The notes under the pieces: model-generated | The model's database searches: none | Seen by the model: the letters and a program-made list of their open reading frames with translations, nothing else | Told to the model about the DNA's origin: nothing | In this document: positions 1 through 64,000 of the stretch, in pieces | How positions within the stretch are numbered: the first letter of the stretch is position 1 | Layout: the number at the start of each line of letters is the position of its first letter | Made by a program: the position numbers and the translations under genes | Origin: Candidatus Woesearchaeota archaeon | GTDB taxonomy: Archaea > Nanobdellota > Nanobdellia > Woesearchaeales > DSVV01 | Reading direction: 5' to 3' | Length of the DNA stretch: 64,000 nucleotides | NCBI GenBank assembly: GCA_018657385.1 | Contig: JABHXF010000023.1 | Coordinates: 1,297-65,296, forward strand

Positions 1-197
1 ACCTTTTTTCAACTCTTTTTTAATATATTCATCTAAATTTGTCATTAATTATGTCTTTTGTAACTACCGGTATTAATAATTTACTAAATTTCTCTGTTTT
101 TATTAGTGTGATGTAATAACTTTTATTGGGAAATCAGAAAGCTTTATATATATCATTTGTAAGAATTAAATACATCTATATATAAAAGGGAAATATT

Positions 198-3100
198 ATG
201 GGAAAAAAGAGGTTATTCCAATTAGGTGTAATAGTATTAATTTTGTTATTTAGTAGTTCAATTTCTTTTGGTACTAAGTTGGTTCAATCTAGTTCTCCTG
301 CTCTTGGAATTTTTAATGAATTAACAGAAGAATGTAAGGGTACCAACAGGTTATTTTTAGAGATGTTTGTTGGTTGTATAAGATATGATAATGAAGAAGG
401 TTATGTTTTGGGAATTCCTTTTTATAATTCAGAATTTTTTACTGATTTGGGTACAGGAAATGTTATTGAAGGAAAAAAACCATTACCCCCCTTAACAGGG
501 ATATGGGCAAATTATCCCAATACTTTTGCCAAAGAACCAACATTATCTATACCATATTATGACAACCCTAGTAATATAAGAAAAGCAAGAATGTATGAGG
601 CATATAGTAAGGTGTTACCTGATGGAACAACCTTTAATGGTGCTTGTAGATTATTTGCTTATTATAAACATGATTATTGCAATGATGAGGTTGTTTTTCA
701 TGAAGAAATTATAAAAGAAGATAAAACTTTTTTTTGTTCACAACCTCAACCAAAAGATACTTTTCCATGGCCAGAAGAACAATATGGTTTTGGTGAACCT
801 GTTTCAAGAGCATTAAGTTTAAAAAATCAATATCTTTATTCAGTTGATTGGGATAATGTTCCAAGTGATTGTAATAATTTAAAAGGTACTTCTAATGGTA
901 ATTCTTGTTGTGGTGACGATTATATGTGGATAATGAATAGTGTACATAACATAGATGAGACAGTAGACAAGAATATTGATGATTGGTGTTTATATAGTTA
1001 CATTGATGAAGATGAAGAAGCATTGTTTGACTTTCATGAAGATCAGTTTGGTTTTGAAGATGCAGCAGTTGGTCCACATCCATATCGGAATGGAGTTTAT
1101 TGTACTCCTCTAAGATCTATTGCTGCCGCTGGTGATATACAAGAGATTCATTATGCATATGATTCTAAATTATTACTTTATTCTCCAGATTCTGATGCTG
1201 AAGAGGACAGATTATTTAGGTATTATTATGATGATCCTGGAACAACAACAGATGTTGGATTATGGGAAGAACCAAATCTAAACCCTCGTTATTGTCATCA
1301 TTATTTTTTAGAAGGAACAGGAGATATTTTTGAATGGACAAACTCTAAACAAGCTGGAGAGATCCATTATTTTGATGTTAAGGATGATTCAAACAATGAT
1401 GGTATCTCATCATCAAACATTCCCAAGAAAGTTGACAATGATAAGAAATTTGTTTTAAATCCAAAAGCACCAGATTATATCTATGATGTCATGACTAAAA
1501 CTGATCATTTTCCTAAACTTAATGAGTATGATTCTGATGGTGATGGTATTGATTCAGATGATCTTAATATTTGTAATTTATTTTTAGATGGTGAATGGAC
1601 TGGCCATCATTGTTGTGGAAATAAGTTTGATGCTGGTGAAAATAAACAAGAAAGTTTTAATGATCCTTATGAAAATGGTAAACATTATTTCCTGGATAAA
1701 TCAGATCTTCAAGAATATGAATTTGAAATAAAAGAAGATAATCTTAAACCAAATAAAGCATGTTACAAAGGTGAGACAGCTAGTGGTGGTGAGATTGTTA
1801 ATGATCCTTATGATCCTATCTATTTTAAATCTGATAATTTAGGTAATTTTAATTGTGGTTATTTGAATGAAGGTGATATTTTAATGGGTATTTTTAATGG
1901 TGTTTCTTTGGGTGATCTTAATTTAGATGTTAAAACTTGTTGTAATATTAAATATCCTAATTTTAAGTTAAACCCAAAACAAGTTGGTACCACAGAAAAG
2001 AATGGTTTTGACTGGGATCTTTATGATTGTGGGCATGTTGCATCTTTGTTAAATGAAAAAGGTACATTAAAATATTGTGTTGATGAAGAAAGAAGGAAGG
2101 AAGAATTAATTCTCGGTAAAACTATTGATTTAGATCATATTGGTTTAAAATATACATATGATGCTCTCCAAGTTTCTACTGATTATTTATTATTTGGTTC
2201 TGTTAATGATGCACCACATCCTTTAGCATTAAAATTAAATATTGGTGACAATGGAATAAATGATAATGTTTATAACAAATGTGAATCAACATATCTAACA
2301 AAAGATTATCACATGCTAGAAGATGATTATGAAGACAACGACGTATTCTATTATTGTCATACAAATAATTCCTGGTTATCAATACCTATTTCAGACCAAC
2401 AATTAAGTAAAGGAACTAGTTCAGCACCAACACCTTTTGGTATGCTAGGAAGAATACCTCAAGAAGGAGATAAATTATATGAGGTAGATGAACCCAAAGA
2501 GATTGGTTTTGCTCATGCTAAATCTTCAGGTTGTTGTTTTGAAAATGAATGTTGGACAGGAAAAAAATGTGTTCCAAATGGTTATATTTTTGAAGACGTG
2601 GATGTAACACACACATGTAGTTATGGTGATTGGGGTGTAGGGGATCCTTCTTATAATTGGTATGATGAACAATTTGATGGAGACACTAGTGTTGCTATAG
2701 GTGTTCAATATTGTACAGATAAGTGGAGTTGTGCATGTCCTAAGGATGATAAATATTCTGCCATAACATCAGAAGAAGATGGCTGGACAATTGATGAATG
2801 TGAAAAATATACAACTCCAGGTAAATGGTGTACAAGATTCCCTTGGACATATGTTGGAGATAGATTCTGTGAAGTAACAGATCAAACAAATATAGTTGAT
2901 GCTGACACTTATGAAGAGGCAGCATGGACTACAAGAACAAAATATTTAGCAACTGCAATGTTAGATATTCCTACAACTGATAACTATGTTTTACATTGTG
3001 ATGATCCTGGAAATATATTTAATTTTTATCCACAAGCTAGCAAGTATTGGGATGAATATATTAAAGATGGGATGTTTTCAGAAAATTATAATTATGATAT

Positions 3101-4271
3101 TATGAATAATTTCTGTGTTTTATTAATTAATCCTGGAGATAATGAAGAAGTTTATGTTGGAACAACTCTTAATCCTTTATTGGATTATAGTTCAGTAACT
3201 CAAAGTCTTTATAGTGATGAATCAGAAGAAAACATAGATACAGAATGTTTTGATGATAATGGTGAAGAAGATTATTGTACTGCAACATTTGGCGATGTGG
3301 ATGCAGGTCCAACATTTGTTTGTTACAGGCCATTAGTTAGTAGTGCAGGACAATGTAAACTAAAACCTGGAAGTCAGGAAGCATGTGATGATTATTATGG
3401 TGGCTTAAATATGGGTGAACATACTTGGGAGGCTGATGATATTAATGATCCAGATACATTTGGTGTTTGTATTCCAAAGGGTCCTGATTTTATGGAAATG
3501 TTAAATGTTACTGAATACATGACTCAGATTTTGTATGGTGAAGATGATAAAAAAGGTTTAGTTAATAGTCCTTATTTATTTAATCAAGACCAAGGGGCAG
3601 ATCCAGACTTTTGTGATGAAACAGCAGAACTAACTAATTTCGCATCTAATACTGATTTTTTAATGTTTAAACAATGTGATGAAACTAATATTGCCTATAA
3701 TGACGTGGCAAAAGCAATAATCTTTACAAAAAAGGCTGGCATAGTTAATCCAATAACCTTAACTTACCAACAAGTTCATAATTCAAAATTAACAACTTAT
3801 GCAGATGAATTTAAACAATTTGTAGTGGATAATGCAGTAGAAATTCAAGATTGGGGAGAAAATATTGATTTAATGAAATCTATTAGTGACTTTGATAGGA
3901 TCTATTATTATCAAGACGCTAGTAGAAAAATATTTGGTATGTTAGAAAGAAAATCAAACCCATTACTTAGTCCATCAAGTAATGATTATGCAAATAAACT
4001 TGAATATTTTTATGCAATTAAATATGAAGGATTTGATAATCTATTCTATAATTATGATACAACTTTAGGTGAGAAAAAATGTTCTATTGTAAAAGATGAA
4101 TATGCACCATTTAAAGACATTGGTTGTTTCAGAGAAGATGCTTTATTGTTCCCAAATAATTATTTCTTAATCTCTCCACCAATGGAAAATTATTATTCAG
4201 ACAATAATGGTAATCCATACATATCAGAGTTCTGGTTTGATTTAACTGCAAAGTTAAGAGTAATAAAATGA
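198..4271 (+). CDS. Giant exported, acidic, cysteine-rich surface protein (1357 aa); no family recognised
   Basis: Uninterrupted 4.07-kb ORF. The N-terminus MGKKRLFQLGVIVLILLFSSSISFG looks like a Sec-type signal. The body is rich in D/E/N/Y/C, with vicinal-Cys motifs (SCCGDD, HHCCGNK, SGCCFENEC). The stop overlaps the next start (ATGA at 4268-4271). Confidence 0.8.
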   Translation: MGKKRLFQLGVIVLILLFSSSISFGTKLVQSSSPALGIFNELTEECKGTNRLFLEMFVGCIRYDNEEGYVLGIPFYNSEFFTDLGTGNVIEGKKPLPPLTGIWANYPNTFAKEPTLSIPYYDNPSNIRKARMYEAYSKVLPDGTTFNGACRLFAYYKHDYCNDEVVFHEEIIKEDKTFFCSQPQPKDTFPWPEEQYGFGEPVSRALSLKNQYLYSVDWDNVPSDCNNLKGTSNGNSCCGDDYMWIMNSVHNIDETVDKNIDDWCLYSYIDEDEEALFDFHEDQFGFEDAAVGPHPYRNGVYCTPLRSIAAAGDIQEIHYAYDSKLLLYSPDSDAEEDRLFRYYYDDPGTTTDVGLWEEPNLNPRYCHHYFLEGTGDIFEWTNSKQAGEIHYFDVKDDSNNDGISSSNIPKKVDNDKKFVLNPKAPDYIYDVMTKTDHFPKLNEYDSDGDGIDSDDLNICNLFLDGEWTGHHCCGNKFDAGENKQESFNDPYENGKHYFLDKSDLQEYEFEIKEDNLKPNKACYKGETASGGEIVNDPYDPIYFKSDNLGNFNCGYLNEGDILMGIFNGVSLGDLNLDVKTCCNIKYPNFKLNPKQVGTTEKNGFDWDLYDCGHVASLLNEKGTLKYCVDEERRKEELILGKTIDLDHIGLKYTYDALQVSTDYLLFGSVNDAPHPLALKLNIGDNGINDNVYNKCESTYLTKDYHMLEDDYEDNDVFYYCHTNNSWLSIPISDQQLSKGTSSAPTPFGMLGRIPQEGDKLYEVDEPKEIGFAHAKSSGCCFENECWTGKKCVPNGYIFEDVDVTHTCSYGDWGVGDPSYNWYDEQFDGDTSVAIGVQYCTDKWSCACPKDDKYSAITSEEDGWTIDECEKYTTPGKWCTRFPWTYVGDRFCEVTDQTNIVDADTYEEAAWTTRTKYLATAMLDIPTTDNYVLHCDDPGNIFNFYPQASKYWDEYIKDGMFSENYNYDIMNNFCVLLINPGDNEEVYVGTTLNPLLDYSSVTQSLYSDESEENIDTECFDDNGEEDYCTATFGDVDAGPTFVCYRPLVSSAGQCKLKPGSQEACDDYYGGLNMGEHTWEADDINDPDTFGVCIPKGPDFMEMLNVTEYMTQILYGEDDKKGLVNSPYLFNQDQGADPDFCDETAELTNFASNTDFLMFKQCDETNIAYNDVAKAIIFTKKAGIVNPITLTYQQVHNSKLTTYADEFKQFVVDNAVEIQDWGENIDLMKSISDFDRIYYYQDASRKIFGMLERKSNPLLSPSSNDYANKLEYFYAIKYEGFDNLFYNYDTTLGEKKCSIVKDEYAPFKDIGCFREDALLFPNNYFLISPPMENYYSDNNGNPYISEFWFDLTAKLRVIK

Positions 4272-6730
4272 AAACTAAGAAATCACAAATGGCTATTTTC
4301 ATGATTCTAGGTATAACAATTGTTATGTTAATTGGATTAGCAATGTATGGTGCAAGCAATGCTGATTCTGGGCATTTATCAACAAAACAAAAACAAATGG
4401 AAGAATTATTTATTGGCAAGGGGAAGTATACAACTTATATTCAAAGTTGTTTAGATCAAGCAACAAAAAATGCATTATACTTAGTTGGACAACAAGGTGG
4501 TGCAATTTATTCTGATTCTAACTTCGACGATGCAACACCAATTCCAGGAGGAACAAAGGCTATTGATTATCATGAAACAGATGATGGGTTAAGAATCTAT
4601 TATGGTTTAACTGCACCTCCAATACCAACAAAAACAGAAAATAAAATGTTAAAGTATCCATTTACAAATACTCTTCCTTCAGAACCATTTCTTAGTCCAG
4701 ATTCAAGTGTTTATGGTGATTCAACCCCATTTTTTGAAAATTTTCCAAATCCTTTAATTTCTTTATGTGATTATCATGGTCCTAATTCTTTAGATGGTGA
4801 AAATATTGAATGTGGTACTGGTCCTTATAGGTATGACAGCACTTTATTAACAGACCATAATAGTGTTCAAGAATATTTACAATATTACATTACACAAAAA
4901 ACAGATGAATGTATTAAATTAGAAGCTCTTCCCGAATTACAAGGTTTTGATATTGAAAAAGAAAATATTGATGTAAAAGTTACAATGGCTGCATCTACAA
5001 TAACTTCAAAATTAAGTATGAATCTTTCTATTACAGATAATCAAACTCTACCTAAAATAGAAATAAGTGATATTACTATTGAGAAGAATGTAAGATTATT
5101 AGAGATGTTTCAAATATTACAAGATATAATTCTTGAAGATTCTAGAAATATTTTCTATGACATTAAAGGCACGGATATTTGTGGTGTTTCTTCACAAGGT
5201 CCTTGCTTAAAAGCAAACATGGTTATTGAAAAAGAACAAGTTAGTCAAGGGGATGATTGGATTATAAAAATAACAGACACAGAATCTTTGTTAGATGGGA
5301 AAGAATTTACTTACCAAGTTGTTTTTGAAAACAGATATCCAGCATTAGATTATATTACTCTAGATAATGTTAAACTAAAATCTCAACTTCAAGATTATGA
5401 TGCTGTTGCAGTACAAGGCATGACTTTAATTTTAGATCCTTATGGTTATGATCCTGATGAAGATTTTCATGTGGCTGAAGGATACATGGGTGAAGGTTAT
5501 ACTTATGAATTTGTTGGTGGGTATACAGAGTATTCACCTGGTGTTAATTCTGCATGCTTATCTGGAAATGCAAATTTAAACGTATTAGTAAGTAAACTAA
5601 ATTCAAATTCTTGCAGGAAACCATCCTCTCCCCCATTTACAACAGGTAAAAAAGTTGAATGGGTCTTGGGAAAAAAAGATGCAGGTGAACATATAATTAA
5701 TGTGAAAATTTGTGATATGTTAAATCAATGTGATGAACAAGAATTAAAAATTTTAGTTGTTCCTTTACTGATTTTTGATGGGGTTCCACAACCAGGGATT
5801 ATGCCAAGTAAATATTTATATAATTCACACAAACTTGCTGGTAGTTTTATCTATGAAACAGACCCTGGAGATACAATTACTTTAGGTATTAATAATGCAA
5901 TTCCTGTTTCTTATGTTCCAACTAGTGGCCCTATTGTACTTAACAATCCTTCTCCTGTAACAGATTTGTTAGAATATGCTAATCAACAATACCAAATTAA
6001 GCAACAGCTTGGAGATGTTGATGGAAAAAGCTTTACAACTATAATTACAAATCCTGACACAGGAGTTATAATTTATTATGATGAAAATGGTCAACCAATT
6101 GCTTATTCTATCGATGATGATGAACCTATCTTGTTTCCACCAGTTACTGAACAAACAGATGAAGAAATAAGTTATTATAATCTAGCAGAAGCATTAAAAC
6201 CAGGTGTTAATGTTTATCAACAACAAGAAGCAATTGAATTAATAGAAGAAGAAGAACAAGAAACAACACAACCATTACAAGACAAACCATTGGTTGTAGT
6301 TGTTGACGGAAATGTAAATCATGGTGAACATGAAATATATTTTATTGAAAATAATAATCCTGAATATCCTCAAATTTATTTAGTTACTCCTAATTATGAT
6401 GATATCAACTTACAAAATAAAGTTCCAATGGATGATCCTATAAGAAAAATGATTGGAGACGATGATGGGAAAGCTGATGCTCTTCCAGTAAAAATGGCAA
6501 TCTTTGGTACTGGTAGTGGTTGTAAAAATAATATTTGCATTTATCATTTTAATAATAATGAATGCTCACAACATGGATCTTATTATAAAAACTATTGTTT
6601 AAAAAGTAATGGTTGTTATTATGGTTTTAGTATAAATATTAATGAAGAAGGTGATGGGCATAGCATAGAACCTGCATCAATGAAAGAAGATTCTTGTTCA
6701 GAATGCACATCAAATGGGTGTATGAATTAA
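4268..6730 (+). CDS. Large prepilin-like (class III signal-like N-terminus) exported protein, 820 aa, Cys-rich C-terminus
   Basis: The N-terminus MKTKKSQMAIFMILGITIVMLIGLAMYG has a K-S-Q motif followed by a ~22-aa hydrophobic helix. The start is coupled to the upstream ORF by ATGA. A central Ig/PKD-like stretch is present (DPDEDFH...GEHIINVKICD). The C-terminal 90 aa are Cys-rich. Confidence 0.75.
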   Translation: MKTKKSQMAIFMILGITIVMLIGLAMYGASNADSGHLSTKQKQMEELFIGKGKYTTYIQSCLDQATKNALYLVGQQGGAIYSDSNFDDATPIPGGTKAIDYHETDDGLRIYYGLTAPPIPTKTENKMLKYPFTNTLPSEPFLSPDSSVYGDSTPFFENFPNPLISLCDYHGPNSLDGENIECGTGPYRYDSTLLTDHNSVQEYLQYYITQKTDECIKLEALPELQGFDIEKENIDVKVTMAASTITSKLSMNLSITDNQTLPKIEISDITIEKNVRLLEMFQILQDIILEDSRNIFYDIKGTDICGVSSQGPCLKANMVIEKEQVSQGDDWIIKITDTESLLDGKEFTYQVVFENRYPALDYITLDNVKLKSQLQDYDAVAVQGMTLILDPYGYDPDEDFHVAEGYMGEGYTYEFVGGYTEYSPGVNSACLSGNANLNVLVSKLNSNSCRKPSSPPFTTGKKVEWVLGKKDAGEHIINVKICDMLNQCDEQELKILVVPLLIFDGVPQPGIMPSKYLYNSHKLAGSFIYETDPGDTITLGINNAIPVSYVPTSGPIVLNNPSPVTDLLEYANQQYQIKQQLGDVDGKSFTTIITNPDTGVIIYYDENGQPIAYSIDDDEPILFPPVTEQTDEEISYYNLAEALKPGVNVYQQQEAIELIEEEEQETTQPLQDKPLVVVVDGNVNHGEHEIYFIENNNPEYPQIYLVTPNYDDINLQNKVPMDDPIRKMIGDDDGKADALPVKMAIFGTGSGCKNNICIYHFNNNECSQHGSYYKNYCLKSNGCYYGFSININEEGDGHSIEPASMKEDSCSECTSNGCMN

Positions 6731-6816
6731 TCTAATTATTTTTAATAACCACTATTAAATAGATATAATAGTTAGTAAAATATATAAATCAATTTAATAA
6801 ATATACTATTATTACT

Positions 6817-9800
6817 ATGAAATTTAAAAAAGGGTTGATATTAATAGTATTAGTTTTAGCTATTTTAATTCCTTTTTCTTTGGCTGAACAATGTTATATT
6901 CCTAGTGCTAAGACTTGTGAAACAATTGATGAAGATTTTACTCTTGAAATGTGTGAAAATACTGTTGAAGATGGTGGTGCTGAAGGAAAAATTGCAGTTG
7001 ATGAATGTGATACTGGTTGTTGTTGTGAATTTCATCAATTAGATGATAGTTATACTGCTTCTACAGGATATTTTAAAGAAACCTGTACTGAAATTTCTAA
7101 TAATTTATTTTTTAAGGATATTCCATGGGTTACGTTATGTGAACAACAATGTCAAGAGCTAACTGATATTTTACAAGCAGAGGGTGGCTTACCAGCATGT
7201 ATGGATAGTATTGATAATGATGAAGATGGTTTAATTGATATGGCTGATATAGATTGTTTAAGCAAAGAAGATACATCTGAACATCCTTCTGCAGAAGATA
7301 CTGAATGTAGCAACACAGTTGATGAAGATGGTGATGGGTTATTAGATTATTTTGGATTATATGAAGACGGTGGTAGCTATTCTGATTATTTGGATGCTGG
7401 AATTTTACCTGATCCATGTTGTACAAAAGAGTTTGGTGTTTCTGAACTTTGTGATTTTCCTGAATGTGATGTTGGTAATAATACTGAATTATGTACTTGT
7501 GGTGGGAATGTTTGTGGTTTCCCATGGCAAATAGAGGGTAATGAAGATTATGATTATGAAAATAAAAAAGATCTAGATCCATATAGTAAATATGTAACTG
7601 GTTCATATTGTTGTAATGGTCAATGTAGTTTTACACCTTGTGGAGATTGTATAGAAGGCCAAGAAACATTTAAAAAAACAGCAGAAGGTTTAGAAACATA
7701 TACTTGTGAATGTGATAGTGATGGTGTTTGCGCATATGGTGAACCTGTTATTACAAAGTTAGGGTTTCCTGAATATTGTATTGATTCTTTAGGTTTTGAT
7801 GGTTATGGTATGGATGAAGACGAGGATAATAAACCAAATTGTTTAGATACTGATTGTTTTGGTGTGTCATGCAGTAATGAACCTTTAAATGTAGAAAACA
7901 AATTTCCTGGTGGTTTAGTTATTCCTCCGAAAACTTGTTCATTTGATAAAAACAAATATCCTGATTATTTTAATCCAATCACAGCTAAGGAAGAACCAAT
8001 TGCATATTATGATGCTAACATAGAAACATGGGTGTGTTGTTTCCCTGACTCAAATAAAAAATCAAGAGTTAAGGATTGTAATGATGATAGTGTTCCTGAT
8101 ACTTGTGGGGAATGTGCATGTTTAAATTCACATAAAGAAGCACAACAATTAACAGTTGATCATGTTCTTGGCAAGCAACAATTAAACATTAGTTATTTCT
8201 TTGCATGTCAACATGAAGATATTAGACTTAAACTAATGAGGTGTGATAATATTCCAGCACAATGTGGTGTTGTTAATGGTGAAGTCCAATTAGAAAATAG
8301 TAATTTATTTACAGATATTAGTGATGGGTTAACATGCGATCTTCTTGATAATGGAATTGTTCAAGAAGACCAAGAAAATTGTCTAACTGAAGATGGTTTA
8401 TTACAACCTGGATTATTAACTGATTTTGTTGGGCTCTTTGATAATAATATACAAACAAAAAAACATTATACTTATATTATGAAATCAATTTATCCAGATG
8501 GTATTGTAAGTTTTTCAGATCCTGTACATATAGAAACAGGGAATAATCAAATTTGTTTTGATAATACTGGACATTTTTGTATTCGAGATGAAGATTTTCA
8601 TGAAGATTCTGCAAAATATAGGTATTATTGTGATGATAATAATGATTTACATGGTGGCCAAGATGCAGATGATGAATATATTTGTAATGATAATGAAGTT
8701 TGTGTTGAATATTTAACTGGTTCAAGTGGTAAAGAAACAACTTGTCAAACAAAAATGCCTTGTATATTCTGTGGTTCGCCATTTAACACATATGGTTTTA
8801 TAGATAATGCAATGATTGATCTTACCACATTCCCTGATGGTTTTATGGAATTAAATAAAGAAGATTTTAATCCTGATTGTACTATCTCAGAATTATGTTA
8901 TTATGATTATACAGATACAATAAAGGATGCTTATGAAGATTGTTCAAGAGTAGATAATTGTTATGATTATAGGTCAGAAGATGCATGTCAGGGTTATGCA
9001 GGCGAACAAAATAATAAATGTTTAACTCATTCATGTACATGGAATGCCACTAAGATGGATCTTATTGATGATCTTGATGATGCTTTAAGTGGATTAGATA
9101 TTAATGTTGGCTATTGTCATGATCCAGATGAAAATGTTAAAAACTGTCAACTATGTAATAAATTATCAAATAATGAAGTATTTGCGTATTGCAGTATTGA
9201 TATGTGTCGTGGGTTTACTACAGATGACACAGATTGTTACTTTAATTCTACAATGGAATGTGATTCTTCTAATCATTTAACCTGTACAAATTATAATCAA
9301 GGTTATCCAGGCAATTTTAATAAAATTAGAACTGATTGTTTAGGTGAATATGAACAACCACTAGTCTTAGATATAATCCATGATCAGAATGATAAACCAA
9401 TTTGGGGAACAAATGCAGTAAAAGTTAAAGGAAATGATCTTCTTGGTTTTGGTGTTTGTGATTTTGATGAAAGCCAACAAAAATGTTTTAAAGATGGTAA
9501 TGATGATAATAAAACAGATCCAAAAGGAAAAAAAGGATCAGATATTACTCCACCTGTAACAGAAGTTATTGCACCTGCTAATTCAGATAAGATTGAATTA
9601 AAATTTGCAATTAATGATCCTATTGTGGATGGGAGATATCATTCTGACCCTGAGGATATTAAAACATATTATTGTTTCCCTAGTGATAATCATATTCCTG
9701 AAGTTATACAAGATGGACTTATGGAAGGTAATTTACCTGGGTATTCAGATTTTGAAAGTTATAATTATGATGGCGATGGATTTTTAACTGAAAAAGAATT

Positions 9801-12800
9801 AGGTGAATGTTATCCTAATAACTTATACAAACCAGATGAAGACCCATTAATTCCAAATGGTAATGGTTATCACAAAGTATTTTACTATTCAATTGATGAA
9901 GCAAAGAATATTGAAGAAGTTAAATCATTTTTATTTAATGTTGATATTAAACCACCTGAAATAACTATCACTCCTTATGTTACTAATGATTTATCAGCCC
10001 CTTATGATGATACACAAATTTTATTTTCAGTTGAATTAGATGAATCAGCAAAAGAATGTTATGATATCTTTGAAGATTATGTTGGTGTTAAAGAAATTAA
10101 TTATGAAGGTGGTCAATATTTCCAAGCTAAATATACAGGACTAAAAGATGCAAGTTATTTATACACTGTTGTTTGTACAGATTTCTTAGACAATACAATT
10201 AATAAATCTATTACTGTAAAAATTGATGCTGATCAGGAAATTCAATCACCTCAGCCAACAGGGGTATTAGATTATAGTCCTGTAAACTTAGAAATTATCA
10301 CATTAAAACAAGGTGATTGTAGGTTTGGCCAATCATCAACATTTGCTTTACTAACTTCATTTGGCGAACCAGAACAAATTAGTACAGGTCCTAGTTTATA
10401 CAAATACACTCATCAACTTTCATTAGAGGAACAAGGGTTACAGAAATATAGAGTTATGTGTCAATTTCCAGGGTTGTCTGGAGAAAGAGAAGATGAAATC
10501 CAATTTGTTCTAGACACAACTCCTCCTACAACTAGATTAACAGATCCAAAAGGTAATGATTTTAATACATCTCAATGGTATTCTGGAGAACATAGCGGAG
10601 ATATGGCTTATTTACAATGTGTAGATGAACCTGAGTTTGGTTTTGGTTGTGATGAATTACAAACACACTATTGTTTACAAAAAGGATCATTGAAATGTCC
10701 AACAAGATTAGAATTCCCTGGTCAAGAAAAAGATACTAGTTATCCATTATATACTCCAGTTAATATTCCTAATATTCCTGATGAACAATGGTTATGTTAT
10801 CATTCTGGAGAATTAACTGATAATAATATGGGTGGTTTAATAGAAGACAAAACTTGTGTTAAATTATTAATGGATTCTTCACAAGGTCCTGATATTAATG
10901 TACCATTATTAAAACAATATACTGATTTAACTAATCCTTTCTTTTATGGTTCTCCTGTGCTTGAACAAGGTATAACTGTTGCATTTTTATTAGAAGGGGA
11001 AGTAATTGATGGTGATGCAGCAACATCTCCTCCAGATAATAAATTAAATATTCAAGTTTATCCTTTATCTGAAGATTATTTAGTTGGTGTTGCATTATTA
11101 ACTGCCTTAACTGAAGAAATTGCACTATTAGAAGAAAACCAAGAATTTGAAATTGGTGATCTTGGTGCATCAGAATTATTTGAAGATATCCCTTCAAACA
11201 ATGCATTTTCTCAGGAAATTAATTTAATGCCTGGTCTGAATAAAATTTTATTAGAAGCAGTTGATAGATCTGGTGAATGGACAAGTAAAGAATATTATAT
11301 TATGGTTAGTCCATTTAATGGTGAGTTATTAGAAATTCTTGAACCACCTAAGGGTGTTTCCAAAGAAAAAGAATTTGATTTAATTGTAAAAACATCAGAT
11401 GATCTGCCACCACCAGAAAAATGTATGTTATCACAGAATAAAAATATAGGTTATAATTATGAAATGGAACAAATTGAACCAAGGAAATTTAAGAACCATT
11501 TTAATTTATCAGGAATGATTAGTGGTATTTATTATACTACTTTTATCAGATGTGATTTCCCTGGTGGTATATCTGATGAAACTTTTGTTGATATAATTTG
11601 GGATAATAGTGCACCTGCTATTGCAAAATTCTTTATTAATCCAAGTGATGGGAAGGAACCACCAGCTGTTGTTGAACCTCCTTTTGTAACAAACTTAACA
11701 GTTGTTACAGACGATAAAACAAGATGTAAATATTCAAAAACACCTGGGACTGATTATTTTTCAATGACCCCGTTTGATGATTATGAAACAAAAAATCTTA
11801 GTTATGTAAATGAACATAAACTAACTAATCTAATTGATGGTCAACAATATACTTATTATGTCAGGTGTGATAATGGTCCAACAGAACCAGCTTCAACTCA
11901 TATTTCTGAAGAATCAGTATTAACATTTATGGTTGATACAACTCAATTTACTGGCTTTGAATTAATTACTCCTGAAAAATTCACTAGCGACACTTCAATA
12001 GACTTTGAATTACATACTACAAAACAAGCAAGTGATTGTACTTTTGGTCCAGAAGAAGAAACAGTAGATCTTTACTTAATGGAAACTGTTGCATCTGGTG
12101 TGGATGCATTTAAAGTCCATTATGGTGGTCCAATCTCATTATTAGAAGGCGAACACACCTTTTATTTTAAATGTCTAACTTTATCAGAAGGCCATGTAAT
12201 GGATAATTACAAATTTTCAATTGATGTAACTCCACCATCACTTGCTATTAAAACAGATCCTTATACTTCTTCATTATCTACATTATCTGCGAGTTGGGAA
12301 GGTGAAGAAGAATATAGTGAAGTTGAAGAATATAATTATTCAATTGGTACTGAACCAGGTCTGGCAAATATTTATGAGTGGGATAATACTGCTGATTTAA
12401 ATGAAAAAGAAAACAATCTTAATCTTTCAAACGAAACAACTTATTATTGGAATGTAATTGCAATGAATTCTGTTGGATTATGGAGTGATATTGTAAGTAG
12501 TAATGGTACTTATGTTGATTCCACCTATAATCCTGGTTATGAAACTTTTGAAGATAATGTAGCAGTTTGCGCTAATAGTATTAAAGACTTAGGAGAAAGC
12601 GATCTTGATTGTGGTGGGAATTGTGGTAGTTGTAGTAATGGTAAAAATTGTGAAGTCAATAATGATTGTGTTAGCAGCCAATGTATTAGTGGGATTTGTG
12701 TCGGATCTTCATGTGATGATGGTATATTAAATCAACAAGAAGCAGATATTGATTGTGGTGGTCCATGTATTAGTTGTGATAATGGTATGGATTGCGATGT

Positions 12801-13497
12801 TAATAGTGATTGTAGCTCTGGATATTGTAATGTGGGGACTTGTCAACAACCAACTTGTGATGATGGTATTAAGAATGGGGTTGAAATTGGTGTTGATTGT
12901 GGTGGAAGTTGTTTAGGTGAATGTGATATTCCAGTTGGTGGGGAAGTAGATGAAGATTGTTATGATGGTATAAAAAATCAAGATGAAGAAGGAATTGATT
13001 GTGGTGGTGCTTGTAGTAATTGTGAAGAAGCACCAGAACCAGTTGAACCTAAGGATGATTCATCATTCTGGTGGGTATGGTTAATTTTATTATTAATTAT
13101 TACAGGTCTTGCAGGTGGAGGGTATTATTATTATCAAAGTGTTTTCCTAAAACACACACCATTGAATAAGACGCAAACAAGAGCACAACAAATTCAACAA
13201 TCTCAAAGAACTCAACAACCACAACAAGTATGGGGTTCTACAAAAAAATCTCAAAGACAAAGAGTAACTTCCTCTATTTCACCAACTAAATCAACTCTAC
13301 AATCAATCTCACAAAGTTTAGGGGCTACATCTAATACTTTTTCTAAACCAAGTTATAGTAAAAGAAGACAACAAAAACAAAACAAAAGAAATGCAATTTT
13401 AAAAGCATTTGATGAAAAACCTAAAAAGAATGAAAGCAAAATCAAATTAAAATTAAAAGATCTGGATGATAAGTCACCAAAGACTAAGAAAAAATAA
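6817..13497 (+). CDS. Giant mosaic surface adhesin-like protein (2226 aa) with C-terminal TM anchor and cytoplasmic Q/S/K-rich tail
   Basis: 6.7-kb ORF with signal MKFKKGLILIVLVLAILIPFSLA. DNDEDG/DEDGDG acidic loops flanked by Cys lie at 7195-7360. Six modules each start with D-x-[TK/SA/TQ]-P/F-type boundaries (DITPP, DIKPP, DTTPP, DNSAP, DTTQF, DVTPP) across ~9540-12540. An FN3-like segment lies at 12271-12520. Four CGG-type Cys repeats lie at 12568-13029. The TM helix FWWVWLILLLIITGLAGGGYYYY lies at 13066-13134, followed by a ~120-aa basic tail. Confidence 0.85.
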   Translation: MKFKKGLILIVLVLAILIPFSLAEQCYIPSAKTCETIDEDFTLEMCENTVEDGGAEGKIAVDECDTGCCCEFHQLDDSYTASTGYFKETCTEISNNLFFKDIPWVTLCEQQCQELTDILQAEGGLPACMDSIDNDEDGLIDMADIDCLSKEDTSEHPSAEDTECSNTVDEDGDGLLDYFGLYEDGGSYSDYLDAGILPDPCCTKEFGVSELCDFPECDVGNNTELCTCGGNVCGFPWQIEGNEDYDYENKKDLDPYSKYVTGSYCCNGQCSFTPCGDCIEGQETFKKTAEGLETYTCECDSDGVCAYGEPVITKLGFPEYCIDSLGFDGYGMDEDEDNKPNCLDTDCFGVSCSNEPLNVENKFPGGLVIPPKTCSFDKNKYPDYFNPITAKEEPIAYYDANIETWVCCFPDSNKKSRVKDCNDDSVPDTCGECACLNSHKEAQQLTVDHVLGKQQLNISYFFACQHEDIRLKLMRCDNIPAQCGVVNGEVQLENSNLFTDISDGLTCDLLDNGIVQEDQENCLTEDGLLQPGLLTDFVGLFDNNIQTKKHYTYIMKSIYPDGIVSFSDPVHIETGNNQICFDNTGHFCIRDEDFHEDSAKYRYYCDDNNDLHGGQDADDEYICNDNEVCVEYLTGSSGKETTCQTKMPCIFCGSPFNTYGFIDNAMIDLTTFPDGFMELNKEDFNPDCTISELCYYDYTDTIKDAYEDCSRVDNCYDYRSEDACQGYAGEQNNKCLTHSCTWNATKMDLIDDLDDALSGLDINVGYCHDPDENVKNCQLCNKLSNNEVFAYCSIDMCRGFTTDDTDCYFNSTMECDSSNHLTCTNYNQGYPGNFNKIRTDCLGEYEQPLVLDIIHDQNDKPIWGTNAVKVKGNDLLGFGVCDFDESQQKCFKDGNDDNKTDPKGKKGSDITPPVTEVIAPANSDKIELKFAINDPIVDGRYHSDPEDIKTYYCFPSDNHIPEVIQDGLMEGNLPGYSDFESYNYDGDGFLTEKELGECYPNNLYKPDEDPLIPNGNGYHKVFYYSIDEAKNIEEVKSFLFNVDIKPPEITITPYVTNDLSAPYDDTQILFSVELDESAKECYDIFEDYVGVKEINYEGGQYFQAKYTGLKDASYLYTVVCTDFLDNTINKSITVKIDADQEIQSPQPTGVLDYSPVNLEIITLKQGDCRFGQSSTFALLTSFGEPEQISTGPSLYKYTHQLSLEEQGLQKYRVMCQFPGLSGEREDEIQFVLDTTPPTTRLTDPKGNDFNTSQWYSGEHSGDMAYLQCVDEPEFGFGCDELQTHYCLQKGSLKCPTRLEFPGQEKDTSYPLYTPVNIPNIPDEQWLCYHSGELTDNNMGGLIEDKTCVKLLMDSSQGPDINVPLLKQYTDLTNPFFYGSPVLEQGITVAFLLEGEVIDGDAATSPPDNKLNIQVYPLSEDYLVGVALLTALTEEIALLEENQEFEIGDLGASELFEDIPSNNAFSQEINLMPGLNKILLEAVDRSGEWTSKEYYIMVSPFNGELLEILEPPKGVSKEKEFDLIVKTSDDLPPPEKCMLSQNKNIGYNYEMEQIEPRKFKNHFNLSGMISGIYYTTFIRCDFPGGISDETFVDIIWDNSAPAIAKFFINPSDGKEPPAVVEPPFVTNLTVVTDDKTRCKYSKTPGTDYFSMTPFDDYETKNLSYVNEHKLTNLIDGQQYTYYVRCDNGPTEPASTHISEESVLTFMVDTTQFTGFELITPEKFTSDTSIDFELHTTKQASDCTFGPEEETVDLYLMETVASGVDAFKVHYGGPISLLEGEHTFYFKCLTLSEGHVMDNYKFSIDVTPPSLAIKTDPYTSSLSTLSASWEGEEEYSEVEEYNYSIGTEPGLANIYEWDNTADLNEKENNLNLSNETTYYWNVIAMNSVGLWSDIVSSNGTYVDSTYNPGYETFEDNVAVCANSIKDLGESDLDCGGNCGSCSNGKNCEVNNDCVSSQCISGICVGSSCDDGILNQQEADIDCGGPCISCDNGMDCDVNSDCSSGYCNVGTCQQPTCDDGIKNGVEIGVDCGGSCLGECDIPVGGEVDEDCYDGIKNQDEEGIDCGGACSNCEEAPEPVEPKDDSSFWWVWLILLLIITGLAGGGYYYYQSVFLKHTPLNKTQTRAQQIQQSQRTQQPQQVWGSTKKSQRQRVTSSISPTKSTLQSISQSLGATSNTFSKPSYSKRRQQKQNKRNAILKAFDEKPKKNESKIKLKLKDLDDKSPKTKKK
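12568..13029 (+). repeat. Four tandem Cys-rich modules, consensus C-[DY]-DG-I-x-N-x-x-E-x-x-[IV]-DCGG-x-C, inside the 2226-aa ORF
   Basis: Read from the translation: ...SDLDCGGNCGSCSNGKNCEVNNDCVSSQCISGICV / CDDGILNQQEADIDCGGPCISCDNGMDCDVNSDCSSGYCNVGTC / CDDGIKNGVEIGVDCGGSCLGEC / CYDGIKNQDEEGIDCGGACSNCE. Confidence 0.8.
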
Positions 13498-13522
13498 TTA
13501 AAATATATAGAAGGTGTAAAAC

Positions 13523-13993
13523 ATGAAATCACAAGTTCAACAAATGTTTTTTTATATTTTGGCATTATTTGTAATTGGAATGATTTTATTATTGGGGATT
13601 AAGTATGTTGGAAAAATAGTAGAACAAATAGAAACAATTGATTTAGTAGAATTTAAGACTAGCTTAATTGATGATTCCGATGTTATGTTATCTAAATATG
13701 GTAGTTGGCAGAAAAAGTCATATACTGTTCCAGAAGGTGTTAAAAAAGTATGTTTTTTCACGATTAATGAAGATCAACACCCCTGTGTTGGAGATTTAGA
13801 TTTTATCATGTGCGATGCATGGAACGACGGGACACAAAATGTCATGACTATTCCTTGGTCAGATACTTCAATAAACCTTACAAAGATGACTGTTGATAGT
13901 ACAAAAGATTATTTGTGTTTTGATGCTATTGACAGAAAAATTACAATTAGGATGACAGGTAAAGGTAATGGTGTTTTAATATCAGTGCCATAA
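13523..13993 (+). CDS. Prepilin-like protein (156 aa), candidate minor pilin
   Basis: The N-terminus is MKSQVQQMFFYILALFVIGMILLLG (K-S-Q followed by a hydrophobic helix). A GGTG Shine-Dalgarno lies 8 nt upstream. The gap to the giant ORF is only 25 nt. Confidence 0.7.
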   Translation: MKSQVQQMFFYILALFVIGMILLLGIKYVGKIVEQIETIDLVEFKTSLIDDSDVMLSKYGSWQKKSYTVPEGVKKVCFFTINEDQHPCVGDLDFIMCDAWNDGTQNVMTIPWSDTSINLTKMTVDSTKDYLCFDAIDRKITIRMTGKGNGVLISVP

Positions 13994-14106
13994 CCTTATT
14001 ATATGTAATTTAATTGTGCTTAATTTAATTATCTCTATTTTTGTCATGCACAATTTAATTATGTATTGTTATTAATATTATTAAGACTAGAAAAACTAAA
14101 TACAAA

Positions 14107-15189
14107 ATGAAGCATTCTAAAAAAGCGGTAATTGAAATGCAATTCAATTGGATATTTATCTTTGTAGTTGGCTCTGTTATTTTATTGTTTTTTGTGTTTA
14201 TTGGTAAATCATACATGGAAAGTTCCAATATGAAACTATCAGGTAAAATCCTATTTGAAATAGATTCAATTATGAAAGGTGCAAGTTCATCTTCAAAATC
14301 ATCATCTGAATTAGAAATACCAAAATTGGAGTTGGGATTTACTTGTTATCCTGAATGTAGTGAAGAAGGTTGTGATTCTGGGTTTGCTATTGGAAACACG
14401 GGAGTAAATAAACCAACTCCTCATGATATTATTTTTGCCCCAAGTGAAATCAAGAGTGATTTTTTATATACATGGACCTTAGATTGGACATCACCATTTA
14501 GAGTTGGAAATTTTCTTTATTTAACAAGTCCATCAATAAGGTATGTATTTGTTTATAATGAGGATTATTCTATGTCTAAAACCATGGCTGAAAAAATATA
14601 TAACTTATTTTTAGATAATGAATTTATTACTGTTGATTTATACAGCGAAGAAGAATTAATGGATGACTTTGAAGCCACTAATCATAAACATGTAAGATTT
14701 GTTTTCTTTTATACATTTGAAGATGATCTTGACTTAGATATTGGCAAATCTGATTTTGATTTAGTTATTTTTAGTGATCCTAATCCAAACTTTAATGGTC
14801 ATGTATTGTTTTTAAGTGAAGATATGGCTGCAGAAACAGGTGATTTTGATGATTCTGTTGGTTATTTTGGAAAAGAATCAATGGTCGGTGCAATTTTTTC
14901 AGAAAATCAAGATTTTTTCGTTTGTAATATGCATAAGGCATTTAATAGTTTAGAAAGAATATTTGGGATTTATAAGATAAAAGCCCTTTACTTAAAGACT
15001 CAAGCAGGTGCATGCGGTGGCATTTATGAAAATTTTGCTGCCTTTCCTCTTCCTGAAAATTTTCAATATCCAAGTAGTTTTGAAGAAGGTGATTATGAGA
15101 AAATATCTAGTTTATTAAAATCTATGTCATCATCAGCAGAAAAAGCAAACAAAAATGCAATATTTAACTCATGTCCTAGACTTTATTAA
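14107..15189 (+). CDS. Prepilin-like protein (360 aa), candidate minor pilin
   Basis: The N-terminus is MKHSKKAVIEMQFNWIFIFVVGSVILLFFVFIG (K-A-V-I-E followed by a hydrophobic helix). It is co-directional with the rest of the cluster. Confidence 0.65.
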   Translation: MKHSKKAVIEMQFNWIFIFVVGSVILLFFVFIGKSYMESSNMKLSGKILFEIDSIMKGASSSSKSSSELEIPKLELGFTCYPECSEEGCDSGFAIGNTGVNKPTPHDIIFAPSEIKSDFLYTWTLDWTSPFRVGNFLYLTSPSIRYVFVYNEDYSMSKTMAEKIYNLFLDNEFITVDLYSEEELMDDFEATNHKHVRFVFFYTFEDDLDLDIGKSDFDLVIFSDPNPNFNGHVLFLSEDMAAETGDFDDSVGYFGKESMVGAIFSENQDFFVCNMHKAFNSLERIFGIYKIKALYLKTQAGACGGIYENFAAFPLPENFQYPSSFEEGDYEKISSLLKSMSSSAEKANKNAIFNSCPRLY

Positions 15190-15229
15190 CTAATTAAATT
15201 ATATCACTCAAGAAAATAATACAAGAAAA

Positions 15230-15748
15230 ATGAAAAAAACAAAATCACAATTAAAAATAGGCGAATCAATAATGGTTTTAATTATTTTTTTCATTATTTT
15301 AATGGTTGGTTTAGTTTTTTATGCTAAAGTTCAAAGTCATATTGCGATTAAGGATGCAGAGGAATTTAATGCAAAAAGAACAATTGATATGGCATTATCA
15401 GTTAAGTTTATGCCTGAACTACAATGTACTGTACAATCAACAGAACAATTTGATTGTATTGATTTATTAAAAATAAATGCTTTTAAAGCAATTATGCTAA
15501 ACACTGAAAAACAAAGTTATAGAAGATATTATGCAAGGATGTTTCCCAATGCAAAAATTACTATCAAACAATCTTTTGTTCCATTTGGAGAAGGTATTGA
15601 AGGTGGAGAAATAATGTTATTTGATAATACATATGTTGATGAGGTAAATGCATCAGGTGTAATAAAAATGTCCATACCTGTAACTATTTTTGATCCAATT
15701 AGGGATTCAAACAGCTTTGGATTTATTGTACTTGATACTTATAGTTAA
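15230..15748 (+). CDS. Prepilin-like protein (172 aa), candidate minor pilin
   Basis: The N-terminus is MKKTKSQLKIGESIMVLIIFFIILMVGLVFYA. The gap to the previous ORF is 40 nt. Confidence 0.65.
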   Translation: MKKTKSQLKIGESIMVLIIFFIILMVGLVFYAKVQSHIAIKDAEEFNAKRTIDMALSVKFMPELQCTVQSTEQFDCIDLLKINAFKAIMLNTEKQSYRRYYARMFPNAKITIKQSFVPFGEGIEGGEIMLFDNTYVDEVNASGVIKMSIPVTIFDPIRDSNSFGFIVLDTYS

Positions 15749-15806
15749 TATTAATCTCCTAATCAATAATATACCAAACTTAATATATTAAACAAGAAAA
15801 TTAAAA

Positions 15807-16406
15807 ATGAATACAACAACAAAAGCACAAACAGAAATCATGGGGTTAATGATTATTGTAGTTATTATTACATTAATTATTTTGTTTGTTATTTCTGTTG
15901 TTTATTTTAAACCAGTAGACGATCCTTTAAACAGCTTTATCCAGAAAGATCTTTCAACAGGTATAATCAGTGCTATGTTAAAAACAGATTCAGGATGTAC
16001 AAAAGATACCACACTAGAAGATTTGTTTATAGACATTACTAAAACTCCACTTGGTACAATTCAATGTACTTCTGAATTAACTAATGTTTTAAGTGCAAGA
16101 TATCCAGATAATGAATTTTGTCAAGATATTATTATGAGCCGAGGTGCTCTAGAGTGTGGTGTTTCTCAAATCTTGTATACTTTACAAATAGACATTAATC
16201 GGCCATATCATTTTAAGGTCAAAAGTAATGATAATAAATTTCTAGAAACAGATGGTCTTATTCCTTTTCCACCAAGTAAATATTTAGAAGAAGAATTTTC
16301 AAGGGCAACAAGTGTTGATGTTACTCCATATTCATTACCTCTTTATCCTAGTATCGATGTTTTAGAAATTTGGTTGTGTATAGGTGGTGAATGTCCAAAT
16401 ATTTAA
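15807..16406 (+). CDS. Prepilin-like protein (199 aa), candidate minor pilin
   Basis: The N-terminus MNTTTKAQTEIMGLMIIVVIITLIILFVISVVYF carries K-A-Q-T-E. This resembles the K-G-Q-x-S-x-E start of euryarchaeal DUF361-type pilins. Confidence 0.7.
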   Translation: MNTTTKAQTEIMGLMIIVVIITLIILFVISVVYFKPVDDPLNSFIQKDLSTGIISAMLKTDSGCTKDTTLEDLFIDITKTPLGTIQCTSELTNVLSARYPDNEFCQDIIMSRGALECGVSQILYTLQIDINRPYHFKVKSNDNKFLETDGLIPFPPSKYLEEEFSRATSVDVTPYSLPLYPSIDVLEIWLCIGGECPNI

Positions 16407-16560
16407 TATTTGTTTTAATTAAGACTTGTTTTAATTAAAATGGTTATTTAAGTTAAAGTATACATAATATTTATATATAAGGATGGTAATAATAAGGATA
16501 TAACATGGATTATTATAATATTTAATAAACATAAATAAACATAACAAATGAGGTGAAAAA

Positions 16561-16839
16561 ATGTTTAAAAAAGGAGATATATCACTTAATATGATTATTA
16601 TTGCAATAATTGCATTATTGGTGTTAGTTATTATTGCAGCTGTATTTACAGGTAGATTAGCAATGTTTAATGTTGGGATATCTGATTGTAATTCAATTAA
16701 AAATGCACAATGTATTTTTGAATGTGGTGATGGTTTTGTGGCACATCCAACAGGTAAATGTTTAGATGATGGAAAGAAAGTTCCAGATGTAAAATGTTGT
16801 ATTCCTGTGGATTATTCAGAAATAGATGAATATTCTTGA
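16561..16839 (+). CDS. Small prepilin-like protein (92 aa, six Cys), candidate major pilin
   Basis: The N-terminus is MFKKGDISLNMIIIAIIALLVLVIIAAVFTG (K-G-D followed by a hydrophobic helix). A strong SD (GAGGTGA) lies 6 nt upstream. It has its own AT-rich upstream region with TATA-like ATTTATATATA (~16470) and a T-rich tract right after the stop. The short globular part has 6 Cys, including VKCCIPV. Confidence 0.7.
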   Translation: MFKKGDISLNMIIIAIIALLVLVIIAAVFTGRLAMFNVGISDCNSIKNAQCIFECGDGFVAHPTGKCLDDGKKVPDVKCCIPVDYSEIDEYS

Positions 16840-16880
16840 TTGTTTTTTTCTTTTATTCTATTTTATTTAATTCTTTTTTA
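16840..16880 (+). terminator. Oligo-T tract candidate terminator after the small pilin gene
   Basis: TTGTTTTTTTCTTTTATTCTATTTTATTTAATTCTTTTTT lies directly after the stop codon. Archaeal termination commonly uses T-runs. Confidence 0.4.
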
Positions 16881-16948
16881 ACAATTTTCAATAAATTTTA
16901 ATTATTTGTTACTTTAATTTTAAATACTACCTCTATTTCCCTTATTGG

Positions 16949-17836
16949 ATGAAAAGAAAAGTAATCACACTTTCTGATACTACATTTGTTATAACCTTAC
17001 CATTAGACTGGATAAGAAAATATGATATTAAAAAAGGTGATTATATTGATTTAAGTCAAATTAATGATGATTTATTGGTTAGTGTTGACTCAATACCATT
17101 AAAAAAGAATATTAAGATTGATATCTCTAATTTAACAGAACGTGTGATTAGGTGGCAATTATCAGCATTGCATAAATCAGGTTATGACCATATTGAAATT
17201 TTATATGCTAACAAAGATCAGGAAAAACTCATATATGAATTAATGAAGAATTTGTTTACTGGTTTTAACATTCTTTCTGAAACAGCTAATTGTTTAATAT
17301 TAAGATCAATTGCTAAAGAAGATAAGCAGGAATTTGATGCTGCTTTGAGAAGAGCATTTAGAATCACTTTGTTAATGGGTAATGAATTACTTGATTGTTT
17401 TAAAAAAAGAGAAATTAATGAACATATTAAAGAAAAAGAATTAATTAATAACCAATTAACTAATTTTTGTCAAAGATTAATAAATAAACATAATTATGGT
17501 GGCAATAAAGCTACCTTTCTTTATGCAATTATTTGGAATTTAGAAAAAGTATGTGATAACTATAAATATATTTTTGATACTATCAATACAATTGAAGATC
17601 TAATTGAACCAAATATATTAGAGGTATTTGAATTAATTAATGAATATTTAAATGATTATTACAACTTATTTTATGAATTTGAATTAACAAAGTTAAATAA
17701 AATTAATCAAAAACAAAATCTCATCAAAGAAAAGATTAAAAATATTCAGAAAAAAGATGAAATATTAAATCATTTGCAGGTATTAATGACTCAGATTACA
17801 GATTTTTCAGCTTCAATAATTGCCTTGAATAGTTGA
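16949..17836 (+). CDS. AbrB/SpoVT-domain plus PhoU-like regulator (archaeal phosphate-uptake-regulator-type architecture)
   Basis: The N-terminus KRKVITLSDTTFVITLPLDWIRKYDIKKGDYIDL is typical of the AbrB/SpoVT swapped-hairpin fold. The rest is helical and PhoU-like (ALRRAFRITLLMGNELLD...). Confidence 0.55.
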   Translation: MKRKVITLSDTTFVITLPLDWIRKYDIKKGDYIDLSQINDDLLVSVDSIPLKKNIKIDISNLTERVIRWQLSALHKSGYDHIEILYANKDQEKLIYELMKNLFTGFNILSETANCLILRSIAKEDKQEFDAALRRAFRITLLMGNELLDCFKKREINEHIKEKELINNQLTNFCQRLINKHNYGGNKATFLYAIIWNLEKVCDNYKYIFDTINTIEDLIEPNILEVFELINEYLNDYYNLFYEFELTKLNKINQKQNLIKEKIKNIQKKDEILNHLQVLMTQITDFSASIIALNS

Positions 17837-17865
17837 CTAGACAATTTTAAACTGGCAAATTTTGA

Positions 17866-18282
17866 TTATCTTTTTGCATTTATGCAAAGTTTTACACCAC
17901 ATGCTAAGCATTTTTTGAATAAATAGGTGCCTTCTCTTATTAATTTAGTCTCTGGTTTTCCACATTCTTCACAAAATACATATTCTACTGCATATTTTTC
18001 TATTTTTTCATTAATTCTACTTGCTGGAACTTTAGCACCAAAAATAATTCCATTTTTTTTCAAATCTCCTGGTGTTGCAAGTTCTTTTAGAATAAATTTA
18101 AACATATGTTCTACTGGCCTATTGAATGTTTGAGCAATTTGATGGAAATTACTAATGATTGTTGTATTTCCTTGTATGTGTCCTCTTACTTTTGGAACTT
18201 CAAATCTAGTTTTAATATCCCTTATTTCTGGCAATTTTTTATATGCGCCTTCTAACATATCTTCATAATTGTTTGAACTCAT
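17866..18282 (-). CDS. eif2b: Translation initiation factor aIF2 beta subunit
   Basis: Contains RFEVPKVRGHIQGNTTIISNFHQIAQTFNRPVEHMFKFILKELATPG and the C-terminal zinc ribbon CEECGKPET...CLACG. Confidence 0.9.
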   Translation of the reverse strand: MSSNNYEDMLEGAYKKLPEIRDIKTRFEVPKVRGHIQGNTTIISNFHQIAQTFNRPVEHMFKFILKELATPGDLKKNGIIFGAKVPASRINEKIEKYAVEYVFCEECGKPETKLIREGTYLFKKCLACGVKLCINAKR

Positions 18283-18306
18283 TTTATACTAAGGTGCAAA
18301 GGTTGC

Positions 18307-18335
18307 TTTATAAATCTTTTCAAAAGATTTATAAA
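18307..18335. promoter_or_regulatory. Bidirectional promoter: a 29-nt perfect palindrome carrying two TTTATAAA TATA boxes
   Basis: The sequence is TTTATAAATCTTTT-C-AAAAGATTTATAAA. The outer edges are each 25 nt from the divergent ATGs at 18282 (-) and 18360 (+). Confidence 0.65.
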
Positions 18336-18359
18336 ATAGCTTCTTGGTAATACAAGTAT

Positions 18360-19208
18360 ATGGTACTAGATATGTTAATAAACCCAGTACAGGCTGAGAA
18401 AAGACCTTGGCAGATGTTTTTTTTGGGAATTTTATTCTCATCATTAGCAATCATACTTAGTATTATTATTTTTTCTAAACATAGTTCTTTAGTGATGGTT
18501 TTTCTTACAGTTTTAGCAAGTTTTCCAATCATTTACAAAACAATTAAATTAGAAGAATACAAAGATGAGCAAGATCATTCAGAAACTTTTTTATTAAAAG
18601 AACATGCCCGAGCATTAGAGGTATTTATGTTTCTTTTTGTTGGTATTTTGGTATCTTGTACAATCTGGTTTGTATTTTTGCCAGCAGGTTATACAGCCCA
18701 AGTTTTTGGTGTACAAGCAGACACAATTAATACAATTAATACTGTTTATTTAGGTAATGCTATTAGTAACTCTGCATTTTTAACAATATTAACAAATAAT
18801 TTAAGAGTATTATCTATTTGTATCTTATTTTCTTTTTTGTATGGTGTTGGTGCATTATTTATTTTAACATGGAATGCAACAGTTATTGCAACTGCAGCAG
18901 GAATTTTTATTAGGGAAAACTTATCTACTTTAGGTTCAAGTATTGGGGCAATTTCAGTAGCCAAGTATTTTCATCTATTTTCTTTAGGAATATTAAAATA
19001 TATGGTACATGGTGTTTTTGAAATAATGGCCTATTTTGTTGCTGCTTTGGCTGGTGGTATAATCTCTGTTGCAGTAATTAGGCATGTTTTCGGATCTAAG
19101 AAATTTGAACGAATTATTTTTGATGTTTCAGAGTTATTAATCATTTCCATTGCACTTATAGCTATTTCTGCAGTTATTGAGGTATTTATTACACCAATAT
19201 TATTTTAA
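18360..19208 (+). CDS. Integral membrane protein, SpoIIM/DUF95-like
   Basis: Several TM helices are present. The motif ILTNNLRVLSICILFSFLYGVGALFILTWNATVIATAAG resembles the DUF95 NN...G.G...NG core. Confidence 0.55.
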   Translation: MVLDMLINPVQAEKRPWQMFFLGILFSSLAIILSIIIFSKHSSLVMVFLTVLASFPIIYKTIKLEEYKDEQDHSETFLLKEHARALEVFMFLFVGILVSCTIWFVFLPAGYTAQVFGVQADTINTINTVYLGNAISNSAFLTILTNNLRVLSICILFSFLYGVGALFILTWNATVIATAAGIFIRENLSTLGSSIGAISVAKYFHLFSLGILKYMVHGVFEIMAYFVAALAGGIISVAVIRHVFGSKKFERIIFDVSELLIISIALIAISAVIEVFITPILF

Positions 19209-19330
19209 TCAATAAACTCTAACAAATTATTATAATCACCCATAAACTCTCATATACTATTCTAAACACTCATGGGCCATCATAATCTCATATTAATACG
19301 TCTATGGATATACATAATAGAAATTGAATA

Positions 19331-19340
19331 AATATATATA
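19331..19340 (+). promoter_or_regulatory. TATA-like box for the 19363 ORF
   Basis: AATATATATA is centred about 27 nt upstream of the ATG at 19363. Confidence 0.45.
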
Positions 19341-19362
19341 TCCTAATGGGATTTATTTTTTT

Positions 19363-20676
19363 ATGTTAGATAAAGCTAAAATTATTCAATTAATAGGTCT
19401 AAAGGGGTTAGTTATTCCTAAGGATTTAATGAGTGAGTTTAATGCAGATACATTTATTATTGGGGCAACTTTATCTGAATTAGTAAGGGATGGTAAGCTT
19501 AAATTAACAACTGTAAAAATAGGTGGTAGTCCTTTTTATTATCTTCCAAATCAAATCGCTAAACTACAGGAATTAAATAAATATCTAAATGAAAAAGATC
19601 AGAGGGCATTTAATCTATTAAAAGAGAAGAAAGTACTAAAAGATTCTGAATTAACCCCTATACAGAGGGTATCAATGAGAGCTATTAAAGATTTTGCTCA
19701 ACCTATTGAAGTAAAAACACAAGAATCAACTGAAATATTCTGGAGATGGTATTTATTAACTCATCAAGAATGTATAGACTTAATTAAAGAAAATTATTTT
19801 CAAGAACAAAAGCAGCCAATAGTGCCATTACAATCAACTCCACAACAAATTCCTGTTAAAACAACCTCTTTACAACATACTCCACACACTACTTCAACTC
19901 CCCCAACCTCCCAAATTTCTCAAACTCCTTCAACTAATTTAACATCTTCAACTTTTCAAACAACTTCAAATGTTCAAACCCCTCCAACCCAAAAAAATTC
20001 AATACACCAAACACAGATTAACCAACCACTAACCAAACACCAACCAATCAAACAACAAGCAACATCTTCTCCTTTATTAACTCAACAACAACCAAATATA
20101 CAATCAGGAACTAAAGGGCATCTAGAAACCAAAGAACAATCTGAAATAAAACCAACTATTAAGGAGAAAATAAAAGCAGTTTTTGATGATATGACAAAAC
20201 AAAAAAAAGAAACCAAAGAAGTCATTAAACCTAAACAAGAAATAAAAAAACCCAAGCGTGAAACAAAGCCACCTCAAATTAAAAAAGTAAAGTCAGAAAC
20301 AAAAGATTCTAATCAGCCAGAAACAACAGATTCTCATCAAAAAACACTTTTTGAGGAACCAACTGGTGAGTTATATAAGAAAACAAAAAAATATTTTAAT
20401 AGAAACAACATTAAGTTAAATAATATAGAAGTTATACGTAAAGATAAGGATATGGATTGTATTGTTGAGATTCCATCTCCAGTTGGTGTTGTTGAATATT
20501 ATTGCAAAATTAAATCAAAGAAAAAATGTAATGATGGTGATCTTGCAACTGCTTACGTTAACGCACAGATGAAAAATTTACCTGCTTTGTTCATAACAAC
20601 TGGTGAAGTTACAAAAAAAGCACAAGAAATGTTAAAAACAAAATTTAAAAATATGAAAATCATAAATCTGAGGTGA
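19363..20676 (+). CDS. wHTH-like N-domain, ~200-aa low-complexity linker and C-terminal Mrr-like (PD-(D/E)xK) domain protein
   Basis: The ATG at 19363 is preferred over the TTG at 19324 because of the TATA spacing. The linker is first T/S/P/Q-rich and then K/E-rich. The C-terminus DMDCIVEIPSPVGVVEYYCKIKSKKKCNDGDLATAYVNAQMKNLPALFITTGEVTKKAQEML resembles the Mrr_cat pattern (D...E/Q-x-K...fiTt..ft..A). Confidence 0.5.
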   Translation: MLDKAKIIQLIGLKGLVIPKDLMSEFNADTFIIGATLSELVRDGKLKLTTVKIGGSPFYYLPNQIAKLQELNKYLNEKDQRAFNLLKEKKVLKDSELTPIQRVSMRAIKDFAQPIEVKTQESTEIFWRWYLLTHQECIDLIKENYFQEQKQPIVPLQSTPQQIPVKTTSLQHTPHTTSTPPTSQISQTPSTNLTSSTFQTTSNVQTPPTQKNSIHQTQINQPLTKHQPIKQQATSSPLLTQQQPNIQSGTKGHLETKEQSEIKPTIKEKIKAVFDDMTKQKKETKEVIKPKQEIKKPKRETKPPQIKKVKSETKDSNQPETTDSHQKTLFEEPTGELYKKTKKYFNRNNIKLNNIEVIRKDKDMDCIVEIPSPVGVVEYYCKIKSKKKCNDGDLATAYVNAQMKNLPALFITTGEVTKKAQEMLKTKFKNMKIINLR

Positions 20677-21434
20677 TATTAATGAATAAAAAAAATATGA
20701 AATATTTAATTGTCATTATTGTTGTTATTATGTTATTATTTATTGGTTGTGCAACCAAACAATATGAATGTCCTAATGGGGATGTTGTAGAGGATATTAC
20801 AACTTGTAATATCAATGGGGAACTTGATGAAACTTCGTCTGAATCAACTACACAACAACAAGAACAATCAACAACACCAGCTGAAACAACTATTTCAGAA
20901 ACAAATAATGGTAATCAATTAACTGATTCTCTTGTAGAAGAACCAATAACAAAAACAATTGGTATTCCACAACTATCATTAACTCAAACACAAAAAGATA
21001 AATTAAATGAATTATTAAATAATAAAAAGTCAATTATTTACCCGCCTATGTTGGGTGTTAATGATCAACTTCCTATTGGTGGCACATATACTTTTGCATA
21101 TGGTATAAAGAATCCAACAGTACTATCAAAAGAGTTTTTTTATTCAATAAAACTTATTGATTCTAAAACTGAATCTTTAAGTAATGCTGGTGCAGATGAT
21201 ACTGTTCTTGATTGGTTTTTACCAAATACTGATTTAGATGCAACATATACTTTAGGGAAAAATGAGATTGTTTATGTCCCTCTTATTGTAGTAATTGGAG
21301 ACAAGATGAATAAAGATGGTAAAAAAACAGTTGATGGTACATATGACTTCAGGGTTACCTCAGAAACTATTGATGGTGTATTTACTGACGACCATCATTA
21401 TACTGATTTTGTTATAAGGGTATCTAATGATTAA
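20673..21434 (+). CDS. Lipobox-containing secreted protein (253 aa)
   Basis: The signal MKYLIVIIVVIMLLFIGC carries an F-I-G-C lipobox. The start is either GTG at 20673, overlapping the previous stop, or ATG at 20682. An S/T/Q/E linker is followed by a beta-rich domain. Confidence 0.6.
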   Translation: MILMNKKNMKYLIVIIVVIMLLFIGCATKQYECPNGDVVEDITTCNINGELDETSSESTTQQQEQSTTPAETTISETNNGNQLTDSLVEEPITKTIGIPQLSLTQTQKDKLNELLNNKKSIIYPPMLGVNDQLPIGGTYTFAYGIKNPTVLSKEFFYSIKLIDSKTESLSNAGADDTVLDWFLPNTDLDATYTLGKNEIVYVPLIVVIGDKMNKDGKKTVDGTYDFRVTSETIDGVFTDDHHYTDFVIRVSND

Positions 21435-21486
21435 TTTAATTATTTTTAATTATTTTTTAAAATTTTAAAATAAGCGTGGTATTAAA

Positions 21487-22518
21487 ATGGGCATAGCAAT
21501 AAAAGATATTTTAATTTCAAAAGAGATTTCCATTCCTGATCTTAGAAATAAAACTCTTGCAGTTGATTCATTTAATATGTTATATCAATTTCTAACTACA
21601 ATTAGGGCGAGAGATGGTAGTTTATTAACAAATCAAAATGGTGATGTTACTTCACATCTTATTGGGTTGTTTTCTAGGGTAACAAATATGATGGAACAAG
21701 GTTTAAAGTTAGCTTTTGTTTTTGATGGTACGCCTCCACAATTAAAAAGACATGAACAACAAAGAAGGGCAGAACTAAAAAAAGAAGCAAAAAAAGAGTA
21801 TGAAATTGCAAAACAGCGAGAAGATATTGATGGGATGCGTAAATATGCATCAAGGACAACAAAATTAACAAAAGACATGGTTAGCGATGCAAAAGAATTA
21901 ATTTCTTATCTTGGTCTACCAATTATTCAAGCAAAATCAGAAGGGGAAGCACAAGCAGCTTATTTAGTTAAACAAAAACATGCCTTTGCAACTATCAGTC
22001 AAGATTTTGATACATTGTTACATGGTTCTGATTATCTTGTTAGGAATCTATCAATTGCAGGAAAACGAAAAAGAACAAATAAGCTTGGTTATATTACTGT
22101 TAAACCTGAATTAATTAATCTTTCTGATAATCTTAATCACTTAGGTGTTGATCAAGACCAACTAATTGCATTATCAATGTTAATTGGAACAGATTATAAT
22201 ATTGGTGGTATAAAAGGTATTGGTCCTAAAAAAGCAATTACACTTGTCAAACAACATAATAAAGATTACAATGAAATGTTTAAATCAGTTAAATGGAATG
22301 ATTATTTTGATTATGATTGGGAAGATGTTTTTTATTTAATCAAAAATATTCCAATTGAAAAAAACTTTGATATTAAATTTACTTCTCCAGATTTTAATAA
22401 GATTACTGAATTTTTATGTGAAAAACATGGTTTTGAGAAAGAAAGAGTAGAAAAAACCTTAAATAAAATTGCTAATTCAAAAGATATTAAACAAAAAGGC
22501 TTGGGTGACTTTTTCTAA
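21487..22518 (+). CDS. fen: Flap endonuclease 1
   Basis: Contains MGIAIKDIL...LAVDSFNMLYQFLTTIRARDGSLLTNQNGDVTSHLIGLFSRV...AFVFDGTPPQLK and a C-terminal PIP-like GLGDFF. Confidence 0.92.
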   Translation: MGIAIKDILISKEISIPDLRNKTLAVDSFNMLYQFLTTIRARDGSLLTNQNGDVTSHLIGLFSRVTNMMEQGLKLAFVFDGTPPQLKRHEQQRRAELKKEAKKEYEIAKQREDIDGMRKYASRTTKLTKDMVSDAKELISYLGLPIIQAKSEGEAQAAYLVKQKHAFATISQDFDTLLHGSDYLVRNLSIAGKRKRTNKLGYITVKPELINLSDNLNHLGVDQDQLIALSMLIGTDYNIGGIKGIGPKKAITLVKQHNKDYNEMFKSVKWNDYFDYDWEDVFYLIKNIPIEKNFDIKFTSPDFNKITEFLCEKHGFEKERVEKTLNKIANSKDIKQKGLGDFF

Positions 22519-22677
22519 ACAAACATGTCGGAATGACTCCTTTTTATTATATTATTGAATAAACCATATCAAAACCTATATATAATAGTAAATAAATGAA
22601 TCTATTTATATAGCTAAAACTATATATAAAAGATAATATATAATTTAAATTAAAAATACATTAAAAACATAAAAAAA

Positions 22678-25600
22678 GTGGTGATTATGGCTGAAGACCC
22701 TCAATCAGGAAGATGGCAGACTTTTAAACAAGGTTTTTCTAATTATAGGGCAGAAAAAAAGCAAGCAAAAAATGCAAATAAAGCAAGTGCTGCTAAGATT
22801 AAGGCTGATATGGATGGAGTCAAAGTTGCAAGGATGGATGAAAACGAAAGAAGACAATTACTACAACAACATCAAGAAGATTTAGACAAATTACAGCCAA
22901 AACGAGCATTTCTAAAAAATCTGTCAGGAAAAGGGGGCACAGCTACCAAAGCAGCCACTCTAGGAATAGGTGCTTGGTTGGGTAGTAAGTTTAAGCGAAA
23001 TTCTGAACCTAAGAAATTTCATGATACTGACAAAGTTTGGAAATGGAGATTTTTTTCTTATATTATTTTATGTATTGTTTGGCATTATGGTCTCTTAATA
23101 CAACTAGAAATCCCACCATTTGGAAAAGCTATGTTAAATATTGTTTTTGCGTTAATCACATATTTCTGGGCTGTTCCACAAGAAGAAAGAACAAGTAATC
23201 GCATATGGGAATTTTTAGTAGTTATTTTCATACTTTATTATTCAGTTGAAGTATTAGGAGTTATGTTAGTTGGAATAGCACCTGCTTCAATTGGTGCATT
23301 TATTCATGGTTGGTTATTAAATCCTTTATTGACACCATGGTGGCTTTTTTATGCACTCTTTGTTAGAGTTCAGGGCAGAGCATGGTTAGGTGATATACCT
23401 ACTATTGTTGTTCTTGTTCTTTATATTACAGCAGGGTTAGGTGTTGGTACTTCTCTTGCTGGTACACCCTTACAAAGTCAATTGTCAGAAAAGGGGTTTA
23501 GTCTTGATAGGACACATATTGAGAATTTTAATGATTTTTTAAGCAGAGCTGCTGATTTCTGGAAATATATTTGGGATAATATTGTTAAATCATTCAAGGG
23601 ATTTAAACTATTTTGGTATAAACGTATTGATATAGCCACAGGTGGAGATTATTATACAGGAAGGGTTGAACAAGCAGAAGATGAACCATTGGGTGTAACA
23701 ATAGAAAATGTTAAAACAGCTGATTATGAATTTGAGACTGATGAAAAAATAGTTGTTTATGGTACTATCAAGGCACATACATTAGATGATGGTATTAGAA
23801 TAAAACCTGGTTGTTTTTTAGGTTATAAAAGAGATTATGAAGAAAAATATATTGAAGGGAATGTAAATGTTGGTCCTTCTAACGATTATTTAGTATTTGA
23901 TATGGATGAACAAGATATGGATTGTATTTTACCTCCAACAGCAGAAGTTAAGGCCATATTAGAAAAATCTAAAACAGTTACATTAACTGCAGAATTTAAT
24001 TTTGAAACAATGGCATATCTTAAAACTTATTTCATGTATCAAGATAGATTAAGAAGTTTACAAAGACAAGGTCTTGATCCATTAAATGAATTTGGTATTA
24101 AAGATAATAATCCTACTGCGGTATTTACTAATGGGCCTGTAATGCTTGGTATTGGTACAAAAAAACCACCTTATGGTGTTGCAATTGCAGGTCTTAGTGG
24201 TTCTTCAGATAATTTGTTAAGGGTTGGAGTAACAGTTGATAATAATTATGGTTGGAAAGGTAAGATTAAAAAAATTAATCAAGTAATAATGGTTGTTCCA
24301 GAAGAATTAGAAATTGTTAATTCTGCTTGTAGTCACGTATTTAATAAATATGCTGACTCTACAAACCTAGACTCCTGTGTTAAAGATTATATTGATTATA
24401 ACAGCAGACCATTTATTGAATGTGCAGACAAGGTATGGCAGGAAGGAGGAGATTACTTTGATAAATATGATAAAGAACATTTAGCACAAGCAAAGATTAA
24501 TAATAATGTTAAGACTTGTGTTAGGAAAGTTTGTACAAAAGAGTATGAGGGTTATATTGGCTATGCATTAAATACTGCCTTTTCTAGTAAAGGTTTAGAA
24601 GATATTGAAAATTATAAAACCTTTAGTTGTAACTTTAAAGTAAGACCAGGTACAGAACAAGATTTATTAGGGACAGCACCTGTTTCTGTAAGGTATTTAA
24701 GGGCTAAGGTTAGATATGATTATGAAATTGAAAAGTCCACAAGTGTTAGAATAAAAAAAGACTATAATAAATATGGTTCAGGTATTATGGACCATTCACA
24801 ATCTTTGTATAGTGATCCGCAAAAAATATATGAAACAGTTGGTCAAAAAACATGGAAATCTATTAATAATAATCCGCATGTAGCTGCTGTTGAACCTTGT
24901 TTAGCTATTGCATTACTAATTGAGGCAAGTGGTGGCCAAGAATATTATAATAAAAATGGTCAACAAGGATTATTTACTTTAAGTCCTAAACTAACTAAAA
25001 AAATAGCAGAAAAATTAGGTGATACAAGCCAAAACTTAATGGATATTGATACAAATATTAAGTATGGTATGGAATTATTAAATGATTTAAAAACAGGAAG
25101 TGTAAATTATTTAGGTGCGGACAATACAATTATTCCTGCAAATGAAAATGAGTTGATGATTCTCTTTAAGGAAGCAGTTACAAATGATCAAGTTAAATAT
25201 GATTCAATTAAACCAAGTGTAAAGGAATCATGCAATCAAGAAAAAGCATATCTTTGTAAAGAAGATCCCTTTTATTCTAAATATCATGGTTATGAATTAA
25301 CAATTGAATCTTTAAAAGATTATTGTAAAAAACCTGGAACACAAGCATTATTAGAGAAGGTAAAAGATTTTGATTTAATTAAGGAAGAAAATCCTAATTT
25401 TTGGTCTCCATTTAAGTCAATTAAGGTTACAAAAGAAACAAAAGATGTAAACCCAAGTTTAGATGAAGATTATGAAGTCAAAGTTACAAAAACATTTAGC
25501 GAAGATAAGAAAAAGATTCAAGTTGGGGTAAAATTAATAAAAGATAATAAAGAAAAATTCTCTAAATCTTTTAATCTTAATCAAGAAAATTCTGCAGATA

Positions 25601-25980
25601 CTGCTTGGTATTATGGTGATAAATATCCTTTTATTAGGGCAAGATTAAAATCTGTAAATTTTGAAACAGGTGATGTTGTTATAGATGTTCAAGATTTTGA
25701 ATTTACTATAAAAAAAGTTGAAATACCTTACAATCCAACATCTCTCAAGAAAGATGTATGGGTTGATAGTTCAACTGAAGAAACAATTGTAAGGGCTCTA
25801 TTTAATAAACCTACAAATACTTTGGTATTTTACGATAATGGAAATAATCAACTTTGCACAATCAAATTGACAACTTCAAAAACATGTGCAAATTTACCAG
25901 AAATAAAAGTATATCAACTTAATGATGTTAATGATGACTGGTTTGAAGGTTATGTTGAGTTTAATCCTCAAAAAGAATAA
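22678..25980 (+). CDS. Polytopic membrane protein (1100 aa) with a ~830-aa ectodomain carrying a lytic-transglycosylase-like segment
   Basis: The N-terminal ~120 aa are basic and presumably cytoplasmic. A hydrophobic block of about 5-6 helices lies at ~23040-23470. A large hydrophilic C-terminal region follows. The start is GTG at 22678 or ATG at 22687. Confidence 0.75.
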   Translation: MVIMAEDPQSGRWQTFKQGFSNYRAEKKQAKNANKASAAKIKADMDGVKVARMDENERRQLLQQHQEDLDKLQPKRAFLKNLSGKGGTATKAATLGIGAWLGSKFKRNSEPKKFHDTDKVWKWRFFSYIILCIVWHYGLLIQLEIPPFGKAMLNIVFALITYFWAVPQEERTSNRIWEFLVVIFILYYSVEVLGVMLVGIAPASIGAFIHGWLLNPLLTPWWLFYALFVRVQGRAWLGDIPTIVVLVLYITAGLGVGTSLAGTPLQSQLSEKGFSLDRTHIENFNDFLSRAADFWKYIWDNIVKSFKGFKLFWYKRIDIATGGDYYTGRVEQAEDEPLGVTIENVKTADYEFETDEKIVVYGTIKAHTLDDGIRIKPGCFLGYKRDYEEKYIEGNVNVGPSNDYLVFDMDEQDMDCILPPTAEVKAILEKSKTVTLTAEFNFETMAYLKTYFMYQDRLRSLQRQGLDPLNEFGIKDNNPTAVFTNGPVMLGIGTKKPPYGVAIAGLSGSSDNLLRVGVTVDNNYGWKGKIKKINQVIMVVPEELEIVNSACSHVFNKYADSTNLDSCVKDYIDYNSRPFIECADKVWQEGGDYFDKYDKEHLAQAKINNNVKTCVRKVCTKEYEGYIGYALNTAFSSKGLEDIENYKTFSCNFKVRPGTEQDLLGTAPVSVRYLRAKVRYDYEIEKSTSVRIKKDYNKYGSGIMDHSQSLYSDPQKIYETVGQKTWKSINNNPHVAAVEPCLAIALLIEASGGQEYYNKNGQQGLFTLSPKLTKKIAEKLGDTSQNLMDIDTNIKYGMELLNDLKTGSVNYLGADNTIIPANENELMILFKEAVTNDQVKYDSIKPSVKESCNQEKAYLCKEDPFYSKYHGYELTIESLKDYCKKPGTQALLEKVKDFDLIKEENPNFWSPFKSIKVTKETKDVNPSLDEDYEVKVTKTFSEDKKKIQVGVKLIKDNKEKFSKSFNLNQENSADTAWYYGDKYPFIRARLKSVNFETGDVVIDVQDFEFTIKKVEIPYNPTSLKKDVWVDSSTEETIVRALFNKPTNTLVFYDNGNNQLCTIKLTTSKTCANLPEIKVYQLNDVNDDWFEGYVEFNPQKE
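24881..25100 (+). other. SLT/lysozyme-like motif region within the 1100-aa protein
   Basis: CLAIALLIEASGGQEYYNKNGQQGLFTLSPKLTKKIAEKLG...NLMDIDTNIKYGMELLNDL aligns by eye to the family-1 lytic transglycosylase core (..ES....G..GLMQ........D...TNI..G..YL). The candidate catalytic Glu codon is at 24922-24924. Confidence 0.45.
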
Positions 25981-26019
25981 TAATTAAAATTCAAGTAAAT
26001 AATAAAGAAGATAAATAAG

Positions 26020-27057
26020 ATGGAAAAAAATAAATCAAACAAAAAAGCAATTATAATTGGAGTTTCACAACTCTTACTAGTCTTTATTTTATTATTCATT
26101 ACATCATGTGGTGATGGTGGAGAAACACACACAATTGATTTAGATTTTCATAAGGGTACAAAAGGTGTTGAGTTTGATGTTTTAGGAGTCATGGGTGAGA
26201 TTTACGAAGATACTGCATTTAAAATTATAATTAATGTTTTTAATAATGGTGCTTATGATCTTCCTGAAGCAAATGGTGGTTATGTTAATTTAAATCTTGA
26301 AGAAGATTATATGTGTCTTTCTGATGGCCAGAATTGTTTAACCACACAAAATGCAGGTGCTGCTATTAAACCATTAGGATACCTTAAAGGGAAATCTATT
26401 TTTAATCCATCTGGTGATTTTGAGATTCTTGAATATTATGTTCATGTTAAAGATATTGATAAACAAAGTTTTCAACATACAAGTAATGTTGGTATAAGTT
26501 TATGTTACCAATATCAAACAGATTTAATTACAGATATTTGTATTGATCCTTATTTTTATGAGCAATCAACAATAGAAAAACCATGTGTTGTTAAGGACTT
26601 AACTTTTTCAGGACAAGGTGCCCCATTAGTTGTTACAAAAATTGAAAACAAAATGTTATCTGATGGGAAAGATAGTGTAAGGCCAATGTTTATTATCCAT
26701 GTTTCTAAAACAGGAGATGGAGAAATAATTAATAAGGAAATGGTTAACAAAGTGTGTACAGCAGATCCTCTTGGACCAAATGCTTTTAATGTTGTTCATC
26801 TTCGTGAGCTAGAATTTATGGTTGGTAATACTCTCTATAAACACGACATAAACAATGAAAATTCAAATCTTAAATGTAATTTTTTAAATAAGAAAAGTGA
26901 AACAAAACTTAATCAAGGTAAGGCAAAAATAAAATGCACTGCAATAAAACCAATCAATAAAGATAGTGGTACTTTTTCAACACAATTAAAAATGATATTT
27001 GATTATGGGTATACTTATTCAAAATCAAAATCAGTTGTAATAAAACGTTTATATTAA
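26020..27057 (+). CDS. Lipobox surface protein, paralog 1 of 3 (345 aa)
   Basis: The signal LLVFILLFITSC carries a lipobox. Motifs are shared with the next two ORFs (IIINVFNNGAYDLP; SLCYQYQTDLITDICIDP; SGQGAPLVVTKIE; FIIHVSKTGDGEII). Confidence 0.7.
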   Translation: MEKNKSNKKAIIIGVSQLLLVFILLFITSCGDGGETHTIDLDFHKGTKGVEFDVLGVMGEIYEDTAFKIIINVFNNGAYDLPEANGGYVNLNLEEDYMCLSDGQNCLTTQNAGAAIKPLGYLKGKSIFNPSGDFEILEYYVHVKDIDKQSFQHTSNVGISLCYQYQTDLITDICIDPYFYEQSTIEKPCVVKDLTFSGQGAPLVVTKIENKMLSDGKDSVRPMFIIHVSKTGDGEIINKEMVNKVCTADPLGPNAFNVVHLRELEFMVGNTLYKHDINNENSNLKCNFLNKKSETKLNQGKAKIKCTAIKPINKDSGTFSTQLKMIFDYGYTYSKSKSVVIKRLY

Positions 27058-27106
27058 TTAAATATACCAAATTAAAATTCAAGCAATTCGAAAAAACATA
27101 ATAAAA

Positions 27107-28045
27107 ATGAAGTCAAATAATATCAATTCCACAATTAAAAGATACAATAAATTATTATTGTTATTACTTTTATTAGTTTCAATTTTAATTATTTCATGTA
27201 GTGGCTCTCCTAAACAAGGTGACCTTATGCATGGTAGTAAAGGTATTGAATTAGAAGTGAAATATTTCAAACCAAATCACCAGTTTGTACATGGTGAGTT
27301 TATGAACTTATTTATTGAGGTTATGAACAAAGGAGTTTATGATAACCCTACCGGGTTTATTAAAATAATTGGCCATGATTCAAATGCCATTTCTTTTAAA
27401 GAAACAAAGAAAGATCTTCCATCCCTAGTTGGTAAAAAACCATATATACCAGAAGGGGATTCATTTATTTTAAAATTTGAAGAAACTGCCCCATTAAATG
27501 TTCCTTATGGTTCATCTCATCAATCAAATTTATTAATTTCTGCTTGTTATAATTATCAAACAAATGCAATTGTTACTGTATGTATTCCTACACTTAAAGA
27601 ATATGCAGAAGGTTCACCTGTATGTAAGACTGGAGCAAAAAGCTTATCTTCTCAGGGTGCACCAGTAGCTGTTACATATATTGAACCAAGTGTTGGGGCA
27701 GATGAATTACAATATATTATTCATGTTTCTAATGTTGGAGATGGGGTAATTATTAAAGAGGATATGTTAAGTAATTGCCCATCTGAAATCGGTCCTTCAG
27801 ATATTGATGAAGTCAGAATTGATGTACAAATCTCAGCTTTAGGAACAGCAACATGTACAAATAATAATCTAATCAAGTTATATGATGGTAACGGTGCAAC
27901 AATTTGTAGAATTAAGAAAGGTACAGGTGATGTTAGCTATGAAACTCAAATGGGTATCTTATTAAATTATGCATATACTTCTTCAATAAAAGAAAGTATT
28001 AACATAGTAGATCCATTTTATACTGGTAAGGAGAAATATGAATGA
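27107..28045 (+). CDS. Lipobox surface protein, paralog 2 of 3 (312 aa)
   Basis: The signal LLLVSILIISC carries a lipobox. Motifs: FIEVMNKGVYDNP; SACYNYQTNAIVTVCIP; SSQGAPVAVTYIE; YIIHVSNVGDGVII. Confidence 0.7.
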   Translation: MKSNNINSTIKRYNKLLLLLLLLVSILIISCSGSPKQGDLMHGSKGIELEVKYFKPNHQFVHGEFMNLFIEVMNKGVYDNPTGFIKIIGHDSNAISFKETKKDLPSLVGKKPYIPEGDSFILKFEETAPLNVPYGSSHQSNLLISACYNYQTNAIVTVCIPTLKEYAEGSPVCKTGAKSLSSQGAPVAVTYIEPSVGADELQYIIHVSNVGDGVIIKEDMLSNCPSEIGPSDIDEVRIDVQISALGTATCTNNNLIKLYDGNGATICRIKKGTGDVSYETQMGILLNYAYTSSIKESINIVDPFYTGKEKYE

Positions 28046-28256
28046 TTGAAAACCAAGAAAATCCAGTAAAATAATCAAAATTGCCTAATATAACTAAAAT
28101 TAATCAATAATTAACCAAAAACTATATATATAGTTTAACATAATATTTATATACTCACATATAAGATAACATAAATATAATAAAAGTATAATAGTGATAT
28201 TATTTAAAATAACATAACTAAAAAATAATTAAAAAAGAAAAAAGAGGAGGATATAT

Positions 28257-29192
28257 ATGAAAATAATAAAATATTTATTACTAATTTTAGTTTTAATGTC
28301 TTTATTGTTTGTTAGTTGTACAGGCAATAGAAGAGAATCAGGTGTTGCAGCTCCATTCTATGGTGGGAGTGAAGGTTTAATTGGGGAATTTGAAGATATA
28401 GGTTCTTTATTAAGTCAATCTGGTTATCCTGAGATTTGGGAAGACCAAGGTATCCCTATTCAAGTAAGAATTTTTAATAGAGGTGAATATACTCTTCCTT
28501 CAAATTCAGTTCAGTTTAAAATTAAAGGAATTAAAATTCCTGAAGATTTTCAAGGTGCAGAGGCAATGAAGACAAATCTTAATGAAATTGAAAAAGTTTC
28601 TGAGTATCTTACAGAAGGTGGCGATGAATTAGTTGACTTTGGTGAGGCGTATTATGTTAAGGGTGTTAAAGGCACATTTTATGATGCTAATGTTTTTATT
28701 GAATATACTTATCCATATGAACAAACTGTTATTGTTCCTAAAGTTTGTTTTAAAGGAGATCCTTATGATGAAACTATTTGTGAAGTTGATGAATCTAAAC
28801 AAGCCTATATCTCTGGCGGACCATTTCAAATGGGTTCAGTAGTTCAAAGACCTGCTGGTAAAGGTAGAATTAGTCTTGAAATCCCTATTAGAAATGTAGG
28901 TGGTGGAAAAGCTAAGAAAGAAGATAGCATGTTTGAAGACTTCTCTCCTTTATATGATGAGCTAATTATGGAAGTTCCAGATGGTTGGGAATGCTCAGCA
29001 AAAGGTGGCGGCGATACAGTTAGAGTTAATAGAAATGGTGAAACTGTTATCAGATGTAAATATGGTTTTTATGGTGCACCAATCCCAGAAACAGATGTTT
29101 ATACAAGTGCATTTGATTTAAAAGTTTATTACATCTATTGGGACTTTGTATCGCAAACAGTTAGGATCAGGGAAAACCCAGAATTAAATTAA
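28257..29192 (+). CDS. Lipobox surface protein, divergent paralog 3 of 3 (311 aa)
   Basis: The signal LVLMSLLFVSC carries a lipobox. A GAGGAGG SD is present. Motifs: IQVRIFNRGEYTLP; IEYTYPYEQTVIVPKVCF; ISGGPFQMGSVVQ; LEIPIRNVGGGKA. Confidence 0.65.
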   Translation: MKIIKYLLLILVLMSLLFVSCTGNRRESGVAAPFYGGSEGLIGEFEDIGSLLSQSGYPEIWEDQGIPIQVRIFNRGEYTLPSNSVQFKIKGIKIPEDFQGAEAMKTNLNEIEKVSEYLTEGGDELVDFGEAYYVKGVKGTFYDANVFIEYTYPYEQTVIVPKVCFKGDPYDETICEVDESKQAYISGGPFQMGSVVQRPAGKGRISLEIPIRNVGGGKAKKEDSMFEDFSPLYDELIMEVPDGWECSAKGGGDTVRVNRNGETVIRCKYGFYGAPIPETDVYTSAFDLKVYYIYWDFVSQTVRIRENPELN

Positions 29193-29198
29193 TTTTTT

Positions 29199-30668
29199 TT
29201 ATTTATCTTTCTTTTTTTTAATTATTTCTATAGTGCCTTTATTTGCATCAAGTTCAATTAGGTCTCCAGTTTTAATTATAAATGATGCACCCAATGTTCC
29301 AACTATACATGGAATTCCAAATTCTCTACTTATTACTGCAGCATGTGAACAAATACCACCTTCATCAGTAATAATTCCTGATGACTTCTGAATAATCTGG
29401 ACCATAATCGGGGAAGTCATTGTAGTTACGATAATTTCTCCTTTTTGAAATTGTTTACAATCTTTACTAAATTGTTTTAGATCTTTTACATTAACTATCC
29501 TTGCTTTAGCAGTAATTATTCCTCTATTGGCAGGCATCCCTTTTATTGTTTTAGATTTAATTTTTTTATCTTCTTTCTCAATAAACTCATTTTTATGTTT
29601 AACCCCATTAGCTCCAAAATATGTGTTTGTATTATTATTAACATGGTGTAATATAATACTTTTTTTCCTTTCTTTAATTTTGTTTATGTTCAAAGATTTT
29701 CCAGTTTCTAAAAAATAAAAAATGTCTTTAAAAGTATATGTTTTAATAAAATCATTAAATTCTCCACCAATTCTTTTTTGAACTTCTTTTAATAGGTCTA
29801 AACAGAGATATTCTGCTCCACTCCAACAATGTTTTAATCTATATCTAAATATCCCACTTTTTTGTAATATTGTGCTATACTCCTTTAACTTTTTATCATT
29901 AATGATAGAATATATCTCTTCATGCTTTTTTGATACTTTTATCAAATTGTCCTTTATGTTCTTTATTTCTAAATTGATCTCTTTTTCAGTCTTTTTTTCT
30001 TTAAGTTTCTCATACAAATAATCAATCACTTCTTTTTTAGAATATGTATTAAAGAACAATGCAGGGAATTTTCTAGAATAAACTTCAATTTCTTTTTCTG
30101 ATACTTTCTTTTTTTTCATCAGATTAAAAAAATAGATTCTTTCTTCCATTGTAACATCCATCTCTTCTGGTGTACATAAACTAATAAAATAATCCTTAAA
30201 AATTTCATCATTATGAACTTTTTTTCTTATTATTTCTTTAACCTTTTTCTCCAAAAAATAAGTGCTCTCTGGTGTGGAAGTTCCAAAATATATGAATGTT
30301 TTTTTAATATAACTAAAATAATCTGTTAATATTTTTTTAAGTTTCTGGTTTGAAAGATTAGTGAAATCTATCTTTTTTATATCCTCACTGAATTTAAAAA
30401 AAGATTTGATGTGTTTATCTATATCATTAAACAATTTTTTTGTATACTCTTTATTAAAATACTTTTTACCATTATTTCTGAACTCTTTTATGGCTTCTTC
30501 AGGCATATAGTGTTCAAATACACCATCTGATAAGATAAACATGGACTCACTTATATTTGATTTGGTTACTTTTCCTTCATTATTAGTCGCTAGAAGTATC
30601 TGAAAAAGCATAACTTCAGTAATCATCGCAGATTGTTTCTGCCCCCACATAAACTTAAATGATTTCAT
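29199..30668 (-). CDS. PEP-utilising-enzyme mobile (swivel His) domain protein with an unrecognised ~370-aa N-terminal region
   Basis: The C-terminus GEIIVTTMTSPIMVQIIQKSSGIITDEGGICSHAAVISREFGIPCIVG matches the PEP-utilizer phospho-His domain. The N-terminal part is Lys-rich and shows no ATP-grasp motif that I can see. Confidence 0.6.
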   Translation of the reverse strand: MKSFKFMWGQKQSAMITEVMLFQILLATNNEGKVTKSNISESMFILSDGVFEHYMPEEAIKEFRNNGKKYFNKEYTKKLFNDIDKHIKSFFKFSEDIKKIDFTNLSNQKLKKILTDYFSYIKKTFIYFGTSTPESTYFLEKKVKEIIRKKVHNDEIFKDYFISLCTPEEMDVTMEERIYFFNLMKKKKVSEKEIEVYSRKFPALFFNTYSKKEVIDYLYEKLKEKKTEKEINLEIKNIKDNLIKVSKKHEEIYSIINDKKLKEYSTILQKSGIFRYRLKHCWSGAEYLCLDLLKEVQKRIGGEFNDFIKTYTFKDIFYFLETGKSLNINKIKERKKSIILHHVNNNTNTYFGANGVKHKNEFIEKEDKKIKSKTIKGMPANRGIITAKARIVNVKDLKQFSKDCKQFQKGEIIVTTMTSPIMVQIIQKSSGIITDEGGICSHAAVISREFGIPCIVGTLGASFIIKTGDLIELDANKGTIEIIKKKKDK

Positions 30669-30691
30669 TTTCTATTAATCTAGTGGTGCTA

Positions 30692-30699
30692 TTATAAAT
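30692..30699 (-). promoter_or_regulatory. TATA-like box about 27 nt upstream of the 30668 start
   Basis: The minus-strand sequence is ATTTATAA. Its centre is ~27.5 nt from the ATG. Confidence 0.45.
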
Positions 30700-30721
30700 A
30701 ATTAACTAATCAAAGAATAAA

Positions 30722-31696
30722 TTATTTCAAACTACACAAAGTAAAATTAGCCAACAATGCCTCTAATTGTAGATATTCATCACTACCTTCAGTCATTCTA
30801 AACTCTATTTCTCCACATTTATCAATTAACTTAACTTTCATTCTATCATCTATATCTAATTCTAAAACTTGTCTCTGTATTTGTTTAATTATATCTTGTC
30901 CACTAAGTCCATATCTTAACATTGCATCTAACAATTTATTTCTGGCATCAATAAATTTATTATTAATTGCTAATTGCAATATTTCTTCAACTTCTTTTGG
31001 TTTAGCAACAGATGCCATTGAAAACACTAATTCTTCTGTTATTTTTGAGTCAAGTGCAGCACAACTTTGTAAAATGTTTTCCATCCTTCTACAATCTCCT
31101 CCACTTATCTCAAATAGAGCTTGTTTTGCATTTTCTTCCATATCTAGATCTTCTGCTTTTGCAATACTTTCAATTAATACAAAAATATCTTCTTTTGCTA
31201 ATGGTTTAAATCTAAATAAAGTACATCTACTCTGAATAGGATCAATAATTTTTGAGGAATAATTATTAGATAGAATAAATCTACATGTTTGTGTATAATT
31301 CTCCATAGTTCTTCTTAATGCTTGTTGTGCTTCTTTTGTTAAAGCATCACTTTCATCTAAGAAAATAACTTTAAATGGTACATTACCAAGGGCTCTAGTT
31401 CTTGCAAAGTCCTTTACTTTATTTCTAACAACATCAATACCTCTTTCATCTGATGCATTTAATTCAAGAAAGTTTTGTTTCCAGTTCTCTCCAAACATTT
31501 GTTTAGCTACAACAATTGCTAATGTTGATTTTCCTGTTCCAGCAGGTCCTGAAAACATTAAATGAGGCATATTTCCTTTTTTAATAAATGCCTTAATCTT
31601 TCTTTTAATATCTTCCTGGCCTTTAATCTCATCAAATGTACTAGGTCTATACTTTTCAATCCATATTGCTGTATTTTGCTTGTTTGGTGGATTCAT
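30722..31696 (-). CDS. rfcS: Replication factor C small subunit
   Basis: Contains WIEKYRPSTFDEIKGQE..., the Walker A motif SGPAGTGKST, DESDALT, and the SRC motif in IDPIQSRCTLFRF. Confidence 0.93.
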   Translation of the reverse strand: MNPPNKQNTAIWIEKYRPSTFDEIKGQEDIKRKIKAFIKKGNMPHLMFSGPAGTGKSTLAIVVAKQMFGENWKQNFLELNASDERGIDVVRNKVKDFARTRALGNVPFKVIFLDESDALTKEAQQALRRTMENYTQTCRFILSNNYSSKIIDPIQSRCTLFRFKPLAKEDIFVLIESIAKAEDLDMEENAKQALFEISGGDCRRMENILQSCAALDSKITEELVFSMASVAKPKEVEEILQLAINNKFIDARNKLLDAMLRYGLSGQDIIKQIQRQVLELDIDDRMKVKLIDKCGEIEFRMTEGSDEYLQLEALLANFTLCSLK

Positions 31697-31769
31697 TATA
31701 AAATTTAGAATTTTTGTAGCTTTAAATATTTATTGTTTGTAAAATCTTAGAATTAAATAAATAAAAAAA

Positions 31770-32033
31770 TTAAATAATATCTTCTTCTGCAATAACTAAA
31801 TAGTCACCCATAGCAATAACTGCACTAAATGGTATTAATATATTGCCTTGTTTGTCTTTTTCTAACTCTAACTTTTCTGTATAGGTTGTTGGGTTAACAA
31901 GTACTATATGGATTAGTTCTCCAGATCTAGTTTCAAATACTAAATCGCCTACATCTCCAAACTTTTTTGCAGATTTTGATACTACTACTTTTCCTAATAA
32001 CTGTTTTGAAAACTTTTTTTCTTCTTCACCCAT
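31770..32033 (-). CDS. PRC-barrel domain protein
   Basis: 87 aa. LLGKVVVSKSAKKFGDVGDLVFETRSGELIHIVL...ILIPFSAVIAMGDYLVI is typical of small archaeal PRC-barrel proteins. Confidence 0.6.
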   Translation of the reverse strand: MGEEEKKFSKQLLGKVVVSKSAKKFGDVGDLVFETRSGELIHIVLVNPTTYTEKLELEKDKQGNILIPFSAVIAMGDYLVIAEEDII

Positions 32034-32348
32034 TTTATTTCCCCTCAGTAATGATTATTTCATTTAATATTAATAAACCTAATTATTAATGATATGTGAG
32101 ATACTATTGTATTTAAATCTTTCGATAGAAAATGGCCTTGTATGTTTTGAACGTATAAGGTGAGAACAATAAACTATTTTATACTTAAACTACTTAATTA
32201 GGCTTACTTTATCTGTTTTTACGTCTTATTTAATTAAATATCTTGTGGCAAACATTAAGCAAATTTTCAATTTGACTCAAATATAAACTAAATTTAACCC
32301 TTTTCACACTTTTTTTAATTTTTTTATTTGATTTCAAATAATTATTCA

Positions 32349-32978
32349 TTACTTAACAAGTTTATCTACTGCTTTAGGAACATAATCCATTAACTTTTCA
32401 ACAGCAGCAATATATGCTTTTCTTCCTAAACCAAATGAATTAGGTATTTCTGCTTTATTATCTCCTGTAACATATCTACTAAGTACATCAATCAATGGAT
32501 TATATTGGGAAGAGGCATATATCTCTTGTACTTGATTATTATTGGTATTTGCCATAGACAATACAGCAATTGTATCAGGTTTTGCAATTGTTTGTTCTTT
32601 TTTTTCTTTAATGATTCCTTCAATACCAAACATTGGTAAAACATCTACTCTATCCTTCATTTCTTCTTGAATAAATTGATATTCTGCTTTTTTAAAATAA
32701 TGTACTATGGCTGTATCATTACCTTCTTTTATTGCCTTATTTATATCTTGGAGTTCTATTGGTGTATATACTCCTCTTTCTTTTGCAACAGCAATTACCT
32801 TTAATCTAAATCCAATTGGTACATTATCTAATCTGATTTTTTCAGCTAATGATCCACTGGATGCTGCTTCATATCTTTCAACTGCATCTATTTTATGAAG
32901 GTGATCTCTAGCAATTAGTTCTGCAATTGGTGATCTTCCTTGGTTTCCAGTACATGTAAATTCAATGATTTCTTTCAT
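32349..32978 (-). CDS. Low-molecular-weight phosphotyrosine phosphatase / ArsC-like family protein
   Basis: The P-loop C-X5-R-S sits at the N-terminus (FTCTGNQGRSP). The ATG at 32978 is preceded by an AAGGTGA SD, so it is preferred over the GTG at 32987 given in the ORF track. Confidence 0.65.
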   Translation of the reverse strand: MKEIIEFTCTGNQGRSPIAELIARDHLHKIDAVERYEAASSGSLAEKIRLDNVPIGFRLKVIAVAKERGVYTPIELQDINKAIKEGNDTAIVHYFKKAEYQFIQEEMKDRVDVLPMFGIEGIIKEKKEQTIAKPDTIAVLSMANTNNNQVQEIYASSQYNPLIDVLSRYVTGDNKAEIPNSFGLGRKAYIAAVEKLMDYVPKAVDKLVK

Positions 32979-33107
32979 TTTCTTCACCTTTTCTATGGTT
33001 AATTTAATAATTATTTAATTGTTTGTATTTGTATCACTTGATAGTACTAACTCCATACCTTGTACTATTTAAATCTTATTTCCCCCTTGGTGGGTTAGGA
33101 TGGTAAG

Positions 33108-33117
33108 TTTTATATAT
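33108..33117 (+). promoter_or_regulatory. TATA box for the TrmB-like gene (leaderless spacing)
   Basis: TTTTATATAT is centred ~26.5 nt upstream of the ATG at 33139. Confidence 0.5.
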
Positions 33118-33138
33118 CATCTTGTATTTTATTAGCAT

Positions 33139-33915
33139 ATGATTGATTCAAGTACATTAGAGGGAATAGGTTTAACAAAAGGCGAGGCAAGGGTTTATCT
33201 TGCATTAGTTCATCTTGGATCTACTAGTGTTGGGCCCATAATAACCCTGAGTAAGGTTTCTGGTTCTAAGGTTTATGTAATATTAAATAAATTAATTCAA
33301 AAAGGATTAGTAAGTTCCATTATTAGGAATAAAACAAAAATATTTCAACCACAAGATCCTTCAAGACTATTTGATTATATTGATAATCAGGAGAAAGAGA
33401 TACAAAAAAGGAGGGAAAAAATAGGGGATTTAATGCCTTCTTTAATTGCATCTCTTAAAGAAAAACCAGAGACTATTGTTGAAGTATTAGAGGGTAAAAG
33501 TGGATTTATCTCTATACATGAAAAAGAACTTAAAAAAATGCAAAATGGCGATACATACTATTCAATAGCTGATTATACTTTTGGTAAGACTTATGCTGCA
33601 TTTTGGATTAAATATAATGAATTAAGACAAAAAAAAGGCATTGGTCAACATCTTATATACTCATTTGATAATTGGAATCAAAAACATAGGGTAGGATTAA
33701 GAAAAAAAAGAAAATTATTTTCTCCACGTGTTTTGCCTACTGAAATAAATATACCAACACATTTATCAATATTTAAAGAAGCAGTAGTCATTAGTATATT
33801 TGAAAAAGAACCAATTTCAATTGTTATTAGGAATAAATCTTTATTCAATGCTCAAAAACAATACTTTAAAATGTTATGGGATATTGCAAAACTACCTATG
33901 GGATATGAAAATTAA
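33139..33915 (+). CDS. TrmB-family transcriptional regulator
   Basis: The N-terminal wHTH region is LEGIGLTKGEARVYLALVHLGSTSVGPIITLSKVSGSKVYVILNKLIQKGLV. Confidence 0.7.
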   Translation: MIDSSTLEGIGLTKGEARVYLALVHLGSTSVGPIITLSKVSGSKVYVILNKLIQKGLVSSIIRNKTKIFQPQDPSRLFDYIDNQEKEIQKRREKIGDLMPSLIASLKEKPETIVEVLEGKSGFISIHEKELKKMQNGDTYYSIADYTFGKTYAAFWIKYNELRQKKGIGQHLIYSFDNWNQKHRVGLRKKRKLFSPRVLPTEINIPTHLSIFKEAVVISIFEKEPISIVIRNKSLFNAQKQYFKMLWDIAKLPMGYEN

Positions 33916-33977
33916 GAAATCTCACACTACTTTACTAAAAATATTTATATAAAATCAACTTAACACAAAAATAAGGG

Positions 33978-35075
33978 ATGATAAACATGAAAATAGAAGA
34001 AAAAATCAAACTAATAATGGAAGTAGGGGAAGAAGTTCTTACAGAAGAAGAGCTGAAAACACTATTTGAGACAAAAAAGCATCCAATTGCATATGATGGT
34101 TTTGAGCCTTCTGGCACAAGCGTACATATTGCTCAGGGGTTATTAAGGGCTATAAACATCAATAAGATGACTAAAGCAGGGGTAAAATTCACTATGTTAG
34201 CTGCTGATTGGCATGGTTGGGCAAATAATAAGTTAGATGGTGATTTAGAAAAAATTAATATTGTTGGTGATTACTTAATTGAGGTATGGAAAGCATGTGA
34301 TATGGACCTTGATAATGTTAAATTTATCAGAAGTACAGATTTAATTAATAATGGCACATACTGGAAAACAGTAATGCAAGTAGCAAGAAATAATACTGTT
34401 AAAAGAATAACAAGATGTTCTCAAATCATGGGTAGGGGAGAGAATGACTCATTACAATCTTCTCAGATACTTTATCCTTGTATGCAATGTGCTGATATCT
34501 TTGAAATTGGTGCTGATATCACACAATTAGGCATGGATCAGAGAAAAGTAAATGTATTGGCAAGAGAAGTAGGTCCAAAGCTTGGTTATTACAAGCCTGT
34601 TGTTGTTAGTCATCATATGTTACAAGGGTTATCACAACCACCAGGTAAAGATGCGAGTCATGAAGAACGAATGATGGCAATGAAAATGTCAAAATCAAAA
34701 CCTGATTCTGCTATTTTTATGAATGATATTGAAGCAGATATTAATCGTAAGGTTAAAAAAGCATATTGTCCAGAAGCTCAAGTTCAGGAAAATCCTATCT
34801 TAGAATATTGTAAATATATCATCTTCCCCAAATTTGAAAAATCTGGTTCATTAATTATTGAAAGACCTGAAAAATGGGGTGGTAATCTTGAATTTAAAAC
34901 TTATGCCGAATTAGAAAAAGCATTTGCTGCTAATGAATTACATCCTGCAGATCTTAAACAAGCAGTTGCTATTTATCTTAATAAACTTCTTGAACCTGTT
35001 AGGAAAAAACTTGAGAAAAACAAAAAAGCAATTAAATTAGCAGAACAGATTAAAGAATTTAAAGTTACAAGGTAA
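33978..35075 (+). CDS. tyrS: Tyrosyl-tRNA synthetase (archaeal type)
   Basis: Contains AYDGFEPSG..HIAQG, the KMSKS loop (KMSKSKPDSAIFM) and IERPEKWGGNLEF...ELHPADLKQAVA. It is collinear by eye with M. jannaschii TyrRS. Confidence 0.88.
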   Translation: MINMKIEEKIKLIMEVGEEVLTEEELKTLFETKKHPIAYDGFEPSGTSVHIAQGLLRAININKMTKAGVKFTMLAADWHGWANNKLDGDLEKINIVGDYLIEVWKACDMDLDNVKFIRSTDLINNGTYWKTVMQVARNNTVKRITRCSQIMGRGENDSLQSSQILYPCMQCADIFEIGADITQLGMDQRKVNVLAREVGPKLGYYKPVVVSHHMLQGLSQPPGKDASHEERMMAMKMSKSKPDSAIFMNDIEADINRKVKKAYCPEAQVQENPILEYCKYIIFPKFEKSGSLIIERPEKWGGNLEFKTYAELEKAFAANELHPADLKQAVAIYLNKLLEPVRKKLEKNKKAIKLAEQIKEFKVTR

Positions 35076-35092
35076 TTTAGATAATAAATAAC

Positions 35093-35100
35093 TTTATATA
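35093..35100 (+). promoter_or_regulatory. TATA box (TTTATATA) for the M24 peptidase gene
   Basis: Its centre is 27.5 nt upstream of the ATG at 35124. Confidence 0.5.
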
Positions 35101-35123
35101 CTTCTTTTTTTATAATCTTATTC

Positions 35124-36206
35124 ATGAAATCTTTTAAACAAGAACTAAGAAAACAGAAAATTCATCTTGCCTTAATTATAAACTCAACTTTACAAGATCC
35201 TAATTTTTATTATTTAACTAATGTAACTCCAGAAAATGCATTCATGTTAATATCTTCTAAATTCTCAACTAAAATATACTGTTCTCCTCTAGAATCTGCC
35301 CAACTTAAATCTAAATCAAAAATAAAAGCATTTTATAATCTTGATAAAAAAACATTTGAAAAGATGATTGCTTTAATAAGAAAATACAGGATTAAGAAAA
35401 TTGGTATGAATCTATCAACAATTACTGTAAATGAGTTTAATGGGATTAAAAAAAGAATACAAAAACAAGTTAAGGGTATTAAGTTTGTTGATATTTCTAA
35501 TCTATTAAGAAAAACCAGAGCAATTAAAACAAAACAAGAGATTAAATTATATAAAAAAGCAACAAAGATTACTGAAATTATTTGGGAAAAAACATTAAAG
35601 TACATAAAATCCAAGAGGTCAATAACTGAAATACAAGTGAAAGAATTCATGGAAAAAGAAATGAATAATTTAAACTTAACTTCTTCATTTCCAACAATTG
35701 TAGCGTCTGGAAAAAATTCATCTATTCCGCATTATGTTCCACAAAAAAAGAAACTAAGTAAGGGATTTTGTGTTATTGATTTCGGAATAAATTATAAAGG
35801 TTATTGTACTGATATAACAAGAACTATTTATCTTGGAAAACCATCACAAAAAGAAATAGATCTGTATAAACTTATTTTTGATACTAAAAATTATGCTGCT
35901 TCATTAATCAAACCAAACCAATTTTCCGCAACAATTTCAAAAAAAACACGGAAATTTCTGGGGGAATACGATAAATATTTTACACATGGTCTTGGTCATG
36001 GGATTGGGCTAGAAATTCATGAATTACCAAATTTAAAGGTAACAGCAAAAGAAAAATTCCAGCCAAATATGATTTTTACAATTGAACCGGGTATATATAT
36101 AAAAAATAAATTAGGAATCAGACTAGAAGACGATTATTTATTAACAAACAAATCTATTATACAATTAACTAAAGCACCAAAAAATCTTGCTGTAATAAAT
36201 CGGTAA
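35124..36206 (+). CDS. M24 family Xaa-Pro peptidase
   Basis: Metal-ligand motifs are present: DFGINYKGYCTDITRT, HGLGHGIGLEIHE, FTIEPGIY and IRLEDDYLLT. Confidence 0.85.
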   Translation: MKSFKQELRKQKIHLALIINSTLQDPNFYYLTNVTPENAFMLISSKFSTKIYCSPLESAQLKSKSKIKAFYNLDKKTFEKMIALIRKYRIKKIGMNLSTITVNEFNGIKKRIQKQVKGIKFVDISNLLRKTRAIKTKQEIKLYKKATKITEIIWEKTLKYIKSKRSITEIQVKEFMEKEMNNLNLTSSFPTIVASGKNSSIPHYVPQKKKLSKGFCVIDFGINYKGYCTDITRTIYLGKPSQKEIDLYKLIFDTKNYAASLIKPNQFSATISKKTRKFLGEYDKYFTHGLGHGIGLEIHELPNLKVTAKEKFQPNMIFTIEPGIYIKNKLGIRLEDDYLLTNKSIIQLTKAPKNLAVINR

Positions 36207-36237
36207 TTTTATTAATCTCCTTTAATTCTTTAATCTT

Positions 36238-36807
36238 ATGAAATTAATCTTAACAAGGCATGGCCAAACAATAGGTAATGTAACTGGTATTTTGCAGGGT
36301 CATAATCCTGGCAAATTAACTGAAAAAGGAATACAACAAGCAAAAAAACTAGCTTTAAGATTAAAAAATGAAAAAATAGATGCAATTTATTCTAGTGACC
36401 TTAAACGTGCTAGTGATACTGCAAAAATGATCATTGAATTTCATAAAAATATACCTGTCTATTATGTAAAAGAATTAAGGGAGGGTGATTGTGGTAGTTT
36501 TACTGGAAAAAAAGAATCTGAAATTGATTGGAATTGTAAACCAGATGATGCTGAATCAGTTGATGAAATGCAATCAAGAGTAAACAAATTGTTTGAATCT
36601 GTTTACAAGAAACACGTGAATGATACAATACTTTTTGTTGGCCATAATGGTATTAATAAATCATTGATGACTATTATCAATAATCTTCCAGCTAATGATT
36701 TACCTAAAATACCAAGTTTTTCTCCAACTTCACTTACTATCTTTGAAATTAATGAAGACAAAAATAATAAAATTCTTTTATTAAATTGTGTTGAACATTT
36801 AAATTAA
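36238..36807 (+). CDS. Histidine phosphatase (phosphoglycerate mutase-like) family protein
   Basis: Contains the catalytic RHG motif (LILTRHGQTIGN) and a downstream VGHNG. Confidence 0.8.
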   Translation: MKLILTRHGQTIGNVTGILQGHNPGKLTEKGIQQAKKLALRLKNEKIDAIYSSDLKRASDTAKMIIEFHKNIPVYYVKELREGDCGSFTGKKESEIDWNCKPDDAESVDEMQSRVNKLFESVYKKHVNDTILFVGHNGINKSLMTIINNLPANDLPKIPSFSPTSLTIFEINEDKNNKILLLNCVEHLN

Positions 36808-36832
36808 AATAATTTGAAAAATCTACACAAAC

Positions 36833-36840
36833 TTTATAAA
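36833..36840 (+). promoter_or_regulatory. TATA box (TTTATAAA) for pan
   Basis: Its centre is 26.5 nt upstream of the ATG at 36863. Confidence 0.55.
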
Positions 36841-36862
36841 CAAAAAAGATTTACTCTATGTT

Positions 36863-38005
36863 ATGGATGCAAAAAATAATGAAGCATTAGATAATGTCAT
36901 GTATAACTATACTGTTAATGCACATCGTCTAGAGACAGAAAATAAAATTCTAAAAGAAACAATAACACAACTACAGAGAGAATTAAAAAGATTAAGGGAA
37001 CCTGCATTAATGGTTTGTGAAGTTTCTGATGTTACAGGCGAAAATGCAGTTATTCGAACACCTAATGGTAATCAATTTTTTGTTAATGTTTCTAGAGATC
37101 TTAAGGATTTAAGATCAGGTGATACTGTATTGGCTGAACAAAAGAATCTAAATATTATAAAAAAAGTTTCAGTTTCAAAAAAGTTTAATGTTGAACAATT
37201 TGTAATTATGGAAAAACCAAAAGTTTCTTGGAAAGATGTTGGTGGTTTAAAAGATCAAATTGAAGAGATACAAGAAGTTGTTGAAATGCCTTTATTAAAC
37301 CCTGAGATATTTAAAAAAGTGGGTATTGTTCCACCAAAAGGTATTTTATTATATGGTCCACCAGGTACTGGAAAAACTTTGTTAGCTAAAGCAGTTGCTA
37401 AGGCAACAAAAAGCACATTTATAGAAATTGTTGCATCTGAATTAGTTCAAAAATTTATTGGTGAAGGTGCAAAAATGGTTAAAGAAATCTTTGAGTTAGC
37501 AAGAAAAAAAGCACCTTCTGTTGTTTTTATTGACGAGCTTGATGCACTGGCTGCAAAGAGAATTGAAGTTGGTACTTCTGGAGAAAGAGAAGTTCAAAGA
37601 ACTTTTATGCAATTCTTAGCAGAATTAGATGGCTTTAAAAATTTAGGTAATGTTAAAATTATTGGCTGTACTAATAGAAAAGATATTTTAGATCCTGCAA
37701 TTCTTAGGCCAGGGAGATTAGATCGTTTAATTGAAGTTCCTCTACCTGGAAAAGAAGGTGTAAAACAAATCTTCACTATTCATTCAAGAAATATGACCCT
37801 TGATAAAAATATTAAATTGGATAGGGTTCTTAAGAAATTAGAACATTTTTCTGGTGCAGAAATTAGGGCTGTTTGTACTGAATCTGGTTATTTTGCTATA
37901 AGAAATAAAAGAACTAAAATTATTGAAAGTGATTTATTATTAGCTGTTGAAAAAGTAAAACAAAAAGAAAAACAAGATGAATCTTATCTAAAGATGTTTG
38001 GTTAA
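36863..38005 (+). CDS. pan: Proteasome-activating nucleotidase (AAA+ ATPase)
   Basis: An N-terminal coiled coil and an OB segment are followed by GILLYGPPGTGKTLLAKAVA and VVFIDELDAL. The length (380 aa) fits PAN. Confidence 0.9.
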   Translation: MDAKNNEALDNVMYNYTVNAHRLETENKILKETITQLQRELKRLREPALMVCEVSDVTGENAVIRTPNGNQFFVNVSRDLKDLRSGDTVLAEQKNLNIIKKVSVSKKFNVEQFVIMEKPKVSWKDVGGLKDQIEEIQEVVEMPLLNPEIFKKVGIVPPKGILLYGPPGTGKTLLAKAVAKATKSTFIEIVASELVQKFIGEGAKMVKEIFELARKKAPSVVFIDELDALAAKRIEVGTSGEREVQRTFMQFLAELDGFKNLGNVKIIGCTNRKDILDPAILRPGRLDRLIEVPLPGKEGVKQIFTIHSRNMTLDKNIKLDRVLKKLEHFSGAEIRAVCTESGYFAIRNKRTKIIESDLLLAVEKVKQKEKQDESYLKMFG

Positions 38006-38043
38006 ACTTGGCTTTATTGATTAAATAATTGAATTTTTCTAAT

Positions 38044-38523
38044 CTATCTTATTAAAACCATAATGGTGGCTAAAGAAATAATATCAAATATCACCTCATT
38101 ATATGTAATATTTATAATAAAACCTTTTTCTTTTATTTTCCATAATTTTTTTGTGTCAATAATTCTAATATGGATGTAATCTAATAATATATGTGTATAA
38201 TATGAAATACTTATTATTAAAAATAGTTTTGTTAATCCTAATAGCAAAAAAATCATTACTAAAATGGTTACTATTATCATACCTATTTTGTGGTGTATAA
38301 ATGTTCTTTCACTTAACCTGTGGTAATGTGATGAATTATTCCATGCATCTTTAATTTTAAAATCTTTAAATTTATTGTCAATAATAAAACCAATATAATG
38401 ATCTATATCAACCAAAACAGCAAGAATTCCTATTATTAATGCATGCTTACCACCAATTAGCCCAAATTTAGTAAAGATTAAACCAATTAAATATGCAAAA
38501 ATAAAATGTGACCATGGATACAT
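38044..38523 (-). CDS. Membrane-bound metal-dependent hydrolase, YdjM/DUF457-like
   Basis: Contains MYPWSHFIFAYLIGL..., VDIDHY and HILLDYIH within four hydrophobic helices. An AGGTGA SD is present. Confidence 0.5.
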   Translation of the reverse strand: MYPWSHFIFAYLIGLIFTKFGLIGGKHALIIGILAVLVDIDHYIGFIIDNKFKDFKIKDAWNNSSHYHRLSERTFIHHKIGMIIVTILVMIFLLLGLTKLFLIISISYYTHILLDYIHIRIIDTKKLWKIKEKGFIINITYNEVIFDIISLATIMVLIR

Positions 38524-38542
38524 ATTTCACCTCTTGAAAAAG

Positions 38543-38617
38543 TTGCGTGCTCGATAGTTACTTCCGTCGGTCACAGCGTTAGCTCCCATGGTGTTCACGA
38601 TCTCACAGCACGCAAGG
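38543..38617. ncRNA. Isolated GC-rich, stem-closed element (candidate small structured RNA, class unknown)
   Basis: G+C is about 55% by hand count, in very AT-rich flanks. A 9-bp terminal stem pairs TTGCGTGCT (38543-51) with AGCACGCAA (38607-15). In minus orientation a TTTTTAAA box lies ~22-27 nt upstream and CTTTTTC follows the stem. Confidence 0.3.
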
Positions 38618-38705
38618 TATAATAATCACTTCAAGTTTAAAAACTTTTCTTAGAATTAACAAGTTAATCTATAATTGTATTGTATTTAATCCCTTAATTA
38701 GCTAA

Positions 38706-39806
38706 CTACATTACTTTAAAATCAATACATATTCTATAAACACCTGGTGATTGTTGACCACATTTGATTAAATTCAATATCTTACATTTTTTCTTTGCTT
38801 TAATGCAAGCTTTTTTAATTGTTTTTTTTGCATTATCAAACTCTTTTTCATGTAAAAAGTTATAAAAATGCATATCTGTGCCTTTTTTACTTAGCATTAA
38901 TGCATCTTCTAGAAAATCTTCTGCATGTTTTGGTAGAGGCATTAGAATTCTATCAAATTTTGTTCCTAATTTAGATAATTTAGGTGCAATCTTCTTAACA
39001 TCCCCATTAATTAGGCCAATATTAATTAATTTGTTTAATTTTATGTTTTCTAATCCATATTTATGTCCTTCTGGATTAATTTCTATCCCTATAACCTTAT
39101 TTACCATGTCTTTTGCATTATTTGCAATAACACAGCAATATGGTGCACAACCACTAAACATTACTAATATGTTTTCTTTTGTTTTTTTCTTGGTGTTATT
39201 TTCAAGTTCTTTAAAATCATTTTTAATTAATTCAACAATTCTTTTTCTTTCTGTAGACAATCGTGGAGAAAAATATACTTTTTCTACATTTAATTTTAAT
39301 CTAATATTATTTTCTTTATGGAATGCAACTTTCTTTTTTTCTCCTACTAAATATTTCATTTTTTGTGTTCTGAAAACACCTTCATGACTACTATCTTTTC
39401 TTAATACTGTTTCAACATCTTTTCTAATGTCTAATAAAACTTTTCCAATCTTTTTTTCTTTATTTCTTAGTTCTTCGTCAATCTCTAGTATTGCAACATC
39501 TCCTATTAAATCATATGCTGTTTTTACTCTTGTTAATTCTTTTTTTGTTAATACTTTAGATAATGCCTCTTTCAATGACGTGGCTTCTTTTTTGATTGTT
39601 TCAATCTTTTTGTTTACTAATTTATATTTATTATAACTTTTTTTTGGCTTATTATTAATTGGAAAAAATACAAATCCATTTTCTAATCTTACTTTATACT
39701 TGTCACTAAGATTATTATCCTTCATTAATTCATTCTTAATTTTATTCGCTTCTTTAACTGGAACCTTAATTGTTAAAACCATAAAAGAATAAAAAAGAAA
39801 AAGCAT
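38706..39806 (-). CDS. trm5: tRNA (guanine37-N1)-methyltransferase Trm5 / Taw2 (Met-10+ family)
   Basis: Contains VAILEIDEEL..., VYFSPRLSTERKRI, the SAM motif VMFSGCAPYCCVIA and FDRILMPLP. The TATA spacing supports the ATG at 39806. Confidence 0.8.
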   Translation of the reverse strand: MLFLFYSFMVLTIKVPVKEANKIKNELMKDNNLSDKYKVRLENGFVFFPINNKPKKSYNKYKLVNKKIETIKKEATSLKEALSKVLTKKELTRVKTAYDLIGDVAILEIDEELRNKEKKIGKVLLDIRKDVETVLRKDSSHEGVFRTQKMKYLVGEKKKVAFHKENNIRLKLNVEKVYFSPRLSTERKRIVELIKNDFKELENNTKKKTKENILVMFSGCAPYCCVIANNAKDMVNKVIGIEINPEGHKYGLENIKLNKLINIGLINGDVKKIAPKLSKLGTKFDRILMPLPKHAEDFLEDALMLSKKGTDMHFYNFLHEKEFDNAKKTIKKACIKAKKKCKILNLIKCGQQSPGVYRICIDFKVM

Positions 39807-39830
39807 TAATTAACTTTTTGGTTTTTGAAC

Positions 39831-39838
39831 TATAAATA
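39831..39838 (-). promoter_or_regulatory. TATA box (TATTTATA on the minus strand) for trm5
   Basis: Its centre is ~28 nt upstream of the ATG at 39806. Confidence 0.5.
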
Positions 39839-39851
39839 AGTTAATTATTAC

Positions 39852-41534
39852 TTATTTTGGACTAACTTCTATTTTAAGTTCAATTATATCTATACTAGTT
39901 ATATCTGGTTCAATCTTAACAGCATTACTACCTGGTTCTACAAAGCCACTAATGTCTTTACTATACTTATTTTTGTAAGTATTAACATAAAACTTATGTC
40001 CATTAACATAAACATGTGCTGCCTTTTTTTCACTGTCGTCTATAAATCTCATTACTAATTCTGCTTTAAAATCATTTCTCAATGCTTTAATATCTAATTC
40101 ATTGTCAGAATTACATTTATAAGAGCTTCCAGTTTTTGTTTTATAATTACTTGGGCAATCATCACATTGTGAGGTTGTTAACGAATGTTTACAAACATCA
40201 CTTATGCCATATATAGGTACATCATTACACCAATAATTGTCTTCACTTTCATCAAAACAGCAGTCTTCATCATAATATTTGCTACATCCTTCTGGGCAAA
40301 TATTATCTTTGTCATCGCCACATAAACCTTCACATGCTTCAGCTGCATCATTTGATTTGTCTTCATAACCTGTTACACATCTATTACATATGTCTGTGGT
40401 TACAACTGCAACACATCTGTCTCCATCTTCATTTGGAACAACATCACACCAATACATATTTCCAGTTTCAAAACAACAATCTCTATCAAGGTCTTCATCA
40501 CAATTAGCAGGACAGATACCATCCACTTCTCCACATGATTCTTCTTTATCTTCCTCTTCTCCAACAAACAATCTATTATCAATTTCAAAATAATATAGTG
40601 GGTATGTCTGTTTTTCTAGTTCAGTATCTACCTTTATTTGGAATATTGAATAATATCCTTTATCTGTTTTAAATGTAATAAAATTAGTTCCAGCAGATAT
40701 CATATCTGTTGATAAATCAACTCTGTTAAGTTGTGTGCAATCTGGGATTCCAGAATAAATATTTTGATTGTTAATATAAACTCTTAATTTACCAACAGAT
40801 GTTGGATCACAATCTGGGAAAAATCGTAAGCTTGCTTTTTCAAGATTAAACTTTTCAGTATCAGTCACAATAAATGACATTTTACTTGCTTGTTCACTTA
40901 CATCTGTTATGTCTCCTGTAATTTGTACATTATCTAATAAATATTCATTTGTTGTCCAAAATCTCCAACCAACTGGGCTTACTTCTAATGAAATTATATT
41001 AACTGGTTGTAGTGATGTTTTATCAATATTTATTACAGGGAAAGGGTTTGCCATACCTTCATATATCATATTCCCATTCAAAGATACTCTTAACATACCT
41101 TGTCCTTTTTTTGTTGTTGCAGACAATAAAACATTATCTATATATTCAACATCTTGTATCTTAAATGTAACATTTCTTGTAAGAACATCAAATACTCCAT
41201 TTTTTACATATAATGATTCTTCTTGTGTTAATACACTTGCACTTGTTGTTGTGTATAAATTAACAGACGGTAAAGGATGTTCATATGAATTAAATTTTAA
41301 GTAATCAATTCTTCCTGGTGAAGTTGATAATGATGTTTTATTAATTGTAAATGGTGCGCCATCATATGAATTACTATTTCCTGATCCACTAGAACTTGTA
41401 GGAGAATCTCCTAATAAATTTGCTCTTTCATGTGGTGGAAGTAATAATAAGTATAAAACAATAAAAACTGCTATTAATGCAATTAATCCTGCTGCACCTG
41501 CAGCACTTTGAGCTTTTTTTCTAGATATCAACAA
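39852..41534 (-). CDS. Prepilin-like surface protein (560 aa) with repeated beta-domains and a duplicated ~70-aa Cys-rich module
   Basis: The N-terminus is (M)LISRKKAQSAAGAAGLIALIAVFIVLYLLLL (K-A-Q followed by a hydrophobic helix). It uses a TTG start behind a GAGGTGA SD. Two collinear modules lie at ~40115-40540 (CGEVDGICPANCDEDLDRDCCFETGNMYWC... and CGDDKDNICPEGCSKYYDEDCCFDESEDNYWC...). Confidence 0.7.
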   Translation of the reverse strand: MLISRKKAQSAAGAAGLIALIAVFIVLYLLLLPPHERANLLGDSPTSSSGSGNSNSYDGAPFTINKTSLSTSPGRIDYLKFNSYEHPLPSVNLYTTTSASVLTQEESLYVKNGVFDVLTRNVTFKIQDVEYIDNVLLSATTKKGQGMLRVSLNGNMIYEGMANPFPVINIDKTSLQPVNIISLEVSPVGWRFWTTNEYLLDNVQITGDITDVSEQASKMSFIVTDTEKFNLEKASLRFFPDCDPTSVGKLRVYINNQNIYSGIPDCTQLNRVDLSTDMISAGTNFITFKTDKGYYSIFQIKVDTELEKQTYPLYYFEIDNRLFVGEEEDKEESCGEVDGICPANCDEDLDRDCCFETGNMYWCDVVPNEDGDRCVAVVTTDICNRCVTGYEDKSNDAAEACEGLCGDDKDNICPEGCSKYYDEDCCFDESEDNYWCNDVPIYGISDVCKHSLTTSQCDDCPSNYKTKTGSSYKCNSDNELDIKALRNDFKAELVMRFIDDSEKKAAHVYVNGHKFYVNTYKNKYSKDISGFVEPGSNAVKIEPDITSIDIIELKIEVSPK

Positions 41535-41680
41535 AAATCACCTCATTATTATAATATTATGGAATACACAATTATACATATATAAACATAGTACTAAATT
41601 AAGTGATATATATATTTTTGCCAAATTATTAGTAAATTATATGTAAATATTAATGGATTAGATGAAGAATTAAATAAAAA

Positions 41681-41843
41681 CGGGCCTGGAGGGAATGTCG
41701 ATACTTTGCATACTAATTTTTTGCAAAACATATTCGAACCCACGGTCTACGGCTGCCTTCATATGCATTGCATATTAGAAGGCCGTCGCATTATTTGTCT
41801 TATTTCAGATTAATCCAAAATAACCAGACTATGCTACAGGCCC
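41681..41843 (-). tRNA. tRNA-Arg(UCU) candidate with three introns (D-loop, canonical 37/38, T-loop)
   Basis: Hand fold of the minus strand. The acceptor stem is GGGCCTG/CAGGCCC with discriminator G. The D-stem is GCAT/ATGC, enclosing 39 nt. The anticodon stem is ACGGC/GCCGT with loop CUUCUAA, plus a 21-nt intron forming a near-canonical bulge-helix-bulge (CTTC/GAAG 4-bp helix between bulges TAA and GCA). The T-arm is GTGGG-TTCGAAT, then ~37 nt, then CCCTC, with one U-U mismatch. TTTATAAA lies 27 nt upstream and TTTTTATTT follows the 3' end. No CCA is encoded. Confidence 0.65.
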
Positions 41844-41869
41844 ATTCAGTCATTAGATTACAGCAGTGC

Positions 41870-41877
41870 TTTATAAA
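41870..41877 (-). promoter_or_regulatory. TATA box (TTTATAAA) for the tRNA gene
   Basis: It lies 27 nt upstream of the predicted tRNA 5' end at 41843. Confidence 0.55.
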
Positions 41878-41908
41878 GTTTATTACCATAATTTTTTATT
41901 ATTATTTA

Positions 41909-42094
41909 TTATTTTCTTAATTTTTCAAGTTTTAGAGAGAATCCACATTGTCCACAGTTCATTTCTAGAAAACATTCAACCATCCATAGCTCAATATCAT
42001 TTATTAGTCCACATGCATTGCATTTGACCTCAAAGTACTCTTCTGCCTTCCCATTTTCGATTCCATAAGGCAGTTTTTGCACAATTTCAACCAT
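41909..42094 (-). CDS. Small zinc-ribbon-like protein (61 aa)
   Basis: Two CxxC pairs are present (CNACG ... CGQCG). A GGTG motif lies upstream of the ATG. Confidence 0.4.
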   Translation of the reverse strand: MVEIVQKLPYGIENGKAEEYFEVKCNACGLINDIELWMVECFLEMNCGQCGFSLKLEKLRK

Positions 42095-42614
42095 TTAGGT
42101 AACACCATTTATTTACTATTAACATTATCTACTATTATTTGTTGTATTTTGGTTATTAATTATTAAAATTATTCACTATTTGGGTTTTTTATAATTTAGA
42201 TATGTGTGGTGCAATTTGATGTAATTATTGGTATTTGAATCTAGTATGCATTTAAGTTTGAATATGATCTTTTGAACAATGTAGTAATATATTAATGTTT
42301 GTATACCAAAATAGTCTAATTTGTCTTATTTTTGTAATATGTGCACAATATCTTATTTTTATCTGTTGAAAACAATAACCTTTATAAGTAACCTGGGTCT
42401 TTTACCCAACACTACGTAAACATCAAATGAGCATTTGAAAACGAAGAAATAAACGTAAATGCTCTTAATAAACAATATTACGGCCTGAAAAAGCGTTTTT
42501 AGCTTTAAAGAGCACAATTGTGCCTTCAATTCTAAAAAAACGCAACCAATAGGCAATTTTTGCTATTGAAGGATAATAAGGCCTAGATATAAGAATAATC
42601 ATTGGATATTAAAA

Positions 42615-43601
42615 ATGCCTAAAGCACATAAATCAAGATCAGGAAGTATGCAATATTGGCCTAGAAAAAGGGCTAAACGAAGTTATGCTAGGGTTAGGGC
42701 TTGGGCAGATATTAAAGATGCATTGCCTCTGGGTTTTGCTGGTTATAAGGCAGGAATGACACATATCATAGTTGCTGATAATAGAAAAAACTCAAAATCT
42801 AAAGGAGGGGATATGTCAATTCCAGTAACAGTTATTGAATGTCCACCTATCAAAATTTTTTCTGCTTTATTTTATAAATATGATGTTAACAAATGGCTTC
42901 TAAAAAAAGAAATTTCATTCAAAGCAGATAAAGAACTTGCAAGAAAATTAAAGTTACCTAAGGATAATAAGGCATCATTAGATAATATTAAATTAGAAGA
43001 TTATGATGATGTAAGAATTAAAGTATATACTCAACCTAAACTAACAGGTATTGGGAAAAAAAAGCCAGAAGTATTTGAAATTTGCTTAGGTGGTAATAAA
43101 GAAGATAAAATTGAATATATTAAACAAAATATTGGTAAGGAAATAAGAATTTCTGATGTTTTCAAACCTGGCAATGTTCTTGATTTTCATACAATTACAA
43201 CAGGAAAAGGTTATCAAGGTCCAGTTAAAAGATTTGGTATTGGTTTAACAAGTCATAAATCCGAAAAAGTTAGAAGGGGACCTGGAAGTTTAGGTAGTTG
43301 GTGTGGTCAAGGGCATATGATGTATAGAGTTTCACATGCTGGTCAAATGGGTTATCACACAAGAACAGATTATAATAAATGGTTATTAAATGTTTCAGAC
43401 AAACCAGAAGAAGTAAATCCTAAAGGTGGGTTTATTAGATATGGTTTAGTGAAGAATGATTATATTTTAATTAAGGGATCAGTTGGTGGTCCTAAGAAAA
43501 GATTAGTTAGGTTTAATTATACTATTAGGGGAAGTAAAAAAATACCAAAGGAAGCTCCTTCAATAGAACATATTAGTCAAGAATCTCAACAAGGTAACTA
43601 A
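42615..43601 (+). CDS. rpl3: 50S ribosomal protein uL3
   Basis: Contains MPKAHKSRSGSMQYWPRKRAKR... and GKGYQGPVKRFG. It is the first gene of the cluster. Confidence 0.95.
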   Translation: MPKAHKSRSGSMQYWPRKRAKRSYARVRAWADIKDALPLGFAGYKAGMTHIIVADNRKNSKSKGGDMSIPVTVIECPPIKIFSALFYKYDVNKWLLKKEISFKADKELARKLKLPKDNKASLDNIKLEDYDDVRIKVYTQPKLTGIGKKKPEVFEICLGGNKEDKIEYIKQNIGKEIRISDVFKPGNVLDFHTITTGKGYQGPVKRFGIGLTSHKSEKVRRGPGSLGSWCGQGHMMYRVSHAGQMGYHTRTDYNKWLLNVSDKPEEVNPKGGFIRYGLVKNDYILIKGSVGGPKKRLVRFNYTIRGSKKIPKEAPSIEHISQESQQGN

Positions 43602-43603
43602 AG

Positions 43604-44410
43604 ATGGATTTAGCAATTTATAACTTAACAAAAACAGAAACAAACAGGAAAAAAGTTCCTGAACAGTTTTCAGAATTAATTAGGCCTGACATTATTAAAA
43701 AAGCTGTTTTTGCTATAAGAAGTCATAAACGTCAACCTTATGGTGCTAGTCCTGAAGCTGGTAAACGTCATTCAACAAATATTAGCAGAAGAAGAAACAA
43801 TTATAAAACAAGTTATGGTCATGGAATCTCAAGAGTTCCTAGAAAAATATTATCTCATAGGGGAGAAAGATTTAATTGGGTTGGTGCATTTGCTCCAGGA
43901 ACAGTTGGTGGTAGGAGAGCACATCCTCCAAAAGCAGATAAAATATGGGATGAAAAAATTAACAAAAAAGAAAGAAGAAAAGCAATAAGAAGTGCTTTAG
44001 CTGCAACTTTAGTTCCTCAATTAGTTGAAGAAAGAGGTCATAAAATTCCTAAAGAATATCCTTTTTTTATAGAAAACAAATTTGAAAGTCTTGATAAAAC
44101 ATCAGATGTTAAAAAAACCTTAGAAAAATTGGGTTTTGAAGATGAATTAAAAAGATCTTCTGTTAAAAAAATTAGGGCAGGCAAGGGTAAAATGAGGGGA
44201 AGAAAATATAAAAAGAGAAAAGGGCCTTTGTTAGTGGTATCTGAAGATTGTAAATTATTAAAGTCAGCATCAAATATACCTGGTGTTGATGTTGTTGTGA
44301 TTAATAAAGTAAATGCTGAATTGTTAGCACCTGGAACACAGGCAGGAAGATTAACACTGTTTACTGAAGCAGCAATTGATAAAATAGAGAAAGAAAATTT
44401 ATTTATGTGA
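43604..44410 (+). CDS. rpl4: 50S ribosomal protein uL4
   Basis: Contains HKRQPYGASPEAGKRHS... and RAGKGKMRGRKYK. It is in the conserved position after uL3. Confidence 0.93.
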   Translation: MDLAIYNLTKTETNRKKVPEQFSELIRPDIIKKAVFAIRSHKRQPYGASPEAGKRHSTNISRRRNNYKTSYGHGISRVPRKILSHRGERFNWVGAFAPGTVGGRRAHPPKADKIWDEKINKKERRKAIRSALAATLVPQLVEERGHKIPKEYPFFIENKFESLDKTSDVKKTLEKLGFEDELKRSSVKKIRAGKGKMRGRKYKKRKGPLLVVSEDCKLLKSASNIPGVDVVVINKVNAELLAPGTQAGRLTLFTEAAIDKIEKENLFM

Positions 44411-44415
44411 TAATC

Positions 44416-44676
44416 ATGGAAGCCTATACAATACTAAAACATCCGTTGTCAACAGAAAAAGCAATTAGGATGATGGAAGCTGAAAACAAACTCGTGTTTA
44501 TGGTAGAAAGAAAAGCAACTAAAATATTATTATTAAAAGCATTTGAACAAATGTTTAAAATCAAACCAATAAAAGTTAATACTTTGATTACACCAAAAGG
44601 TAAGAAAAAGGCAATTTTTAGATTACCTCTTGATCAACCAGCTATTGACATCGCAACACAATTAGGTATCATGTAA
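44416..44676 (+). CDS. rpl23: 50S ribosomal protein uL23
   Basis: Contains ILKHPLSTEKAIRMMEAENKLVFMVERKATK. The ATG at 44416 is preferred over the GTG at 44407. Confidence 0.9.
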   Translation: MEAYTILKHPLSTEKAIRMMEAENKLVFMVERKATKILLLKAFEQMFKIKPIKVNTLITPKGKKKAIFRLPLDQPAIDIATQLGIM

Positions 44677-44732
44677 TTAAAGTGATTATAATTAAAAAAA
44701 CATTATAAAAATTTAATAATAAGGAATACAAA

Positions 44733-45452
44733 ATGGGAAAAAGAATCATTGCACAAAGACGTGGAAAAGGAAGCACAACTTATAGGGGTCACTCTTTTAA
44801 ATTTAAAGGTACTGCAAAACATCCTCGTTTGGGTAATGAACCTCAGTTAATTAAAGGGAAGATCATTGATTTAATTCATTGTCCAGCTCATAGTGCACCA
44901 TTAGCTAAAGTTAAATATGAAAATGGAGATACTTCCTTAATGATTGCTCCTGAAAATATTTGTGTTGATCAAACAATTGAAGTATTAGGTAAAAATGTTG
45001 AAGTAGGTAACATATTACAATTAAAAGAAATTCCTGAAGGTACATTAATTTATAATATTGAAGCAGTTCCTGGAGATGGTGGTAAATTTGTAAGAAGTTC
45101 AGGTACATTTGCAAGAGTTATGACTCATTTAAATAATAAAACAACTTTAATATTACCTTCAAAGAAACAAAAAGTATTCAATTCAAAATGTATGGCATCT
45201 ATTGGTGTTGTTGCAGGTGGAGGAAGACCTGAAAAACCATTCCTAAAAGCAGGAACAAGATTCCATAAAATGAAAGCTAAAAACAGACTTTATCCAAAAG
45301 TAAGTGGTGGTTCAATGAATGCTGTTGACCATCCATTCGGTAATAAAAGAAGTTCAAGAAAATCCACTGCAAGAGTTGCTCCAAGAAATGCCCCTCCAGG
45401 TAGGAAGGTTGGTATGGTTAGAGCAAAGAGAACAGGTAGGAGAAAACGTTAA
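44733..45452 (+). CDS. rpl2: 50S ribosomal protein uL2
   Basis: Contains MGKRIIAQRRGKGS..., GGGRPEKP and MNAVDHPFG. Confidence 0.95.
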   Translation: MGKRIIAQRRGKGSTTYRGHSFKFKGTAKHPRLGNEPQLIKGKIIDLIHCPAHSAPLAKVKYENGDTSLMIAPENICVDQTIEVLGKNVEVGNILQLKEIPEGTLIYNIEAVPGDGGKFVRSSGTFARVMTHLNNKTTLILPSKKQKVFNSKCMASIGVVAGGGRPEKPFLKAGTRFHKMKAKNRLYPKVSGGSMNAVDHPFGNKRSSRKSTARVAPRNAPPGRKVGMVRAKRTGRRKR

Positions 45453-45464
45453 AGGTGTAATGAA

Positions 45465-45851
45465 ATGGCTGCAATTCGAGAATTCAAGTTTAGAGGAAAA
45501 TCAGTAGAAGAAATCAAACAATTAGATATAAAAGAGTTTGCAAAACTACTTCCTACTAGACAAAGAAGATCATTATCACGTGGATTTACAGATGCACAAA
45601 AAAGATTTTTAGCAAAACTTGATAAAAGCAAGAAAAATGTTAAAACTCATTGTCGTGCTATTGTTATAATTCCTCAAATGTTGGATAAAACAATTTTACT
45701 TTATAGTGGAAAACAGTTTGTTCCAATAATAATTGTACCTGAAATGTTAGGTCATTGTCTTGGTGAATTTGTTTTATCAAGAAACAGAGTTAGCCATAGC
45801 GCACCTGGTGTTGGAGCAACACGATCAAGTGCTGGTGTTTCAGTAAGGTAG
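45465..45851 (+). CDS. rps19: 30S ribosomal protein uS19
   Basis: Contains FRGKSVEEIKQL... and GHCLGEFVLSRN.V.HSAPGVGATRSS. Confidence 0.93.
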   Translation: MAAIREFKFRGKSVEEIKQLDIKEFAKLLPTRQRRSLSRGFTDAQKRFLAKLDKSKKNVKTHCRAIVIIPQMLDKTILLYSGKQFVPIIIVPEMLGHCLGEFVLSRNRVSHSAPGVGATRSSAGVSVR

Positions 45852-45915
45852 ATTAAATAATAAAATTCAAAAATAATAATAATCAAATAAATTAAACAAA
45901 ATAAAACAAATAAAA

Positions 45916-46656
45916 ATGACATACAAATACGCATTCGAAGGTTACAACAAGGAGCTTATGTCTAGAGCTGTAGGTAATTCATTAGGTATATCTACAAAAC
46001 AAAGCATAGAAATCTGTAATTTTGTTAGACGTAAACCTGTTGTAAGAGCTAAAAAAATATTAGAAAATGTCATTAATGAAAAAGAAGCTATTCCATTCAA
46101 AAGATTTAATAGTGACGTTGGTCACAAACCAGGGATTGGACCTGGAAGATATCCAAAAAAAGCAAGTGAAGCAATATTATCACTTATTAAGGCTGCTGAA
46201 GCAAATGCTCAGTTTAAGGGACTTAATACAAGTAATATGGTTATTAAACATATTTGTGCACATAAAGCCTCTACTCCATGGCATCATGGAAGGCAAAGAG
46301 GAGTTAAGATGAAAAAAACACATGTTGAAATTGTTTTAGAAGAAACAAAAAAACAAGATCCTAAATCAGAATCAAAGAAAACAAAACCAAAAAAAGTAGA
46401 AGTTAAAGAAACAGAAGAAACACAAAAAGTATCACAATCAAAAGTAGAAAAATCAAAAATAGAAACAATAGAGAAACCAAAAGTAGTTAAGGAAGAACCT
46501 AAAACTGAAGTAAATGCTCCTAAAAAAGAATCAACTGTTGAAGAATCTAAAAAAGAAGAAGTTAAGGTAGAACCTAAAACTGAAGCAGTGACCCCTAAAG
46601 AAGAAACACCTGTTGAAGAATCTAAAAAAGAAGCACAAGAGGATAAACAAAAATGA
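45916..46656 (+). CDS. rpl22: 50S ribosomal protein uL22 with a ~100-aa Lys/Glu-rich C-terminal extension
   Basis: The core is YNKELMSRAVGNSLGISTKQSIEICNFVR...HICAHKASTPWHHGRQRG. The tail runs from ~46345 and contains a duplicated 21-aa unit (46495-46557 and 46570-46632). Confidence 0.92.
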   Translation: MTYKYAFEGYNKELMSRAVGNSLGISTKQSIEICNFVRRKPVVRAKKILENVINEKEAIPFKRFNSDVGHKPGIGPGRYPKKASEAILSLIKAAEANAQFKGLNTSNMVIKHICAHKASTPWHHGRQRGVKMKKTHVEIVLEETKKQDPKSESKKTKPKKVEVKETEETQKVSQSKVEKSKIETIEKPKVVKEEPKTEVNAPKKESTVEESKKEEVKVEPKTEAVTPKEETPVEESKKEAQEDKQK

Positions 46657-47501
46657 TCCTACGAAAAGTTGTTGATCAAAAACTCAAAGAATTTGAGATT
46701 GGAGAATTTATTCAAGGCAGTTTAAAGAGAGTTGGACTTAGTCATATTAAATTACAAATGACGCCATTGGGTGAAAAAATAATTATTTATGCATCACGTC
46801 CAGGATTAATTGTTGGTAGAAAAGGACAGAATATTAGAAAATTAACAAGCACATTAAAGAAAAGATTTGGGTTAGAAAATCCACAAATTGAGATTAACGA
46901 AATTGAAAATTTAAATTTAAATGCTAATATTGTTGCAGAAAGAATTGCAAATTCACTTGAAAAGTTTGGTCCAGTAAGATTCAAAGCAATTGGTCACAAA
47001 GCATTGGAATCTGTTATGCAATCTGGTGCATTAGGTGTGGAAATATTAATTACTGGTAAAATACCTAGTAGCAGAGCTAAAAGATGGAGATTTTATCAAG
47101 GTTATTTGAAAAAATGTGGAGATATTGCACTAACTGGTGTAAACACAGCTTATACATCTGCACAAATTAAGAGTGGTACTGTTGGTATTCAAGTAAGAAT
47201 CATGCCACCTGATACTGTTTTACCTGATAAAATTGTTATAAGATCAGAATTATCAGAGGTTGCAGAAATTAAAAATACAGAAAAAGAATCAACACAAGAA
47301 AAAGATTCAGAAAAAGAAAAGAAACCAAAAACAAAGAAACCAAAAAAATCTGTAACAAAAAAATCTACTAAAAAATCCTCAAAAAAGGAAGGGAAAGAAG
47401 AAAAGGAAGTAACTGGGGAAATTAAAGAAAAATCTGATGCTAAACAAGAAAAGTCAGAAGAAAAAGTAAAAGACAAAATAAAAGAAGAAAATAAAAAATA
47501 A
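46653..47501 (+). CDS. rps3: 30S ribosomal protein uS3 with a Lys/Glu-rich C-terminal extension
   Basis: A KH-domain core is present (IIIYASRPGLIVGRKGQNIRKL). The ATGA overlaps the rpl22 stop. The tail starts at ~47253. Confidence 0.93.
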   Translation: MILRKVVDQKLKEFEIGEFIQGSLKRVGLSHIKLQMTPLGEKIIIYASRPGLIVGRKGQNIRKLTSTLKKRFGLENPQIEINEIENLNLNANIVAERIANSLEKFGPVRFKAIGHKALESVMQSGALGVEILITGKIPSSRAKRWRFYQGYLKKCGDIALTGVNTAYTSAQIKSGTVGIQVRIMPPDTVLPDKIVIRSELSEVAEIKNTEKESTQEKDSEKEKKPKTKKPKKSVTKKSTKKSSKKEGKEEKEVTGEIKEKSDAKQEKSEEKVKDKIKEENKK

Positions 47502-47513
47502 AAACTAATAAAA

Positions 47514-47729
47514 ATGAAATACAAAGAGCTTAAAATAATGAGTAAAGAAGATCTTAACTCTAAATTGTTAGAATTAAGAAAGGAATTAATGAAACAAAAT
47601 ACTCAGAGGGCTACAGGAACTCAATTAAAAAATCCATTAATAATCAAAACAATCAGAAAAGATGTTGCAAGGATTTTATCTTTGCTTGAATCAGAAAAAA
47701 CAAAAAAAGGTGAAAAAAAGCATGAGTGA
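47514..47729 (+). CDS. rpl29: 50S ribosomal protein uL29
   Basis: Contains MSKEDLNSKLLELRKELMKQNTQRATG. Confidence 0.9.
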   Translation: MKYKELKIMSKEDLNSKLLELRKELMKQNTQRATGTQLKNPLIIKTIRKDVARILSLLESEKTKKGEKKHE

Positions 47730-48030
47730 AATTTGTTCAACATGCGGTCTTCCAGAAGATTTGTGTGTATGTGAATCAATTGCAAAAGAACAACAAAAAA
47801 TCCAAGTATCTTCCATTAAGAAAAAGTTTGGGAAAATATATACTGTGATTAAAGGAATTGATCCAAAACAAATTGATATCAAAGACTTAACAAAAAAATT
47901 AAAATCAATCTTTGCTTGTGGTGGAACATATAAGGACGAGAAAATTGAACTGCAAGGGAATCACAAACAACATGTTAGGGAAGCATTGGTAAAAATGGAC
48001 TTTGCTCCAGAAACAATTGAAATCAAATAA
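47722..48030 (+). CDS. sui1: Translation initiation factor SUI1 (aIF1)
   Basis: Contains MSEICSTCGLPEDLCVCE and KIELQGNHKQHVREALVKMDF. The ATG at 47722 overlaps the rpl29 stop, so the upstream extension in the ORF track (47662) is rejected. Confidence 0.88.
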   Translation: MSEICSTCGLPEDLCVCESIAKEQQKIQVSSIKKKFGKIYTVIKGIDPKQIDIKDLTKKLKSIFACGGTYKDEKIELQGNHKQHVREALVKMDFAPETIEIK

Positions 48031-48302
48031 TGCTGATCATGACTACGACAAAAGATCTACTAAGGTCTGAATGGATTGGATTGAATGTTAAAATAATCAA
48101 ATCAACAAACAAAACTTTGGATGGTATTGAAGGCAAAGTTGTTGACGAGACAAAACATGCATTCATACTCCAAAATATGAATACAAAAAAAAGAGTGTTG
48201 AAGAGTCATTGTTTTTTCCAAGTAACTTTGGACAACAAACAATTTGTTGTTGAAGGTAAAATGCTTGAGAAAAGACCAGAAGATAGAATAAAAACAAAAT
48301 AA
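48030..48302 (+). CDS. rnp1: RNase P protein component 1 (Rpp29/Pop4)
   Basis: Contains LLRSEWIGLNVKIIKSTNKTLDGIEGKVVDETKHAFIL. It is in the conserved position between uL29/SUI1 and uS17. Confidence 0.85.
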   Translation: MLIMTTTKDLLRSEWIGLNVKIIKSTNKTLDGIEGKVVDETKHAFILQNMNTKKRVLKSHCFFQVTLDNKQFVVEGKMLEKRPEDRIKTK

Positions 48303-48351
48303 AAACAAATAATCATTAAAAAACATTTGAAAAAATCACATGGTGAAGTTC

Positions 48352-48678
48352 ATGAAAAAATCAAAAAATATTGGGTTGGGAATACCAACACCAAAAGAAA
48401 GTTGTGAAGATCAAAAATGTCCGTTCCACGGCGACATTTTAGTTAGAGGTCGATCTTTTGTAGGCATTGTTTCAAAAATTTCATTTCAAAAAAATGCATT
48501 AGTTGAATGGGAAAGAAGAAGATATGTTCCAAAATATGAAAGATATGAAAAAAGAAAATCTAAATTATGGGCTCATAATCCTTTATGCCTTGATGTTAAG
48601 GTAGGGGATAATGTTAAAATAATGGAAACAAAAAAAATAAGTAAAACAAAGAACTTTGTTATTGTTCAAAAACTATGA
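48352..48678 (+). CDS. rps17: 30S ribosomal protein uS17
   Basis: Contains CEDQKCPFHGDILVRGR and KISKTKNFVIV. The ATG at 48352 sits 5 nt after a GGTGA SD. The alternative start is 48340. Confidence 0.92.
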   Translation: MKKSKNIGLGIPTPKESCEDQKCPFHGDILVRGRSFVGIVSKISFQKNALVEWERRRYVPKYERYEKRKSKLWAHNPLCLDVKVGDNVKIMETKKISKTKNFVIVQKL

Positions 48679-48687
48679 GGAATTAAT

Positions 48688-49089
48688 ATGTTAGCAGTAA
48701 ACGCAAAAATAACTAGACCATTACCACATGGCGCAATATTAGAAGTATGCGACAATAGTGGTGCCAAAATCGTTAAATTAATTTCAGTTAAAAAAATTAA
48801 AACTAAGAAAGGCAGAATTCCTGCAGGCGGTGTTGGAGATCTTATTATGGCGAGTGTTCAAAAAGGTAAGCCAGACATGAGAAAGAAAATGGTTCTAGCA
48901 GTTATAGTTAGACAAAAAAAGGAATATAAAAGACCAAATGGTTTAAGAGTTAAATTTGAAGATAATGCTGCTGTAGTATTAAAGGATGATAAAGGAAATC
49001 CTCAAGGTACAATTTTTAAAGGTCCAATTGCTAAAGAGGCATGCGAAAGATGGCCTGGAATTGCAAAGGTTGCAAATATTATTGTATAA
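48688..49089 (+). CDS. rpl14: 50S ribosomal protein uL14
   Basis: Contains LEVCDNSGAKIVKLISV and AVIVRQKKEYKRPNGLRVKFEDNA. Confidence 0.95.
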   Translation: MLAVNAKITRPLPHGAILEVCDNSGAKIVKLISVKKIKTKKGRIPAGGVGDLIMASVQKGKPDMRKKMVLAVIVRQKKEYKRPNGLRVKFEDNAAVVLKDDKGNPQGTIFKGPIAKEACERWPGIAKVANIIV

Positions 49090-49141
49090 TCATAATCAAC
49101 AATTAAAATAAAGAACAAAAAATAATCAAGGAAAAAACAAA

Positions 49142-49648
49142 ATGAAATCAGATTTTTCAAAAACATGGGTTGCAAGTAAGCAAACAAGAAAACAAAGGAA
49201 ATATAGATTTAATGCTCCTTTTCATATTAGATCTAAGTTTTTAAACGTTAACTTATCAAAAGATTTAAGGGAAAAATACGGGATTAGAAATATTAGGGTA
49301 AGGAAAGGAGATAAAATCAAAGTTTTACGTGGAAGTCATAGAAAACAGATTGCTAAAGTTGAAAAAATTAGTGTTGCTAATACTAAAGTATTCCTTGAAA
49401 AAATTGAACAAGTTAAGAAAGATGGGAATAAAACATTAAAACCATTTGAACCATCAAATTTACAAATTGTTGATCTTGATGTTTCAGATAAAAAAAGAAT
49501 TAAAAAGTTAAAGACTTCAAAGGACGCTTCAAAAGATGTTCCAAAAAAACTAAAGTCATCTACATCAAAGCCATCTCAAAAAGATGCTGTAGTCGATACT
49601 AAACAAAAAATAACAAAAGGTAATTCCAATGGTAAAAAATCATCTTAA
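49142..49648 (+). CDS. rpl24: 50S ribosomal protein uL24 with a Lys-rich C-terminal tail
   Basis: The KOW core is IRVRKGDKIKVLRGSHRKQIAKV. The tail starts at ~49517 and overlaps the rps4e start by 20 nt. Confidence 0.9.
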   Translation: MKSDFSKTWVASKQTRKQRKYRFNAPFHIRSKFLNVNLSKDLREKYGIRNIRVRKGDKIKVLRGSHRKQIAKVEKISVANTKVFLEKIEQVKKDGNKTLKPFEPSNLQIVDLDVSDKKRIKKLKTSKDASKDVPKKLKSSTSKPSQKDAVVDTKQKITKGNSNGKKSS

Positions 49649-50327
49649 AAGATTAAATGTCCCAACTTCATGGGTAATTAAGAAAAAATCAAATGTTTTC
49701 ATAACTAGGCCTAAGCCTTGTGGTCATGTTACTGATCATTGTATGCCTATTAATGTCATTTTAAGAGACATGTTAAAAATTGGTAAGACAACAAAGGAAA
49801 TTAAACACATTTTGTTTAATAATGATGTTTTAGTTAATGGGAAGAAAAGGGATGATGTTAAATTTGCTATGGGTTTTATGGATGTCCTCGATATTAAAAT
49901 ATTAAATGAGGCATATCGTTTAATAATAAATCATAAAAACAAATTAGTTACTATCAAAGTTGATGAAAAAGAAAAAAATATTTTATTATTAAAAGTAAAA
50001 AATAAAACCTTGCTTAAAGGTGGTAAATTACAAGTTAATTTTACTGATGGTAGTAACCTATTGGTTGAAAAAGATGAATTCAAAGTTAATGATGTTGTTG
50101 TATTTGATTTTGTAAAGAAAAAAGTTCAACAAATTTTAAAATTAGAAAAAGGATGTTTGATTTACATTGTTGGTGGAAGGTATGTTGGAGGAGTTGTTAA
50201 ACTTGAAAGCATTAAAGATAATGAAATTGTATTCAGAACAGACGACAACGAAGTATTTACAACATCATTAAGATATGCATTTGTTGTTGGAAAAGACAAA
50301 CCAGTAATTAATTTAAATCAAGAATAA
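49629..50327 (+). CDS. rps4e: 30S ribosomal protein eS4
   Basis: Contains MVKNHLKRLNVPTSW and DVLVNGKKRDDVKFAMGFMDVL. Confidence 0.93.
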   Translation: MVKNHLKRLNVPTSWVIKKKSNVFITRPKPCGHVTDHCMPINVILRDMLKIGKTTKEIKHILFNNDVLVNGKKRDDVKFAMGFMDVLDIKILNEAYRLIINHKNKLVTIKVDEKEKNILLLKVKNKTLLKGGKLQVNFTDGSNLLVEKDEFKVNDVVVFDFVKKKVQQILKLEKGCLIYIVGGRYVGGVVKLESIKDNEIVFRTDDNEVFTTSLRYAFVVGKDKPVINLNQE

Positions 50328-50369
50328 AAAATCAATGTAATAAATAATAATTAGGTAATCATAAGGAAA

Positions 50370-50882
50370 ATGAACGTAAATAAACAAATTCAAATTGAAA
50401 AAATCACCTTAAACTTTGGTGCAGGTAAAGATCAATCTATGTTAGAAAAGGGTATGAAGTTAATTGAATATATTACTGGTATTAAACCAATTAAGACTAA
50501 AGCAACAAAGAGAATTCCAGGTTGGGGTTTAAGACCAGGTCTACCTATTGGATGTAAACTTACAATTAGGGATAAAACCAAAGCAGATTATGTTAAAAGA
50601 TTCCTTAAAGCTAAAGCAGATATTTTGAAGCAAAGTAATTTTGATCAACACGGTAATATTGCTTTTGGTGTACACGAGTATATTGATATTGATGGTGTTG
50701 AATATAATCCTGATTTAGGATTAATTGGATTACAAATCTGTATTACTTTGAAAAGAAATGGTTATAGAATTAAGAAAAGAAAAATAATGAAACGTTCTAT
50801 TCCAAAAACTCATCAAATTACTCAGGAAGAATCAATAGAATTCATGAAAAAAGAATTCAATGTTAAAGTGGAGGAAAAATAA
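50370..50882 (+). CDS. rpl5: 50S ribosomal protein uL5
   Basis: Contains [11 protein letters not shown] and [19 protein letters not shown]. Confidence 0.94.
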
Positions 50883-50883
50883 A

Positions 50884-51114
50884 TTGACATATAGCCATTT
50901 TAAAAAACCATTGAAACAACTTAAGGTTAAACCGCCTAAGTTAAAGAAATATTTAAAACATAATACTCCTAAACAAAGAAAAACAGGTAAAGCAAAGAAA
51001 AGATGTAGACGTTGTTTAAGAATAGGTGGTCATATTGATAAATATGGTTTAAACTTATGTAGACAATGTTTCAGACAAATCGCAACAAAAATTGGCTTTA
51101 AGAAGTATAATTAA
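50884..51114 (+). CDS. rps14: 30S ribosomal protein uS14 (zinc type); start uncertain
   Basis: Contains [36 protein letters not shown]. The TTG at 50884 sits 8 nt after a GGAGGA SD. The ORF-track alternative is the ATG at 50860, which overlaps rpl5. Confidence 0.85.
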
Positions 51115-51126
51115 AGGTGAAGTTAA

Positions 51127-51519
51127 ATGGTATTAAATGATGTATTAGCAAATGTTTACTCACATTTACTTAATTGTGAGAAGCTTGGAAGAAAGCTTTG
51201 TATAATTAAACCTAGCTCCAAAATGGTTAAGGCTAATTTAAATATCTTAAAACAAGAAGGATATATTGGTGAGTTTAAAGAAGTTGAAGATAATAAAGGA
51301 AATTTTATAGAAATAAATTTAATTAGTACACTTAACAAATGTGGTGTTATTAAACCACGTTATTCAATTAAAAAAGAAGATTTTGATAAATTCGAAAAAA
51401 GATATTTACCTTCAAGAAATATGGGTATCTTAATTGTATCAACCTCACAGGGATTAATGATCCATAGACAAGCTAAAGAAAAAGCATTAGGTGGTAGATT
51501 AATTGCTTATTGCTATTAA
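51127..51519 (+). CDS. rps8: 30S ribosomal protein uS8
   Basis: Contains VLNDVLANVYSHLLN, GILIVSTSQGLMIHRQAKEKALGGRLIAYCY and an AGGTGA SD. Confidence 0.94.
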   Translation: MVLNDVLANVYSHLLNCEKLGRKLCIIKPSSKMVKANLNILKQEGYIGEFKEVEDNKGNFIEINLISTLNKCGVIKPRYSIKKEDFDKFEKRYLPSRNMGILIVSTSQGLMIHRQAKEKALGGRLIAYCY

Positions 51520-51551
51520 TTAGAATTAAAAAAACAAAAAACAAAATAAAA

Positions 51552-52094
51552 ATGAAAGTTAAAAATTATGTTGAGGAAATTAACATTCCAGAGGGAGTTG
51601 AAGCTCAATTAGATGGCTCTATCTTAATGGTTAAAGGTAAGAAAGGAGAGTTAAAGAGAGATTTTTTCGATCCTAGAATTAAAATTCAAATAAAAGATAA
51701 TAATGTTTTATTTGATGTTAAAGTATTAACTAAAAGAGAGAAAATGTTGCTTGGAACTTATGTTGCACACCTTAATAATTTATTTAGGGGTGTAAAGGAA
51801 GGGTTTGTTTATAAATTAAAAATTTGTTCAGGTCACTTTCCAATGAATGTTAGTATAAAAAATGATGAATTTATAATTAAAAACTTTATCGGTGAAAAAG
51901 TTCCTAGGGTATTAAAGATTAATTCAGATGTTAAAGTTAACATAGATGGTGAAGTTATAACCATAGAATCAAATAATATTGAACTAGCTGGTCAAACTGC
52001 AGGTTCAATTGAGAAATTAAGTTCAAGAACTGGATTTGATAAAAGAATATTTCAACAGGGTATATTTATTATTGAAAAGCCTAAAAGGGCATAA
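51552..52094 (+). CDS. rpl6: 50S ribosomal protein uL6
   Basis: Contains IPEGVEAQLDGSILMVKGKKGEL and KLKICSGHFPMNV. An internal ATG is preferred over the start at 51510. Confidence 0.92.
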   Translation: MKVKNYVEEINIPEGVEAQLDGSILMVKGKKGELKRDFFDPRIKIQIKDNNVLFDVKVLTKREKMLLGTYVAHLNNLFRGVKEGFVYKLKICSGHFPMNVSIKNDEFIIKNFIGEKVPRVLKINSDVKVNIDGEVITIESNNIELAGQTAGSIEKLSSRTGFDKRIFQQGIFIIEKPKRA

Positions 52095-52105
52095 AAGGTA
52101 TTAAC

Positions 52106-52720
52106 ATGGAATCAGAAAAATTAAAAAGTATGTTGGAAATGAGAGCAAAGCTGAAGAAAAGAAAACCTAACTTTGTTAGACAAGATATTTTAATCAAACG
52201 TCTAAAAAGAAAATGGGTTAAACCTAGGGGTCTTCATAGTAAATTAAGGCTTTGTAAAAAAGGTAATGCTAAATCAGTTAGTAAAGGATATAAGTCACCT
52301 GCTTTAGTTAAAAACATGTTAAAAAATGGTTTAACACCTATTTATGTTTCTAACCTTGGTGATTTAGAAAATTTTGATAATAAGACACAAACTGCTGTTA
52401 TTAACGCAAAAGTTGGTTTGAGAAAGAAATTAACAATCGTAAAAAAAGCAATTGAAATGAATATTAAAATTGCTAATCTTAAAGATCCTGCAAAATTAAT
52501 TAAAGATAAGGAAGATGAACTTATGAGTAATAAAAAATTAAAACAAGAAAAACAAAAAGAAAAGCAGGAAAAGAAAAAGAAGCTTGAAGATAAAACAAAG
52601 AAAGAAGAAAAGTCAATTGATAAACTTGCTCAAGAAGGAGAAAAAACAGAAGAAGAAAAGAAGCAAGAAGAAAAAAAGAAACAAGATAAGGTCTTAATAA
52701 GTAAAGACGAAGGTTACTAA
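52106..52720 (+). CDS. rpl32e: 50S ribosomal protein eL32 with a Lys/Glu-rich C-terminal tail
   Basis: Contains KKRKPNFVRQDILIKRLKRKWVKPRGLHSKLR. The tail starts at ~52526. Confidence 0.9.
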   Translation: MESEKLKSMLEMRAKLKKRKPNFVRQDILIKRLKRKWVKPRGLHSKLRLCKKGNAKSVSKGYKSPALVKNMLKNGLTPIYVSNLGDLENFDNKTQTAVINAKVGLRKKLTIVKKAIEMNIKIANLKDPAKLIKDKEDELMSNKKLKQEKQKEKQEKKKKLEDKTKKEEKSIDKLAQEGEKTEEEKKQEEKKKQDKVLISKDEGY

Positions 52721-52721
52721 A

Positions 52722-53180
52722 ATGAAATTAGTTGTTCAAAAAAGAATTGCAGCAGACATTATGAAATGCTCTGGGAAAAGAGTTAAATTAGATCCAGATA
52801 GACTTAGTGATGTAAAGGAAGCAATTACAAAAGCTGATATTCGTTCATTAATTAAAGAAGGTGCAGTTAAAAAGCAACAGAAAAAAGGTGTTTCAAGGGT
52901 TAGAGCAAAGAAAAGACAAATTCAACGTTCAAAAGGTAGACAAAGGGGAACAGGAAAAAGAAAGGGAACAGCTAAAGCAAGAGCACCAAAAAAAGAAGTG
53001 TGGATGAGAAAGATCAGGCTTCAAAGAACATTCCTTAAGGAATTAAAAGAAAAAACTTTACTTACAACTCAAGTTTACAGAATATTATATTTAAAAGCAA
53101 AAGGTGGTTTTTTTAGAAGTAGAAACCATTTGAAAAATTATATTGATGAACATAAATTATTTGTATCAAAGAAAAAGTGA
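52722..53180 (+). CDS. rpl19e: 50S ribosomal protein eL19
   Basis: Contains VQKRIAADIMKCSGKRVKLDP and KGRQRGTGKRKGT. Confidence 0.93.
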   Translation: MKLVVQKRIAADIMKCSGKRVKLDPDRLSDVKEAITKADIRSLIKEGAVKKQQKKGVSRVRAKKRQIQRSKGRQRGTGKRKGTAKARAPKKEVWMRKIRLQRTFLKELKEKTLLTTQVYRILYLKAKGGFFRSRNHLKNYIDEHKLFVSKKK

Positions 53181-53185
53181 ATAAC

Positions 53186-53716
53186 ATGAAAAAACGAATT
53201 ATTGTACAATATAGAAGGAAAACAGAAGGAAGAACTGATTACTATAGAAGATTGTCTCTTTTAAAATCAGGAAAACCAAGGTTAGTAATTAGAAAAACCT
53301 TAAAAAACATCATTATTCAATTAGTTGAATATGTTCCTAATGGTGACAAAATAATTGTTGCATACAATACTAAGTCATTAACTAAATTAGGTTGGAAACA
53401 CTCTAATAAAAACATATCTGCTGCTTATCTTGGTGGATTAATGATTGGTAAACTTGCTTTGGGGAAAAAAACTAATGAAGCTATTTTAGATCTTGGTTTA
53501 CAACCAAGCATTAAAGGTTCAAAAATTTATGCAGTTATTAAAGGAGCAATTGATGCTGGATTAAATGTTCCATGTGATGAAAAAATGTTTCCTAGTGAAG
53601 AAAGAACTGCTGGTAAACATATTGTTGATTATCATACAAAATTAAAAAAGCAAAATGTAGAAAATTTATCAAAAGATTTCATATCAATTAAAGAAAAAAT
53701 AATTAAAGGTAATTAG
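53186..53716 (+). CDS. rpl18: 50S ribosomal protein uL18
   Basis: Contains RRKTEGRTDYYRRLSLLKSGKPRLVIRKTLKNIIIQL. The ATG at 53186 is preferred over the GTG at 53177. Confidence 0.92.
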   Translation: MKKRIIVQYRRKTEGRTDYYRRLSLLKSGKPRLVIRKTLKNIIIQLVEYVPNGDKIIVAYNTKSLTKLGWKHSNKNISAAYLGGLMIGKLALGKKTNEAILDLGLQPSIKGSKIYAVIKGAIDAGLNVPCDEKMFPSEERTAGKHIVDYHTKLKKQNVENLSKDFISIKEKIIKGN

Positions 53717-53717
53717 T

Positions 53718-54728
53718 ATGACAAAAAAACAAGTGCAAGAAAAAACTGAAACAAATGCAAAAGAAACTCCTACTGAAAAGCCTATTGTTAAAGCTGTAGA
53801 GGAAACTAAGACAGAGGCTCCTAAAATAGAAGCCCCTAAGGAAGAGAGAGATAATGTTCCTATTTCAAAACCTGATAATAAAGGAAGACCCCAACAAGGT
53901 AGAAGAGATAGAAACGCAAGAGCTGTATTTGATAAAGAAGCATGGAAACCTAAGACTTCATTAGGTTTGAAAGTAAAGGATGGCGAAATTACTGATATTG
54001 ATTATATTTTAGATAATGGGTATAGGATTTTAGAACCTGAAATTGTAGATGTATTATTAAAAAAAAGTGAAACTGATTTATTGCTAATTGGTCAATCCAA
54101 GGGTAAATTTGGTGGTGGTCAAAGGCGTGTATTTAGACAAACACAAAAGAAAACAATGGAAGGTAATAAACCAAAGTTTGCAACATTAGCAGTTATTGGG
54201 AATCATGATGGTTATTTTGGTGTTGGTTTTGGTAAAGCTAAAGAAACAGTTCCAGCAAGAGAAAAAGCATTTAGAAAATCAAAACTTAATATTAGAAAAA
54301 TATCTCGTGGATGTGGTTCATGGGAATGTAATTGTGGAAATCCTCATTCAATTCCTTTTAAAATTCATGGTAAATGTGGTTCAGTAGAATTAACTTTAAT
54401 GCCAGCTCCAATTGGTACTGGTTTATGTGTAGAAAAAGAATGTGCTAAAATTTTGGCATTAGCTGGAATTAAAGATGTTTGGTCAAGAACTAAGGGTAAA
54501 ACAAAAACCAAATTAAACTTAATCAAAGCTTGTATAGAAGCATTAGATAGTTTAATTAAAACAAGATTAACTTCAGCACAGAAAAAAGAAATGTGTGTTG
54601 TTGAAGGTAAAATTACTGTTCAAGCTCAAGATGAAGCTGAATTTATTGATTCAATGGATGTAGAAGATTCAGAAAAATTAAAACAACCAGAAGAATCAAA
54701 ACAATCAGAAAAAAAGTCTGAAAAATAA
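53718..54728 (+). CDS. rps5: 30S ribosomal protein uS5 with N- and C-terminal low-complexity extensions
   Basis: The core is [27 protein letters not shown]...[23 protein letters not shown]. There is a ~70-aa K/E/P/T N-terminal extension and a ~35-aa acidic C-terminal extension. Confidence 0.92.
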
Positions 54729-54757
54729 ATAATCTTAAAATAATAAAGCTGATAAAA

Positions 54758-55213
54758 ATGGAAGAAAAACAAGTTAATCAAACTGAAAAACAAGAAATCA
54801 AGAAACAAAAACCACAATCTACAAAAGATTCTAAAGAGGTTTTATTAGCTGTAATTAGAATAAGGGGTTGTATTGGTATAACTGGTAGTACTCGTGATAC
54901 TCTTGAAATGTTAAAACTTCATAGAAAAAACTTTTGTGTGATCCTTAAATCAACACCTTCATTAGTTGGTATGATTAAAAAAGCAAAAGATTATATCACA
55001 TGGGGAGAGATTGATGAATCATTGTTAAAAGAGTTAATTGAAAAACGTGGTGAACCTAATCCTAAGGACAAATCAAGAACAAAATCATATTTTAGGTTAC
55101 ATCCACCAAGAAAAGGATATGGTAGGAAAGGAATTAAAAAAACATTTACTGTTGGTGGAGGCCTTGGTTATAGGGGCGATAAAATTAATGATTTAATTAA
55201 GAGGATGCTTTAG
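54758..55213 (+). CDS. rpl30: 50S ribosomal protein uL30
   Basis: Contains [30 protein letters not shown] and a ~27-aa K/Q/E N-terminal extension. Confidence 0.9.
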
Positions 55214-55269
55214 AAGATTCAGATAACTAATCTGATTTAAATATTAAATATTCAAATAAGTGATTTAAA

Positions 55270-55875
55270 ATGTTAAGAAAAAGAAAAAAAAACACAAGAT
55301 TTAGGGCAAAAACCACTCATGGTTATGGTTCTATGAAGAAGAATCGAGGTAAAGGTCATAAAGGAGGTAGTGGTATGGCTGGTACAGGTAAAAGGGCAGA
55401 TACTAAAAAACCATCTGTATGGGGTAAGAAGTATTTTGGCAATGGTGGCTTTGTAGCTCATAATAGTAGACCTGTTGTTGCAGTTAACATATCTCATATT
55501 GAAGATAAATATCTTAATTTAGTTGAAAAAAGTATAATTACTGAGGAAAATAATGTTTCAGTTGTTGATTTTTCAAAATTAGGTGTTGATAAATTATTAG
55601 GTACTGGTAATCCTACAAGAAAATATAAAATTCTGGTTAATATTGCAAGTAAAAAAGCAATTGAAAAAATTGAAAAAGCTGGTGGAGAAGTAGTTATTAA
55701 AGTAGTTGAGAAAAAGCAAGAACCACAAGAAAAACAGGAAAAACAAAAAAAACAGAAAAAACAAGTGAAGCAAGAGAAACAAGGAAAAGAAGAACAGAAA
55801 AAAGAAAATACACAAGAACCACAAAAAAACAAAGGGGAACAAAAAAGCCCTAAAGAACCAGAAACTAAAGAATAA
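55270..55875 (+). CDS. rpl15: 50S ribosomal protein uL15 with a Lys/Glu/Gln-rich C-terminal tail
   Basis: Contains GYGSMKKNRGKGHKGGSGMAGTGKR. The tail starts at ~55705. Confidence 0.92.
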   Translation: MLRKRKKNTRFRAKTTHGYGSMKKNRGKGHKGGSGMAGTGKRADTKKPSVWGKKYFGNGGFVAHNSRPVVAVNISHIEDKYLNLVEKSIITEENNVSVVDFSKLGVDKLLGTGNPTRKYKILVNIASKKAIEKIEKAGGEVVIKVVEKKQEPQEKQEKQKKQKKQVKQEKQGKEEQKKENTQEPQKNKGEQKSPKEPETKE

Positions 55876-55948
55876 TTACAATAAAATCTTAAAAAAGCCT
55901 TGAAAAATAGGAAAAACATAAAAACCAGTAATTTATGAGGAACTATAC

Positions 55949-57373
55949 ATGGCATGGTATCATCCAATCATTTTTAATCTTCCAGAAGTTGCAGGTCCAA
56001 CTCAAAAGAAATTAGCATTTAAAGAAAAACTTAAATGGACAGGCATTATTTTAGTTCTATTCTTTATTCTTGGTATTGTTCCTTTATTTGGTCTTGGTGA
56101 AAATGCTTTAGCAAGATTTGAATTTTTATCTGTTATCTTGGGAGCAAGTTTTGGTTCAATTATTTCATTAGGTATTGGGCCAATAGTAACATCATCTATC
56201 GTATTACAATTATTAAATGGTTCAGGAATTGTTAAATTTGATTTAACATCTCCAGATGGTAAAAGATCATTCCAAGGTATTAATAAATTATTAGCAATCT
56301 TTTTTATTGTGTTTGAAGCAGCAATATATGTTTTCATGGGTGGGTTAGCACCAGCAGCTGCATTTAAAGGCACATCTTTATATTTTTCACTTGAATTATT
56401 ATTAGTATTACAATTAATATTAGGTGGTTTACTTATATTACTAATGGATGAGATTGTTAGTAAATGGGGATTTGGTTCAGGTATCTCATTATTTATTGCA
56501 GCAGGTGTTTCAAAATCTATTTTTATTCAAGCTTTTAGTTGGGTAAAAAATACTGAATCTATTGGTGATATCACATATTCAACAGGTAAAATCCCACAAT
56601 TATTTCAATCATTGGGTGCTGGTGATCCTCAAACAGCTTTTTTAGCAATAGCAGCTATTACTGCAACTATTTTTGTGTTTGTTATTGCTGTTTATGTTCA
56701 AGCTATGAAAATTGAAATTCCTTTATCTTTTGGAAGAATTAGGGGTCATGGTATTAGGTGGCCTTTAAGTTTTACTTATGCAAATGTTATTCCTGTTATT
56801 TTAGTTTCTGCTTTACTTGCTAATATGCAATTATGGGCAAAATTATTACAAAATTGGGGTTTCCCTCTTTTAGGGGTAGTTAATGAACAAGGTGTTGCTG
56901 TTTCAGGCATAGTTTCTTGGTTATATAACCCTGGTGGTAGTCAAGGTTTAATTGGGATGATTATTCAACAAGGTGGTTTTGCTATTGGGCTTAGGCCTTA
57001 TTTGCAAGCTTTAATTTATTTACTAATTATGGTTGCTGGTTGTATGTTATTTAGTTATTTTTGGGTTCAAACATCTGGAATGGATGCAAGGTCCCAGGCA
57101 AAGCAAATGATTGGTTCAGGCTTAACAATTCCAGGTTTTAGAAGAGATGAAAGAATACTTGAAAGATTATTAACCAGATATATTGGTCCTTTAACAATCA
57201 TGGGTGGTGCAACTATTGGTTTTTTAGCAGGCTCTGCTGATATTTTAGGTGCACTTGGATCAGGAACAGGTATAATGCTTACAGTTATGATTATTTATAG
57301 GTTATATGAAGAAATTGCAAAGGAACACATGATGGATATGCACCCAGCATTAAGAAAGATGATGGGTGGATAA
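55949..57373 (+). CDS. secY: Preprotein translocase subunit SecY
   Basis: A ten-TM profile is present, with FLSVILGASFGSIISLGIGPIVTSSIVLQLL and GMDARSQAKQMIGSGLTIPGFRRD. It is in the canonical position after uL15. Confidence 0.95.
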   Translation: MAWYHPIIFNLPEVAGPTQKKLAFKEKLKWTGIILVLFFILGIVPLFGLGENALARFEFLSVILGASFGSIISLGIGPIVTSSIVLQLLNGSGIVKFDLTSPDGKRSFQGINKLLAIFFIVFEAAIYVFMGGLAPAAAFKGTSLYFSLELLLVLQLILGGLLILLMDEIVSKWGFGSGISLFIAAGVSKSIFIQAFSWVKNTESIGDITYSTGKIPQLFQSLGAGDPQTAFLAIAAITATIFVFVIAVYVQAMKIEIPLSFGRIRGHGIRWPLSFTYANVIPVILVSALLANMQLWAKLLQNWGFPLLGVVNEQGVAVSGIVSWLYNPGGSQGLIGMIIQQGGFAIGLRPYLQALIYLLIMVAGCMLFSYFWVQTSGMDARSQAKQMIGSGLTIPGFRRDERILERLLTRYIGPLTIMGGATIGFLAGSADILGALGSGTGIMLTVMIIYRLYEEIAKEHMMDMHPALRKMMGG

Positions 57374-57467
57374 ATAACTTATTTATATTTCCTATTTATC
57401 ATAATTAATAATTAACTTTAAGAATTTAATTATAAGAATTTTATAATAAGAGAGGTAAAATAAAAAG

Positions 57468-58334
57468 ATGGTGTTTGAATCAATAAGTCTAGTATTTCAA
57501 TCAATATTAAATCCTATTTTTTCTCCATTACTTAGAATGCCTTTCTTGTTATCAATTATTTTAATTTCTTTTTTGATATCATTACTTATTGTTCTAGTAT
57601 ACAAAAAATTTACTAATCAAAGTTTAATGAAGGAATTAAAAGAAGAAATAAAAGAATTACAAAAACAGATGAAAGATTTAAGAGATAAACCTCAAGAAAT
57701 GATGAAGATTCAGAAGCGAGCAATGGAAACTAATATGAAATATATGATGCATTCTTTAAAACCAACATTATATACTTTTATTCCAATTATTATCATTTTT
57801 GGTTGGCTTAACACTCATATGGCTTATTATCCCTTAGTTGAGGATCAAGAATTTAGTGTTTTATTGGAATTTGTTGAAGAGGCAAAAGGTAATATTGAAT
57901 TTATAGAAACACAAGATATGGAATTATTAAATGATCCAAGTCAGACAATATTAGAAAATCAAGTGAAATTTGTATTAAAAGGAAAAGTAGGAGAATATAC
58001 TCTCAATTTTAAATATCTCCCTGAAATTGTAAGCAATAATGAAACAGATAATGATGAAAGGGGAATTAATGAAACAAAAAATAATGAATTATTTTCTAAA
58101 GATATCATTATTATAGAATCTGATGGTGATCGTGTTTACAAAAGACCAATGGAAGTATTTAGAAAGCAATCTTTAAGGAGAATAACTGTAAGTAATCAAA
58201 AGATACTTGCTTTTGAAGGTATTCCAGTTCTTCAAGATATTCCTTGGGTAGGTGGCTTTGGTTGGCTTGGCAGCTATATCTTATTTTCTTTAGTATTTAG
58301 TTTAGGATTAAGAAGAATAATGAAAATTTATTAA
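57468..58334 (+). CDS. DUF106 / archaeal YidC-Oxa1-like membrane insertase homolog with a large insertion
   Basis: TM1 is followed by the coiled coil MKELKEEIKELQKQMKDLRDKPQEMMKIQKRAMETNMKYMMHSLKP, then TM2. A ~150-aa hydrophilic insert precedes the last TM. The position after secY is conserved. Confidence 0.7.
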   Translation: MVFESISLVFQSILNPIFSPLLRMPFLLSIILISFLISLLIVLVYKKFTNQSLMKELKEEIKELQKQMKDLRDKPQEMMKIQKRAMETNMKYMMHSLKPTLYTFIPIIIIFGWLNTHMAYYPLVEDQEFSVLLEFVEEAKGNIEFIETQDMELLNDPSQTILENQVKFVLKGKVGEYTLNFKYLPEIVSNNETDNDERGINETKNNELFSKDIIIIESDGDRVYKRPMEVFRKQSLRRITVSNQKILAFEGIPVLQDIPWVGGFGWLGSYILFSLVFSLGLRRIMKIY

Positions 58335-58411
58335 TTCTTTTTTTATTTTAATTATTCTCAATTAAGACACTTATTAATCTTATTAAATCTATACTAAAAC
58401 ACACCAAAACC

Positions 58412-58419
58412 TTTATAAA
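58412..58419 (+). promoter_or_regulatory. TATA box (TTTATAAA) for rpl34e
   Basis: Its centre is ~28 nt upstream of the ATG at 58444. Confidence 0.55.
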
Positions 58420-58443
58420 CCCCTGGTTAATTCTAATAGTAAA

Positions 58444-58713
58444 ATGGTCTCTCCAAAACATAGGTCTGGGTCAAAAAGAAAGGTTTTTGTCAAAACACCA
58501 GGTGGCAAAACTACAACCCATTATAGAAAAAGAAAGCCTTCAAGTGCTAAATGTGGTAGTTGTGGCGCTGTTTTAAAAGGTGTTCCAAGAGAATTACCTA
58601 GTAAAATGAAGAATTTACCTAAGACTGCTAAACGTCCACAAAGACCTTTTGGTGGAGTTTTATGTACAAAGTGTATGAGGAGCAAATTTAAGACTGTTGC
58701 AAGGGCAAAATAA
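58444..58713 (+). CDS. rpl34e: 50S ribosomal protein eL34
   Basis: Contains HRSGSKRKVFVKTPGGKTTTHYRKRKPSSAKCGSCGAVLKGV. Confidence 0.92.
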   Translation: MVSPKHRSGSKRKVFVKTPGGKTTTHYRKRKPSSAKCGSCGAVLKGVPRELPSKMKNLPKTAKRPQRPFGGVLCTKCMRSKFKTVARAK

Positions 58714-58857
58714 TTATATTAATAATTGTGTAGCAAATTAGCATAATTAATGCTACAAAAAGACAATTGTTATCTCTTTTGTTTGTAGGTAACTATAAAT
58801 GTTATTTTAAGCTTTATTTGATGATAAAAAGCTTAGAAGAGATGGTAGGTGAAAAAA

Positions 58858-59379
58858 ATGTTTGAAATAGGAAGATTATGTATGAAATTAGCTGGTAGAG
58901 ATGCTGGTAAAAAATGTGTTGTTGTTGATGTTCTAGATGATAATTATGTATTAATTGATGGTCAAACCAGAAGAAAAAAGTGTAATTTAAAGCATTTGGA
59001 ACCATTAAATATTGTATTAAAATTAGATAAAAATGCATCAAATAAGGTAGTTATAGATGCACTTAAAGAAGAAAATATTGATTGTTTAGAAAAGAAAGAA
59101 AAAGAAAAGAAAGCTGTTACTACAAGACCTAAAAAACAGAAAGTTGTTAAGAATAAAGGACCAAAAACAAAAAAAGCAGATAAGAAATCAAAGGCAAAAT
59201 ATTCAAAAACTGCTAAATCTACAACTGTTGATAAACCAGCAACTGATGCAAAGAAACCTGAAGTAAAAAAGGTCGAAGCAAAGAAACCTGAAGTAGAAAA
59301 GGTTGAAGTAAAGAAACCTGAAGTAGAAAAGATTGAAGCAAAGAAACCTGAAGTAGAAAAGGTTGAAGCAAAAAAATAA
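58858..59379 (+). CDS. rpl14e: 50S ribosomal protein eL14 with a ~90-aa Lys-rich tail ending in tandem decapeptide repeats
   Basis: The KOW core is MFEIGRLCMKLAGRDAGKKCVVVDVLDDNYVLIDG. The ATG at 58858 sits 5 nt after an AGGTGA SD. Confidence 0.88.
   Translation: MFEIGRLCMKLAGRDAGKKCVVVDVLDDNYVLIDGQTRRKKCNLKHLEPLNIVLKLDKNASNKVVIDALKEENIDCLEKKEKEKKAVTTRPKKQKVVKNKGPKTKKADKKSKAKYSKTAKSTTVDKPATDAKKPEVKKVEAKKPEVEKVEVKKPEVEKIEAKKPEVEKVEAKK
59248..59367 (+). repeat. Four near-identical 30-bp in-frame tandem repeats (AKKPEVEKVE) at the 3' end of rpl14e
   Basis: The unit GCAAAGAAACCTGAAGTAGAAAAGGTTGAA starts at 59248, 59278, 59308 and 59338, with 1-3 substitutions per copy. A partial fifth copy runs into the stop. 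Confidence 0.9.
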
Positions 59380-59447
59380 ACTTAAATTAACTCAAATTTA
59401 CTTCAAAAACAAAATCATTATATACTTCTTTTTATTTATTCTTATAT

Positions 59448-60293
59448 ATGGTTAATTATCTTAAAGAATTGAAACAAACTTGGAAATTATATCTAAATAA
59501 TCTTATTGTCTTATTGCCTGCTTTTTTTTCCACTATTGCTTTTTTATTGGTTCTGCTTCTTGCAGGCTTAGAATTTTTATTTATCACTTTATTAGCAACA
59601 GGTTCAACTTTTGTATTTGATAATTTTGTATTCTCTTCTTTAATTATTACTTTAATTGTCTTATTTAGTATTTTTGATCTTGTTTTATTAATTTTAATTA
59701 ATTCCTATTTTGAAGGTATGATTATTGGGATGTTTAAAGATGTTTGTATTAAAAGAAAAACTTCCATGGCTTCGCTTTTACCCTTTGGAAAAAAGTATGT
59801 GTTCACATTATTTAAAATTAGACTATTTAAGTTTTTTATTCTTTCTTTTTTCCCATTAATTATTTTATCAATTATTCCTTCTTTACTATTTATTTTTAAA
59901 AATTACATTTTTGGAATTATTATTACTATTTTATTCAGCTTAATTTTCATTGTATACTCTCTTTTTATTATGTTTGGATTCTTTTTTATCCAACCTATTA
60001 TTACAACAGAAAACAATACTAATCTTTTTTTCTTAGTCAAGAAAAGTTTTACTTATTCTTTTCAAAATCCAACATTAGTTTTTGCAACTTTTGGTGTCGG
60101 TATTGTATTGGGGATTTTAACTAGTATGGCTTTGTTACCTGTAATTATTATTGAGAGGATTATGGCTATTGTCTTTCCCCTTATTATTTTTGTTACTGTC
60201 CCTATTCGAGTAATTGTACAGTTTTTCATTACCTTTTTCGTGGCATTATTTAAATTTAAGGTATATTATTCAGAAAACAAAATTAAAAAGTGA
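59448..60293 (+). CDS. Polytopic membrane protein, unknown function (281 aa)
   Basis: About six long hydrophobic segments are present. No motif was recognised, and in particular no GxGD that would suggest a prepilin peptidase. Confidence 0.55.
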   Translation: MVNYLKELKQTWKLYLNNLIVLLPAFFSTIAFLLVLLLAGLEFLFITLLATGSTFVFDNFVFSSLIITLIVLFSIFDLVLLILINSYFEGMIIGMFKDVCIKRKTSMASLLPFGKKYVFTLFKIRLFKFFILSFFPLIILSIIPSLLFIFKNYIFGIIITILFSLIFIVYSLFIMFGFFFIQPIITTENNTNLFFLVKKSFTYSFQNPTLVFATFGVGIVLGILTSMALLPVIIIERIMAIVFPLIIFVTVPIRVIVQFFITFFVALFKFKVYYSENKIKK

Positions 60294-60348
60294 TTAATCT
60301 ATTCTAATTTTTTAAATTATTAAACTACTATTAGATATATTCAAACAT

Positions 60349-62004
60349 TTACTCCATATCAACTAATTTAAATAACTCACTTAAGTTAAGTTCAAATGCA
60401 CTAACTGGCATATCTAACTCAAAGTTTTCAAGAACTTGCGGGTGCATTTCACCAATTATTGCTACTTTTTTACCATTGACGATTACTCTTCCAACTCTAC
60501 CTTGAATAAATGAAGGATGTTCATAATCAATAATCTTAAACTCTAAATTTAACATTCTTAATAAATAATCTAATATTTGTTTAATCTCTGTATAATCTAT
60601 TGTTTGGTGTGAACTTGCTACTCCTAATCTTGTAAACTCCTCAACATTTGATTCTGCATTTCCTCCTTTTTTAAACACAACACCTATATCATATATTTTT
60701 TGTGGATATTCATAATGTTTATTATGCTTAAATACATTCATTAAGCAAGGTAACATCCATGACCTTAATGTATTATATTCTTCAGTTGTTGGGTTTGATA
60801 GATTCACACACTCTATTTTTGCATTCATTTTTTTAATTTGATCATCTTTGTTGATTAAATGATATGAACAAGTTTCAATTAAACCAAGTCCTACTAATAT
60901 ATTTGCAACTCTGCTCTTGAATGCTTCAAATTTATCTCCTTCTGCAATTGTACTTACTTTGGGTATCTCTTCTTCAAAGTTTTCAAATCCAAATGCAATA
61001 GCAATATCTTCAGCTACATCTATTGCATGCATAACATCTGCCCTATATGCAGGAACTAAGACATTTCCAGATTCATAACCATATCCCATTTTTTCTAAAT
61101 GTTTTTTCATATCTTTTTCTTTTAATTCAAGACCTATTTTTTGATTAACATAATTAACATCAACTTTCATCTTTGTGGGTGTTAAATTAGGTGTTGTAAT
61201 TGTTTTATTTTCATAAACAATGTCCATTGATTCTACTTTTCCACCCATGTCTGCGAAAAGAGCAGCTAATATGTTTAAACCAATTTTTTGATACTCTAAA
61301 TCAAAACCACTAAATTCAATAAATATGTCTGTTGTTTTCTCATTTATTTTTCCAGTTAAATGTGAATTGATAATTGGTGTTAATGACATAATCTTATTAT
61401 CAGAATCTATGAATACGGCAAACTTATTTAATCCCTCAACTAAATGTGCATAATCTCTACCTGCTGGATGCTGACTTAATACTTGTAATCCAGTCATTTC
61501 TTTACTTGCTTCTAATGGTCTGAATTTTATTTCTTTAGGTTTCATTGCCTTGAAATAGATTGGTAATTTAATATTTTCTAATGGATAAATACCAATTGCT
61601 GCTTTTTTTCTATTTCTACAAAAAGTTGTATGTAATTTTTCTTGAACTTGGATAACTTCTCTAATCTTCTCATCGTCAAACTTTAAATTTCTAACAATTG
61701 CACATACAGTGTAGGGTCTTATTTTTTCCATACCTTTTTCAACAATAACTCTTTGTCCTGATTTTTTAATATCGTATTTTCTTAATCCTGTTTTTACACC
61801 AATAAAAGAACTAAATGCTCTTGCAAAACCTTGTTCAGATAACATGTCTGGTCTATTTGGAAATATTTCTACTTGGATTTCATTACCTTCAATTTTTTCT
61901 AGATCTGTTCCTAACATACTTATACGATCTTTTAATTTATCTAAAGGTAATTTTTTTCCTACAAGTTTTTCAAAAACATTTTTGTTTAGTGTTACAGTTG
62001 GCAT
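60349..62004 (-). CDS. pheT: Phenylalanyl-tRNA synthetase beta subunit (archaeal type)
   Basis: Contains MPTVTLNKNVFEKLVGKKLPLDKLKDRISMLGTDLE and EIFPNRPDMLSEQGFARAF. It lies directly downstream of pheS. Confidence 0.92.
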   Translation of the reverse strand: MPTVTLNKNVFEKLVGKKLPLDKLKDRISMLGTDLEKIEGNEIQVEIFPNRPDMLSEQGFARAFSSFIGVKTGLRKYDIKKSGQRVIVEKGMEKIRPYTVCAIVRNLKFDDEKIREVIQVQEKLHTTFCRNRKKAAIGIYPLENIKLPIYFKAMKPKEIKFRPLEASKEMTGLQVLSQHPAGRDYAHLVEGLNKFAVFIDSDNKIMSLTPIINSHLTGKINEKTTDIFIEFSGFDLEYQKIGLNILAALFADMGGKVESMDIVYENKTITTPNLTPTKMKVDVNYVNQKIGLELKEKDMKKHLEKMGYGYESGNVLVPAYRADVMHAIDVAEDIAIAFGFENFEEEIPKVSTIAEGDKFEAFKSRVANILVGLGLIETCSYHLINKDDQIKKMNAKIECVNLSNPTTEEYNTLRSWMLPCLMNVFKHNKHYEYPQKIYDIGVVFKKGGNAESNVEEFTRLGVASSHQTIDYTEIKQILDYLLRMLNLEFKIIDYEHPSFIQGRVGRVIVNGKKVAIIGEMHPQVLENFELDMPVSAFELNLSELFKLVDME

Positions 62005-62040
62005 TTTTTCCCTTTTAATTGTATTTAATTTGATATCTTT

Positions 62041-63588
62041 TTATAATCTCATCCATGCTTTCATCTCTTTTAGTTGTTTTAAATCATTTCTATATAAATC
62101 TCGAATATCTTTGATCTTGTAAGCTGATGTAATCATTCTATCTAATCCTGGTCCCCATGCTAATACTGGAACATCTCTTCCAAGTAATGGTTTAACAACT
62201 TCAGGTCTGAAAATACCTGCTGCTATAAATTCAATCCATTTTTCATGTACGGGATCATAAACATCTCCTTCTAATGATGGCTCTGTATAAGGAAAATAAG
62301 CAGGCCTAAATCTAACCTTAGGGAAACCCATCTTCTTTGCAAACTCTCTTAAATAACCCATTAAATGCTTTAAGTTTGCATTCTCATCTATAACAATTCC
62401 TTCTGTTTGATTAAATTCAAATAAATGTGACCAATCAAGTGTTTCATTTCTAAAACACTTACCAACTGAGAAAAATTTAGCTGGCATTTCAGATTCTTTT
62501 AATTCTGCTAAAGTTTTTGCACTTAAACAAGTTGTATGTGTTCTTAATACATTTCTTTTTGCATCTTCTTTATTCCAATTATAACGCCAACCTCTACTGC
62601 CTGTGGTTCCTCCATTTTCATGAACTGCTTTTACTTGTTCAACTAATTTTTTATTTGGAAGGTTACCTTTTTCAGGATCTTTTATGTAATAAGTGTCTTG
62701 TAATTCTCTAACTGGGTGATCTTGTGCTGTAAATAATGCATCAAAGTTCCAAAATGATGTTGTTAGCATTGGACCAGTCATTTCTTTAAAACCCATGTCT
62801 AACCATATTCGTTGTGCATATTCGATTGCTTGATTGACAAAATGTCTTTTACCTCCACTAATTTGTGGAACATTAATCTTAACATCATATCTTCTAAATG
62901 TTTTTCCTTTCCATTTTCCTGTTTTTAACATTTCAGGTGTTAGTCTATCAACTACTTTAATATTATCTATTCCTGATTTTGCAACTTTTTCTCCTAGTTT
63001 TGTTAATTTTGCTCTAAATGTTCTTACTTTTTGTATAATTACGAATTCTTTTCTTTTTTTGAAGTTATCCAATACAAATTTTTCTTCATCTTTTAATTCT
63101 TCTAGGTTTATTTCTTCTGATAATAATCTTTTTAGAAATAATTCTTCTAATGATTCTTTGTTTAATAATTTTTTACCATGTTCAGTGATAGAAATAATCA
63201 TCTCTTTTCCATCTCTTTTTATATCGATTGCTACTTTTCTTTTTAGAATTCCAATACATGCATTAACTTCATCTCTTTGCAGTTTTGCTTTTTTTGCAAT
63301 TTCATCTAAATTCATTGCTTTGTCTTTGATGGCTTGAATAAATCTTTTTTCAGGCAATCCCTTGCTAGCTGCTTCTTTTCCTGTTTTATCTAATTGTAAA
63401 ACTTCTCTTGCATCTTCTTCAATTTTTACAATCTCTTTATTTTCTAGCCATTGAAATGCTCTCATAACTCCTGCTAATGGTAGTTTTGTTTTTTCAATTA
63501 TTTTATTCAAAGAATCATGCTTAACAAGAATTGGTAAGACTTGTCTTTCTAATGGGTGTAATCCCTCAATAACCTTTTTAATATCCAT
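62041..63588 (-). CDS. pheS: Phenylalanyl-tRNA synthetase alpha subunit
   Basis: Class II motifs are present: FRNETLDWSHLFEFNQTEG, FRPAYFPYTEPSLEGDV and AWGPGLDR. TTTATAAA at 63611-63618 lies ~27 nt upstream of the ATG. Confidence 0.93.
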   Translation of the reverse strand: MDIKKVIEGLHPLERQVLPILVKHDSLNKIIEKTKLPLAGVMRAFQWLENKEIVKIEEDAREVLQLDKTGKEAASKGLPEKRFIQAIKDKAMNLDEIAKKAKLQRDEVNACIGILKRKVAIDIKRDGKEMIISITEHGKKLLNKESLEELFLKRLLSEEINLEELKDEEKFVLDNFKKRKEFVIIQKVRTFRAKLTKLGEKVAKSGIDNIKVVDRLTPEMLKTGKWKGKTFRRYDVKINVPQISGGKRHFVNQAIEYAQRIWLDMGFKEMTGPMLTTSFWNFDALFTAQDHPVRELQDTYYIKDPEKGNLPNKKLVEQVKAVHENGGTTGSRGWRYNWNKEDAKRNVLRTHTTCLSAKTLAELKESEMPAKFFSVGKCFRNETLDWSHLFEFNQTEGIVIDENANLKHLMGYLREFAKKMGFPKVRFRPAYFPYTEPSLEGDVYDPVHEKWIEFIAAGIFRPEVVKPLLGRDVPVLAWGPGLDRMITSAYKIKDIRDLYRNDLKQLKEMKAWMRL

Positions 63589-63723
63589 AAGATGTATAAA
63601 CCGATTAGTATTTATAAAAGTTACGAATAGATTAATAGATATATGGTTTTATATACAATATGCTGTTGAAACAAGTTATTTCAAAATTTTAATTAAGAAT
63701 AAAAATAATAAAAAAAGAAGAAA

Positions 63724-64000
63724 TTACTTCTTATAAGGTTTCATGCCTTTCCATGCTAAGTCATACAAATTATACATTGCACTTGCAAAGAATGGTGTGT
63801 TTACCCAAATTCCAATATCGTATGTTGGGTGGACATCTGAATCATCCATAACCATAAAGATTATTTCTTTCCCATCAACAACACAGAATCTTGCTTTTGA
63901 ATCAGTAGTTTTTACTTCTGCAACATCTTTGATTTCTTTCATTGCATTATGGCATTCTTTTGTAATTGGTGCTGCAATTCTAATCTTAACTCCTCTTTTC
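63724..64000 (-). CDS. TrmB-family regulator, C-terminal domain; partial, runs off the window end
   Basis: The frame stays open upstream of the M given in the ORF track (...KRGVKIRIAAPITKECHNAMKEIKD...). ARFCVVDGKEIIFMVMDDSDVHPTYDIGIWVNTPFFASAMYNLYDLAWKG is typical of the TrmB C-terminal domain. Confidence 0.6.
   Translation of the reverse strand, partial: KRGVKIRIAAPITKECHNAMKEIKDVAEVKTTDSKARFCVVDGKEIIFMVMDDSDVHPTYDIGIWVNTPFFASAMYNLYDLAWKGMKPYKK

Follow-up and report, generated by a model that had tools for sequence, protein, structure and literature searches.

A conserved eight-gene locus for candidate subunits of a type IV filament-like structure on the surface of a Woesearchaeota-type archaeon

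Gene order of the locus and its conservation in relatives

What kind of surface structure might be built from eight neighboring genes that join giant, cysteine-rich proteins to small prepilin-like ones? These genes (W1–W8, positions 198–16839) lie in the 64 kb stretch of DNA analyzed here ("the window"). We give somewhat more credence than doubt to the reading that the products of the locus are structural, non-motor components of a type IV filament-like organelle on the surface of a Woesearchaeota-type DPANN archaeon, which has a tiny genome. This pilus-subunit reading is the best explanation of the data, and from it we infer leader cleavage, polymerization, and filament assembly.

The eight co-directional ORFs, all on the + strand, have the coordinates given by an earlier sequence-only reading, and the tight junctions described there were verified. 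W1 and W2 overlap through an ATGA at 4268 and W1 is translationally coupled to W2, while the gap between W3 and W4 is 25 nt and includes a GGTG Shine-Dalgarno sequence 7–10 nt 5′ of the W4 start (13523). The remaining intergenic gaps are 86 nt (W2–W3), 113 nt (W4–W5), 40 nt (W5–W6), 58 nt (W6–W7), and 154 nt (W7–W8), the last of which is followed by GAGGTGA 5′ of W8. The eight-gene operon is unnamed in curated databases, although hundreds of related species have kept it.

Counterparts of all eight genes occupy the corresponding positions in about 80 species of Woesearchaeota/Nanoarchaeota, and the order W1-like, W2, W3, W4, W5, W6, W7, W8(n) holds over these loci; conservation thus extends to the entire gene order and spans a large lineage. 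Since the genes co-occur in a fixed order, the objection that they might never be found together in relatives fails. The next gene, W9 (16949–17836, + strand, 295 aa), encodes a cytoplasmic protein without a Pfam match, and 10 related loci have homologues adjoining the module or close to it, on one strand or the other. W9 is possibly a regulator, although it is uncertain whether it belongs to the module.

Prepilin-like N-termini and the small pilin-like products

Six ORFs (W2 and W4–W8) start with K-K/R-[G/A/S], usually followed by Q and then by ~20 hydrophobic residues. A basic leader, a small residue, the usual Gln, and a hydrophobic segment of ~20 residues together make up the architecture of archaeal class III (prepilin) signals. 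A class-III-like rule ([KR][GAS] within 40 residues, then ≤9 residues to an uncharged 18-residue hydrophobic stretch) picks out 6 of the 8 ORFs of the locus versus 2 of the 56 other non-nested ORFs in the window (Fisher p = 1e-5), one of the latter being a lipoprotein false positive. The shared start, with the N-termini as quoted in the sequence-only reading, was confirmed. Its remark on Q at +1 as a trait of EppA substrates agrees with the literature, as processing by EppA, the Methanococcus prepilin peptidase, requires this residue (PMC4390842). In each family, the N-terminal motif is kept in 93–99% of members; the residue at –1 is small (G/A/S) in all families, and Q at +1 reaches 99–100% in the W6 and W7 families. 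Judging from residue conservation, the prepilin-like N-termini are real, and purifying selection on them is strong in each of the families. Profile-profile comparison finds the first 30–58 residues to be all that the families of the six share, as in type IV pilins, and the six products belong to six unrelated families, alike in the N-terminal segment alone.

W4 (13523–13993, 156 aa) begins with MKS/QVQQMFFYIL..., where the slash marks the putative cleavage site. The motif fits 53 of 55 relatives (family consensus KK[ASG]Q..GQ.F.YIL), and the order W3-W4-W5 is found in all 54 related loci. W5 (14107–15189, 360 aa; HSKKA/VIEMQFNWIF...) is the anchor family of the module, represented in 281 GTDB species and 2178 representative clusters (50% identity, E ≤ 1e-3); Pfam and NCBIfam contain no model for it. 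A homologue search gave 39 sequences, and W15, G22, and four Cys are invariant in the family. Of the two proteins modeled (W5 and W2), W5 alone gave a confident AF2 structure (pLDDT 89.3), consisting of helix 5–59 (55 residues), an alpha/beta domain, and a helical domain. The protein is therefore predicted to have a long N-terminal helix and a globular head, as in a pilin; the model has no match among PDB folds at E < 0.02. W6 (15230–15748, 172 aa; KKTKS/QLKIGESIMVL...) fits the motif in 71 of 75 relatives and has the family motif KK[AS]Q[IL]KMGET with Q conserved at 99% and E at 95%, while W7 (15807–16406, 199 aa; TTTKA/QTEIMGLMII...) fits in 72 of 73 relatives with Q8, E10, and G13 invariant. 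Neither has a significant match among PDB sequences.

W8 (16561–16839, 92 aa; MFKKG/DISLNMIII...) is a small, Cys-rich, pilin-like protein that fits the motif in 104 of 112 relatives. Its Pfam matches are all sub-threshold, including defensin-like ones for the six-Cys head. W8 is a candidate for the major subunit, as the sequence-only reading had proposed, and both its small size and its 1–5 copies per related locus are expected of such a subunit.

None of the curated pilin and archaellin models (Pfam, NCBIfam) matches any locus protein, and the locus proteins searched have no sequence or fold match to solved pilins. W4–W7 were considered as homologues of FimU/PilVWX or GspHIJK, and the giants as PilY1, and were rejected for lack of homology or fold match; accordingly, the correspondence with fimU-pilVWXY1E drawn in the sequence-only reading is reduced to an analogy. 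The analogy includes four low-copy pilin-like genes in a fixed order, as in FimU-PilVWX-PilY1-PilE (T4aP), GspH-I-J-K (T2SS), and ComGD-G, one member that is much larger (W5, compared with GspK), an adjoining large non-pilin adhesin gene and small major-type subunit, and a conserved Glu near the mature N-terminus (W5, W6, and W7). However, this Glu is at +3 or +6 rather than +5, the large neighbors lack the PilY1 beta-propeller signature, and W3 is anchored in the membrane of its producer.

Assembly machinery

The claim that the 64 kb encode no local machinery was upheld, as Pfam searches on 30 window proteins, precomputed Pfam annotations, and six-frame motif scans revealed no T2SS-E-type ATPase, platform, or A24 peptidase in the window. 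Nor was any of the three found in the 10-kb flanks of the window or, in 80 other genomes, up to 10 kb from the module, these 80 loci being covered only by recurrent-family clustering and motif scans. In archaea, genes for pilins are often found away from T4P operons, and the cognate pilins of nanoarchaeal ATPases have not been identified (PMC4858521); the missing local machinery is therefore no argument against pilins. Moreover, flaI, flaJ, and flaK are reported in most Woesearchaeota MAGs (PMC11606122, PMC5994134). On the other hand, T4P systems are said to be missing from DPANN genomes (bioRxiv 10.1101/2020.05.14.094862), which counts against a filament.

The latter claim, together with the unmatched pilin HMMs and the lack of local machinery, would suit ordinary uncleaved type II signal anchors, in which K-K-small-Q is a positive-inside topogenic signal unrelated to type IV filaments. 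We regard this as unlikely, since membrane topology needs neither an invariant small residue at –1 nor 99–100% Gln (with Glu or Gly nearby) across unrelated families. The fla genes reported for Woesearchaeota MAGs argue in the same direction, as does the predicted W5 helix, which at 55 residues would be pilin-like and about twice the membrane span.

In the pilus-subunit reading, the leaders would be removed by an EppA/FlaK-type peptidase, and an ATPase and platform of the FlaI/FlaJ type, with genes in another part of the genome, would then polymerize the hydrophobic helices. W4, W5, W6, and W7, which are single-copy and in fixed order, may form a low-abundance initiating or tip complex, while W8, with its Cys-knob and multiple copies in relatives, would be the bulk subunit. 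A comparable arrangement is the Epd pilus of Methanococcus maripaludis (archaeal TFF system 1), which consists of the major pilin EpdE and the minor pilins EpdA–D and is processed by EppA. The two share a short basic leader, a small –1 residue, and Gln at +1, as well as several distinct minor pilins beside a small major pilin and some pilin genes away from the machinery, and system 1 is reported to be present in DPANN (bioRxiv 10.64898/2026.04.22.720090). The locus proteins show no sequence similarity to the Epd pilins past the N-terminal motif and leave the curated pilin models unmatched. The Epd cluster includes an ATPase, two platform genes, and a peptidase of its own, which the W1–W8 module never has; a further difference is the association of the module with giant Cys-rich surface proteins and, in relatives, with murein hydrolases. 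In the pilus-subunit reading, W1–W8 differ from the known type IV filament subunit sets and would be a new variant.

Giant surface proteins and peptidoglycan hydrolases

The three giants are acidic and Cys-rich, as the sequence-only reading had stated (D+E of 17.5, 14.5, and 17.7% against K+R of 8.0, 6.7, and 6.9%, with 45, 18, and 112 Cys in W1, W2, and W3, respectively), and W2 alone among them has a prepilin-like start. W1 and W3 carry Sec-type signals of the ordinary kind (e.g., ...FSLA/EQ). W1 (198–4271, 1357 aa; N-terminus MGKKRLFQLGVIVLILLFSSSISFG) is an acidic, Cys-rich secreted protein exported by Sec and has no Pfam match. Its C-terminal ~500 aa match (E = 3e-24) the profile of a family that directly precedes W2 in distant relatives and one member of which has a Laminin_G_3/ConA-like lectin domain.

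W3 (6817–13497, 2226 aa) is a giant type-I membrane surface protein; besides a Sec signal, it has a TM helix toward the C-terminus, near residue 2084, and a basic tail of ~120 aa. It is acidic and Cys-rich with Ca-binding-like repeats, for which the EF-hand and acidic double-disulfide repeat matches are weak. The family occurs in 66 related loci, frequently as two paralogues, and has Sec-type N-termini, with a C-terminal TM helix and a K/R-rich tail of 120–300 aa in 52 of the 66 relatives. Because of these features W3 is cell-anchored, which rules out the role of a free adhesin at the tip or shaft that had been suggested for the giants. W3 would instead be held in the archaeon's own membrane by the helix at its C-terminus and the basic tail in the cytoplasm, and would act beside the filament base as an adhesin of the cell body or a component of the envelope.

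W2 (4268–6730, 820 aa; KTKKS/QMAIFMILG...) fits the motif in all 12 scorable relatives. Its 13 homologues share many invariant residues, and the protein consists of a conserved ~500-aa core and a variable C-terminus; the family lies upstream of W3 in 21 related loci. The AF2 model is of low confidence (pLDDT 65.5), with helix 4–50 followed by beta-rich domains, and Foldseek yielded only weak matches, to tandem Ig/cadherin-like adhesin and S-layer domains. W2 is a candidate modular pilin, which would display Ig-like adhesive domains on the filament.

In ~20 relatives, the operon extends further, to genes for peptidoglycan amidases and for lytic transglycosylases or other murein hydrolases (Amidase_3, SLT, M15, NlpC/P60, and M23) with the same N-termini (K-K/R-[GA]-hydrophobic). 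This link was absent from the sequence-only reading, and no description of murein hydrolase modules on archaeal pilin-like proteins was found in the literature searched. Bacterial pilins with lectin, vWA, or peptidase modules are established (PMC8179133), and those of Streptococcus sanguinis include PilB with vWA and PilC with a ConA-like lectin module. W2 is similar in combining a pilin-type N-terminus with large beta-rich modules, and the amidase and SLT proteins of relatives, in which this N-terminus precedes a catalytic domain, resemble a "module grafted on pilin" (PMC8179133). They differ from bacterial modular pilins in their archaeal-type leader and in a pilin module proper that is unmatched by any model.

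A type II secretion-like pseudopilus, with W4–W8 as a piston exporting W1, W3, and, in relatives, the hydrolases, is very improbable, even though five pilin-like genes beside large exported proteins resemble GspG-K beside their substrates and W5 is a large member like GspK (PMC8179133). A single-membrane archaeon has no need for second-step secretion, the Sec signals of W1 and W3 suffice for export, and there is no sequence or fold similarity to GspH-K. The hydrolases themselves bear the pilin-like N-terminus, which argues that they are subunits rather than cargo.

A more serious, though still doubtful, alternative is a membrane-retained complex without a filament, in which the class-III-type N-termini, whether processed or merely inserted, hold the proteins as a short pseudopilus or bindosome-like raft. 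Such a raft would organize W3 and, in relatives, the murein hydrolases at the cell surface, and would be akin to the bindosome of Sulfolobus, whose sugar-binding proteins carry class III signal peptides. These operons put the same N-terminus on many large and functionally diverse proteins (W2, C6, C8–C12, and the amidase and SLT enzymes), which suits a display system better than a simple pilus; W3, too, is anchored in the membrane, and machinery is co-encoded in 0 of 80 loci. Class III signal peptides have also been described on substrate-binding proteins, first identified in Sulfolobales (bioRxiv 10.64898/2026.04.22.720090). However, a small multi-copy W8 with four single-copy partners in fixed order is the classic pattern of a polymerizing filament with minor pilins. 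Since the bindosome too needs a TFF ATPase and platform, a raft would differ from a filament in length, not in kind.

Because the operon of ~20 relatives continues into murein hydrolases, the organelle probably serves to attach the archaeon to bacterial cells and, in hydrolase-bearing lineages, also to breach their walls locally. The operon is thus a candidate means of taking hold of bacterial partners or prey. Large extracellular SLT-domain proteins and the lineage-specific "Module 98" families are known from Pacearchaeota/Woesearchaeota (Castelle et al., 2021; PMC8204110). As presented in the portions of that paper dealing with them, these families come from the same lineages and consist largely of hypothetical surface proteins, with murein-degrading domains among them for which a role in contact with bacteria is proposed; there they are listed as unknown, and prepilin-like N-termini and the W1–W8 gene order are not described. 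Murein hydrolases adjoining the module are absent in the window's own lineage. An SLT protein is encoded in the window at 22678–25980.

A conserved eight-gene locus in a housekeeping setting

The locus at 198-16839 comprises eight ORFs on the forward strand (W1-W8), with products of 1357, 820, 2226, 156, 360, 172, 199, and 92 aa. Their coordinates are borne out, as are the tight junctions described in the sequence-only reading, including an ATGA overlap at 4268 and a 25-nt gap with GGTG before 13523. The three giant products (W1, W2, and W3) are acidic and Cys-rich, as had been described, with 14.5-17.7% Asp plus Glu and 45, 18, and 112 Cys residues, respectively. Searches of all eight proteins against Pfam and NCBIfam returned nothing above threshold and no pilin or archaellin model at E ≤ 1, and the module families are without a curated model and hypothetical in public records. 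Named relatives of the locus proteins are all from MAGs of Woesearchaeota or Nanoarchaeota (DPANN), and the same DNA recurs among public contigs, one from a JGI metagenome (135.8 kb) and several from ENA.

The conservation of the locus is deep. Relatives of W5, the 360-aa protein, number 39 in a word-indexed search and occur in 281 GTDB species genomes, and an exhaustive HMMER search returned 2178 clusters at 50% identity (1139 at E ≤ 1e-30), with nearly all of the 150 matches listed covering its full length. When the window proteins were mapped onto loci from 80 species, each taken with flanks of 10 kb, the gene order W2-W3-W4-W5-W6-W7-W8 recurred throughout. Many of these loci are cut by contig ends, and the families were found in 80 (W5), 74 (W6), 71 (W7), 66 (W3), 54 (W4), 50 (W8), and 21 (W2) of the 80. 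W1, which at first seemed unconserved, matches (E = 3e-24) the profile of a family that directly precedes W2 in distant genomes. Each of the eight genes thus has a positional counterpart in relatives, and the prospect raised alongside the sequence-only reading, that the eight might never co-occur, does not hold. Chance or mis-called ORFs are rejected for W1-W8 because of this deep conservation.

A mobile or viral island is also rejected because the composition is uniform (G+C of 25-32% throughout the window) and the flanks carry housekeeping genes (MCM, TBP, aIF2-beta, and FEN1). Within the window, housekeeping genes include those for RFC, FEN1, PAN, PheRS, and a TrmB-family regulator, in addition to SecY and ribosomal proteins. 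Precomputed Pfam annotation places an intein, with a LAGLIDADG endonuclease domain, in the MCM helicase gene, which lies about 4.6-8 kb ahead of the window (1997-5389 of locus L001, which includes the upstream DNA).

Two further features lie in or beside the locus. An inverted repeat (14001-14019 and 14048-14066) with 19-nt arms that are 84% complementary and 28 nt apart is located in the 113-nt gap between the genes for W4 (156 aa) and W5, and may be an intra-operon attenuator, terminator, or regulator site. The neighboring ORF W9 (16949-17836, forward strand) encodes a cytoplasmic protein of 295 aa without a Pfam match, and 10 related loci have a homolog beside or close to the module, in either orientation. 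W9 may be a regulator.

Prepilin-like N-termini on otherwise dissimilar proteins

The 820-, 156-, 360-, 172-, 199-, and 92-aa products each begin with a short basic stretch followed by Gly, Ala, or Ser and approximately 20 hydrophobic residues. These six window proteins thus have the class III signal architecture, in which a leader ending in Lys or Arg precedes G/A/S and a hydrophobic segment. Export signals had been attributed to all three giants, and the prepilin-like start is confirmed for W2 and W4-W8, whereas W1 and W3 (1357 and 2226 aa) carry ordinary Sec-type signals. A class-III-like rule ([KR][GAS] within 40 residues, then at most nine residues to an uncharged hydrophobic stretch of 18) was positive in six of the eight locus ORFs compared with two of the 56 other window ORFs (p = 1e-5). 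One of these two encodes a lipoprotein and is a false positive. The other, a seventh class-III-like start (SRKKA/QSAAGAAGLIALIAVF...), belongs to a 560-aa ORF at 39852-41534 on the reverse strand, which is far from the operon among housekeeping genes and has a Cys-rich C-terminal half without a Pfam match.

The motif is retained across relatives, fitting 93-99% of members per family, with the residue at -1 always G, A, or S. The N-terminal consensus is KK[ASG]Q..GQ.F.YIL in the W4 family, KK[GA]xIExQFNWIF in the W5 family, KK[AS]Q[IL]KMGET in the W6 family, [KR][KR][SAG]QxEIxGL in the W7 family (with Q, E, and G near-invariant), and KK[AG]QGLSLN in the W8 family. In the window, Gln occupies +1 in W2, W4, W6, and W7, with Val in W5 and Asp in W8; by family, +1 Gln is found in 69 of 71 members (W6), 63 of 72 (W7), 41 of 53 (W4), and 54 of 104 (W8). 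This agrees with the prepilin peptidase EppA of Methanococcus maripaludis, which needs Gln at +1 (PMC4390842). In profile-profile comparisons (hhalign), the families are alike only over the first 30-58 residues, and common ancestry of the small proteins is rejected as the similarity is limited to that region. These N-termini are most simply read as sites of sequence-specific processing, with cleavage being predicted from sequence, because a positive-inside anchor alone leaves the conserved small residue and Gln in unrelated families unexplained. Uncleaved signal anchors are accordingly a poor fit to the conservation pattern, and we consider them improbable.

Public gene calls obscure the motif in two cases. 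The public records for this organism begin at an internal Met for W5 (14107-15189; 319 vs 360 aa, P0001) and W7 (15807-16406; 185 vs 199 aa, P0040). The shortened records thereby lose the basic leader together with some of the hydrophobic helix, although the homologs keep the longer N-terminus. Automated signal surveys would miss W5 and W7 because their public gene calls begin downstream of the motif.

An AlphaFold2 model of W5 (39 sequences; pLDDT 89.3, pTM 0.85) contains a continuous helix at residues 5-59, after which come a beta-rich domain and, at the C-terminus, a helical domain, so that an extended N-terminal helix of approximately 50 residues carries a globular head. A helix of this length is about twice the membrane span and typical of type IV pilins. 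The W5 head domain is either new or too diverged, as a Foldseek search of the model against the PDB found nothing at E < 0.02 and neither a pilin nor GspK among the matches; a GspK-like fold for W5 is thus unsupported. The W2 model is poor (pLDDT 65.5), with a helix at 4-50 and beta-rich modules, for which Foldseek gave weak generic matches to Ig/cadherin-like adhesin and S-layer repeats. W2 is given no function from these matches because of the low-confidence model. Profiles of the W6, W7, and W8 families had no significant match in the PDB, and Pfam searches with 40 members of the W8 family gave noise and defensin-like sub-threshold matches, as well as one sub-threshold match to Arch_flagellin and one to Flp1_like.

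Giant proteins, assembly machinery, and filament models

W3 (6817-13497) has a Sec signal, acidic repeats resembling Ca-binding repeats, Cys-rich CGGxC modules, and a TM helix near residue 2084, followed by a tail of approximately 120 aa rich in K, R, Q, and S. The same organization, a C-terminal TM helix and 120-300 residues with 40-80 Lys/Arg, is found in 52 of 66 relatives of W3 encoded next to W4 or W5. This C-terminal helix and tail make W3 a type-I membrane protein of the producing cell rather than a detachable tip adhesin, and the proposal that W3 sits at a pilus tip is not borne out. Past the TM helix, the tails of this family (loci L007-L087; residues ~2084-2226 in the window) are unusually long, with 20-30% Lys/Arg, and could serve to hold nucleic acid, ribosomes, or a cytoskeletal partner in place at a contact site. 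W2 is the only giant with a pilin-type start, which fits the modular pilin design established in bacteria (PMC8179133). Among proteins of the W1-like family, one contains a ConA-like lectin domain.

The suggested parallel with the bacterial fimU-pilVWXY1E cluster stands as an analogy of organization but does not extend to membership. No homology to FimU-PilVWX or GspH/I/J/K was detected by PDB profiles (W6, W7, and W8) or Foldseek (W5 model). The C-terminal beta-propeller of PilY1/PilC has no Pfam match in W1-W3, and W3 is TM-anchored with a cytoplasmic tail; as for a released partner of the PilY1 type, the W2 model matches Ig/cadherin-like repeats weakly.

As had been noted from the sequence, no assembly machinery is encoded nearby: neither the window nor the 10-kb stretches flanking it revealed a secretion ATPase, a platform, or an A24 peptidase. 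In 80 other genomes, family clustering and motif scans extending to 10 kb from the module likewise turned up none of the three. Scans for Walker-A (G..G[SAT]GK[TS]T) and G.GD.K motifs, which took in these 80 loci as well as the window and its flanks, gave one unrelated match each. This absence agrees with the archaeal pattern, as pilin genes are often outside T4P operons (PMC4858521). The genes flaI, flaJ, and flaK are reported in most Woesearchaeota MAGs (PMC11606122; PMC5994134), and TFF system 1 and subsystem 4A have been placed in DPANN (2026 preprint, bioRxiv 10.64898/2026.04.22.720090), although T4P systems have also been claimed to be missing in DPANN (bioRxiv 10.1101/2020.05.14.094862). 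With the search having covered the window and 10 kb on each side, the machinery in this genome is the main weakness of a filament model.

In the best-supported model, which we modestly favor, the locus would supply the subunits of a type IV filament, of which W8 would provide the bulk, W4-W7 a fixed minor or initiating complex, and W2 a modular pilin. W3 would act as an adhesin anchored to the cell, and the genes for the motor and peptidase would lie elsewhere. Among known systems, the Epd pilus (archaeal TFF system 1) resembles this set in the +1 Gln of W2, W4, W6, and W7 but has an ATPase, two platform genes, and EppA in its cluster, which are absent at the window locus and all 80 related loci. 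The main rival, a somewhat unlikely one, is a short, membrane-retained display complex similar to the Sulfolobus bindosome (Bas), which would use the same kind of machinery without forming long pili. Class III starts on functional surface proteins (binding proteins or enzymes), as in the bindosome, are seen on Amidase_3, SLT, M15, and NlpC/P60 proteins of relatives; within the window, this applies to W2 and the product of the 560-aa ORF (39852-41534) only. The bindosome has a BasE/BasF-type ATPase and membrane protein encoded with small pilin-like genes, and none was found at any locus here. A T2SS-like piston, which would also employ pilin-like subunits, does not sit well with a cell that has a single membrane or with the pattern of conservation, and appears highly improbable. 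In principle, pilin-like subunits and modular pilins are already known. The module would provide pilin families for DPANN; a systematic census found no cognate pilins for the nanoarchaeal ATPases it covered (PMC4858521).

Murein hydrolases in related loci and candidate contact functions

Past W8, the operon extends in the same direction in approximately 20 of the 80 loci, in the order C6-C6-x-W8-x-C8-C9-C10-C12-C11, where C numbers denote the downstream families. This extension lies approximately 1-10 kb downstream of the W7 homolog (L014, L021, L026, L047, L050, L054, L073, L086, and others), and a K-K/R-[GA]-hydrophobic start is common to all of its families. Members of C9 contain Amidase_3 (best E = 4e-19) and members of C11 contain SLT (best E = 1e-29), while other C9 and C11 members have Peptidase_M15/VanY, NlpC/P60, M23, or phage-lysozyme domains. 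By their domains, these proteins are predicted enzymes against bacterial murein. That murein hydrolases with this N-terminus are linked to the module in relatives provides independent evidence that some of these archaea target bacteria. A literature search found no description of the module or of archaeal murein hydrolases with class-III-type starts. A role in contact with bacteria has, however, been put forward before for large SLT proteins of Pacearchaeota and Woesearchaeota (PMC8204110; PMC9723730). Woesearchaeota are among the most widespread uncultivated archaea, and the module is a conserved and experimentally tractable candidate contact apparatus, with defined genes in a fixed order and an anchor family in at least 281 species genomes.

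A further-reaching reading, which we regard as doubtful, is a lineage-specific organelle of Woesearchaeota and Nanoarchaeota derived from type IV filaments. The pilin N-terminus would be a general-purpose peg for mounting proteins. The filament or stalk would be built from four dedicated core proteins together with a tiny Cys-knob subunit, and it would carry giant adhesins and peptidoglycan-cutting enzymes with which the archaeon would grapple and open bacteria. If true, these DPANN archaea would be episymbionts or predators of bacteria rather than archaea, and the cognate pilins that have long been missing for DPANN secretion ATPases would be identified.

In the window's own lineage, the hydrolases are not adjacent to the operon, and profiles of C6-C12 and C17 detected no homologs in the window beyond the N-terminal similarity. 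An SLT lytic transglycosylase-domain protein of 1100 aa is encoded 6 kb downstream of the operon (22678-25980, forward strand). It has a cytoplasmic N-terminus and several TM helices, and probably belongs to the large SLT proteins known from Woesearchaeota and Pacearchaeota. Its gene is followed by three forward-strand ORFs with lipoprotein-like signals (...SC) at 26020-27057, 27107-28045, and 28257-29192, and a fourth lipoprotein-like ORF is located at 20673-21434 on the same strand.

Follow-up and report, generated by a model that had tools for sequence, protein, structure and literature searches.

A giant surface-protein gene and its neighbours

The window analysed here is a 64,000-nucleotide stretch of DNA from a tiny marine DPANN archaeon (Woesearchaeota). 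At positions 6817–13497 it contains an uninterrupted open reading frame (ORF) of 2226 aa, hereafter the giant, which like all of the features described below lies on the forward strand. The giant is preceded by two genes. The first (198–4271) encodes a Cys-rich, Sec-secreted member of the 'f589' family with 1357 aa, the second (4268–6730) a protein of 820 aa whose N-terminus is of class III type, KKSQ followed by a hydrophobic segment. Downstream lies a cassette of five pilin-like genes, A-B-C-D-E (13523–16839), consisting of A (156 aa, 13523–13993), B (360 aa, 14107–15189), C (172 aa, 15230–15748), D (199 aa, 15807–16406) and E (92 aa, 16561–16839). Genes for a pilus ATPase, a platform protein or a prepilin peptidase were found neither in the window nor in the conserved locus.

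The initial annotation had described the ORF as one 2226-aa protein, which held true: the single frame was free of indels in four independent marine assemblies. In run X1, a single contig spanned positions 6700–13600 without a gap and with 8 substitutions, and the ORF was also recovered without indels from three other marine runs. Among the 12 population SNPs in the ORF, 10 were synonymous and the other two were L>I and V>I. Given the four indel-free assemblies and the predominance of synonymous SNPs, we concluded that the gene is intact and under purifying selection. RNA runs belonging to the same study contained none of the giant sequence.

At 30 of 75 related loci, the protein is encoded in two adjacent genes, a secreted head (~2000 aa) and an anchored stalk (~1050 aa), each with its own signal peptide, from which it follows that the window gene unites two cooperating parts. 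The same split might also be expected if an assembly, chimera or frameshift artefact had fused unrelated secreted and membrane proteins in the window. However, the one-gene form is present at 45 of the 75 loci and a full-length ortholog, a 2210-aa protein with 64% identity, came from a different sample, which together with the gap-free contig, the three further runs and the nearly all synonymous SNPs leaves a negligible chance for such an artefact.

Modular architecture of the ectodomain

The predicted topology is that of a type I membrane protein, with a signal peptide, an acidic ectodomain (~19% D+E), one C-terminal transmembrane (TM) helix and a basic tail, and the giant contains 112 Cys in total. 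The hydropathy maximum of its N-terminus spans aa 1–28, where a Sec-type signal peptide, MKFKKGLILIVLVLAILIPFSLA (aa 1–23, 6817–6885), is followed by a probable cleavage site before EQ, and the N-termini of the ortholog and of other relatives resemble it. The class III pattern was matched by only 16 of 79 giants, as opposed to more than 90% of the cassette proteins.

The head (aa 24–905, 6886–9531), delimited from the Cys map and composition, is strongly acidic with ~70 Cys and includes acidic Ca2+-type loops and a beta-sandwich at around aa 443–643. Many of its Cys are invariant among five family members, and a region starting at aa 688 with the pattern 'CYYDY...CYDYRSEDAC' is conserved in the family; the relatives P0010 and P0007 are collinear with the giant in alignments that start at this residue. 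The AF2 model of the head was of low confidence (mean pLDDT 39) with the exception of model residues 420–620.

Two Cys-flanked acidic loops (7198–7353) had been likened to Ca2+- or metal-binding repeats of the thrombospondin (TSP) type-3 kind. Both are present, loop 1 as CMDSIDNDEDGLIDMADIDC (aa 128–147, nt 7198–7257) and loop 2 as CSNTVDEDGDGLLDYF (aa 164–179, nt 7306–7353), and they are of the TSP type-3/teneurin C-rich type, but the likeness to a Ca2+ site held for the first loop and not in full for the second, which lacks the closing D-x-D-C. In a phmmer search, the acidic loop matched the teneurin-4 C-rich domain (7plp) at E 0.34. Residues 126–148 align to C-x-D-S-x-D-N-D-x-D-G-L-x-D-x-x-D-x-D-C, and the positions aligned with D840, D843, N844, D845, D847, D851, D854 and D856, which coordinate Ca2+ in the solved teneurin-4 domain (7PLP; PMC9058538), are identical, suggesting that the first loop binds Ca2+. 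Unlike in teneurin, an internal Cys (C852) is replaced by Met. The NCBIfam acidic double-disulfide repeat (acid_disulf_rpt, NF033662) scored 26.4 bits on the loops, under its cut-off of 41, and BLAST of the loops returned matches at 1e-10 to 1e-5 to Myxococcota lipoproteins, which carry this repeat many times over; the giant differs from teneurin, TSP type-3 and NF033662 proteins in having two copies only.

For the stalk, six repeated modules had been proposed from boundary motifs of the form D-x-[TS]-x-P/F. All six motifs were found (aa 909, 1047, 1233, 1596, 1707 and 1803), although they do not delimit six equal repeats. Profile searches identified five homologous modules of ~95–110 aa (M1–M5), each with one Cys pair, that cross-matched at E 1.9e-12 to 1e-3, while a distinct module M0, an insert region X and a fibronectin type III (FN3) domain fall outside this set. 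M0 (aa 906–1044, 9532–9948) contains an EF-hand-like loop recognized from sequence, NYDGDGFLTEKE (aa 983–994, nt 9763–9798), ends in a Big-type 'YYSIDEAKN' and matched EF-hand_6 (E 0.014) and an OmpL47-type domain (E 1e-4), both below threshold. M1 and M2 (aa 1045–1135 and 1136–1232, 9949–10512), with Cys pairs 1081/1120 and 1168/1215, were matched by the M5 profile at E 1.8e-4 and 6.7e-5, respectively. Region X (aa 1233–1504, ~270 aa, 10513–11328) has six early Cys and then a Cys-free stretch closing with a Big-like 'AVDRSGEW' strand; its AF2 confidence was low, and the family profile matched here the BIg domain 2yn3 of SiiE at E 2e-3.

M3, M4 and M5 (aa 1505–1595, 1596–1706 and 1707–1802, 11329–12222) are two-Cys beta-sandwiches with the pattern '...C.YS...G.Y.Y.V.C.D...VD.T.P', were modelled by AF2 as all-beta with pLDDT of 60–90 and are conserved as a region in P0003, P0012 and P0015-19. 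The segment behind them, previously described as FN3-like, is an FN3 domain (aa 1803–1908, 12223–12540; pLDDT 80–90), for which the family profile matched FN3 domains of titin, contactin and midline with a best E of 3.1e-9. In the AF2 model, beta-sandwiches extended over aa 1504–1904 (pLDDT 60–90), and Foldseek retrieved Ig/FN3 arrays such as GhpA, the top match, contactin and PTP-delta. This model and the profile matches to titin FN3 (E 3e-9) and SiiE BIg (E 2e-3) identify the stalk modules as adhesion-type beta-sandwich folds (Ig/FN3), in line with the initial annotation.

The stalk ends in four 'DCGG' Cys repeats (aa 1917–2070, 12565–13026), recognized earlier as CGG repeats and all found by the repeat-1 profile at E 5e-22 to 3e-7. 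They comprise two full 48-aa units with 8 Cys and two half units with 4 Cys, following the motif C-x2-G-x2-N-x2-E-x3-DCGG-x-C-x2-C. Their Cys are invariant family-wide and DCGG was found in 54 of 61 related giants. No match was obtained in Pfam, NCBIfam or PDB, AF2 confidence was low, and the description of these Cys repeats as disintegrin-like gained no support from the searches.

Membrane anchor, tail motif and conserved gene order

Hydropathy identified one TM helix (aa 2084–2106, 13066–13134), as first reported. It ends in GGGYYYY, is 78% identical between the giant and its ortholog and has an invariant Y in alignment A4. The following 120-aa tail (aa 2107–2226, 13135–13494) consists of a Q/S/K linker, motif A (RNAILKAF, aa 2191–2198, nt 13387–13410), which can be aligned family-wide, and a motif B-like IKLKLKDL (aa 2209–2216, nt 13441–13464). 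The tail was found to be basic (29 K+R versus 6 D+E) as opposed to the acidic ectodomain, and is predicted by the positive-inside rule to be cytoplasmic. The 64%-identical ortholog retains both helix and tail, as does the wider family, with a TM helix and a basic tail of 120–400 aa in 61 of 67 related giants. Neither objection foreseen in the initial annotation, modules of a non-adhesion fold or orthologs devoid of helix and tail, was thus borne out.

The linker is poorly conserved, with 29% identity to the ortholog, compared with 54% in the motif region. Motif A, with the consensus R-x-x-[LIMV]-[FLIM]-x-x-F, occurred in 47 of 61 tails of related giants, whereas 500 shuffles gave 0.8 on average and never more than 4, and it was located 71–159 residues past the TM start, with a distance of 116 or less in 46 of the 47 cases. 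This frequency and the fixed distance argue for a specific interaction of the tail, so that the suggestion of an inside partner was indirectly strengthened; the tail may bind such a partner through the motif and might, as first envisaged, couple it to binding outside the cell.

The family was matched by 3,924 cluster representatives at E<=1e-30, many of them across the whole profile including the TM helix and tail. The conserved locus was found in Woesearchaeota/Nanoarchaeia at 83 loci and through 217 matches in species genomes. The giant precedes A-B-C-D-(E)n at nearly all of the 83 loci, which came from different species genomes. The order ABCD(E)n was found at 76 loci, where B was present at 76, C at 74, D at 71, A at 63 and E at 49. 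Distant giants are trailed by one-to-one collinear cassette homologs, a 29%-identical homolog (P0012) likewise adjoins the cassette, and the gene order is retained among relatives down to 25–30% identity. The two upstream families also keep an identical order ahead of the giant in other loci, with 1407-aa and 761-aa genes at the corresponding places of the ortholog locus.

Each cassette protein carries [KR][GAS](Q) and then a hydrophobic N-terminus of ~20 aa. This class III-like motif was found in more than 90% of cassette members versus 0 of 14 members of a cytoplasmic control family. All of the cassette proteins are annotated as 'hypothetical'. Neither Pfam nor NCBIfam gave a pilin match for them, and Pfam no match of any kind; judged by the N-terminal motif alone, they would be class III (type IV pilin-like) proteins. 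This gene context had been overlooked when the giant was read as a stand-alone adhesin, and it alters the functional reading of the giant, which is instead the lead gene of a conserved pilin-like locus.

A self-sufficient surface adhesin or Ca2+/metal-binding surface protein, adjacent to the pilin-like genes for shared regulation and with a tail serving as a stop-transfer or membrane-association segment without specific partner, is improbable on our estimate. It would agree with the basic composition of the tails under the positive-inside rule, the divergent linker, a locus (L005) that retains cassette gene A alone, and the lack of any conserved cytoplasmic protein in the giant locus. On the other hand, strict gene order at 25–30% identity is hard to obtain from co-regulation alone, and motif A at a fixed TM distance far exceeds its chance level.

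The main rival, less probable than the reading we favour but weightier than a lone adhesin, is that the giant is the main cell-envelope protein of the lineage in the manner of an S-layer, with the stalk and TM anchor resembling SlaB, the Cys-rich head forming an outer canopy like SlaA, and the pilin-like neighbours aiding layer assembly or traversal rather than building an adhesive organelle. The locus is very uniform in at least 217 species genomes, as a core envelope part would be, and occurrence across hundreds of species suits such a part better than an accessory adhesin. The secreted and anchored gene pair at 30 of the 75 loci mirrors slaA-slaB of Sulfolobales, S-layer proteins typically diverge fast in sequence, and the S-layer anchors proposed for Nanobdella, also a DPANN archaeon, are Ig-rich and have their TM helix at the C-terminus (bioRxiv 10.1101/2023.10.27.564410). 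SlaA/SlaB, Nanobdella aerobiophila MJ1_0707 and others share with the giant an Ig-rich ectodomain and a C-terminal TM anchor, and S-layer-like Ig proteins also occur in archaeal filament loci (bioRxiv 10.64898/2026.04.22.720090). Nevertheless, the giant has no sequence similarity to SlaA/SlaB or MJ1_0707 and matched no S-layer family in family searches. Its 112 Cys and Ca2+-type loops are atypical of archaeal S-layer proteins, its N-glycosylation sequons (~15 in 2226 aa) are not enriched but near the chance level by our own estimate, and a long cytoplasmic tail with conserved motifs is not a known S-layer trait; Cys richness, Ca2+-type loops, few sequons and a motif-bearing tail are likewise not described for SlaA/SlaB and MJ1_0707.

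Proposed function and comparison with known systems

We favour, with moderate confidence, a reading in which the giant is an anchored subunit, adhesin or scaffold, of a conserved surface apparatus associated with pilins; it probably belongs to a surface or attachment apparatus that is so far undescribed. The protein would leave the cytoplasm via Sec and expose ~2060 residues as a fibre that is rich in disulfides and probably made stiffer by Ca2+, in which a variable Cys-rich acidic head sits atop a stalk composed of beta-sandwiches of the Ig-like and FN3 types together with the DCGG Cys repeats. One helix would anchor it in the membrane, and the disordered basic inner tail could dock a putative cytoplasmic partner by R-x-x-[LI]-[FL]-x-x-F. 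The giant may physically cooperate with the five downstream class III proteins as PilY1 does with bacterial minor pilins, and its fast-evolving head would confer binding specificity, most likely toward a host cell surface.

Bacterial parallels are PilY1 with the minor pilins of type IVa pili (fimU-pilVWXY1Y2E) and the GspH-K pseudopilins of type II secretion. As in these systems, a large non-pilin adhesin-type protein shares one cluster, all on the same strand, with four or five different pilin-like proteins whose order and size are constant and among which is a small, often multi-copy pilin (here E); the giant also has a Ca2+-type loop in common with PilY1. However, it matches PilY1 in neither sequence nor fold, is assembled from Cys-rich and Ig/FN3 modules instead of a vWA domain and a beta-propeller, and comes from an archaeal locus without a nearby assembly ATPase or platform gene. 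Its C-terminal TM helix and 120-aa cytoplasmic tail, both lacking in PilY1, do not fit a PilY1-like position at the pilus tip.

The giant also resembles SiiE of Salmonella (PDB 2YN3/2YN5) as a long string of beta-sandwiches with acidic Ca2+-type sites and a weak BIg profile match (E 2e-3), whereas SiiE uses type I secretion and has no TM anchor, Cys-rich head or DCGG repeats. Archaeal type IV filament loci recurrently encode large Ig-rich adhesin-like proteins, for example arCOG05616, arCOG07037 and UpsX, in a study that makes no mention of Woesearchaeota, a TM-plus-tail anchor or an A-B-C-D-E cassette (bioRxiv 10.64898/2026.04.22.720090). What defines those loci is the presence of an ATPase and a platform protein, both of which are missing from the giant locus. 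Like their Ig-rich proteins, the giant is archaeal, contains multiple Ig folds, is encoded beside class III signal-peptide genes and has a presumed function in adhesion, and proteins of this type resemble the Aureispira hook protein GhpA, the same protein that was the top Foldseek match of the giant.

An intact gene of a very large archaeal family

The giant, as we call the 2226-aa protein, is encoded by a single unbroken frame at 6817–13497 on the forward strand, and all of the elements that the initial annotation had listed for it (acidic loops, boundary motifs, FN3-like segment, DCGG repeats, helix and tail) were found in place. The window has a G+C content of ~29% and an archaeal gene content, encoding RFC, FEN1, a PAN-type AAA ATPase, ribosomal protein S4e, SecY and archaeal-type tRNA synthetases, and its nearest relatives carry the label Candidatus Woesearchaeota or Nanoarchaeota.

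Near-identical copies of the gene stretch were detected in at least 20 marine/seawater metagenome runs. In the marine run X1, one 10.5-kb contig covers 6700–13600 with 8 substitutions and no gaps, and no indels were found in the gene in three further runs compared. Of the 12 polymorphic sites found between 6700 and 13600 in these four runs, 10 were synonymous and the remainder were L>I and V>I. An ortholog from a different sample is 2210 aa long and 64% identical to the giant over its full length. Against this evidence, it is exceedingly improbable that the frame is an assembly or frameshift artefact. All of the 12 polymorphisms cluster within 8034–8811 (780 nt; aa 406–665, in the N-terminal head), the rest of the gene being invariant in the four runs, and this cluster may represent a recombined segment or strain-level mosaicism. 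The giant sequence was absent from the RNA runs of the same study.

The homologue search returned only proteins near the query in length (1693–3162 aa for the 2226-aa query and 535–1126 aa for a 766-aa query, the parent protein of which was not returned), so that family size is underestimated by this search. In an exhaustive profile search, 3,924 cluster representatives passed E ≤ 1e-30, and a large share of these span the modules through the tail. The family is very large, and the giant, as one of its members, is therefore not unique.

Domain architecture from acidic head to basic tail

The giant is a Sec-exported single-pass membrane protein with a very large, acidic and Cys-rich ectodomain that consists largely of Ig-like and FN3 sandwiches. 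A Sec-type signal peptide precedes the head (aa 24–905), which is very acidic and contains ~70 of the 112 Cys residues of the protein, many of them invariant even in relatives at 23–27% identity. Structure prediction of the head by AF2 gave a mean pLDDT of 39, with a beta-sandwich only at ~aa 443–643.

Two Cys-flanked acidic loops are encoded on the forward strand at aa 128–147 and 164–179. In a single-sequence PDB search with the giant, the sole match was teneurin-4 (E 0.34), to whose Ca2+-binding C-rich domain (7PLP) the first loop aligns; aa 128–147 are identical at the positions aligned with D840, D843, N844, D845, D847, D851, D854 and D856, which are listed among the Ca2+-coordinating residues of teneurin-4, two Ca2+ sites of which are described as thrombospondin type-3-like (PMC9058538). 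Loops of this type had been proposed from the sequence, and the proposal holds in part: the ligand set D-x-x-D-N-D-x-D-G-x-x-D-x-x-D-x-D with its Cys flanks is kept in the first loop, but NF033662 (the NCBIfam acidic double-disulfide repeat, acid_disulf_rpt) scored 26.4 bits, below its cut-off of 41, and the full disulfide pattern of the TSP3/teneurin repeat is broken by Met142 in place of teneurin C852. The second loop is incomplete. The acidic double-disulfide repeat is present in many copies in Myxococcota lipoproteins, which explains the bacterial matches covering 2–5% of the giant. Further along, NYDGDGFLTEKE at aa 983–994 fits the EF-hand loop pattern D-x-[DNS]-x-[DNS]-G-x-[ILV]-x-x-x-E with sub-threshold scores (EF-hand_6, E 0.014; EF-hand_7, 22.5 bits, below its cut-off of 30). 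One residue of this loop is missing from the ortholog, and no flanking helices were predicted in the AF2 model.

The six D-x-[TS]-x-P/F boundary motifs of the giant had been taken to introduce six repeated modules. The repeats and motifs are there, but profile cross-matches (E 1.9e-12 to 1e-3) resolve the region into five homologous modules of 95–110 aa, each with one Cys pair 39–47 residues apart (M1, aa 1045–1135; M2, 1136–1232; M3, 1505–1595; M4, 1596–1706; M5, 1707–1802), together with a distinct module (aa 906–1044) and a 270-aa insert (aa 1233–1504). Pfam and NCBIfam searches with the whole giant and ten sub-segments gave sub-threshold matches only (EF-hand, acid_disulf_rpt and OmpL47-type). 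The AF2 model of aa 905–2104 was usable only at ~aa 1504–1904, where it consists of beta-sandwiches with pLDDT values of 60–90 and matched Ig/FN3 arrays in Foldseek, including the Aureispira grappling-hook protein GhpA, contactin, PTP-delta and cytokine receptors. The TM-scores were low (0.08–0.15, query-normalised), which we attribute to the arbitrary inter-domain geometry of the model. A further match of the family profile was to a BIg domain in SiiE, a giant adhesin of Salmonella (E 2e-3).

The FN3-like segment (aa ~1803–1908) is an FN3 domain according to the family profile, which matched titin, contactin and midline-2 FN3 with a best E of 3.1e-9 and aligned the hallmarks 'SASWEG' and 'YYWNVIAMN', and to the AF2 model, which is all-beta with pLDDT values of 80–90; the single giant sequence had no match to Pfam fn3. 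FN3 domains are seven-strand beta-sandwiches of ~100 aa, marked by a conserved W in strand B and a Y-x-[FVY]-x-V-x-A motif in strand F. The four CGG repeats seen initially were recovered as four DCGG repeats, made up of two complete units with 8 Cys each and two half units, and their Cys residues are invariant through the family. AF2 modelled this region with low confidence, and no Pfam, NCBIfam or PDB profile matched aa 1912–2075 even at E ≤ 5, so that the initial label 'disintegrin-like' is unsupported and disintegrin (PF00200) identity was rejected. Only the start of the repeat, 'C-x-x-G-x-x-x-x-x-E-x-x-DCG', resembles the disintegrins of ADAM proteins and snake venoms, which are recognised by Cys pattern, sequence profile and an integrin-binding loop.

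The hydrophobic TM helix (aa 2084–2106; 13066–13134 on the forward strand) is followed by a tail of 120 aa with 29 K+R against 6 D+E, and this basic tail bears a conserved short linear motif. Identity between the ortholog and the giant was 78% in the helix, 29% in the tail linker and 54% in the C-terminal part of the tail. Distant relatives (25–40% identity) all have the helix end G-G-(G)-Y-Y/F-x-Y, a basic P/Q/K-rich linker and two short motifs that align family-wide. Motif A, R-x-x-[LIMV]-[FLIM]-x-x-F, reads RNAILKAF in the giant (aa 2191–2198), and motif B, [DE]-D-x-F-x-K-L-x-x-[ILV], is degenerate there (IKLKLKDL). Among loci recovered independently via a neighbour gene, 61 of 67 giants have a C-terminal TM helix and then a tail of 120–400 aa (15–36% K+R). 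Motif A was present in 47 of these 61 tails at 71–159 residues past the helix start (116 or fewer in 46 of the 47), against an average of 0.8 and at most 4 among residue-shuffled tails (500 trials). The initial concern that orthologs might lack the TM helix and tail was thus dispelled, both being kept in the ortholog, the distant relatives, the 61 giants and many of the 3,924 representatives.

Longer tails of some relatives (e.g. at the related loci L028, L040, L065, L012 and L014, in the database protein P0013 and at L006:16315-19518) contain motif B ([DE]D.F.KL..[IL]) several times and end in an extra helical domain of ~55 aa with two '(K)ISK.D[VA]..[LV]L' repeats, which the giant of the window does not have. 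Pfam searches with the tails and this domain gave nothing significant, with weak winged-helix-like matches only for the domain.

A conserved gene cluster with pilin-like proteins

Throughout a whole archaeal lineage, the gene for the giant lies in an invariant cluster on one strand, together with those for five or more prepilin-like proteins. Directly 3' of it, on the same strand, are five small ORFs at 13523–16839 (A–E; 156, 360, 172, 199 and 92 aa), the N-termini of which resemble the class III signal peptides of archaeal type IV pilins, with a few basic residues, [KR]-[GAS], often Q, and ~20 hydrophobic residues. The same five families follow the giants in the same order and with similar sizes at the ortholog, the 29%-identical homolog P0012, P0013 and the split gene P0010. 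Many loci also share the two upstream families of the window, represented by a 1357-aa protein of the f589 type (198–4271) and an 820-aa class III-type protein (4268–6730).

Using cassette protein B as a probe and one genome per species, we collected 217 confirmed loci, the best 80 of which were almost all labelled Woesearchaeota, Nanoarchaeota or Nanoarchaeia. The order A-B-C-D-(E)n was observed over 76–83 loci (B in 76, C in 74, D in 71, A in 63 and E in 49), with E often in 2–5 copies, and a giant of the same family was found immediately 5' of the cassette in 75 loci. We defined a 'giant + ABCDE' locus family by a signal peptide, two-Cys modules, FN3, DCGG, a TM helix ending in G-G-Y-Y and a basic tail with Rxx[LI][FL]xxF, followed by A-B-C-D-E; the giant of the window shares all of these traits, cassette included. 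Such strict synteny is hard to reconcile with a stand-alone adhesin whose basic tail is non-specific, as is the positional conservation of motif A, and we regard that explanation as quite improbable.

The class III-like pattern was present in 63/67 A, 78/83 B, 71/77 C, 67/72 D, 30/31 E and 15/17 proteins of the 820-aa family, compared with 0/14 for a cytoplasmic control family from the same loci and only 16/79 for the giants. By this N-terminal feature, A–E and the 820-aa neighbour are classified as putative archaeal type IV pilin-like proteins. Pfam searches with 100 cassette proteins matched neither a pilin family nor any other family, NCBIfam gave no pilin family match, and the database names for family B were all 'hypothetical protein'. 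Neither a pilus ATPase, a platform protein nor a prepilin peptidase was found in the window or the 83 related loci. The public record of cassette B (P0171; 14107–15189, forward strand) has a later start that gives 319 aa and loses the class III-type N-terminus; its homologs all keep the longer N-terminus with a QF[NT]WIF motif, so the 360-aa start is likely.

Additional pilin-like families were found downstream of the cassette in related loci. A second class III-type block (F312 ... f311 - f309 - f170 - ~165 aa - f371, where F and f denote protein families) lies 2–8 kb 3' of the cassette at L001, L023, L032, L063, L066, L076–L079 and others; the first 30 kb of the window do not contain it. With this block, the full locus can hold more than 12 pilin-like genes. 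Many contigs, including L011 and L017–L023, carry the Woesearchaeota-type locus under the title 'uncultured Methanosarcinales archaeon', and L052 and L058 are titled as bacteria (Binatia, Aminicenantes); these oddly titled contigs look mislabelled or mis-binned.

At 30 of the 75 loci, the giant is split into two adjacent genes, one for a secreted protein of ~1850–2480 aa without a TM helix and one for a protein of ~1000–1200 aa with its own signal peptide, TM helix and tail. The N-terminal half of the giant aligns to the secreted split protein (P0010, aa 688–1241) and its C-terminal third to the anchored ones (P0015, P0018 and P0019). The giant of the window is the one-polypeptide form of this pair of head and anchored stalk.

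An archaeal S-layer protein is the most abundant envelope protein, forms a 2-D lattice and is usually heavily N-glycosylated. A secreted and an anchored protein from paired genes recall SlaA/SlaB, and the locus is ubiquitous and uniform, as would suit an S-layer-like envelope protein; in the cultured DPANN archaeon Nanobdella, moreover, Ig-rich proteins with a C-terminal TM helix have been proposed as S-layer anchors (bioRxiv 10.1101/2023.10.27.564410). Against this identity, the sequon count of the giant is close to chance, its Cys content is extreme, and long tails bearing conserved motifs are not known as an S-layer trait. Family profile searches gave no S-layer match, and we consider an S-layer role unlikely; if true, it would be the first S-layer assignment in the lineage.

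A cytoplasmic partner gene conserved in the locus was sought for the tail, and only an AbrB/PhoU-like gene was found, which was rejected as the partner given its presence in 15 loci only. In the window, the gene 3' of the cassette (16949–17836, forward strand) encodes a 295-aa protein whose N-terminus shows a weak AbrB/MazE-type domain; it takes the same place after the cassette at the ortholog locus and at 15 further loci, in some cases inverted, and is possibly a local regulator. The forward strand further encodes a 450-aa protein with a T/S/P/Q-rich low-complexity middle of ~200 aa and no Pfam match (19324–20676), and an 1100-aa protein (22678–25980) with a lytic transglycosylase (SLT) domain at aa 738–806 (E 6.9e-5, barely above the Pfam cut-off), possibly a cell-wall-degrading enzyme in a putative episymbiont. 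Ribosomal protein S5 (53718–54728, forward strand; 336 aa) has an unusually long N-terminal extension, its Pfam domains beginning only at aa 140.

Proposed role and relation to known systems

We read the giant, with slightly better than even confidence, as an anchored adhesin or scaffold subunit of a pilin-associated surface apparatus. The ectodomain would form an extended fibre stiffened by disulfides, which are plausible given the seawater source, and by Ca2+, the binding of which is predicted. Identity to the ortholog was 58–64% in the head versus 73–80% in the stalk modules, and the faster-diverging head may provide ligand or host specificity. The tail motif would bind a conserved cytoplasmic partner, and the giant may cooperate physically with the pilin-like proteins. 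PilY1 rides on a pilus tip, which is impossible for a TM-anchored protein, so that such cooperation, if real, must take another form, for example a membrane complex common to both or a short pseudopilus by which the fibre is propped up or gated. A more doubtful reading is a previously undescribed archaeal attachment organelle, in which a membrane-spanning, integrin-like giant receptor or adhesin would recruit a cytoplasmic machine through its conserved tail motifs (R-x-x-[LI]-F-x-x-F and D-x-F-x-K-L-x-x-[IL]) and couple host binding outside, mechanically or informationally, to the interior. In this reading, the fibre would be erected or gated by a short pseudopilus made of the five pilin-like proteins, and candidate machines would include a type IV filament motor and a cytoskeletal or membrane-remodelling protein.

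Woesearchaeota and related lineages comprise abundant archaea of ultra-small size that are uncultured and presumed to live in attachment to other cells. The locus, composed entirely of 'hypothetical' proteins (the anchored giant and at least five pilin-like proteins), is strictly conserved in hundreds of species, which makes it a concrete candidate for an attachment or envelope apparatus of the lineage and, though the gene belongs to a very large family, a good and testable one. The conserved tail motif offers a handle on an intracellular partner, the variable head is a candidate host-specificity determinant, and the predicted Ca2+-type loop, the FN3 domain and the Ig modules are directly expressible and testable.

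The bacterial adhesin PilY1 is encoded with four or five minor pilins, and this combination is the closest functional analogy of the giant. The two share gene-cluster logic alone: PilY1-type pilus tip adhesins have a C-terminal beta-propeller, lack a membrane anchor and are carried by the minor-pilin complex, while the giant has a TM helix and a tail and matches PilY1 in neither Pfam nor PDB, and we therefore rejected this identity. Our literature search found no description of the giant family, the cassette or the tail motif, and no link was found between the cassette and Makarova's DPANN-specific 'NEQ255' secreted family. According to a recent survey, large Ig-rich proteins that resemble adhesins and have no known function are frequent in the type IV filament loci of archaea (bioRxiv 10.64898/2026.04.22.720090). 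Giant Ig-rich DPANN surface proteins, and adhesin-like proteins beside pilin genes, are known as a general kind; what is new here is the family-wide TM and tail anchor with conserved motifs, the fixed giant-A-B-C-D-E locus without motor genes, and the alternation of fused and split head and stalk.

Follow-up and report, generated by a model that had tools for sequence, protein, structure and literature searches.

Binding or degradation of bacterial walls has already been suggested for large SLT-domain proteins in Woesearchaeota and Pacearchaeota, in a 2021 report (PMC8204110) and in a description of GH23 genes (Vigneron et al. 2022, PMC9723730). We analyzed a stretch of 64,000 nucleotides (hereafter the window) from a Woesearchaeota genome, with 29% GC, in which a gene for a related protein, here called the platform, is followed by three lipoprotein genes. 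The reported proteins and the platform are of the same lineage, large, secreted or membrane bound, and SLT bearing, with peptidoglycan binding or degradation as the proposed activity. The window platform is very likely one of the reported proteins or a close relative, which does not imply formal membership in fam00969. However, the accessible portions of PMC8204110 and PMC9723730 regard the SLT protein as a stand-alone enzyme and mention neither an SLT-less core ectodomain, a polytopic anchor, three paralogous lipoproteins, and a partner with a prepilin signal nor the exchange of SLT for GH73, NlpC/P60, or lysozyme-like domains.

The bacterial family-1 lytic transglycosylases (Slt70, MltE, MltC, and LtgA; PF01464, CAZy GH23) resemble the platform in the profile and fold of amino acids (aa) 714 to 900. 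The window domain differs from them by Ala at the position of the catalytic Glu, by GLFTL where GLMQ is expected, and by the absence of the AYNxG motif, and it sits in an archaeal protein of about 1,100 aa that is mostly unrelated to anything bacterial. In PrgK/TcpG-type hydrolases and phage SLT tail or tape-measure proteins, a tethered scaffold with interchangeable SLT, NlpC/P60/CHAP, or glucosaminidase domains breaches the wall locally. The module is like these Gram-positive conjugation/type IV secretion hydrolases and phage proteins in working only, with no homology beyond the hydrolase domain (the phage SLT protein gp41, PDB 9b45, is among the PDB profile-search matches of the platform family). 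In contrast to them, the module is chromosomal, core, and archaeal, and ATPases, coupling proteins, and tail genes are absent from it. Archaeal S-layer and anchor systems (SlaA/SlaB and lipid-anchored S-layer glycoproteins) are, like the module, membrane tethered, rich in beta-sandwiches, stabilized by Cys or glycans, and co-encoded. However, the two match neither in sequence nor in any specific fold, and the module has five distinct subunits, three kinds of anchor, and peptidoglycan-hydrolase payloads. The conserved parts had no match in Pfam, NCBIfam, PHROGs, PADLOC, or PDB. An earlier note on this DNA recognized no described system with this composition, and we likewise found none in the searched libraries or literature. 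The set of membrane-anchored surface proteins that the module encodes is undescribed.

Gene order and conservation of the operon

Woesearchaeota are tiny, probably symbiotic archaea; GTDB places them in Nanoarchaeota. The platform gene (22678..25980, plus strand), called as an open reading frame (ORF) of 1,100 aa and supported by homologues, is followed on the same strand by lp1 (26020..27057, 345 aa), lp2 (27107..28045, 312 aa), and lp3 (28257..29192, 311 aa). The common direction and the gaps of 39, 49, and 211 nucleotides (nt) given in the earlier note were re-derived from the window sequence. The module was found again in all 67 nonduplicate related loci that were examined, flanked by the housekeeping genes Pelota and RFC-S, with RFC-S adjacent in 41 loci. 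Among the 46 loci with enough sequence, 40 have the order platform gene, lp1, lp2, and lp3 on one strand. This order is kept across different Woesearchaeal species, also where the flanking genes differ, indicating a functional unit; the earlier note had supposed a surface machine rather than isolated genes. Together, the four genes form a genuine operon that is strongly conserved in Woesearchaeota and, as far as record titles show, specific to this group.

A fifth gene, G5, immediately precedes the platform gene in 51 of 55 loci. The window copy is located at 39852..41534 on the minus strand and matches that upstream gene in three related loci (L003, L004, and L006; tblastn, 5e-67). G5 belongs to the ancestral operon and has been displaced by 10.7 kb, onto the minus strand, in the window organism. 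Its N terminus carries RKKAQS ahead of a hydrophobic helix, a signal of prepilin type (class III-like), and a K[AG]Q signal is conserved at the N termini of its homologues. The ectodomain is beta-rich, with hints of CBM35 and BetaGal_ABD2 below threshold, and the window copy has a Cys-rich insert.

The G5 signal could suggest that the module is part of a type IV pilus, type IV filament, or secretion apparatus tied to the pilin-like locus at 0.2 to 16.8 kb. K[AS]Q plus a hydrophobic helix is common to G5 and the small pilin-like ORFs at 4268, 13523, 15230, and 15807, and Gram-positive conjugation systems feature a transmembrane (TM)-anchored cell-wall hydrolase. However, in every locus the module is devoid of an assembly ATPase, a PilC/FlaJ-like platform protein, and VirB4/VirD4. 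The co-occurrence with the pilin locus for which the earlier note had proposed a check did not appear either: in 70 related loci, the proteins of that locus are absent within 7 to 10 kb of the module, bar one weak partial match, and the closest relatives carry PolD genes at the corresponding upstream place. Membership in such an apparatus is largely refuted by this lack of synteny and is very improbable.

An AT-rich element, AAAACTATATATA, is located at 22616..22628 on the plus strand, 59 nt upstream of the platform ATG, as a putative BRE/TATA promoter. A second copy (28118..28130, plus strand) lies in the 211-nt gap, 127 nt upstream of lp3. The 13-mer occurs only at these two places in the whole window, against 0.03 occurrences expected by chance, and the AACCAAAAAYTATATATAT element upstream of lp3 is conserved in three related loci (L001, L002, and L009). 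Both copies may act as promoters, the second one separately for lp3, whose ATG is preceded by a Shine-Dalgarno-like GAGGAGG site.

Architecture of the platform and the lipoproteins

The 1,100-aa frame of the earlier note is present, but the probable start is the ATG at 22687, giving 1,097 aa; this agrees with database protein P0001 and the N termini of homologues, and a Shine-Dalgarno-like GGTGAT site lies upstream. At E values of 1e-30 or lower, 764 cluster representatives (50% identity) of the representative library match the platform family. The N-terminal region (aa 4 to 122; 22687..23043) is basic, as had been noted, with 24 K+R against 14 D+E in aa 1 to 118, and is predicted to be cytoplasmic; it is helical in the AlphaFold2 model (aa 11 to 72) and of low conservation among homologues. 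It is followed by a TM block of about five helices with a conserved NPxLTPWW motif (aa 123 to 261; 23044..23460), in which four strong hydrophobic segments and one weaker segment were recognized (aa 125 to 143, 148 to 166, 180 to 198, about 205 to 228, and 243 to 261). With the N terminus inside, hydropathy and loop charges predict that about 840 aa are extracellular, in line with the TM block and external region of about 830 aa described earlier. All complete homologues have a polytopic hydrophobic block ahead of the core domain, with a sequence that diverges fast.

The family-defining core ectodomain (aa 336 to 694; 23683..24759) contains most of the invariant columns of the platform alignment (A2). 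In the AlphaFold2 model (pLDDT of about 80 to 90), it divides into two halves that resemble beta-sandwiches and finish in a long hairpin each, and it has a helical insert rich in Cys. It had no match in Pfam or PDB. The C-terminal all-beta domain (aa 905 to 1100; 25390..25977; strands at aa 913 to 1095, pLDDT of about 85 to 90) is confined to the SLT-bearing long forms of the platform.

Lipoproteins have been reported as prevalent in DPANN archaea (PMC12462473). The lipobox Cys residues of lp1 (ITSC), lp2 (IISC), and lp3 (FVSC) are all present as first described, and 146 of 149 homologues retain a Cys after a hydrophobic stretch. The paralogy of the three proteins is far above chance, both by pairwise BLASTP (3e-22, 7e-7, and 2e-6) and by profile-profile comparison (4e-71, 1e-36, and 1e-44), with lp3 the most divergent. 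The shared NxG motifs (N74/G76 and G211/G213) and Cys pairs (C159/C173 and C250/C267) fall in invariant alignment columns; conserved Cys pairs are found in the platform ectodomain as well. In two-fold cross-validation, position-specific HMMs placed 149 of 149 lipoproteins in their own position, indicating that lp1, lp2, and lp3 are three ancient, non-interchangeable orthologous groups in a fixed order. The beta-sandwich fold suspected earlier is supported by the AlphaFold2 model of lp2, which has two such domains (pLDDT, 85.8). However, the suggested resemblance to CARDB does not go beyond a generic Ig-like beta-sandwich: Pfam CARDB did not match the lipoproteins, and Foldseek returned only generic Ig-like matches (TM-scores of about 0.2) for the lp2 and platform models outside the hydrolase domain. 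The interpretation in the earlier note therefore stands in part, for the functional unit, with the CARDB resemblance and the pilin-locus link set aside.

The platform core is suggestive of a distant relative of the lipoproteins. The core and lipoprotein profiles give collinear alignments (P = 0.0015 to 0.047); the nearest, lp3, aligns over its full length (hhalign, P = 0.0015), with a score of 32.4 against 13.6 +/- 1.7 for column shuffles, and strand order agrees between the AlphaFold2 models of the platform and lp2. With the core profile, lp1 scores 26 and the unrelated-looking G5 little lower (24).

A polytopic protein beside lipid-anchored extracellular proteins also resembles binding-protein-dependent uptake, in which the lipoproteins would be substrate- or lipid-binding shuttles handing cargo (host lipids, muropeptides, or glycans) to the platform. 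The reliance of DPANN archaea on scavenged building blocks and the conserved NPxLTPWW motif are consistent with this. However, the 67 loci have no ATPase or recognizable permease domain inside or beside the module, and the lipoproteins are built from tandem beta-sandwiches, whereas solute-binding proteins have an alpha/beta fold. The TM block is also less conserved than any other part of the family: a TM-domain HMM misses it in many loci with core matches at 1e-80 or lower, as suits an anchor more than a channel. We therefore consider transport improbable.

The SLT-like domain and the variable C-terminal end

The SLT/GH23 lytic-transglycosylase-like domain of the platform (aa 714 to 900; 24817..25377) was recognized by Pfam PF01464 (22.8 bits; cutoff, 21.3), by the family profile against Slt70-type PDB chains (7e-11), and by Foldseek, with a match to MltE at probability 1.0. 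Ala750 takes the place of the catalytic Glu, and this column is A, T, or I throughout the window's clade. The catalytic Glu has been lost in the window organism, whereas relatives P0008, P0011, and P0014 retain the ES, GLMQ, and YNxG motifs.

Across lineages, the same C-terminal position holds a canonical SLT, a GH73 glucosaminidase, an NlpC/P60, or a lysozyme-like domain, or nothing. The 53 C-terminal extensions comprised 17 with SLT, 3 with Glucosaminidase, 1 with NlpC/P60, and 1 with Lysozyme_like, and the canonical ES...G[LIV][ML]Q motif is intact in nine. About 30 of the 53 have no recognizable domain, and about 14 of the 67 platform proteins have no sizeable extension, indicating that the conserved core has a function independent of peptidoglycan hydrolysis. 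The SLT/GH23-like domain, the exchange of hydrolases in other lineages, and the upstream fifth gene had been overlooked in the earlier note.

This core function could lie in the archaeon's own envelope, with the module building a wall scaffold of S-layer-like or pseudo-periplasmic type in Woesearchaeota and the hydrolase domains as optional add-ons, for example, for antibacterial defense or muropeptide scavenging. The presence of the module among housekeeping genes in all 67 loci, the retention of the core with or without payload, and the Foldseek matches to Ig-like multidomain ectoproteins are consistent with this, and archaeal surface-layer proteins are typically membrane-anchored tandem Ig-like beta-sandwiches. 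However, known archaeal S-layers consist of one or two abundant proteins, unlike a 5-TM protein with three fixed paralogues and a prepilin-signal protein. In addition, peptidoglycan hydrolases of at least three unrelated families have come to occupy one position, which argues that the distal end meets bacterial walls. An own-envelope scaffold is a serious alternative, but an unlikely one.

Proposed role at the cell surface

We tentatively favor, as plausible though still short of probable, a heteromeric membrane-tethered scaffold that presents a variable payload and is a candidate apparatus for contact between archaeon and bacterium. Its five-gene operon is ancient and vertically inherited, and extracellular anchoring is predicted for all five products. 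About five helices would hold the platform in the membrane, beneath a conserved ectodomain of two beta-sandwich domains. The lipid-anchored lp1, lp2, and lp3 repeat this two-domain build, probably through common ancestry, and G5 would be anchored by its prepilin-type helix and carry a lectin/CBM-like jelly roll, as its below-threshold matches hint. The five subunits may assemble into a single surface scaffold, with the platform displaying at its outer C terminus the lineage-variable payload, most often a peptidoglycan-cleaving one (SLT/GH23, GH73, NlpC/P60, or lysozyme-like).

Against contact with bacteria, cultivated DPANN archaea all have archaeal hosts (PMC11291902). A Woesearchaeon growing on a bacterial host has yet to be cultured. 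The loss of the catalytic Glu, GLMQ, and AYNxG speaks against hydrolysis in the window organism. To our knowledge, archaea have no peptidoglycan, so the most likely target of the payload would be the bacterial cell wall. The assembly would bind the wall of bacteria that serve as partners or prey and would, in many lineages, also cut it locally; in the window organism, with its catalytic Glu lost, the payload would grip glycan strands rather than cleave them.

Organisation and conservation of the module

The module starts with a large gene for a polytopic membrane protein, here called the platform (22678-25980, +), followed on the same strand by three lipoprotein genes, lp1, lp2 and lp3 (26020-27057, 27107-28045 and 28257-29192, all +). 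These four ORFs and their gaps of 39, 49 and 211 nt were confirmed as the earlier note had placed them. The longest ORF of the first gene opens at GTG 22678, but ATG 22687, which is preceded by GGTGAT, is the probable start, as indicated by the 1097-aa database entry P0001, which is 100% identical, and by the N-termini of homologues in alignment. The GC content of the window is 27 to 32%, and the surrounding genes include archaeal housekeeping genes, namely eIF2-beta (17866-18282, -), FEN1 (21487-22518), the RFC small subunit (RFC-S; 30722-31696, -) and a ribosomal protein cluster from 42.6 kb. All close homologues came from Candidatus Woesearchaeota or Nanoarchaeota MAGs. An Rfam search of the entire window yielded no RNA family at the gathering threshold.

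Co-occurrence of the four genes was examined in related genomes. In the contigs of six homologues, the large gene was followed by three genes of about 310 to 360 aa and then by RFC-S on the opposite strand, an order that held despite differing upstream genes. Scanning a single genome for each GTDB species gave 64 loci; ORFs were called in all loci, each part of the module was searched with an HMM, and the synteny set comprised 67 nonduplicate loci. Three or more same-strand lipoprotein genes were found in 40 of the 46 loci with at least 3.3 kb of downstream sequence, and the remaining 6 had one or two. Position-specific HMMs, trained on half of the loci and tested on the other half, assigned all lipoproteins to their own position (149/149), indicating that the triplication predates the radiation and that the three copies are not interchangeable. 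Copies that are fixed in this way typically mark distinct subunits of a single assembly. Synteny supports the functional envelope module proposed in the earlier note, whose assembly into one structure is putative.

Of 70 loci, 41 have RFC-S beside the module, usually with an 87-aa PRC-barrel gene after it, and Pelota lay on the other flank in most lineages; the arrangement appears to be inherited from an ancestor and not to reflect a functional link. A complete Woesearchaeal module was also present in 27 GTDB-representative contigs titled "uncultured Methanosarcinales archaeon" (L013, L015, L016, L022-L025, L027 and L030, among others) and in L068 (58.6% GC), titled "Candidatus Binatia bacterium." These contigs probably carry wrong titles or were misbinned. 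Two contigs of one MAG (CAZRPY01), L052 and L060, each carried a platform-family gene, so that the module may be present twice in some genomes.

The 13-mer AAAACTATATATA occurred exactly twice in the 64 kb (0.03 matches expected by chance), at 22616-22628, 59 nt upstream of the platform ATG, and at 28118-28130, within the 211-nt gap and 127 nt before lp3. Upstream of lp3, a related element, AACCAAAAAYTATATATAT, was conserved in three relatives (L001, L002 and L009). The two elements look like putative archaeal BRE/TATA promoters and suggest two transcription units, platform-lp1-lp2 and lp3.

Two further ORFs of the window were compared with the module. The product of the first (19324-20676; 450 aa) combines a conserved domain at its N-terminus with a long low-complexity linker rich in Q, T and P, and its C-terminus weakly resembles Mrr_cat (E = 0.009). 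Its conservation extends beyond the window's clade to L012 and L063, and it was rejected as the counterpart of the gene upstream of the platform in distant relatives, as it showed no homology to that gene. The second (20673-21434) encodes a 253-aa protein with the lipobox LLFIGC and a Ser/Thr/Gln-rich linker, found among the fetched loci solely in the window's clade (L001, L002 and the duplicates L008 and L010). It was considered as a fourth lipoprotein paralogue and rejected (BLASTP E = 0.33).

Architecture of the platform and lipoproteins

Hydropathy placed transmembrane segments of the platform at aa 125-143, 148-166, 180-198 and 243-261, with a weaker, aromatic-rich segment at about aa 205-228. 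The first 118 residues are basic (24 K+R versus 14 D+E) and Arg is present in the predicted cytoplasmic loops; together these features predict that about 840 residues lie outside the cell. The crude hydropathy counter gave too many helices in homologues and was used solely to establish the constant presence of a polytopic block. The AlphaFold2 model (pLDDT 72 overall and 80 to 90 in the ectodomain) ran from a cytoplasmic helix through a low-confidence transmembrane block and a long juxtamembrane helix to an ectodomain with a beta-rich core (aa 339-690), a helical SLT domain (aa 714-898) and a C-terminal beta domain (aa 913-1095). Foldseek comparison of this model with the PDB picked out MltE for the SLT portion; the rest gave generic Ig-like ectodomains only, with TM-scores of about 0.2 and no specific relative. 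Presenilin matches to the transmembrane block (E = 0.03 to 0.09) were weak and regarded as noise. The family is large, since an exhaustive HMMER search recovered 764 representatives (50% identity clusters) at E<=1e-30. Its members range from about 490 to about 1180 aa, and the polytopic block and core are the portion conserved among them.

The lipobox assignment made for the next three genes was borne out. Each product has a bacterial-type signal peptide followed by ITSC (lp1), IISC (lp2) or FVSC (lp3), which fits [LVI][ASTVI][GAS]C after a hydrophobic core, and the Cys was invariant in the lipoprotein alignment. Of 149 homologues, 146 had a Cys after a hydrophobic stretch, in most cases within xAGC, xSGC or xxSC. 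lp1, lp2 and lp3 are predicted to be lipidated, and both the lipidation enzyme AliA and predicted lipoproteins have been reported for DPANN archaea (PMC12462473). The database copy of lp2 (P0017) has 272 aa, 40 residues fewer than the 312-aa ORF at 27107-28045; this would fit a start called at the internal Met41, with the conserved signal peptide and lipobox dropped. Truncated calls of this kind would conceal the lipoprotein nature of the family in automated surveys.

Paralogy of the three lipoproteins was also upheld, by BLASTP (lp1/lp2, 3e-22 with 28% identity over the full length; lp1/lp3, 7e-7; lp2/lp3, 2e-6) and by hhalign with 41 to 57 sequences per paralogue (4e-71, 1e-36 and 1e-44 for the pairs). 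An 18-sequence alignment showed invariance at the lipobox Cys, two NxG/GxG motifs, two Cys pairs and a terminal YxY. Several orthologues are much longer (407 to 822 aa) than the usual 300 to 360 aa (L018:10181-12649, lp1/lp2 of L013 and L016, lp3 of L025 and L011:5401-6768), so extra domains are probably present in them. The AlphaFold2 model of lp2 (pLDDT 85.8) showed a signal helix and two beta-sandwich domains, each closed by a long hairpin. Foldseek searches of this model against the PDB and BFVD gave only generic matches to Ig-like multidomain ectoproteins, with TM-scores of about 0.2 and no specific relative (complement MG domains, integrin legs, adhesins, WxLIP, transglutaminase barrels and phage tail proteins). 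The CARDB-like beta-sandwich suggested from sequence was therefore right in kind, as a generic Ig-like fold, but PF07705 was not matched at E<=1 by any of the three lipoproteins. The lp2 model also bears on whether the module, with its polytopic protein and lipoproteins, could be a transporter. That reading is weak and improbable, as the model is all-beta rather than the alpha/beta solute-binding fold and Pfam identified no ABC or permease domain in the module.

The platform core and the lipoproteins were then compared with each other. Profile-profile comparison of the first small alignments was not significant (E = 0.12 to 0.31), and homology became suggestive solely with 40 to 67 sequences per profile. 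With these, lp3, lp1 and lp2 were collinear with platform aa 333-699 over their full mature length (hhalign P = 0.0015, 0.013 and 0.047, respectively), with ACYNYxTxA paired with AxFNFETMA and C...LDYGY with C...RYDYE. The lp3 score against the core was 32.4, compared with 13.6 +/- 1.7 for column-shuffled controls, and none of 60 shuffles reached the real score for lp1 or lp3. The core scored 24 against G5, the fifth gene product of the ancestral operon, so only the lp3 result stands clearly above the beta-rich background. The lp2 and platform models have the same strand order. Common ancestry is therefore considered probable, not established.

The SLT-like domain and its exchange

Pfam detected a single domain in the platform, SLT (PF01464, aa 738-806; E = 6.9e-5), with 22.8 bits, just over the gathering score of 21.3. 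Single-sequence PDB searches with the whole protein and with the SLT region returned no matches, and profiles alone found the domain: a profile of 16 platform homologues matched Slt70-, LtgA- and MltE-type lytic transglycosylases at 7e-11 and nothing else in the PDB. AlphaFold2 predicted a lysozyme-like alpha-helical fold over aa 714-898 (pLDDT about 80 to 88), which Foldseek matched to MltE with a probability of 1.0 and a target-normalised TM-score of about 0.5.

The catalytic Glu of the E-S motif is missing in the window, where Ala750 precedes the invariant S751-G752-G753. The neighbouring E749 is not conserved, and the catalytic position is A, T or I across the window's clade (the window and P0002-P0007). 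In the HMMER alignment to the LtgA-type chain 5mpq, the clade's "t" falls on the Glu of QES, and the E64Q change in MltE is recorded in the PDB as an inactive mutant. GLFTL replaces GLMQ, and AYNxG is absent. The window domain is therefore SLT-like but fails a defining catalytic feature, and it may be a glycan-binding pseudo-enzyme. Canonical motifs are kept in the database homologues P0008-P0011 and P0014 and in nine genome loci, and more distant family members keep all three (Glu, GLMQ and AYNxG).

The C-terminal payload varies among relatives. Across 53 C-terminal platform extensions, Pfam identified SLT in 17, GH73 glucosaminidase in 3 (for example, L034 at 3.7e-17), fn3 in 3, and NlpC/P60 and Lysozyme_like in 1 each; the canonical ES...G[LIV][ML]Q motif was found in nine extensions. 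Thus, at least three unrelated peptidoglycan-hydrolase families have been recruited to one place on an archaeal surface protein. This repeated recruitment is the strongest functional clue, suggesting that the distal end of the platform meets the bacterial cell wall. The payload type (active SLT, GH73, NlpC/P60, dead SLT or none), which in the window is a catalytically dead SLT, may predict lifestyle from genomes alone.

The module could instead be the organism's own wall or S-layer-like scaffold, with the hydrolases as optional additions. This is the main rival, which we consider possible although rather unlikely. An archaeal S-layer is a very abundant protein that forms a two-dimensional lattice around the cell, and PDB profile searches and Foldseek found no solved S-layer protein that resembled the module in sequence or in a specific fold.

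G5, the pilin locus and the proposed role

Among the 55 loci with sufficient upstream sequence, 51 have G5 (about 390 aa) immediately before the platform gene, a count that takes in two loci with overlapping ORFs. The window and its nearest relatives account for the four loci that lack an adjacent G5; the window's own copy was located at 39852-41534 (-) (tblastn, 5e-67). The N-terminus of G5 is the best-conserved part, with the consensus M(K/R)K[AG]Q[GS]-G.NAAILVAIIAGLIILYILFLPP over 52 sequences and RKKAQS-AAGAAGLIALIAVFIVLYLLLL in the window. A class III signal was taken to be a short basic leader with [KR][GA] then Q and a hydrophobic helix of about 20 residues, and on this basis G5 carries a predicted archaeal class III (prepilin-type) signal. 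The rest of G5 matched no family over threshold. Weak matches of several members to CBM35, beta-galactosidase all-beta domains, a PL4 CBM-like domain and a GH26 mannanase CBM give only a hint that it may be a carbohydrate-binding jelly roll. NCBIfam, PHROGs and PADLOC returned nothing meaningful for any of the five proteins. The window G5 has 22 Cys and a Cys-rich insert at about aa 334-474, apparently with two copies of a CP..C...D.DCCF...YWC-like motif; the insert is absent from the approximately 390-aa G5 of most relatives, and similarly long G5 proteins occur in L011, L012, L013 and L016.

The G5 N-terminal pattern is the same as that of pilin-like ORFs elsewhere in the window. The pilin locus (198-16406) contains three giant secreted ORFs of 1357, 820 and 2226 aa. 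N-termini with K[AS]Q and a hydrophobic helix, resembling class III signals, were seen in the 820-aa ORF at 4268 and in small ORFs at 13523, 15230 and 15807; at 14107, an ORF product begins with a hydrophobic helix and shows no clear K[AS]Q. For the 2226-aa protein, Pfam gave no more than a weak EF-hand hint. The link between this locus and the module that the earlier note raised was rejected for lack of synteny, as none of the locus proteins was found close to the module in the 70 related loci except for a weak partial match to the 2226-aa protein in L012. The equivalent upstream place in the closest relatives holds PolD genes. That the module is a pilus or secretion apparatus is weak and highly improbable: Pfam domains of an assembly ATPase or a polytopic platform protein of such machinery (PilB/PilC, FlaI/FlaJ and VirB4) were absent from the module and its immediate neighbours (window and L001-L006), and the pilin locus (0.2-16.8 kb) is unlinked to it.

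We judged function from domain content and synteny only. Our preferred reading, to which we give slightly less than an even chance, is a heteromeric, membrane-tethered surface scaffold that would present a peptidoglycan-directed payload to bacterial partners, the payload being catalytically dead here. The platform, lipoproteins and G5 would form the tethered scaffold, with the payload at the distal end of the platform. The payload would be directed at the peptidoglycan of bacterial partners, in the window organism without catalysis. A more elaborate version, a speculation that we regard as unlikely, is a dedicated host-contact organelle of Woesearchaeota in which four homologous two-domain modules (one TM-anchored and three lipid-anchored) would form a pseudo-tetrameric ring or stalk capped by a lectin-like, pilin-anchored G5; the whole would dock on bacteria, and an exchangeable hydrolase tip would open their peptidoglycan. 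If true, archaeon-on-bacterium episymbiosis or predation would have its first molecular apparatus, and the module would also be a genomic marker separating DPANN lineages with bacterial hosts from those with archaeal hosts.

Woesearchaeota are among the most widespread uncultured archaea. Passages in Castelle et al. 2021 (PMC8204110) and Vigneron et al. 2022 (PMC9723730) describe large SLT/GH23 proteins in Woesearchaeota and Pacearchaeota and propose that they serve in attachment to or attack on bacteria, an idea echoed in later papers. According to PMC11291902, all DPANN archaea cultivated so far have an archaeal host. One component of the module, the SLT-bearing protein, has thus been noted earlier. 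A limited literature search found no description of the operon, the lipoprotein triplet, the prepilin-signal partner or payload swapping, an absence that does not prove novelty. The module is core to the lineage, vertically inherited and predicted to be entirely extracellular, and four of the five proteins fall outside all described families. Because of these properties and the repeated recruitment of hydrolases, the module converts the vague idea that some Woesearchaeota may attack bacteria into five testable protein targets.
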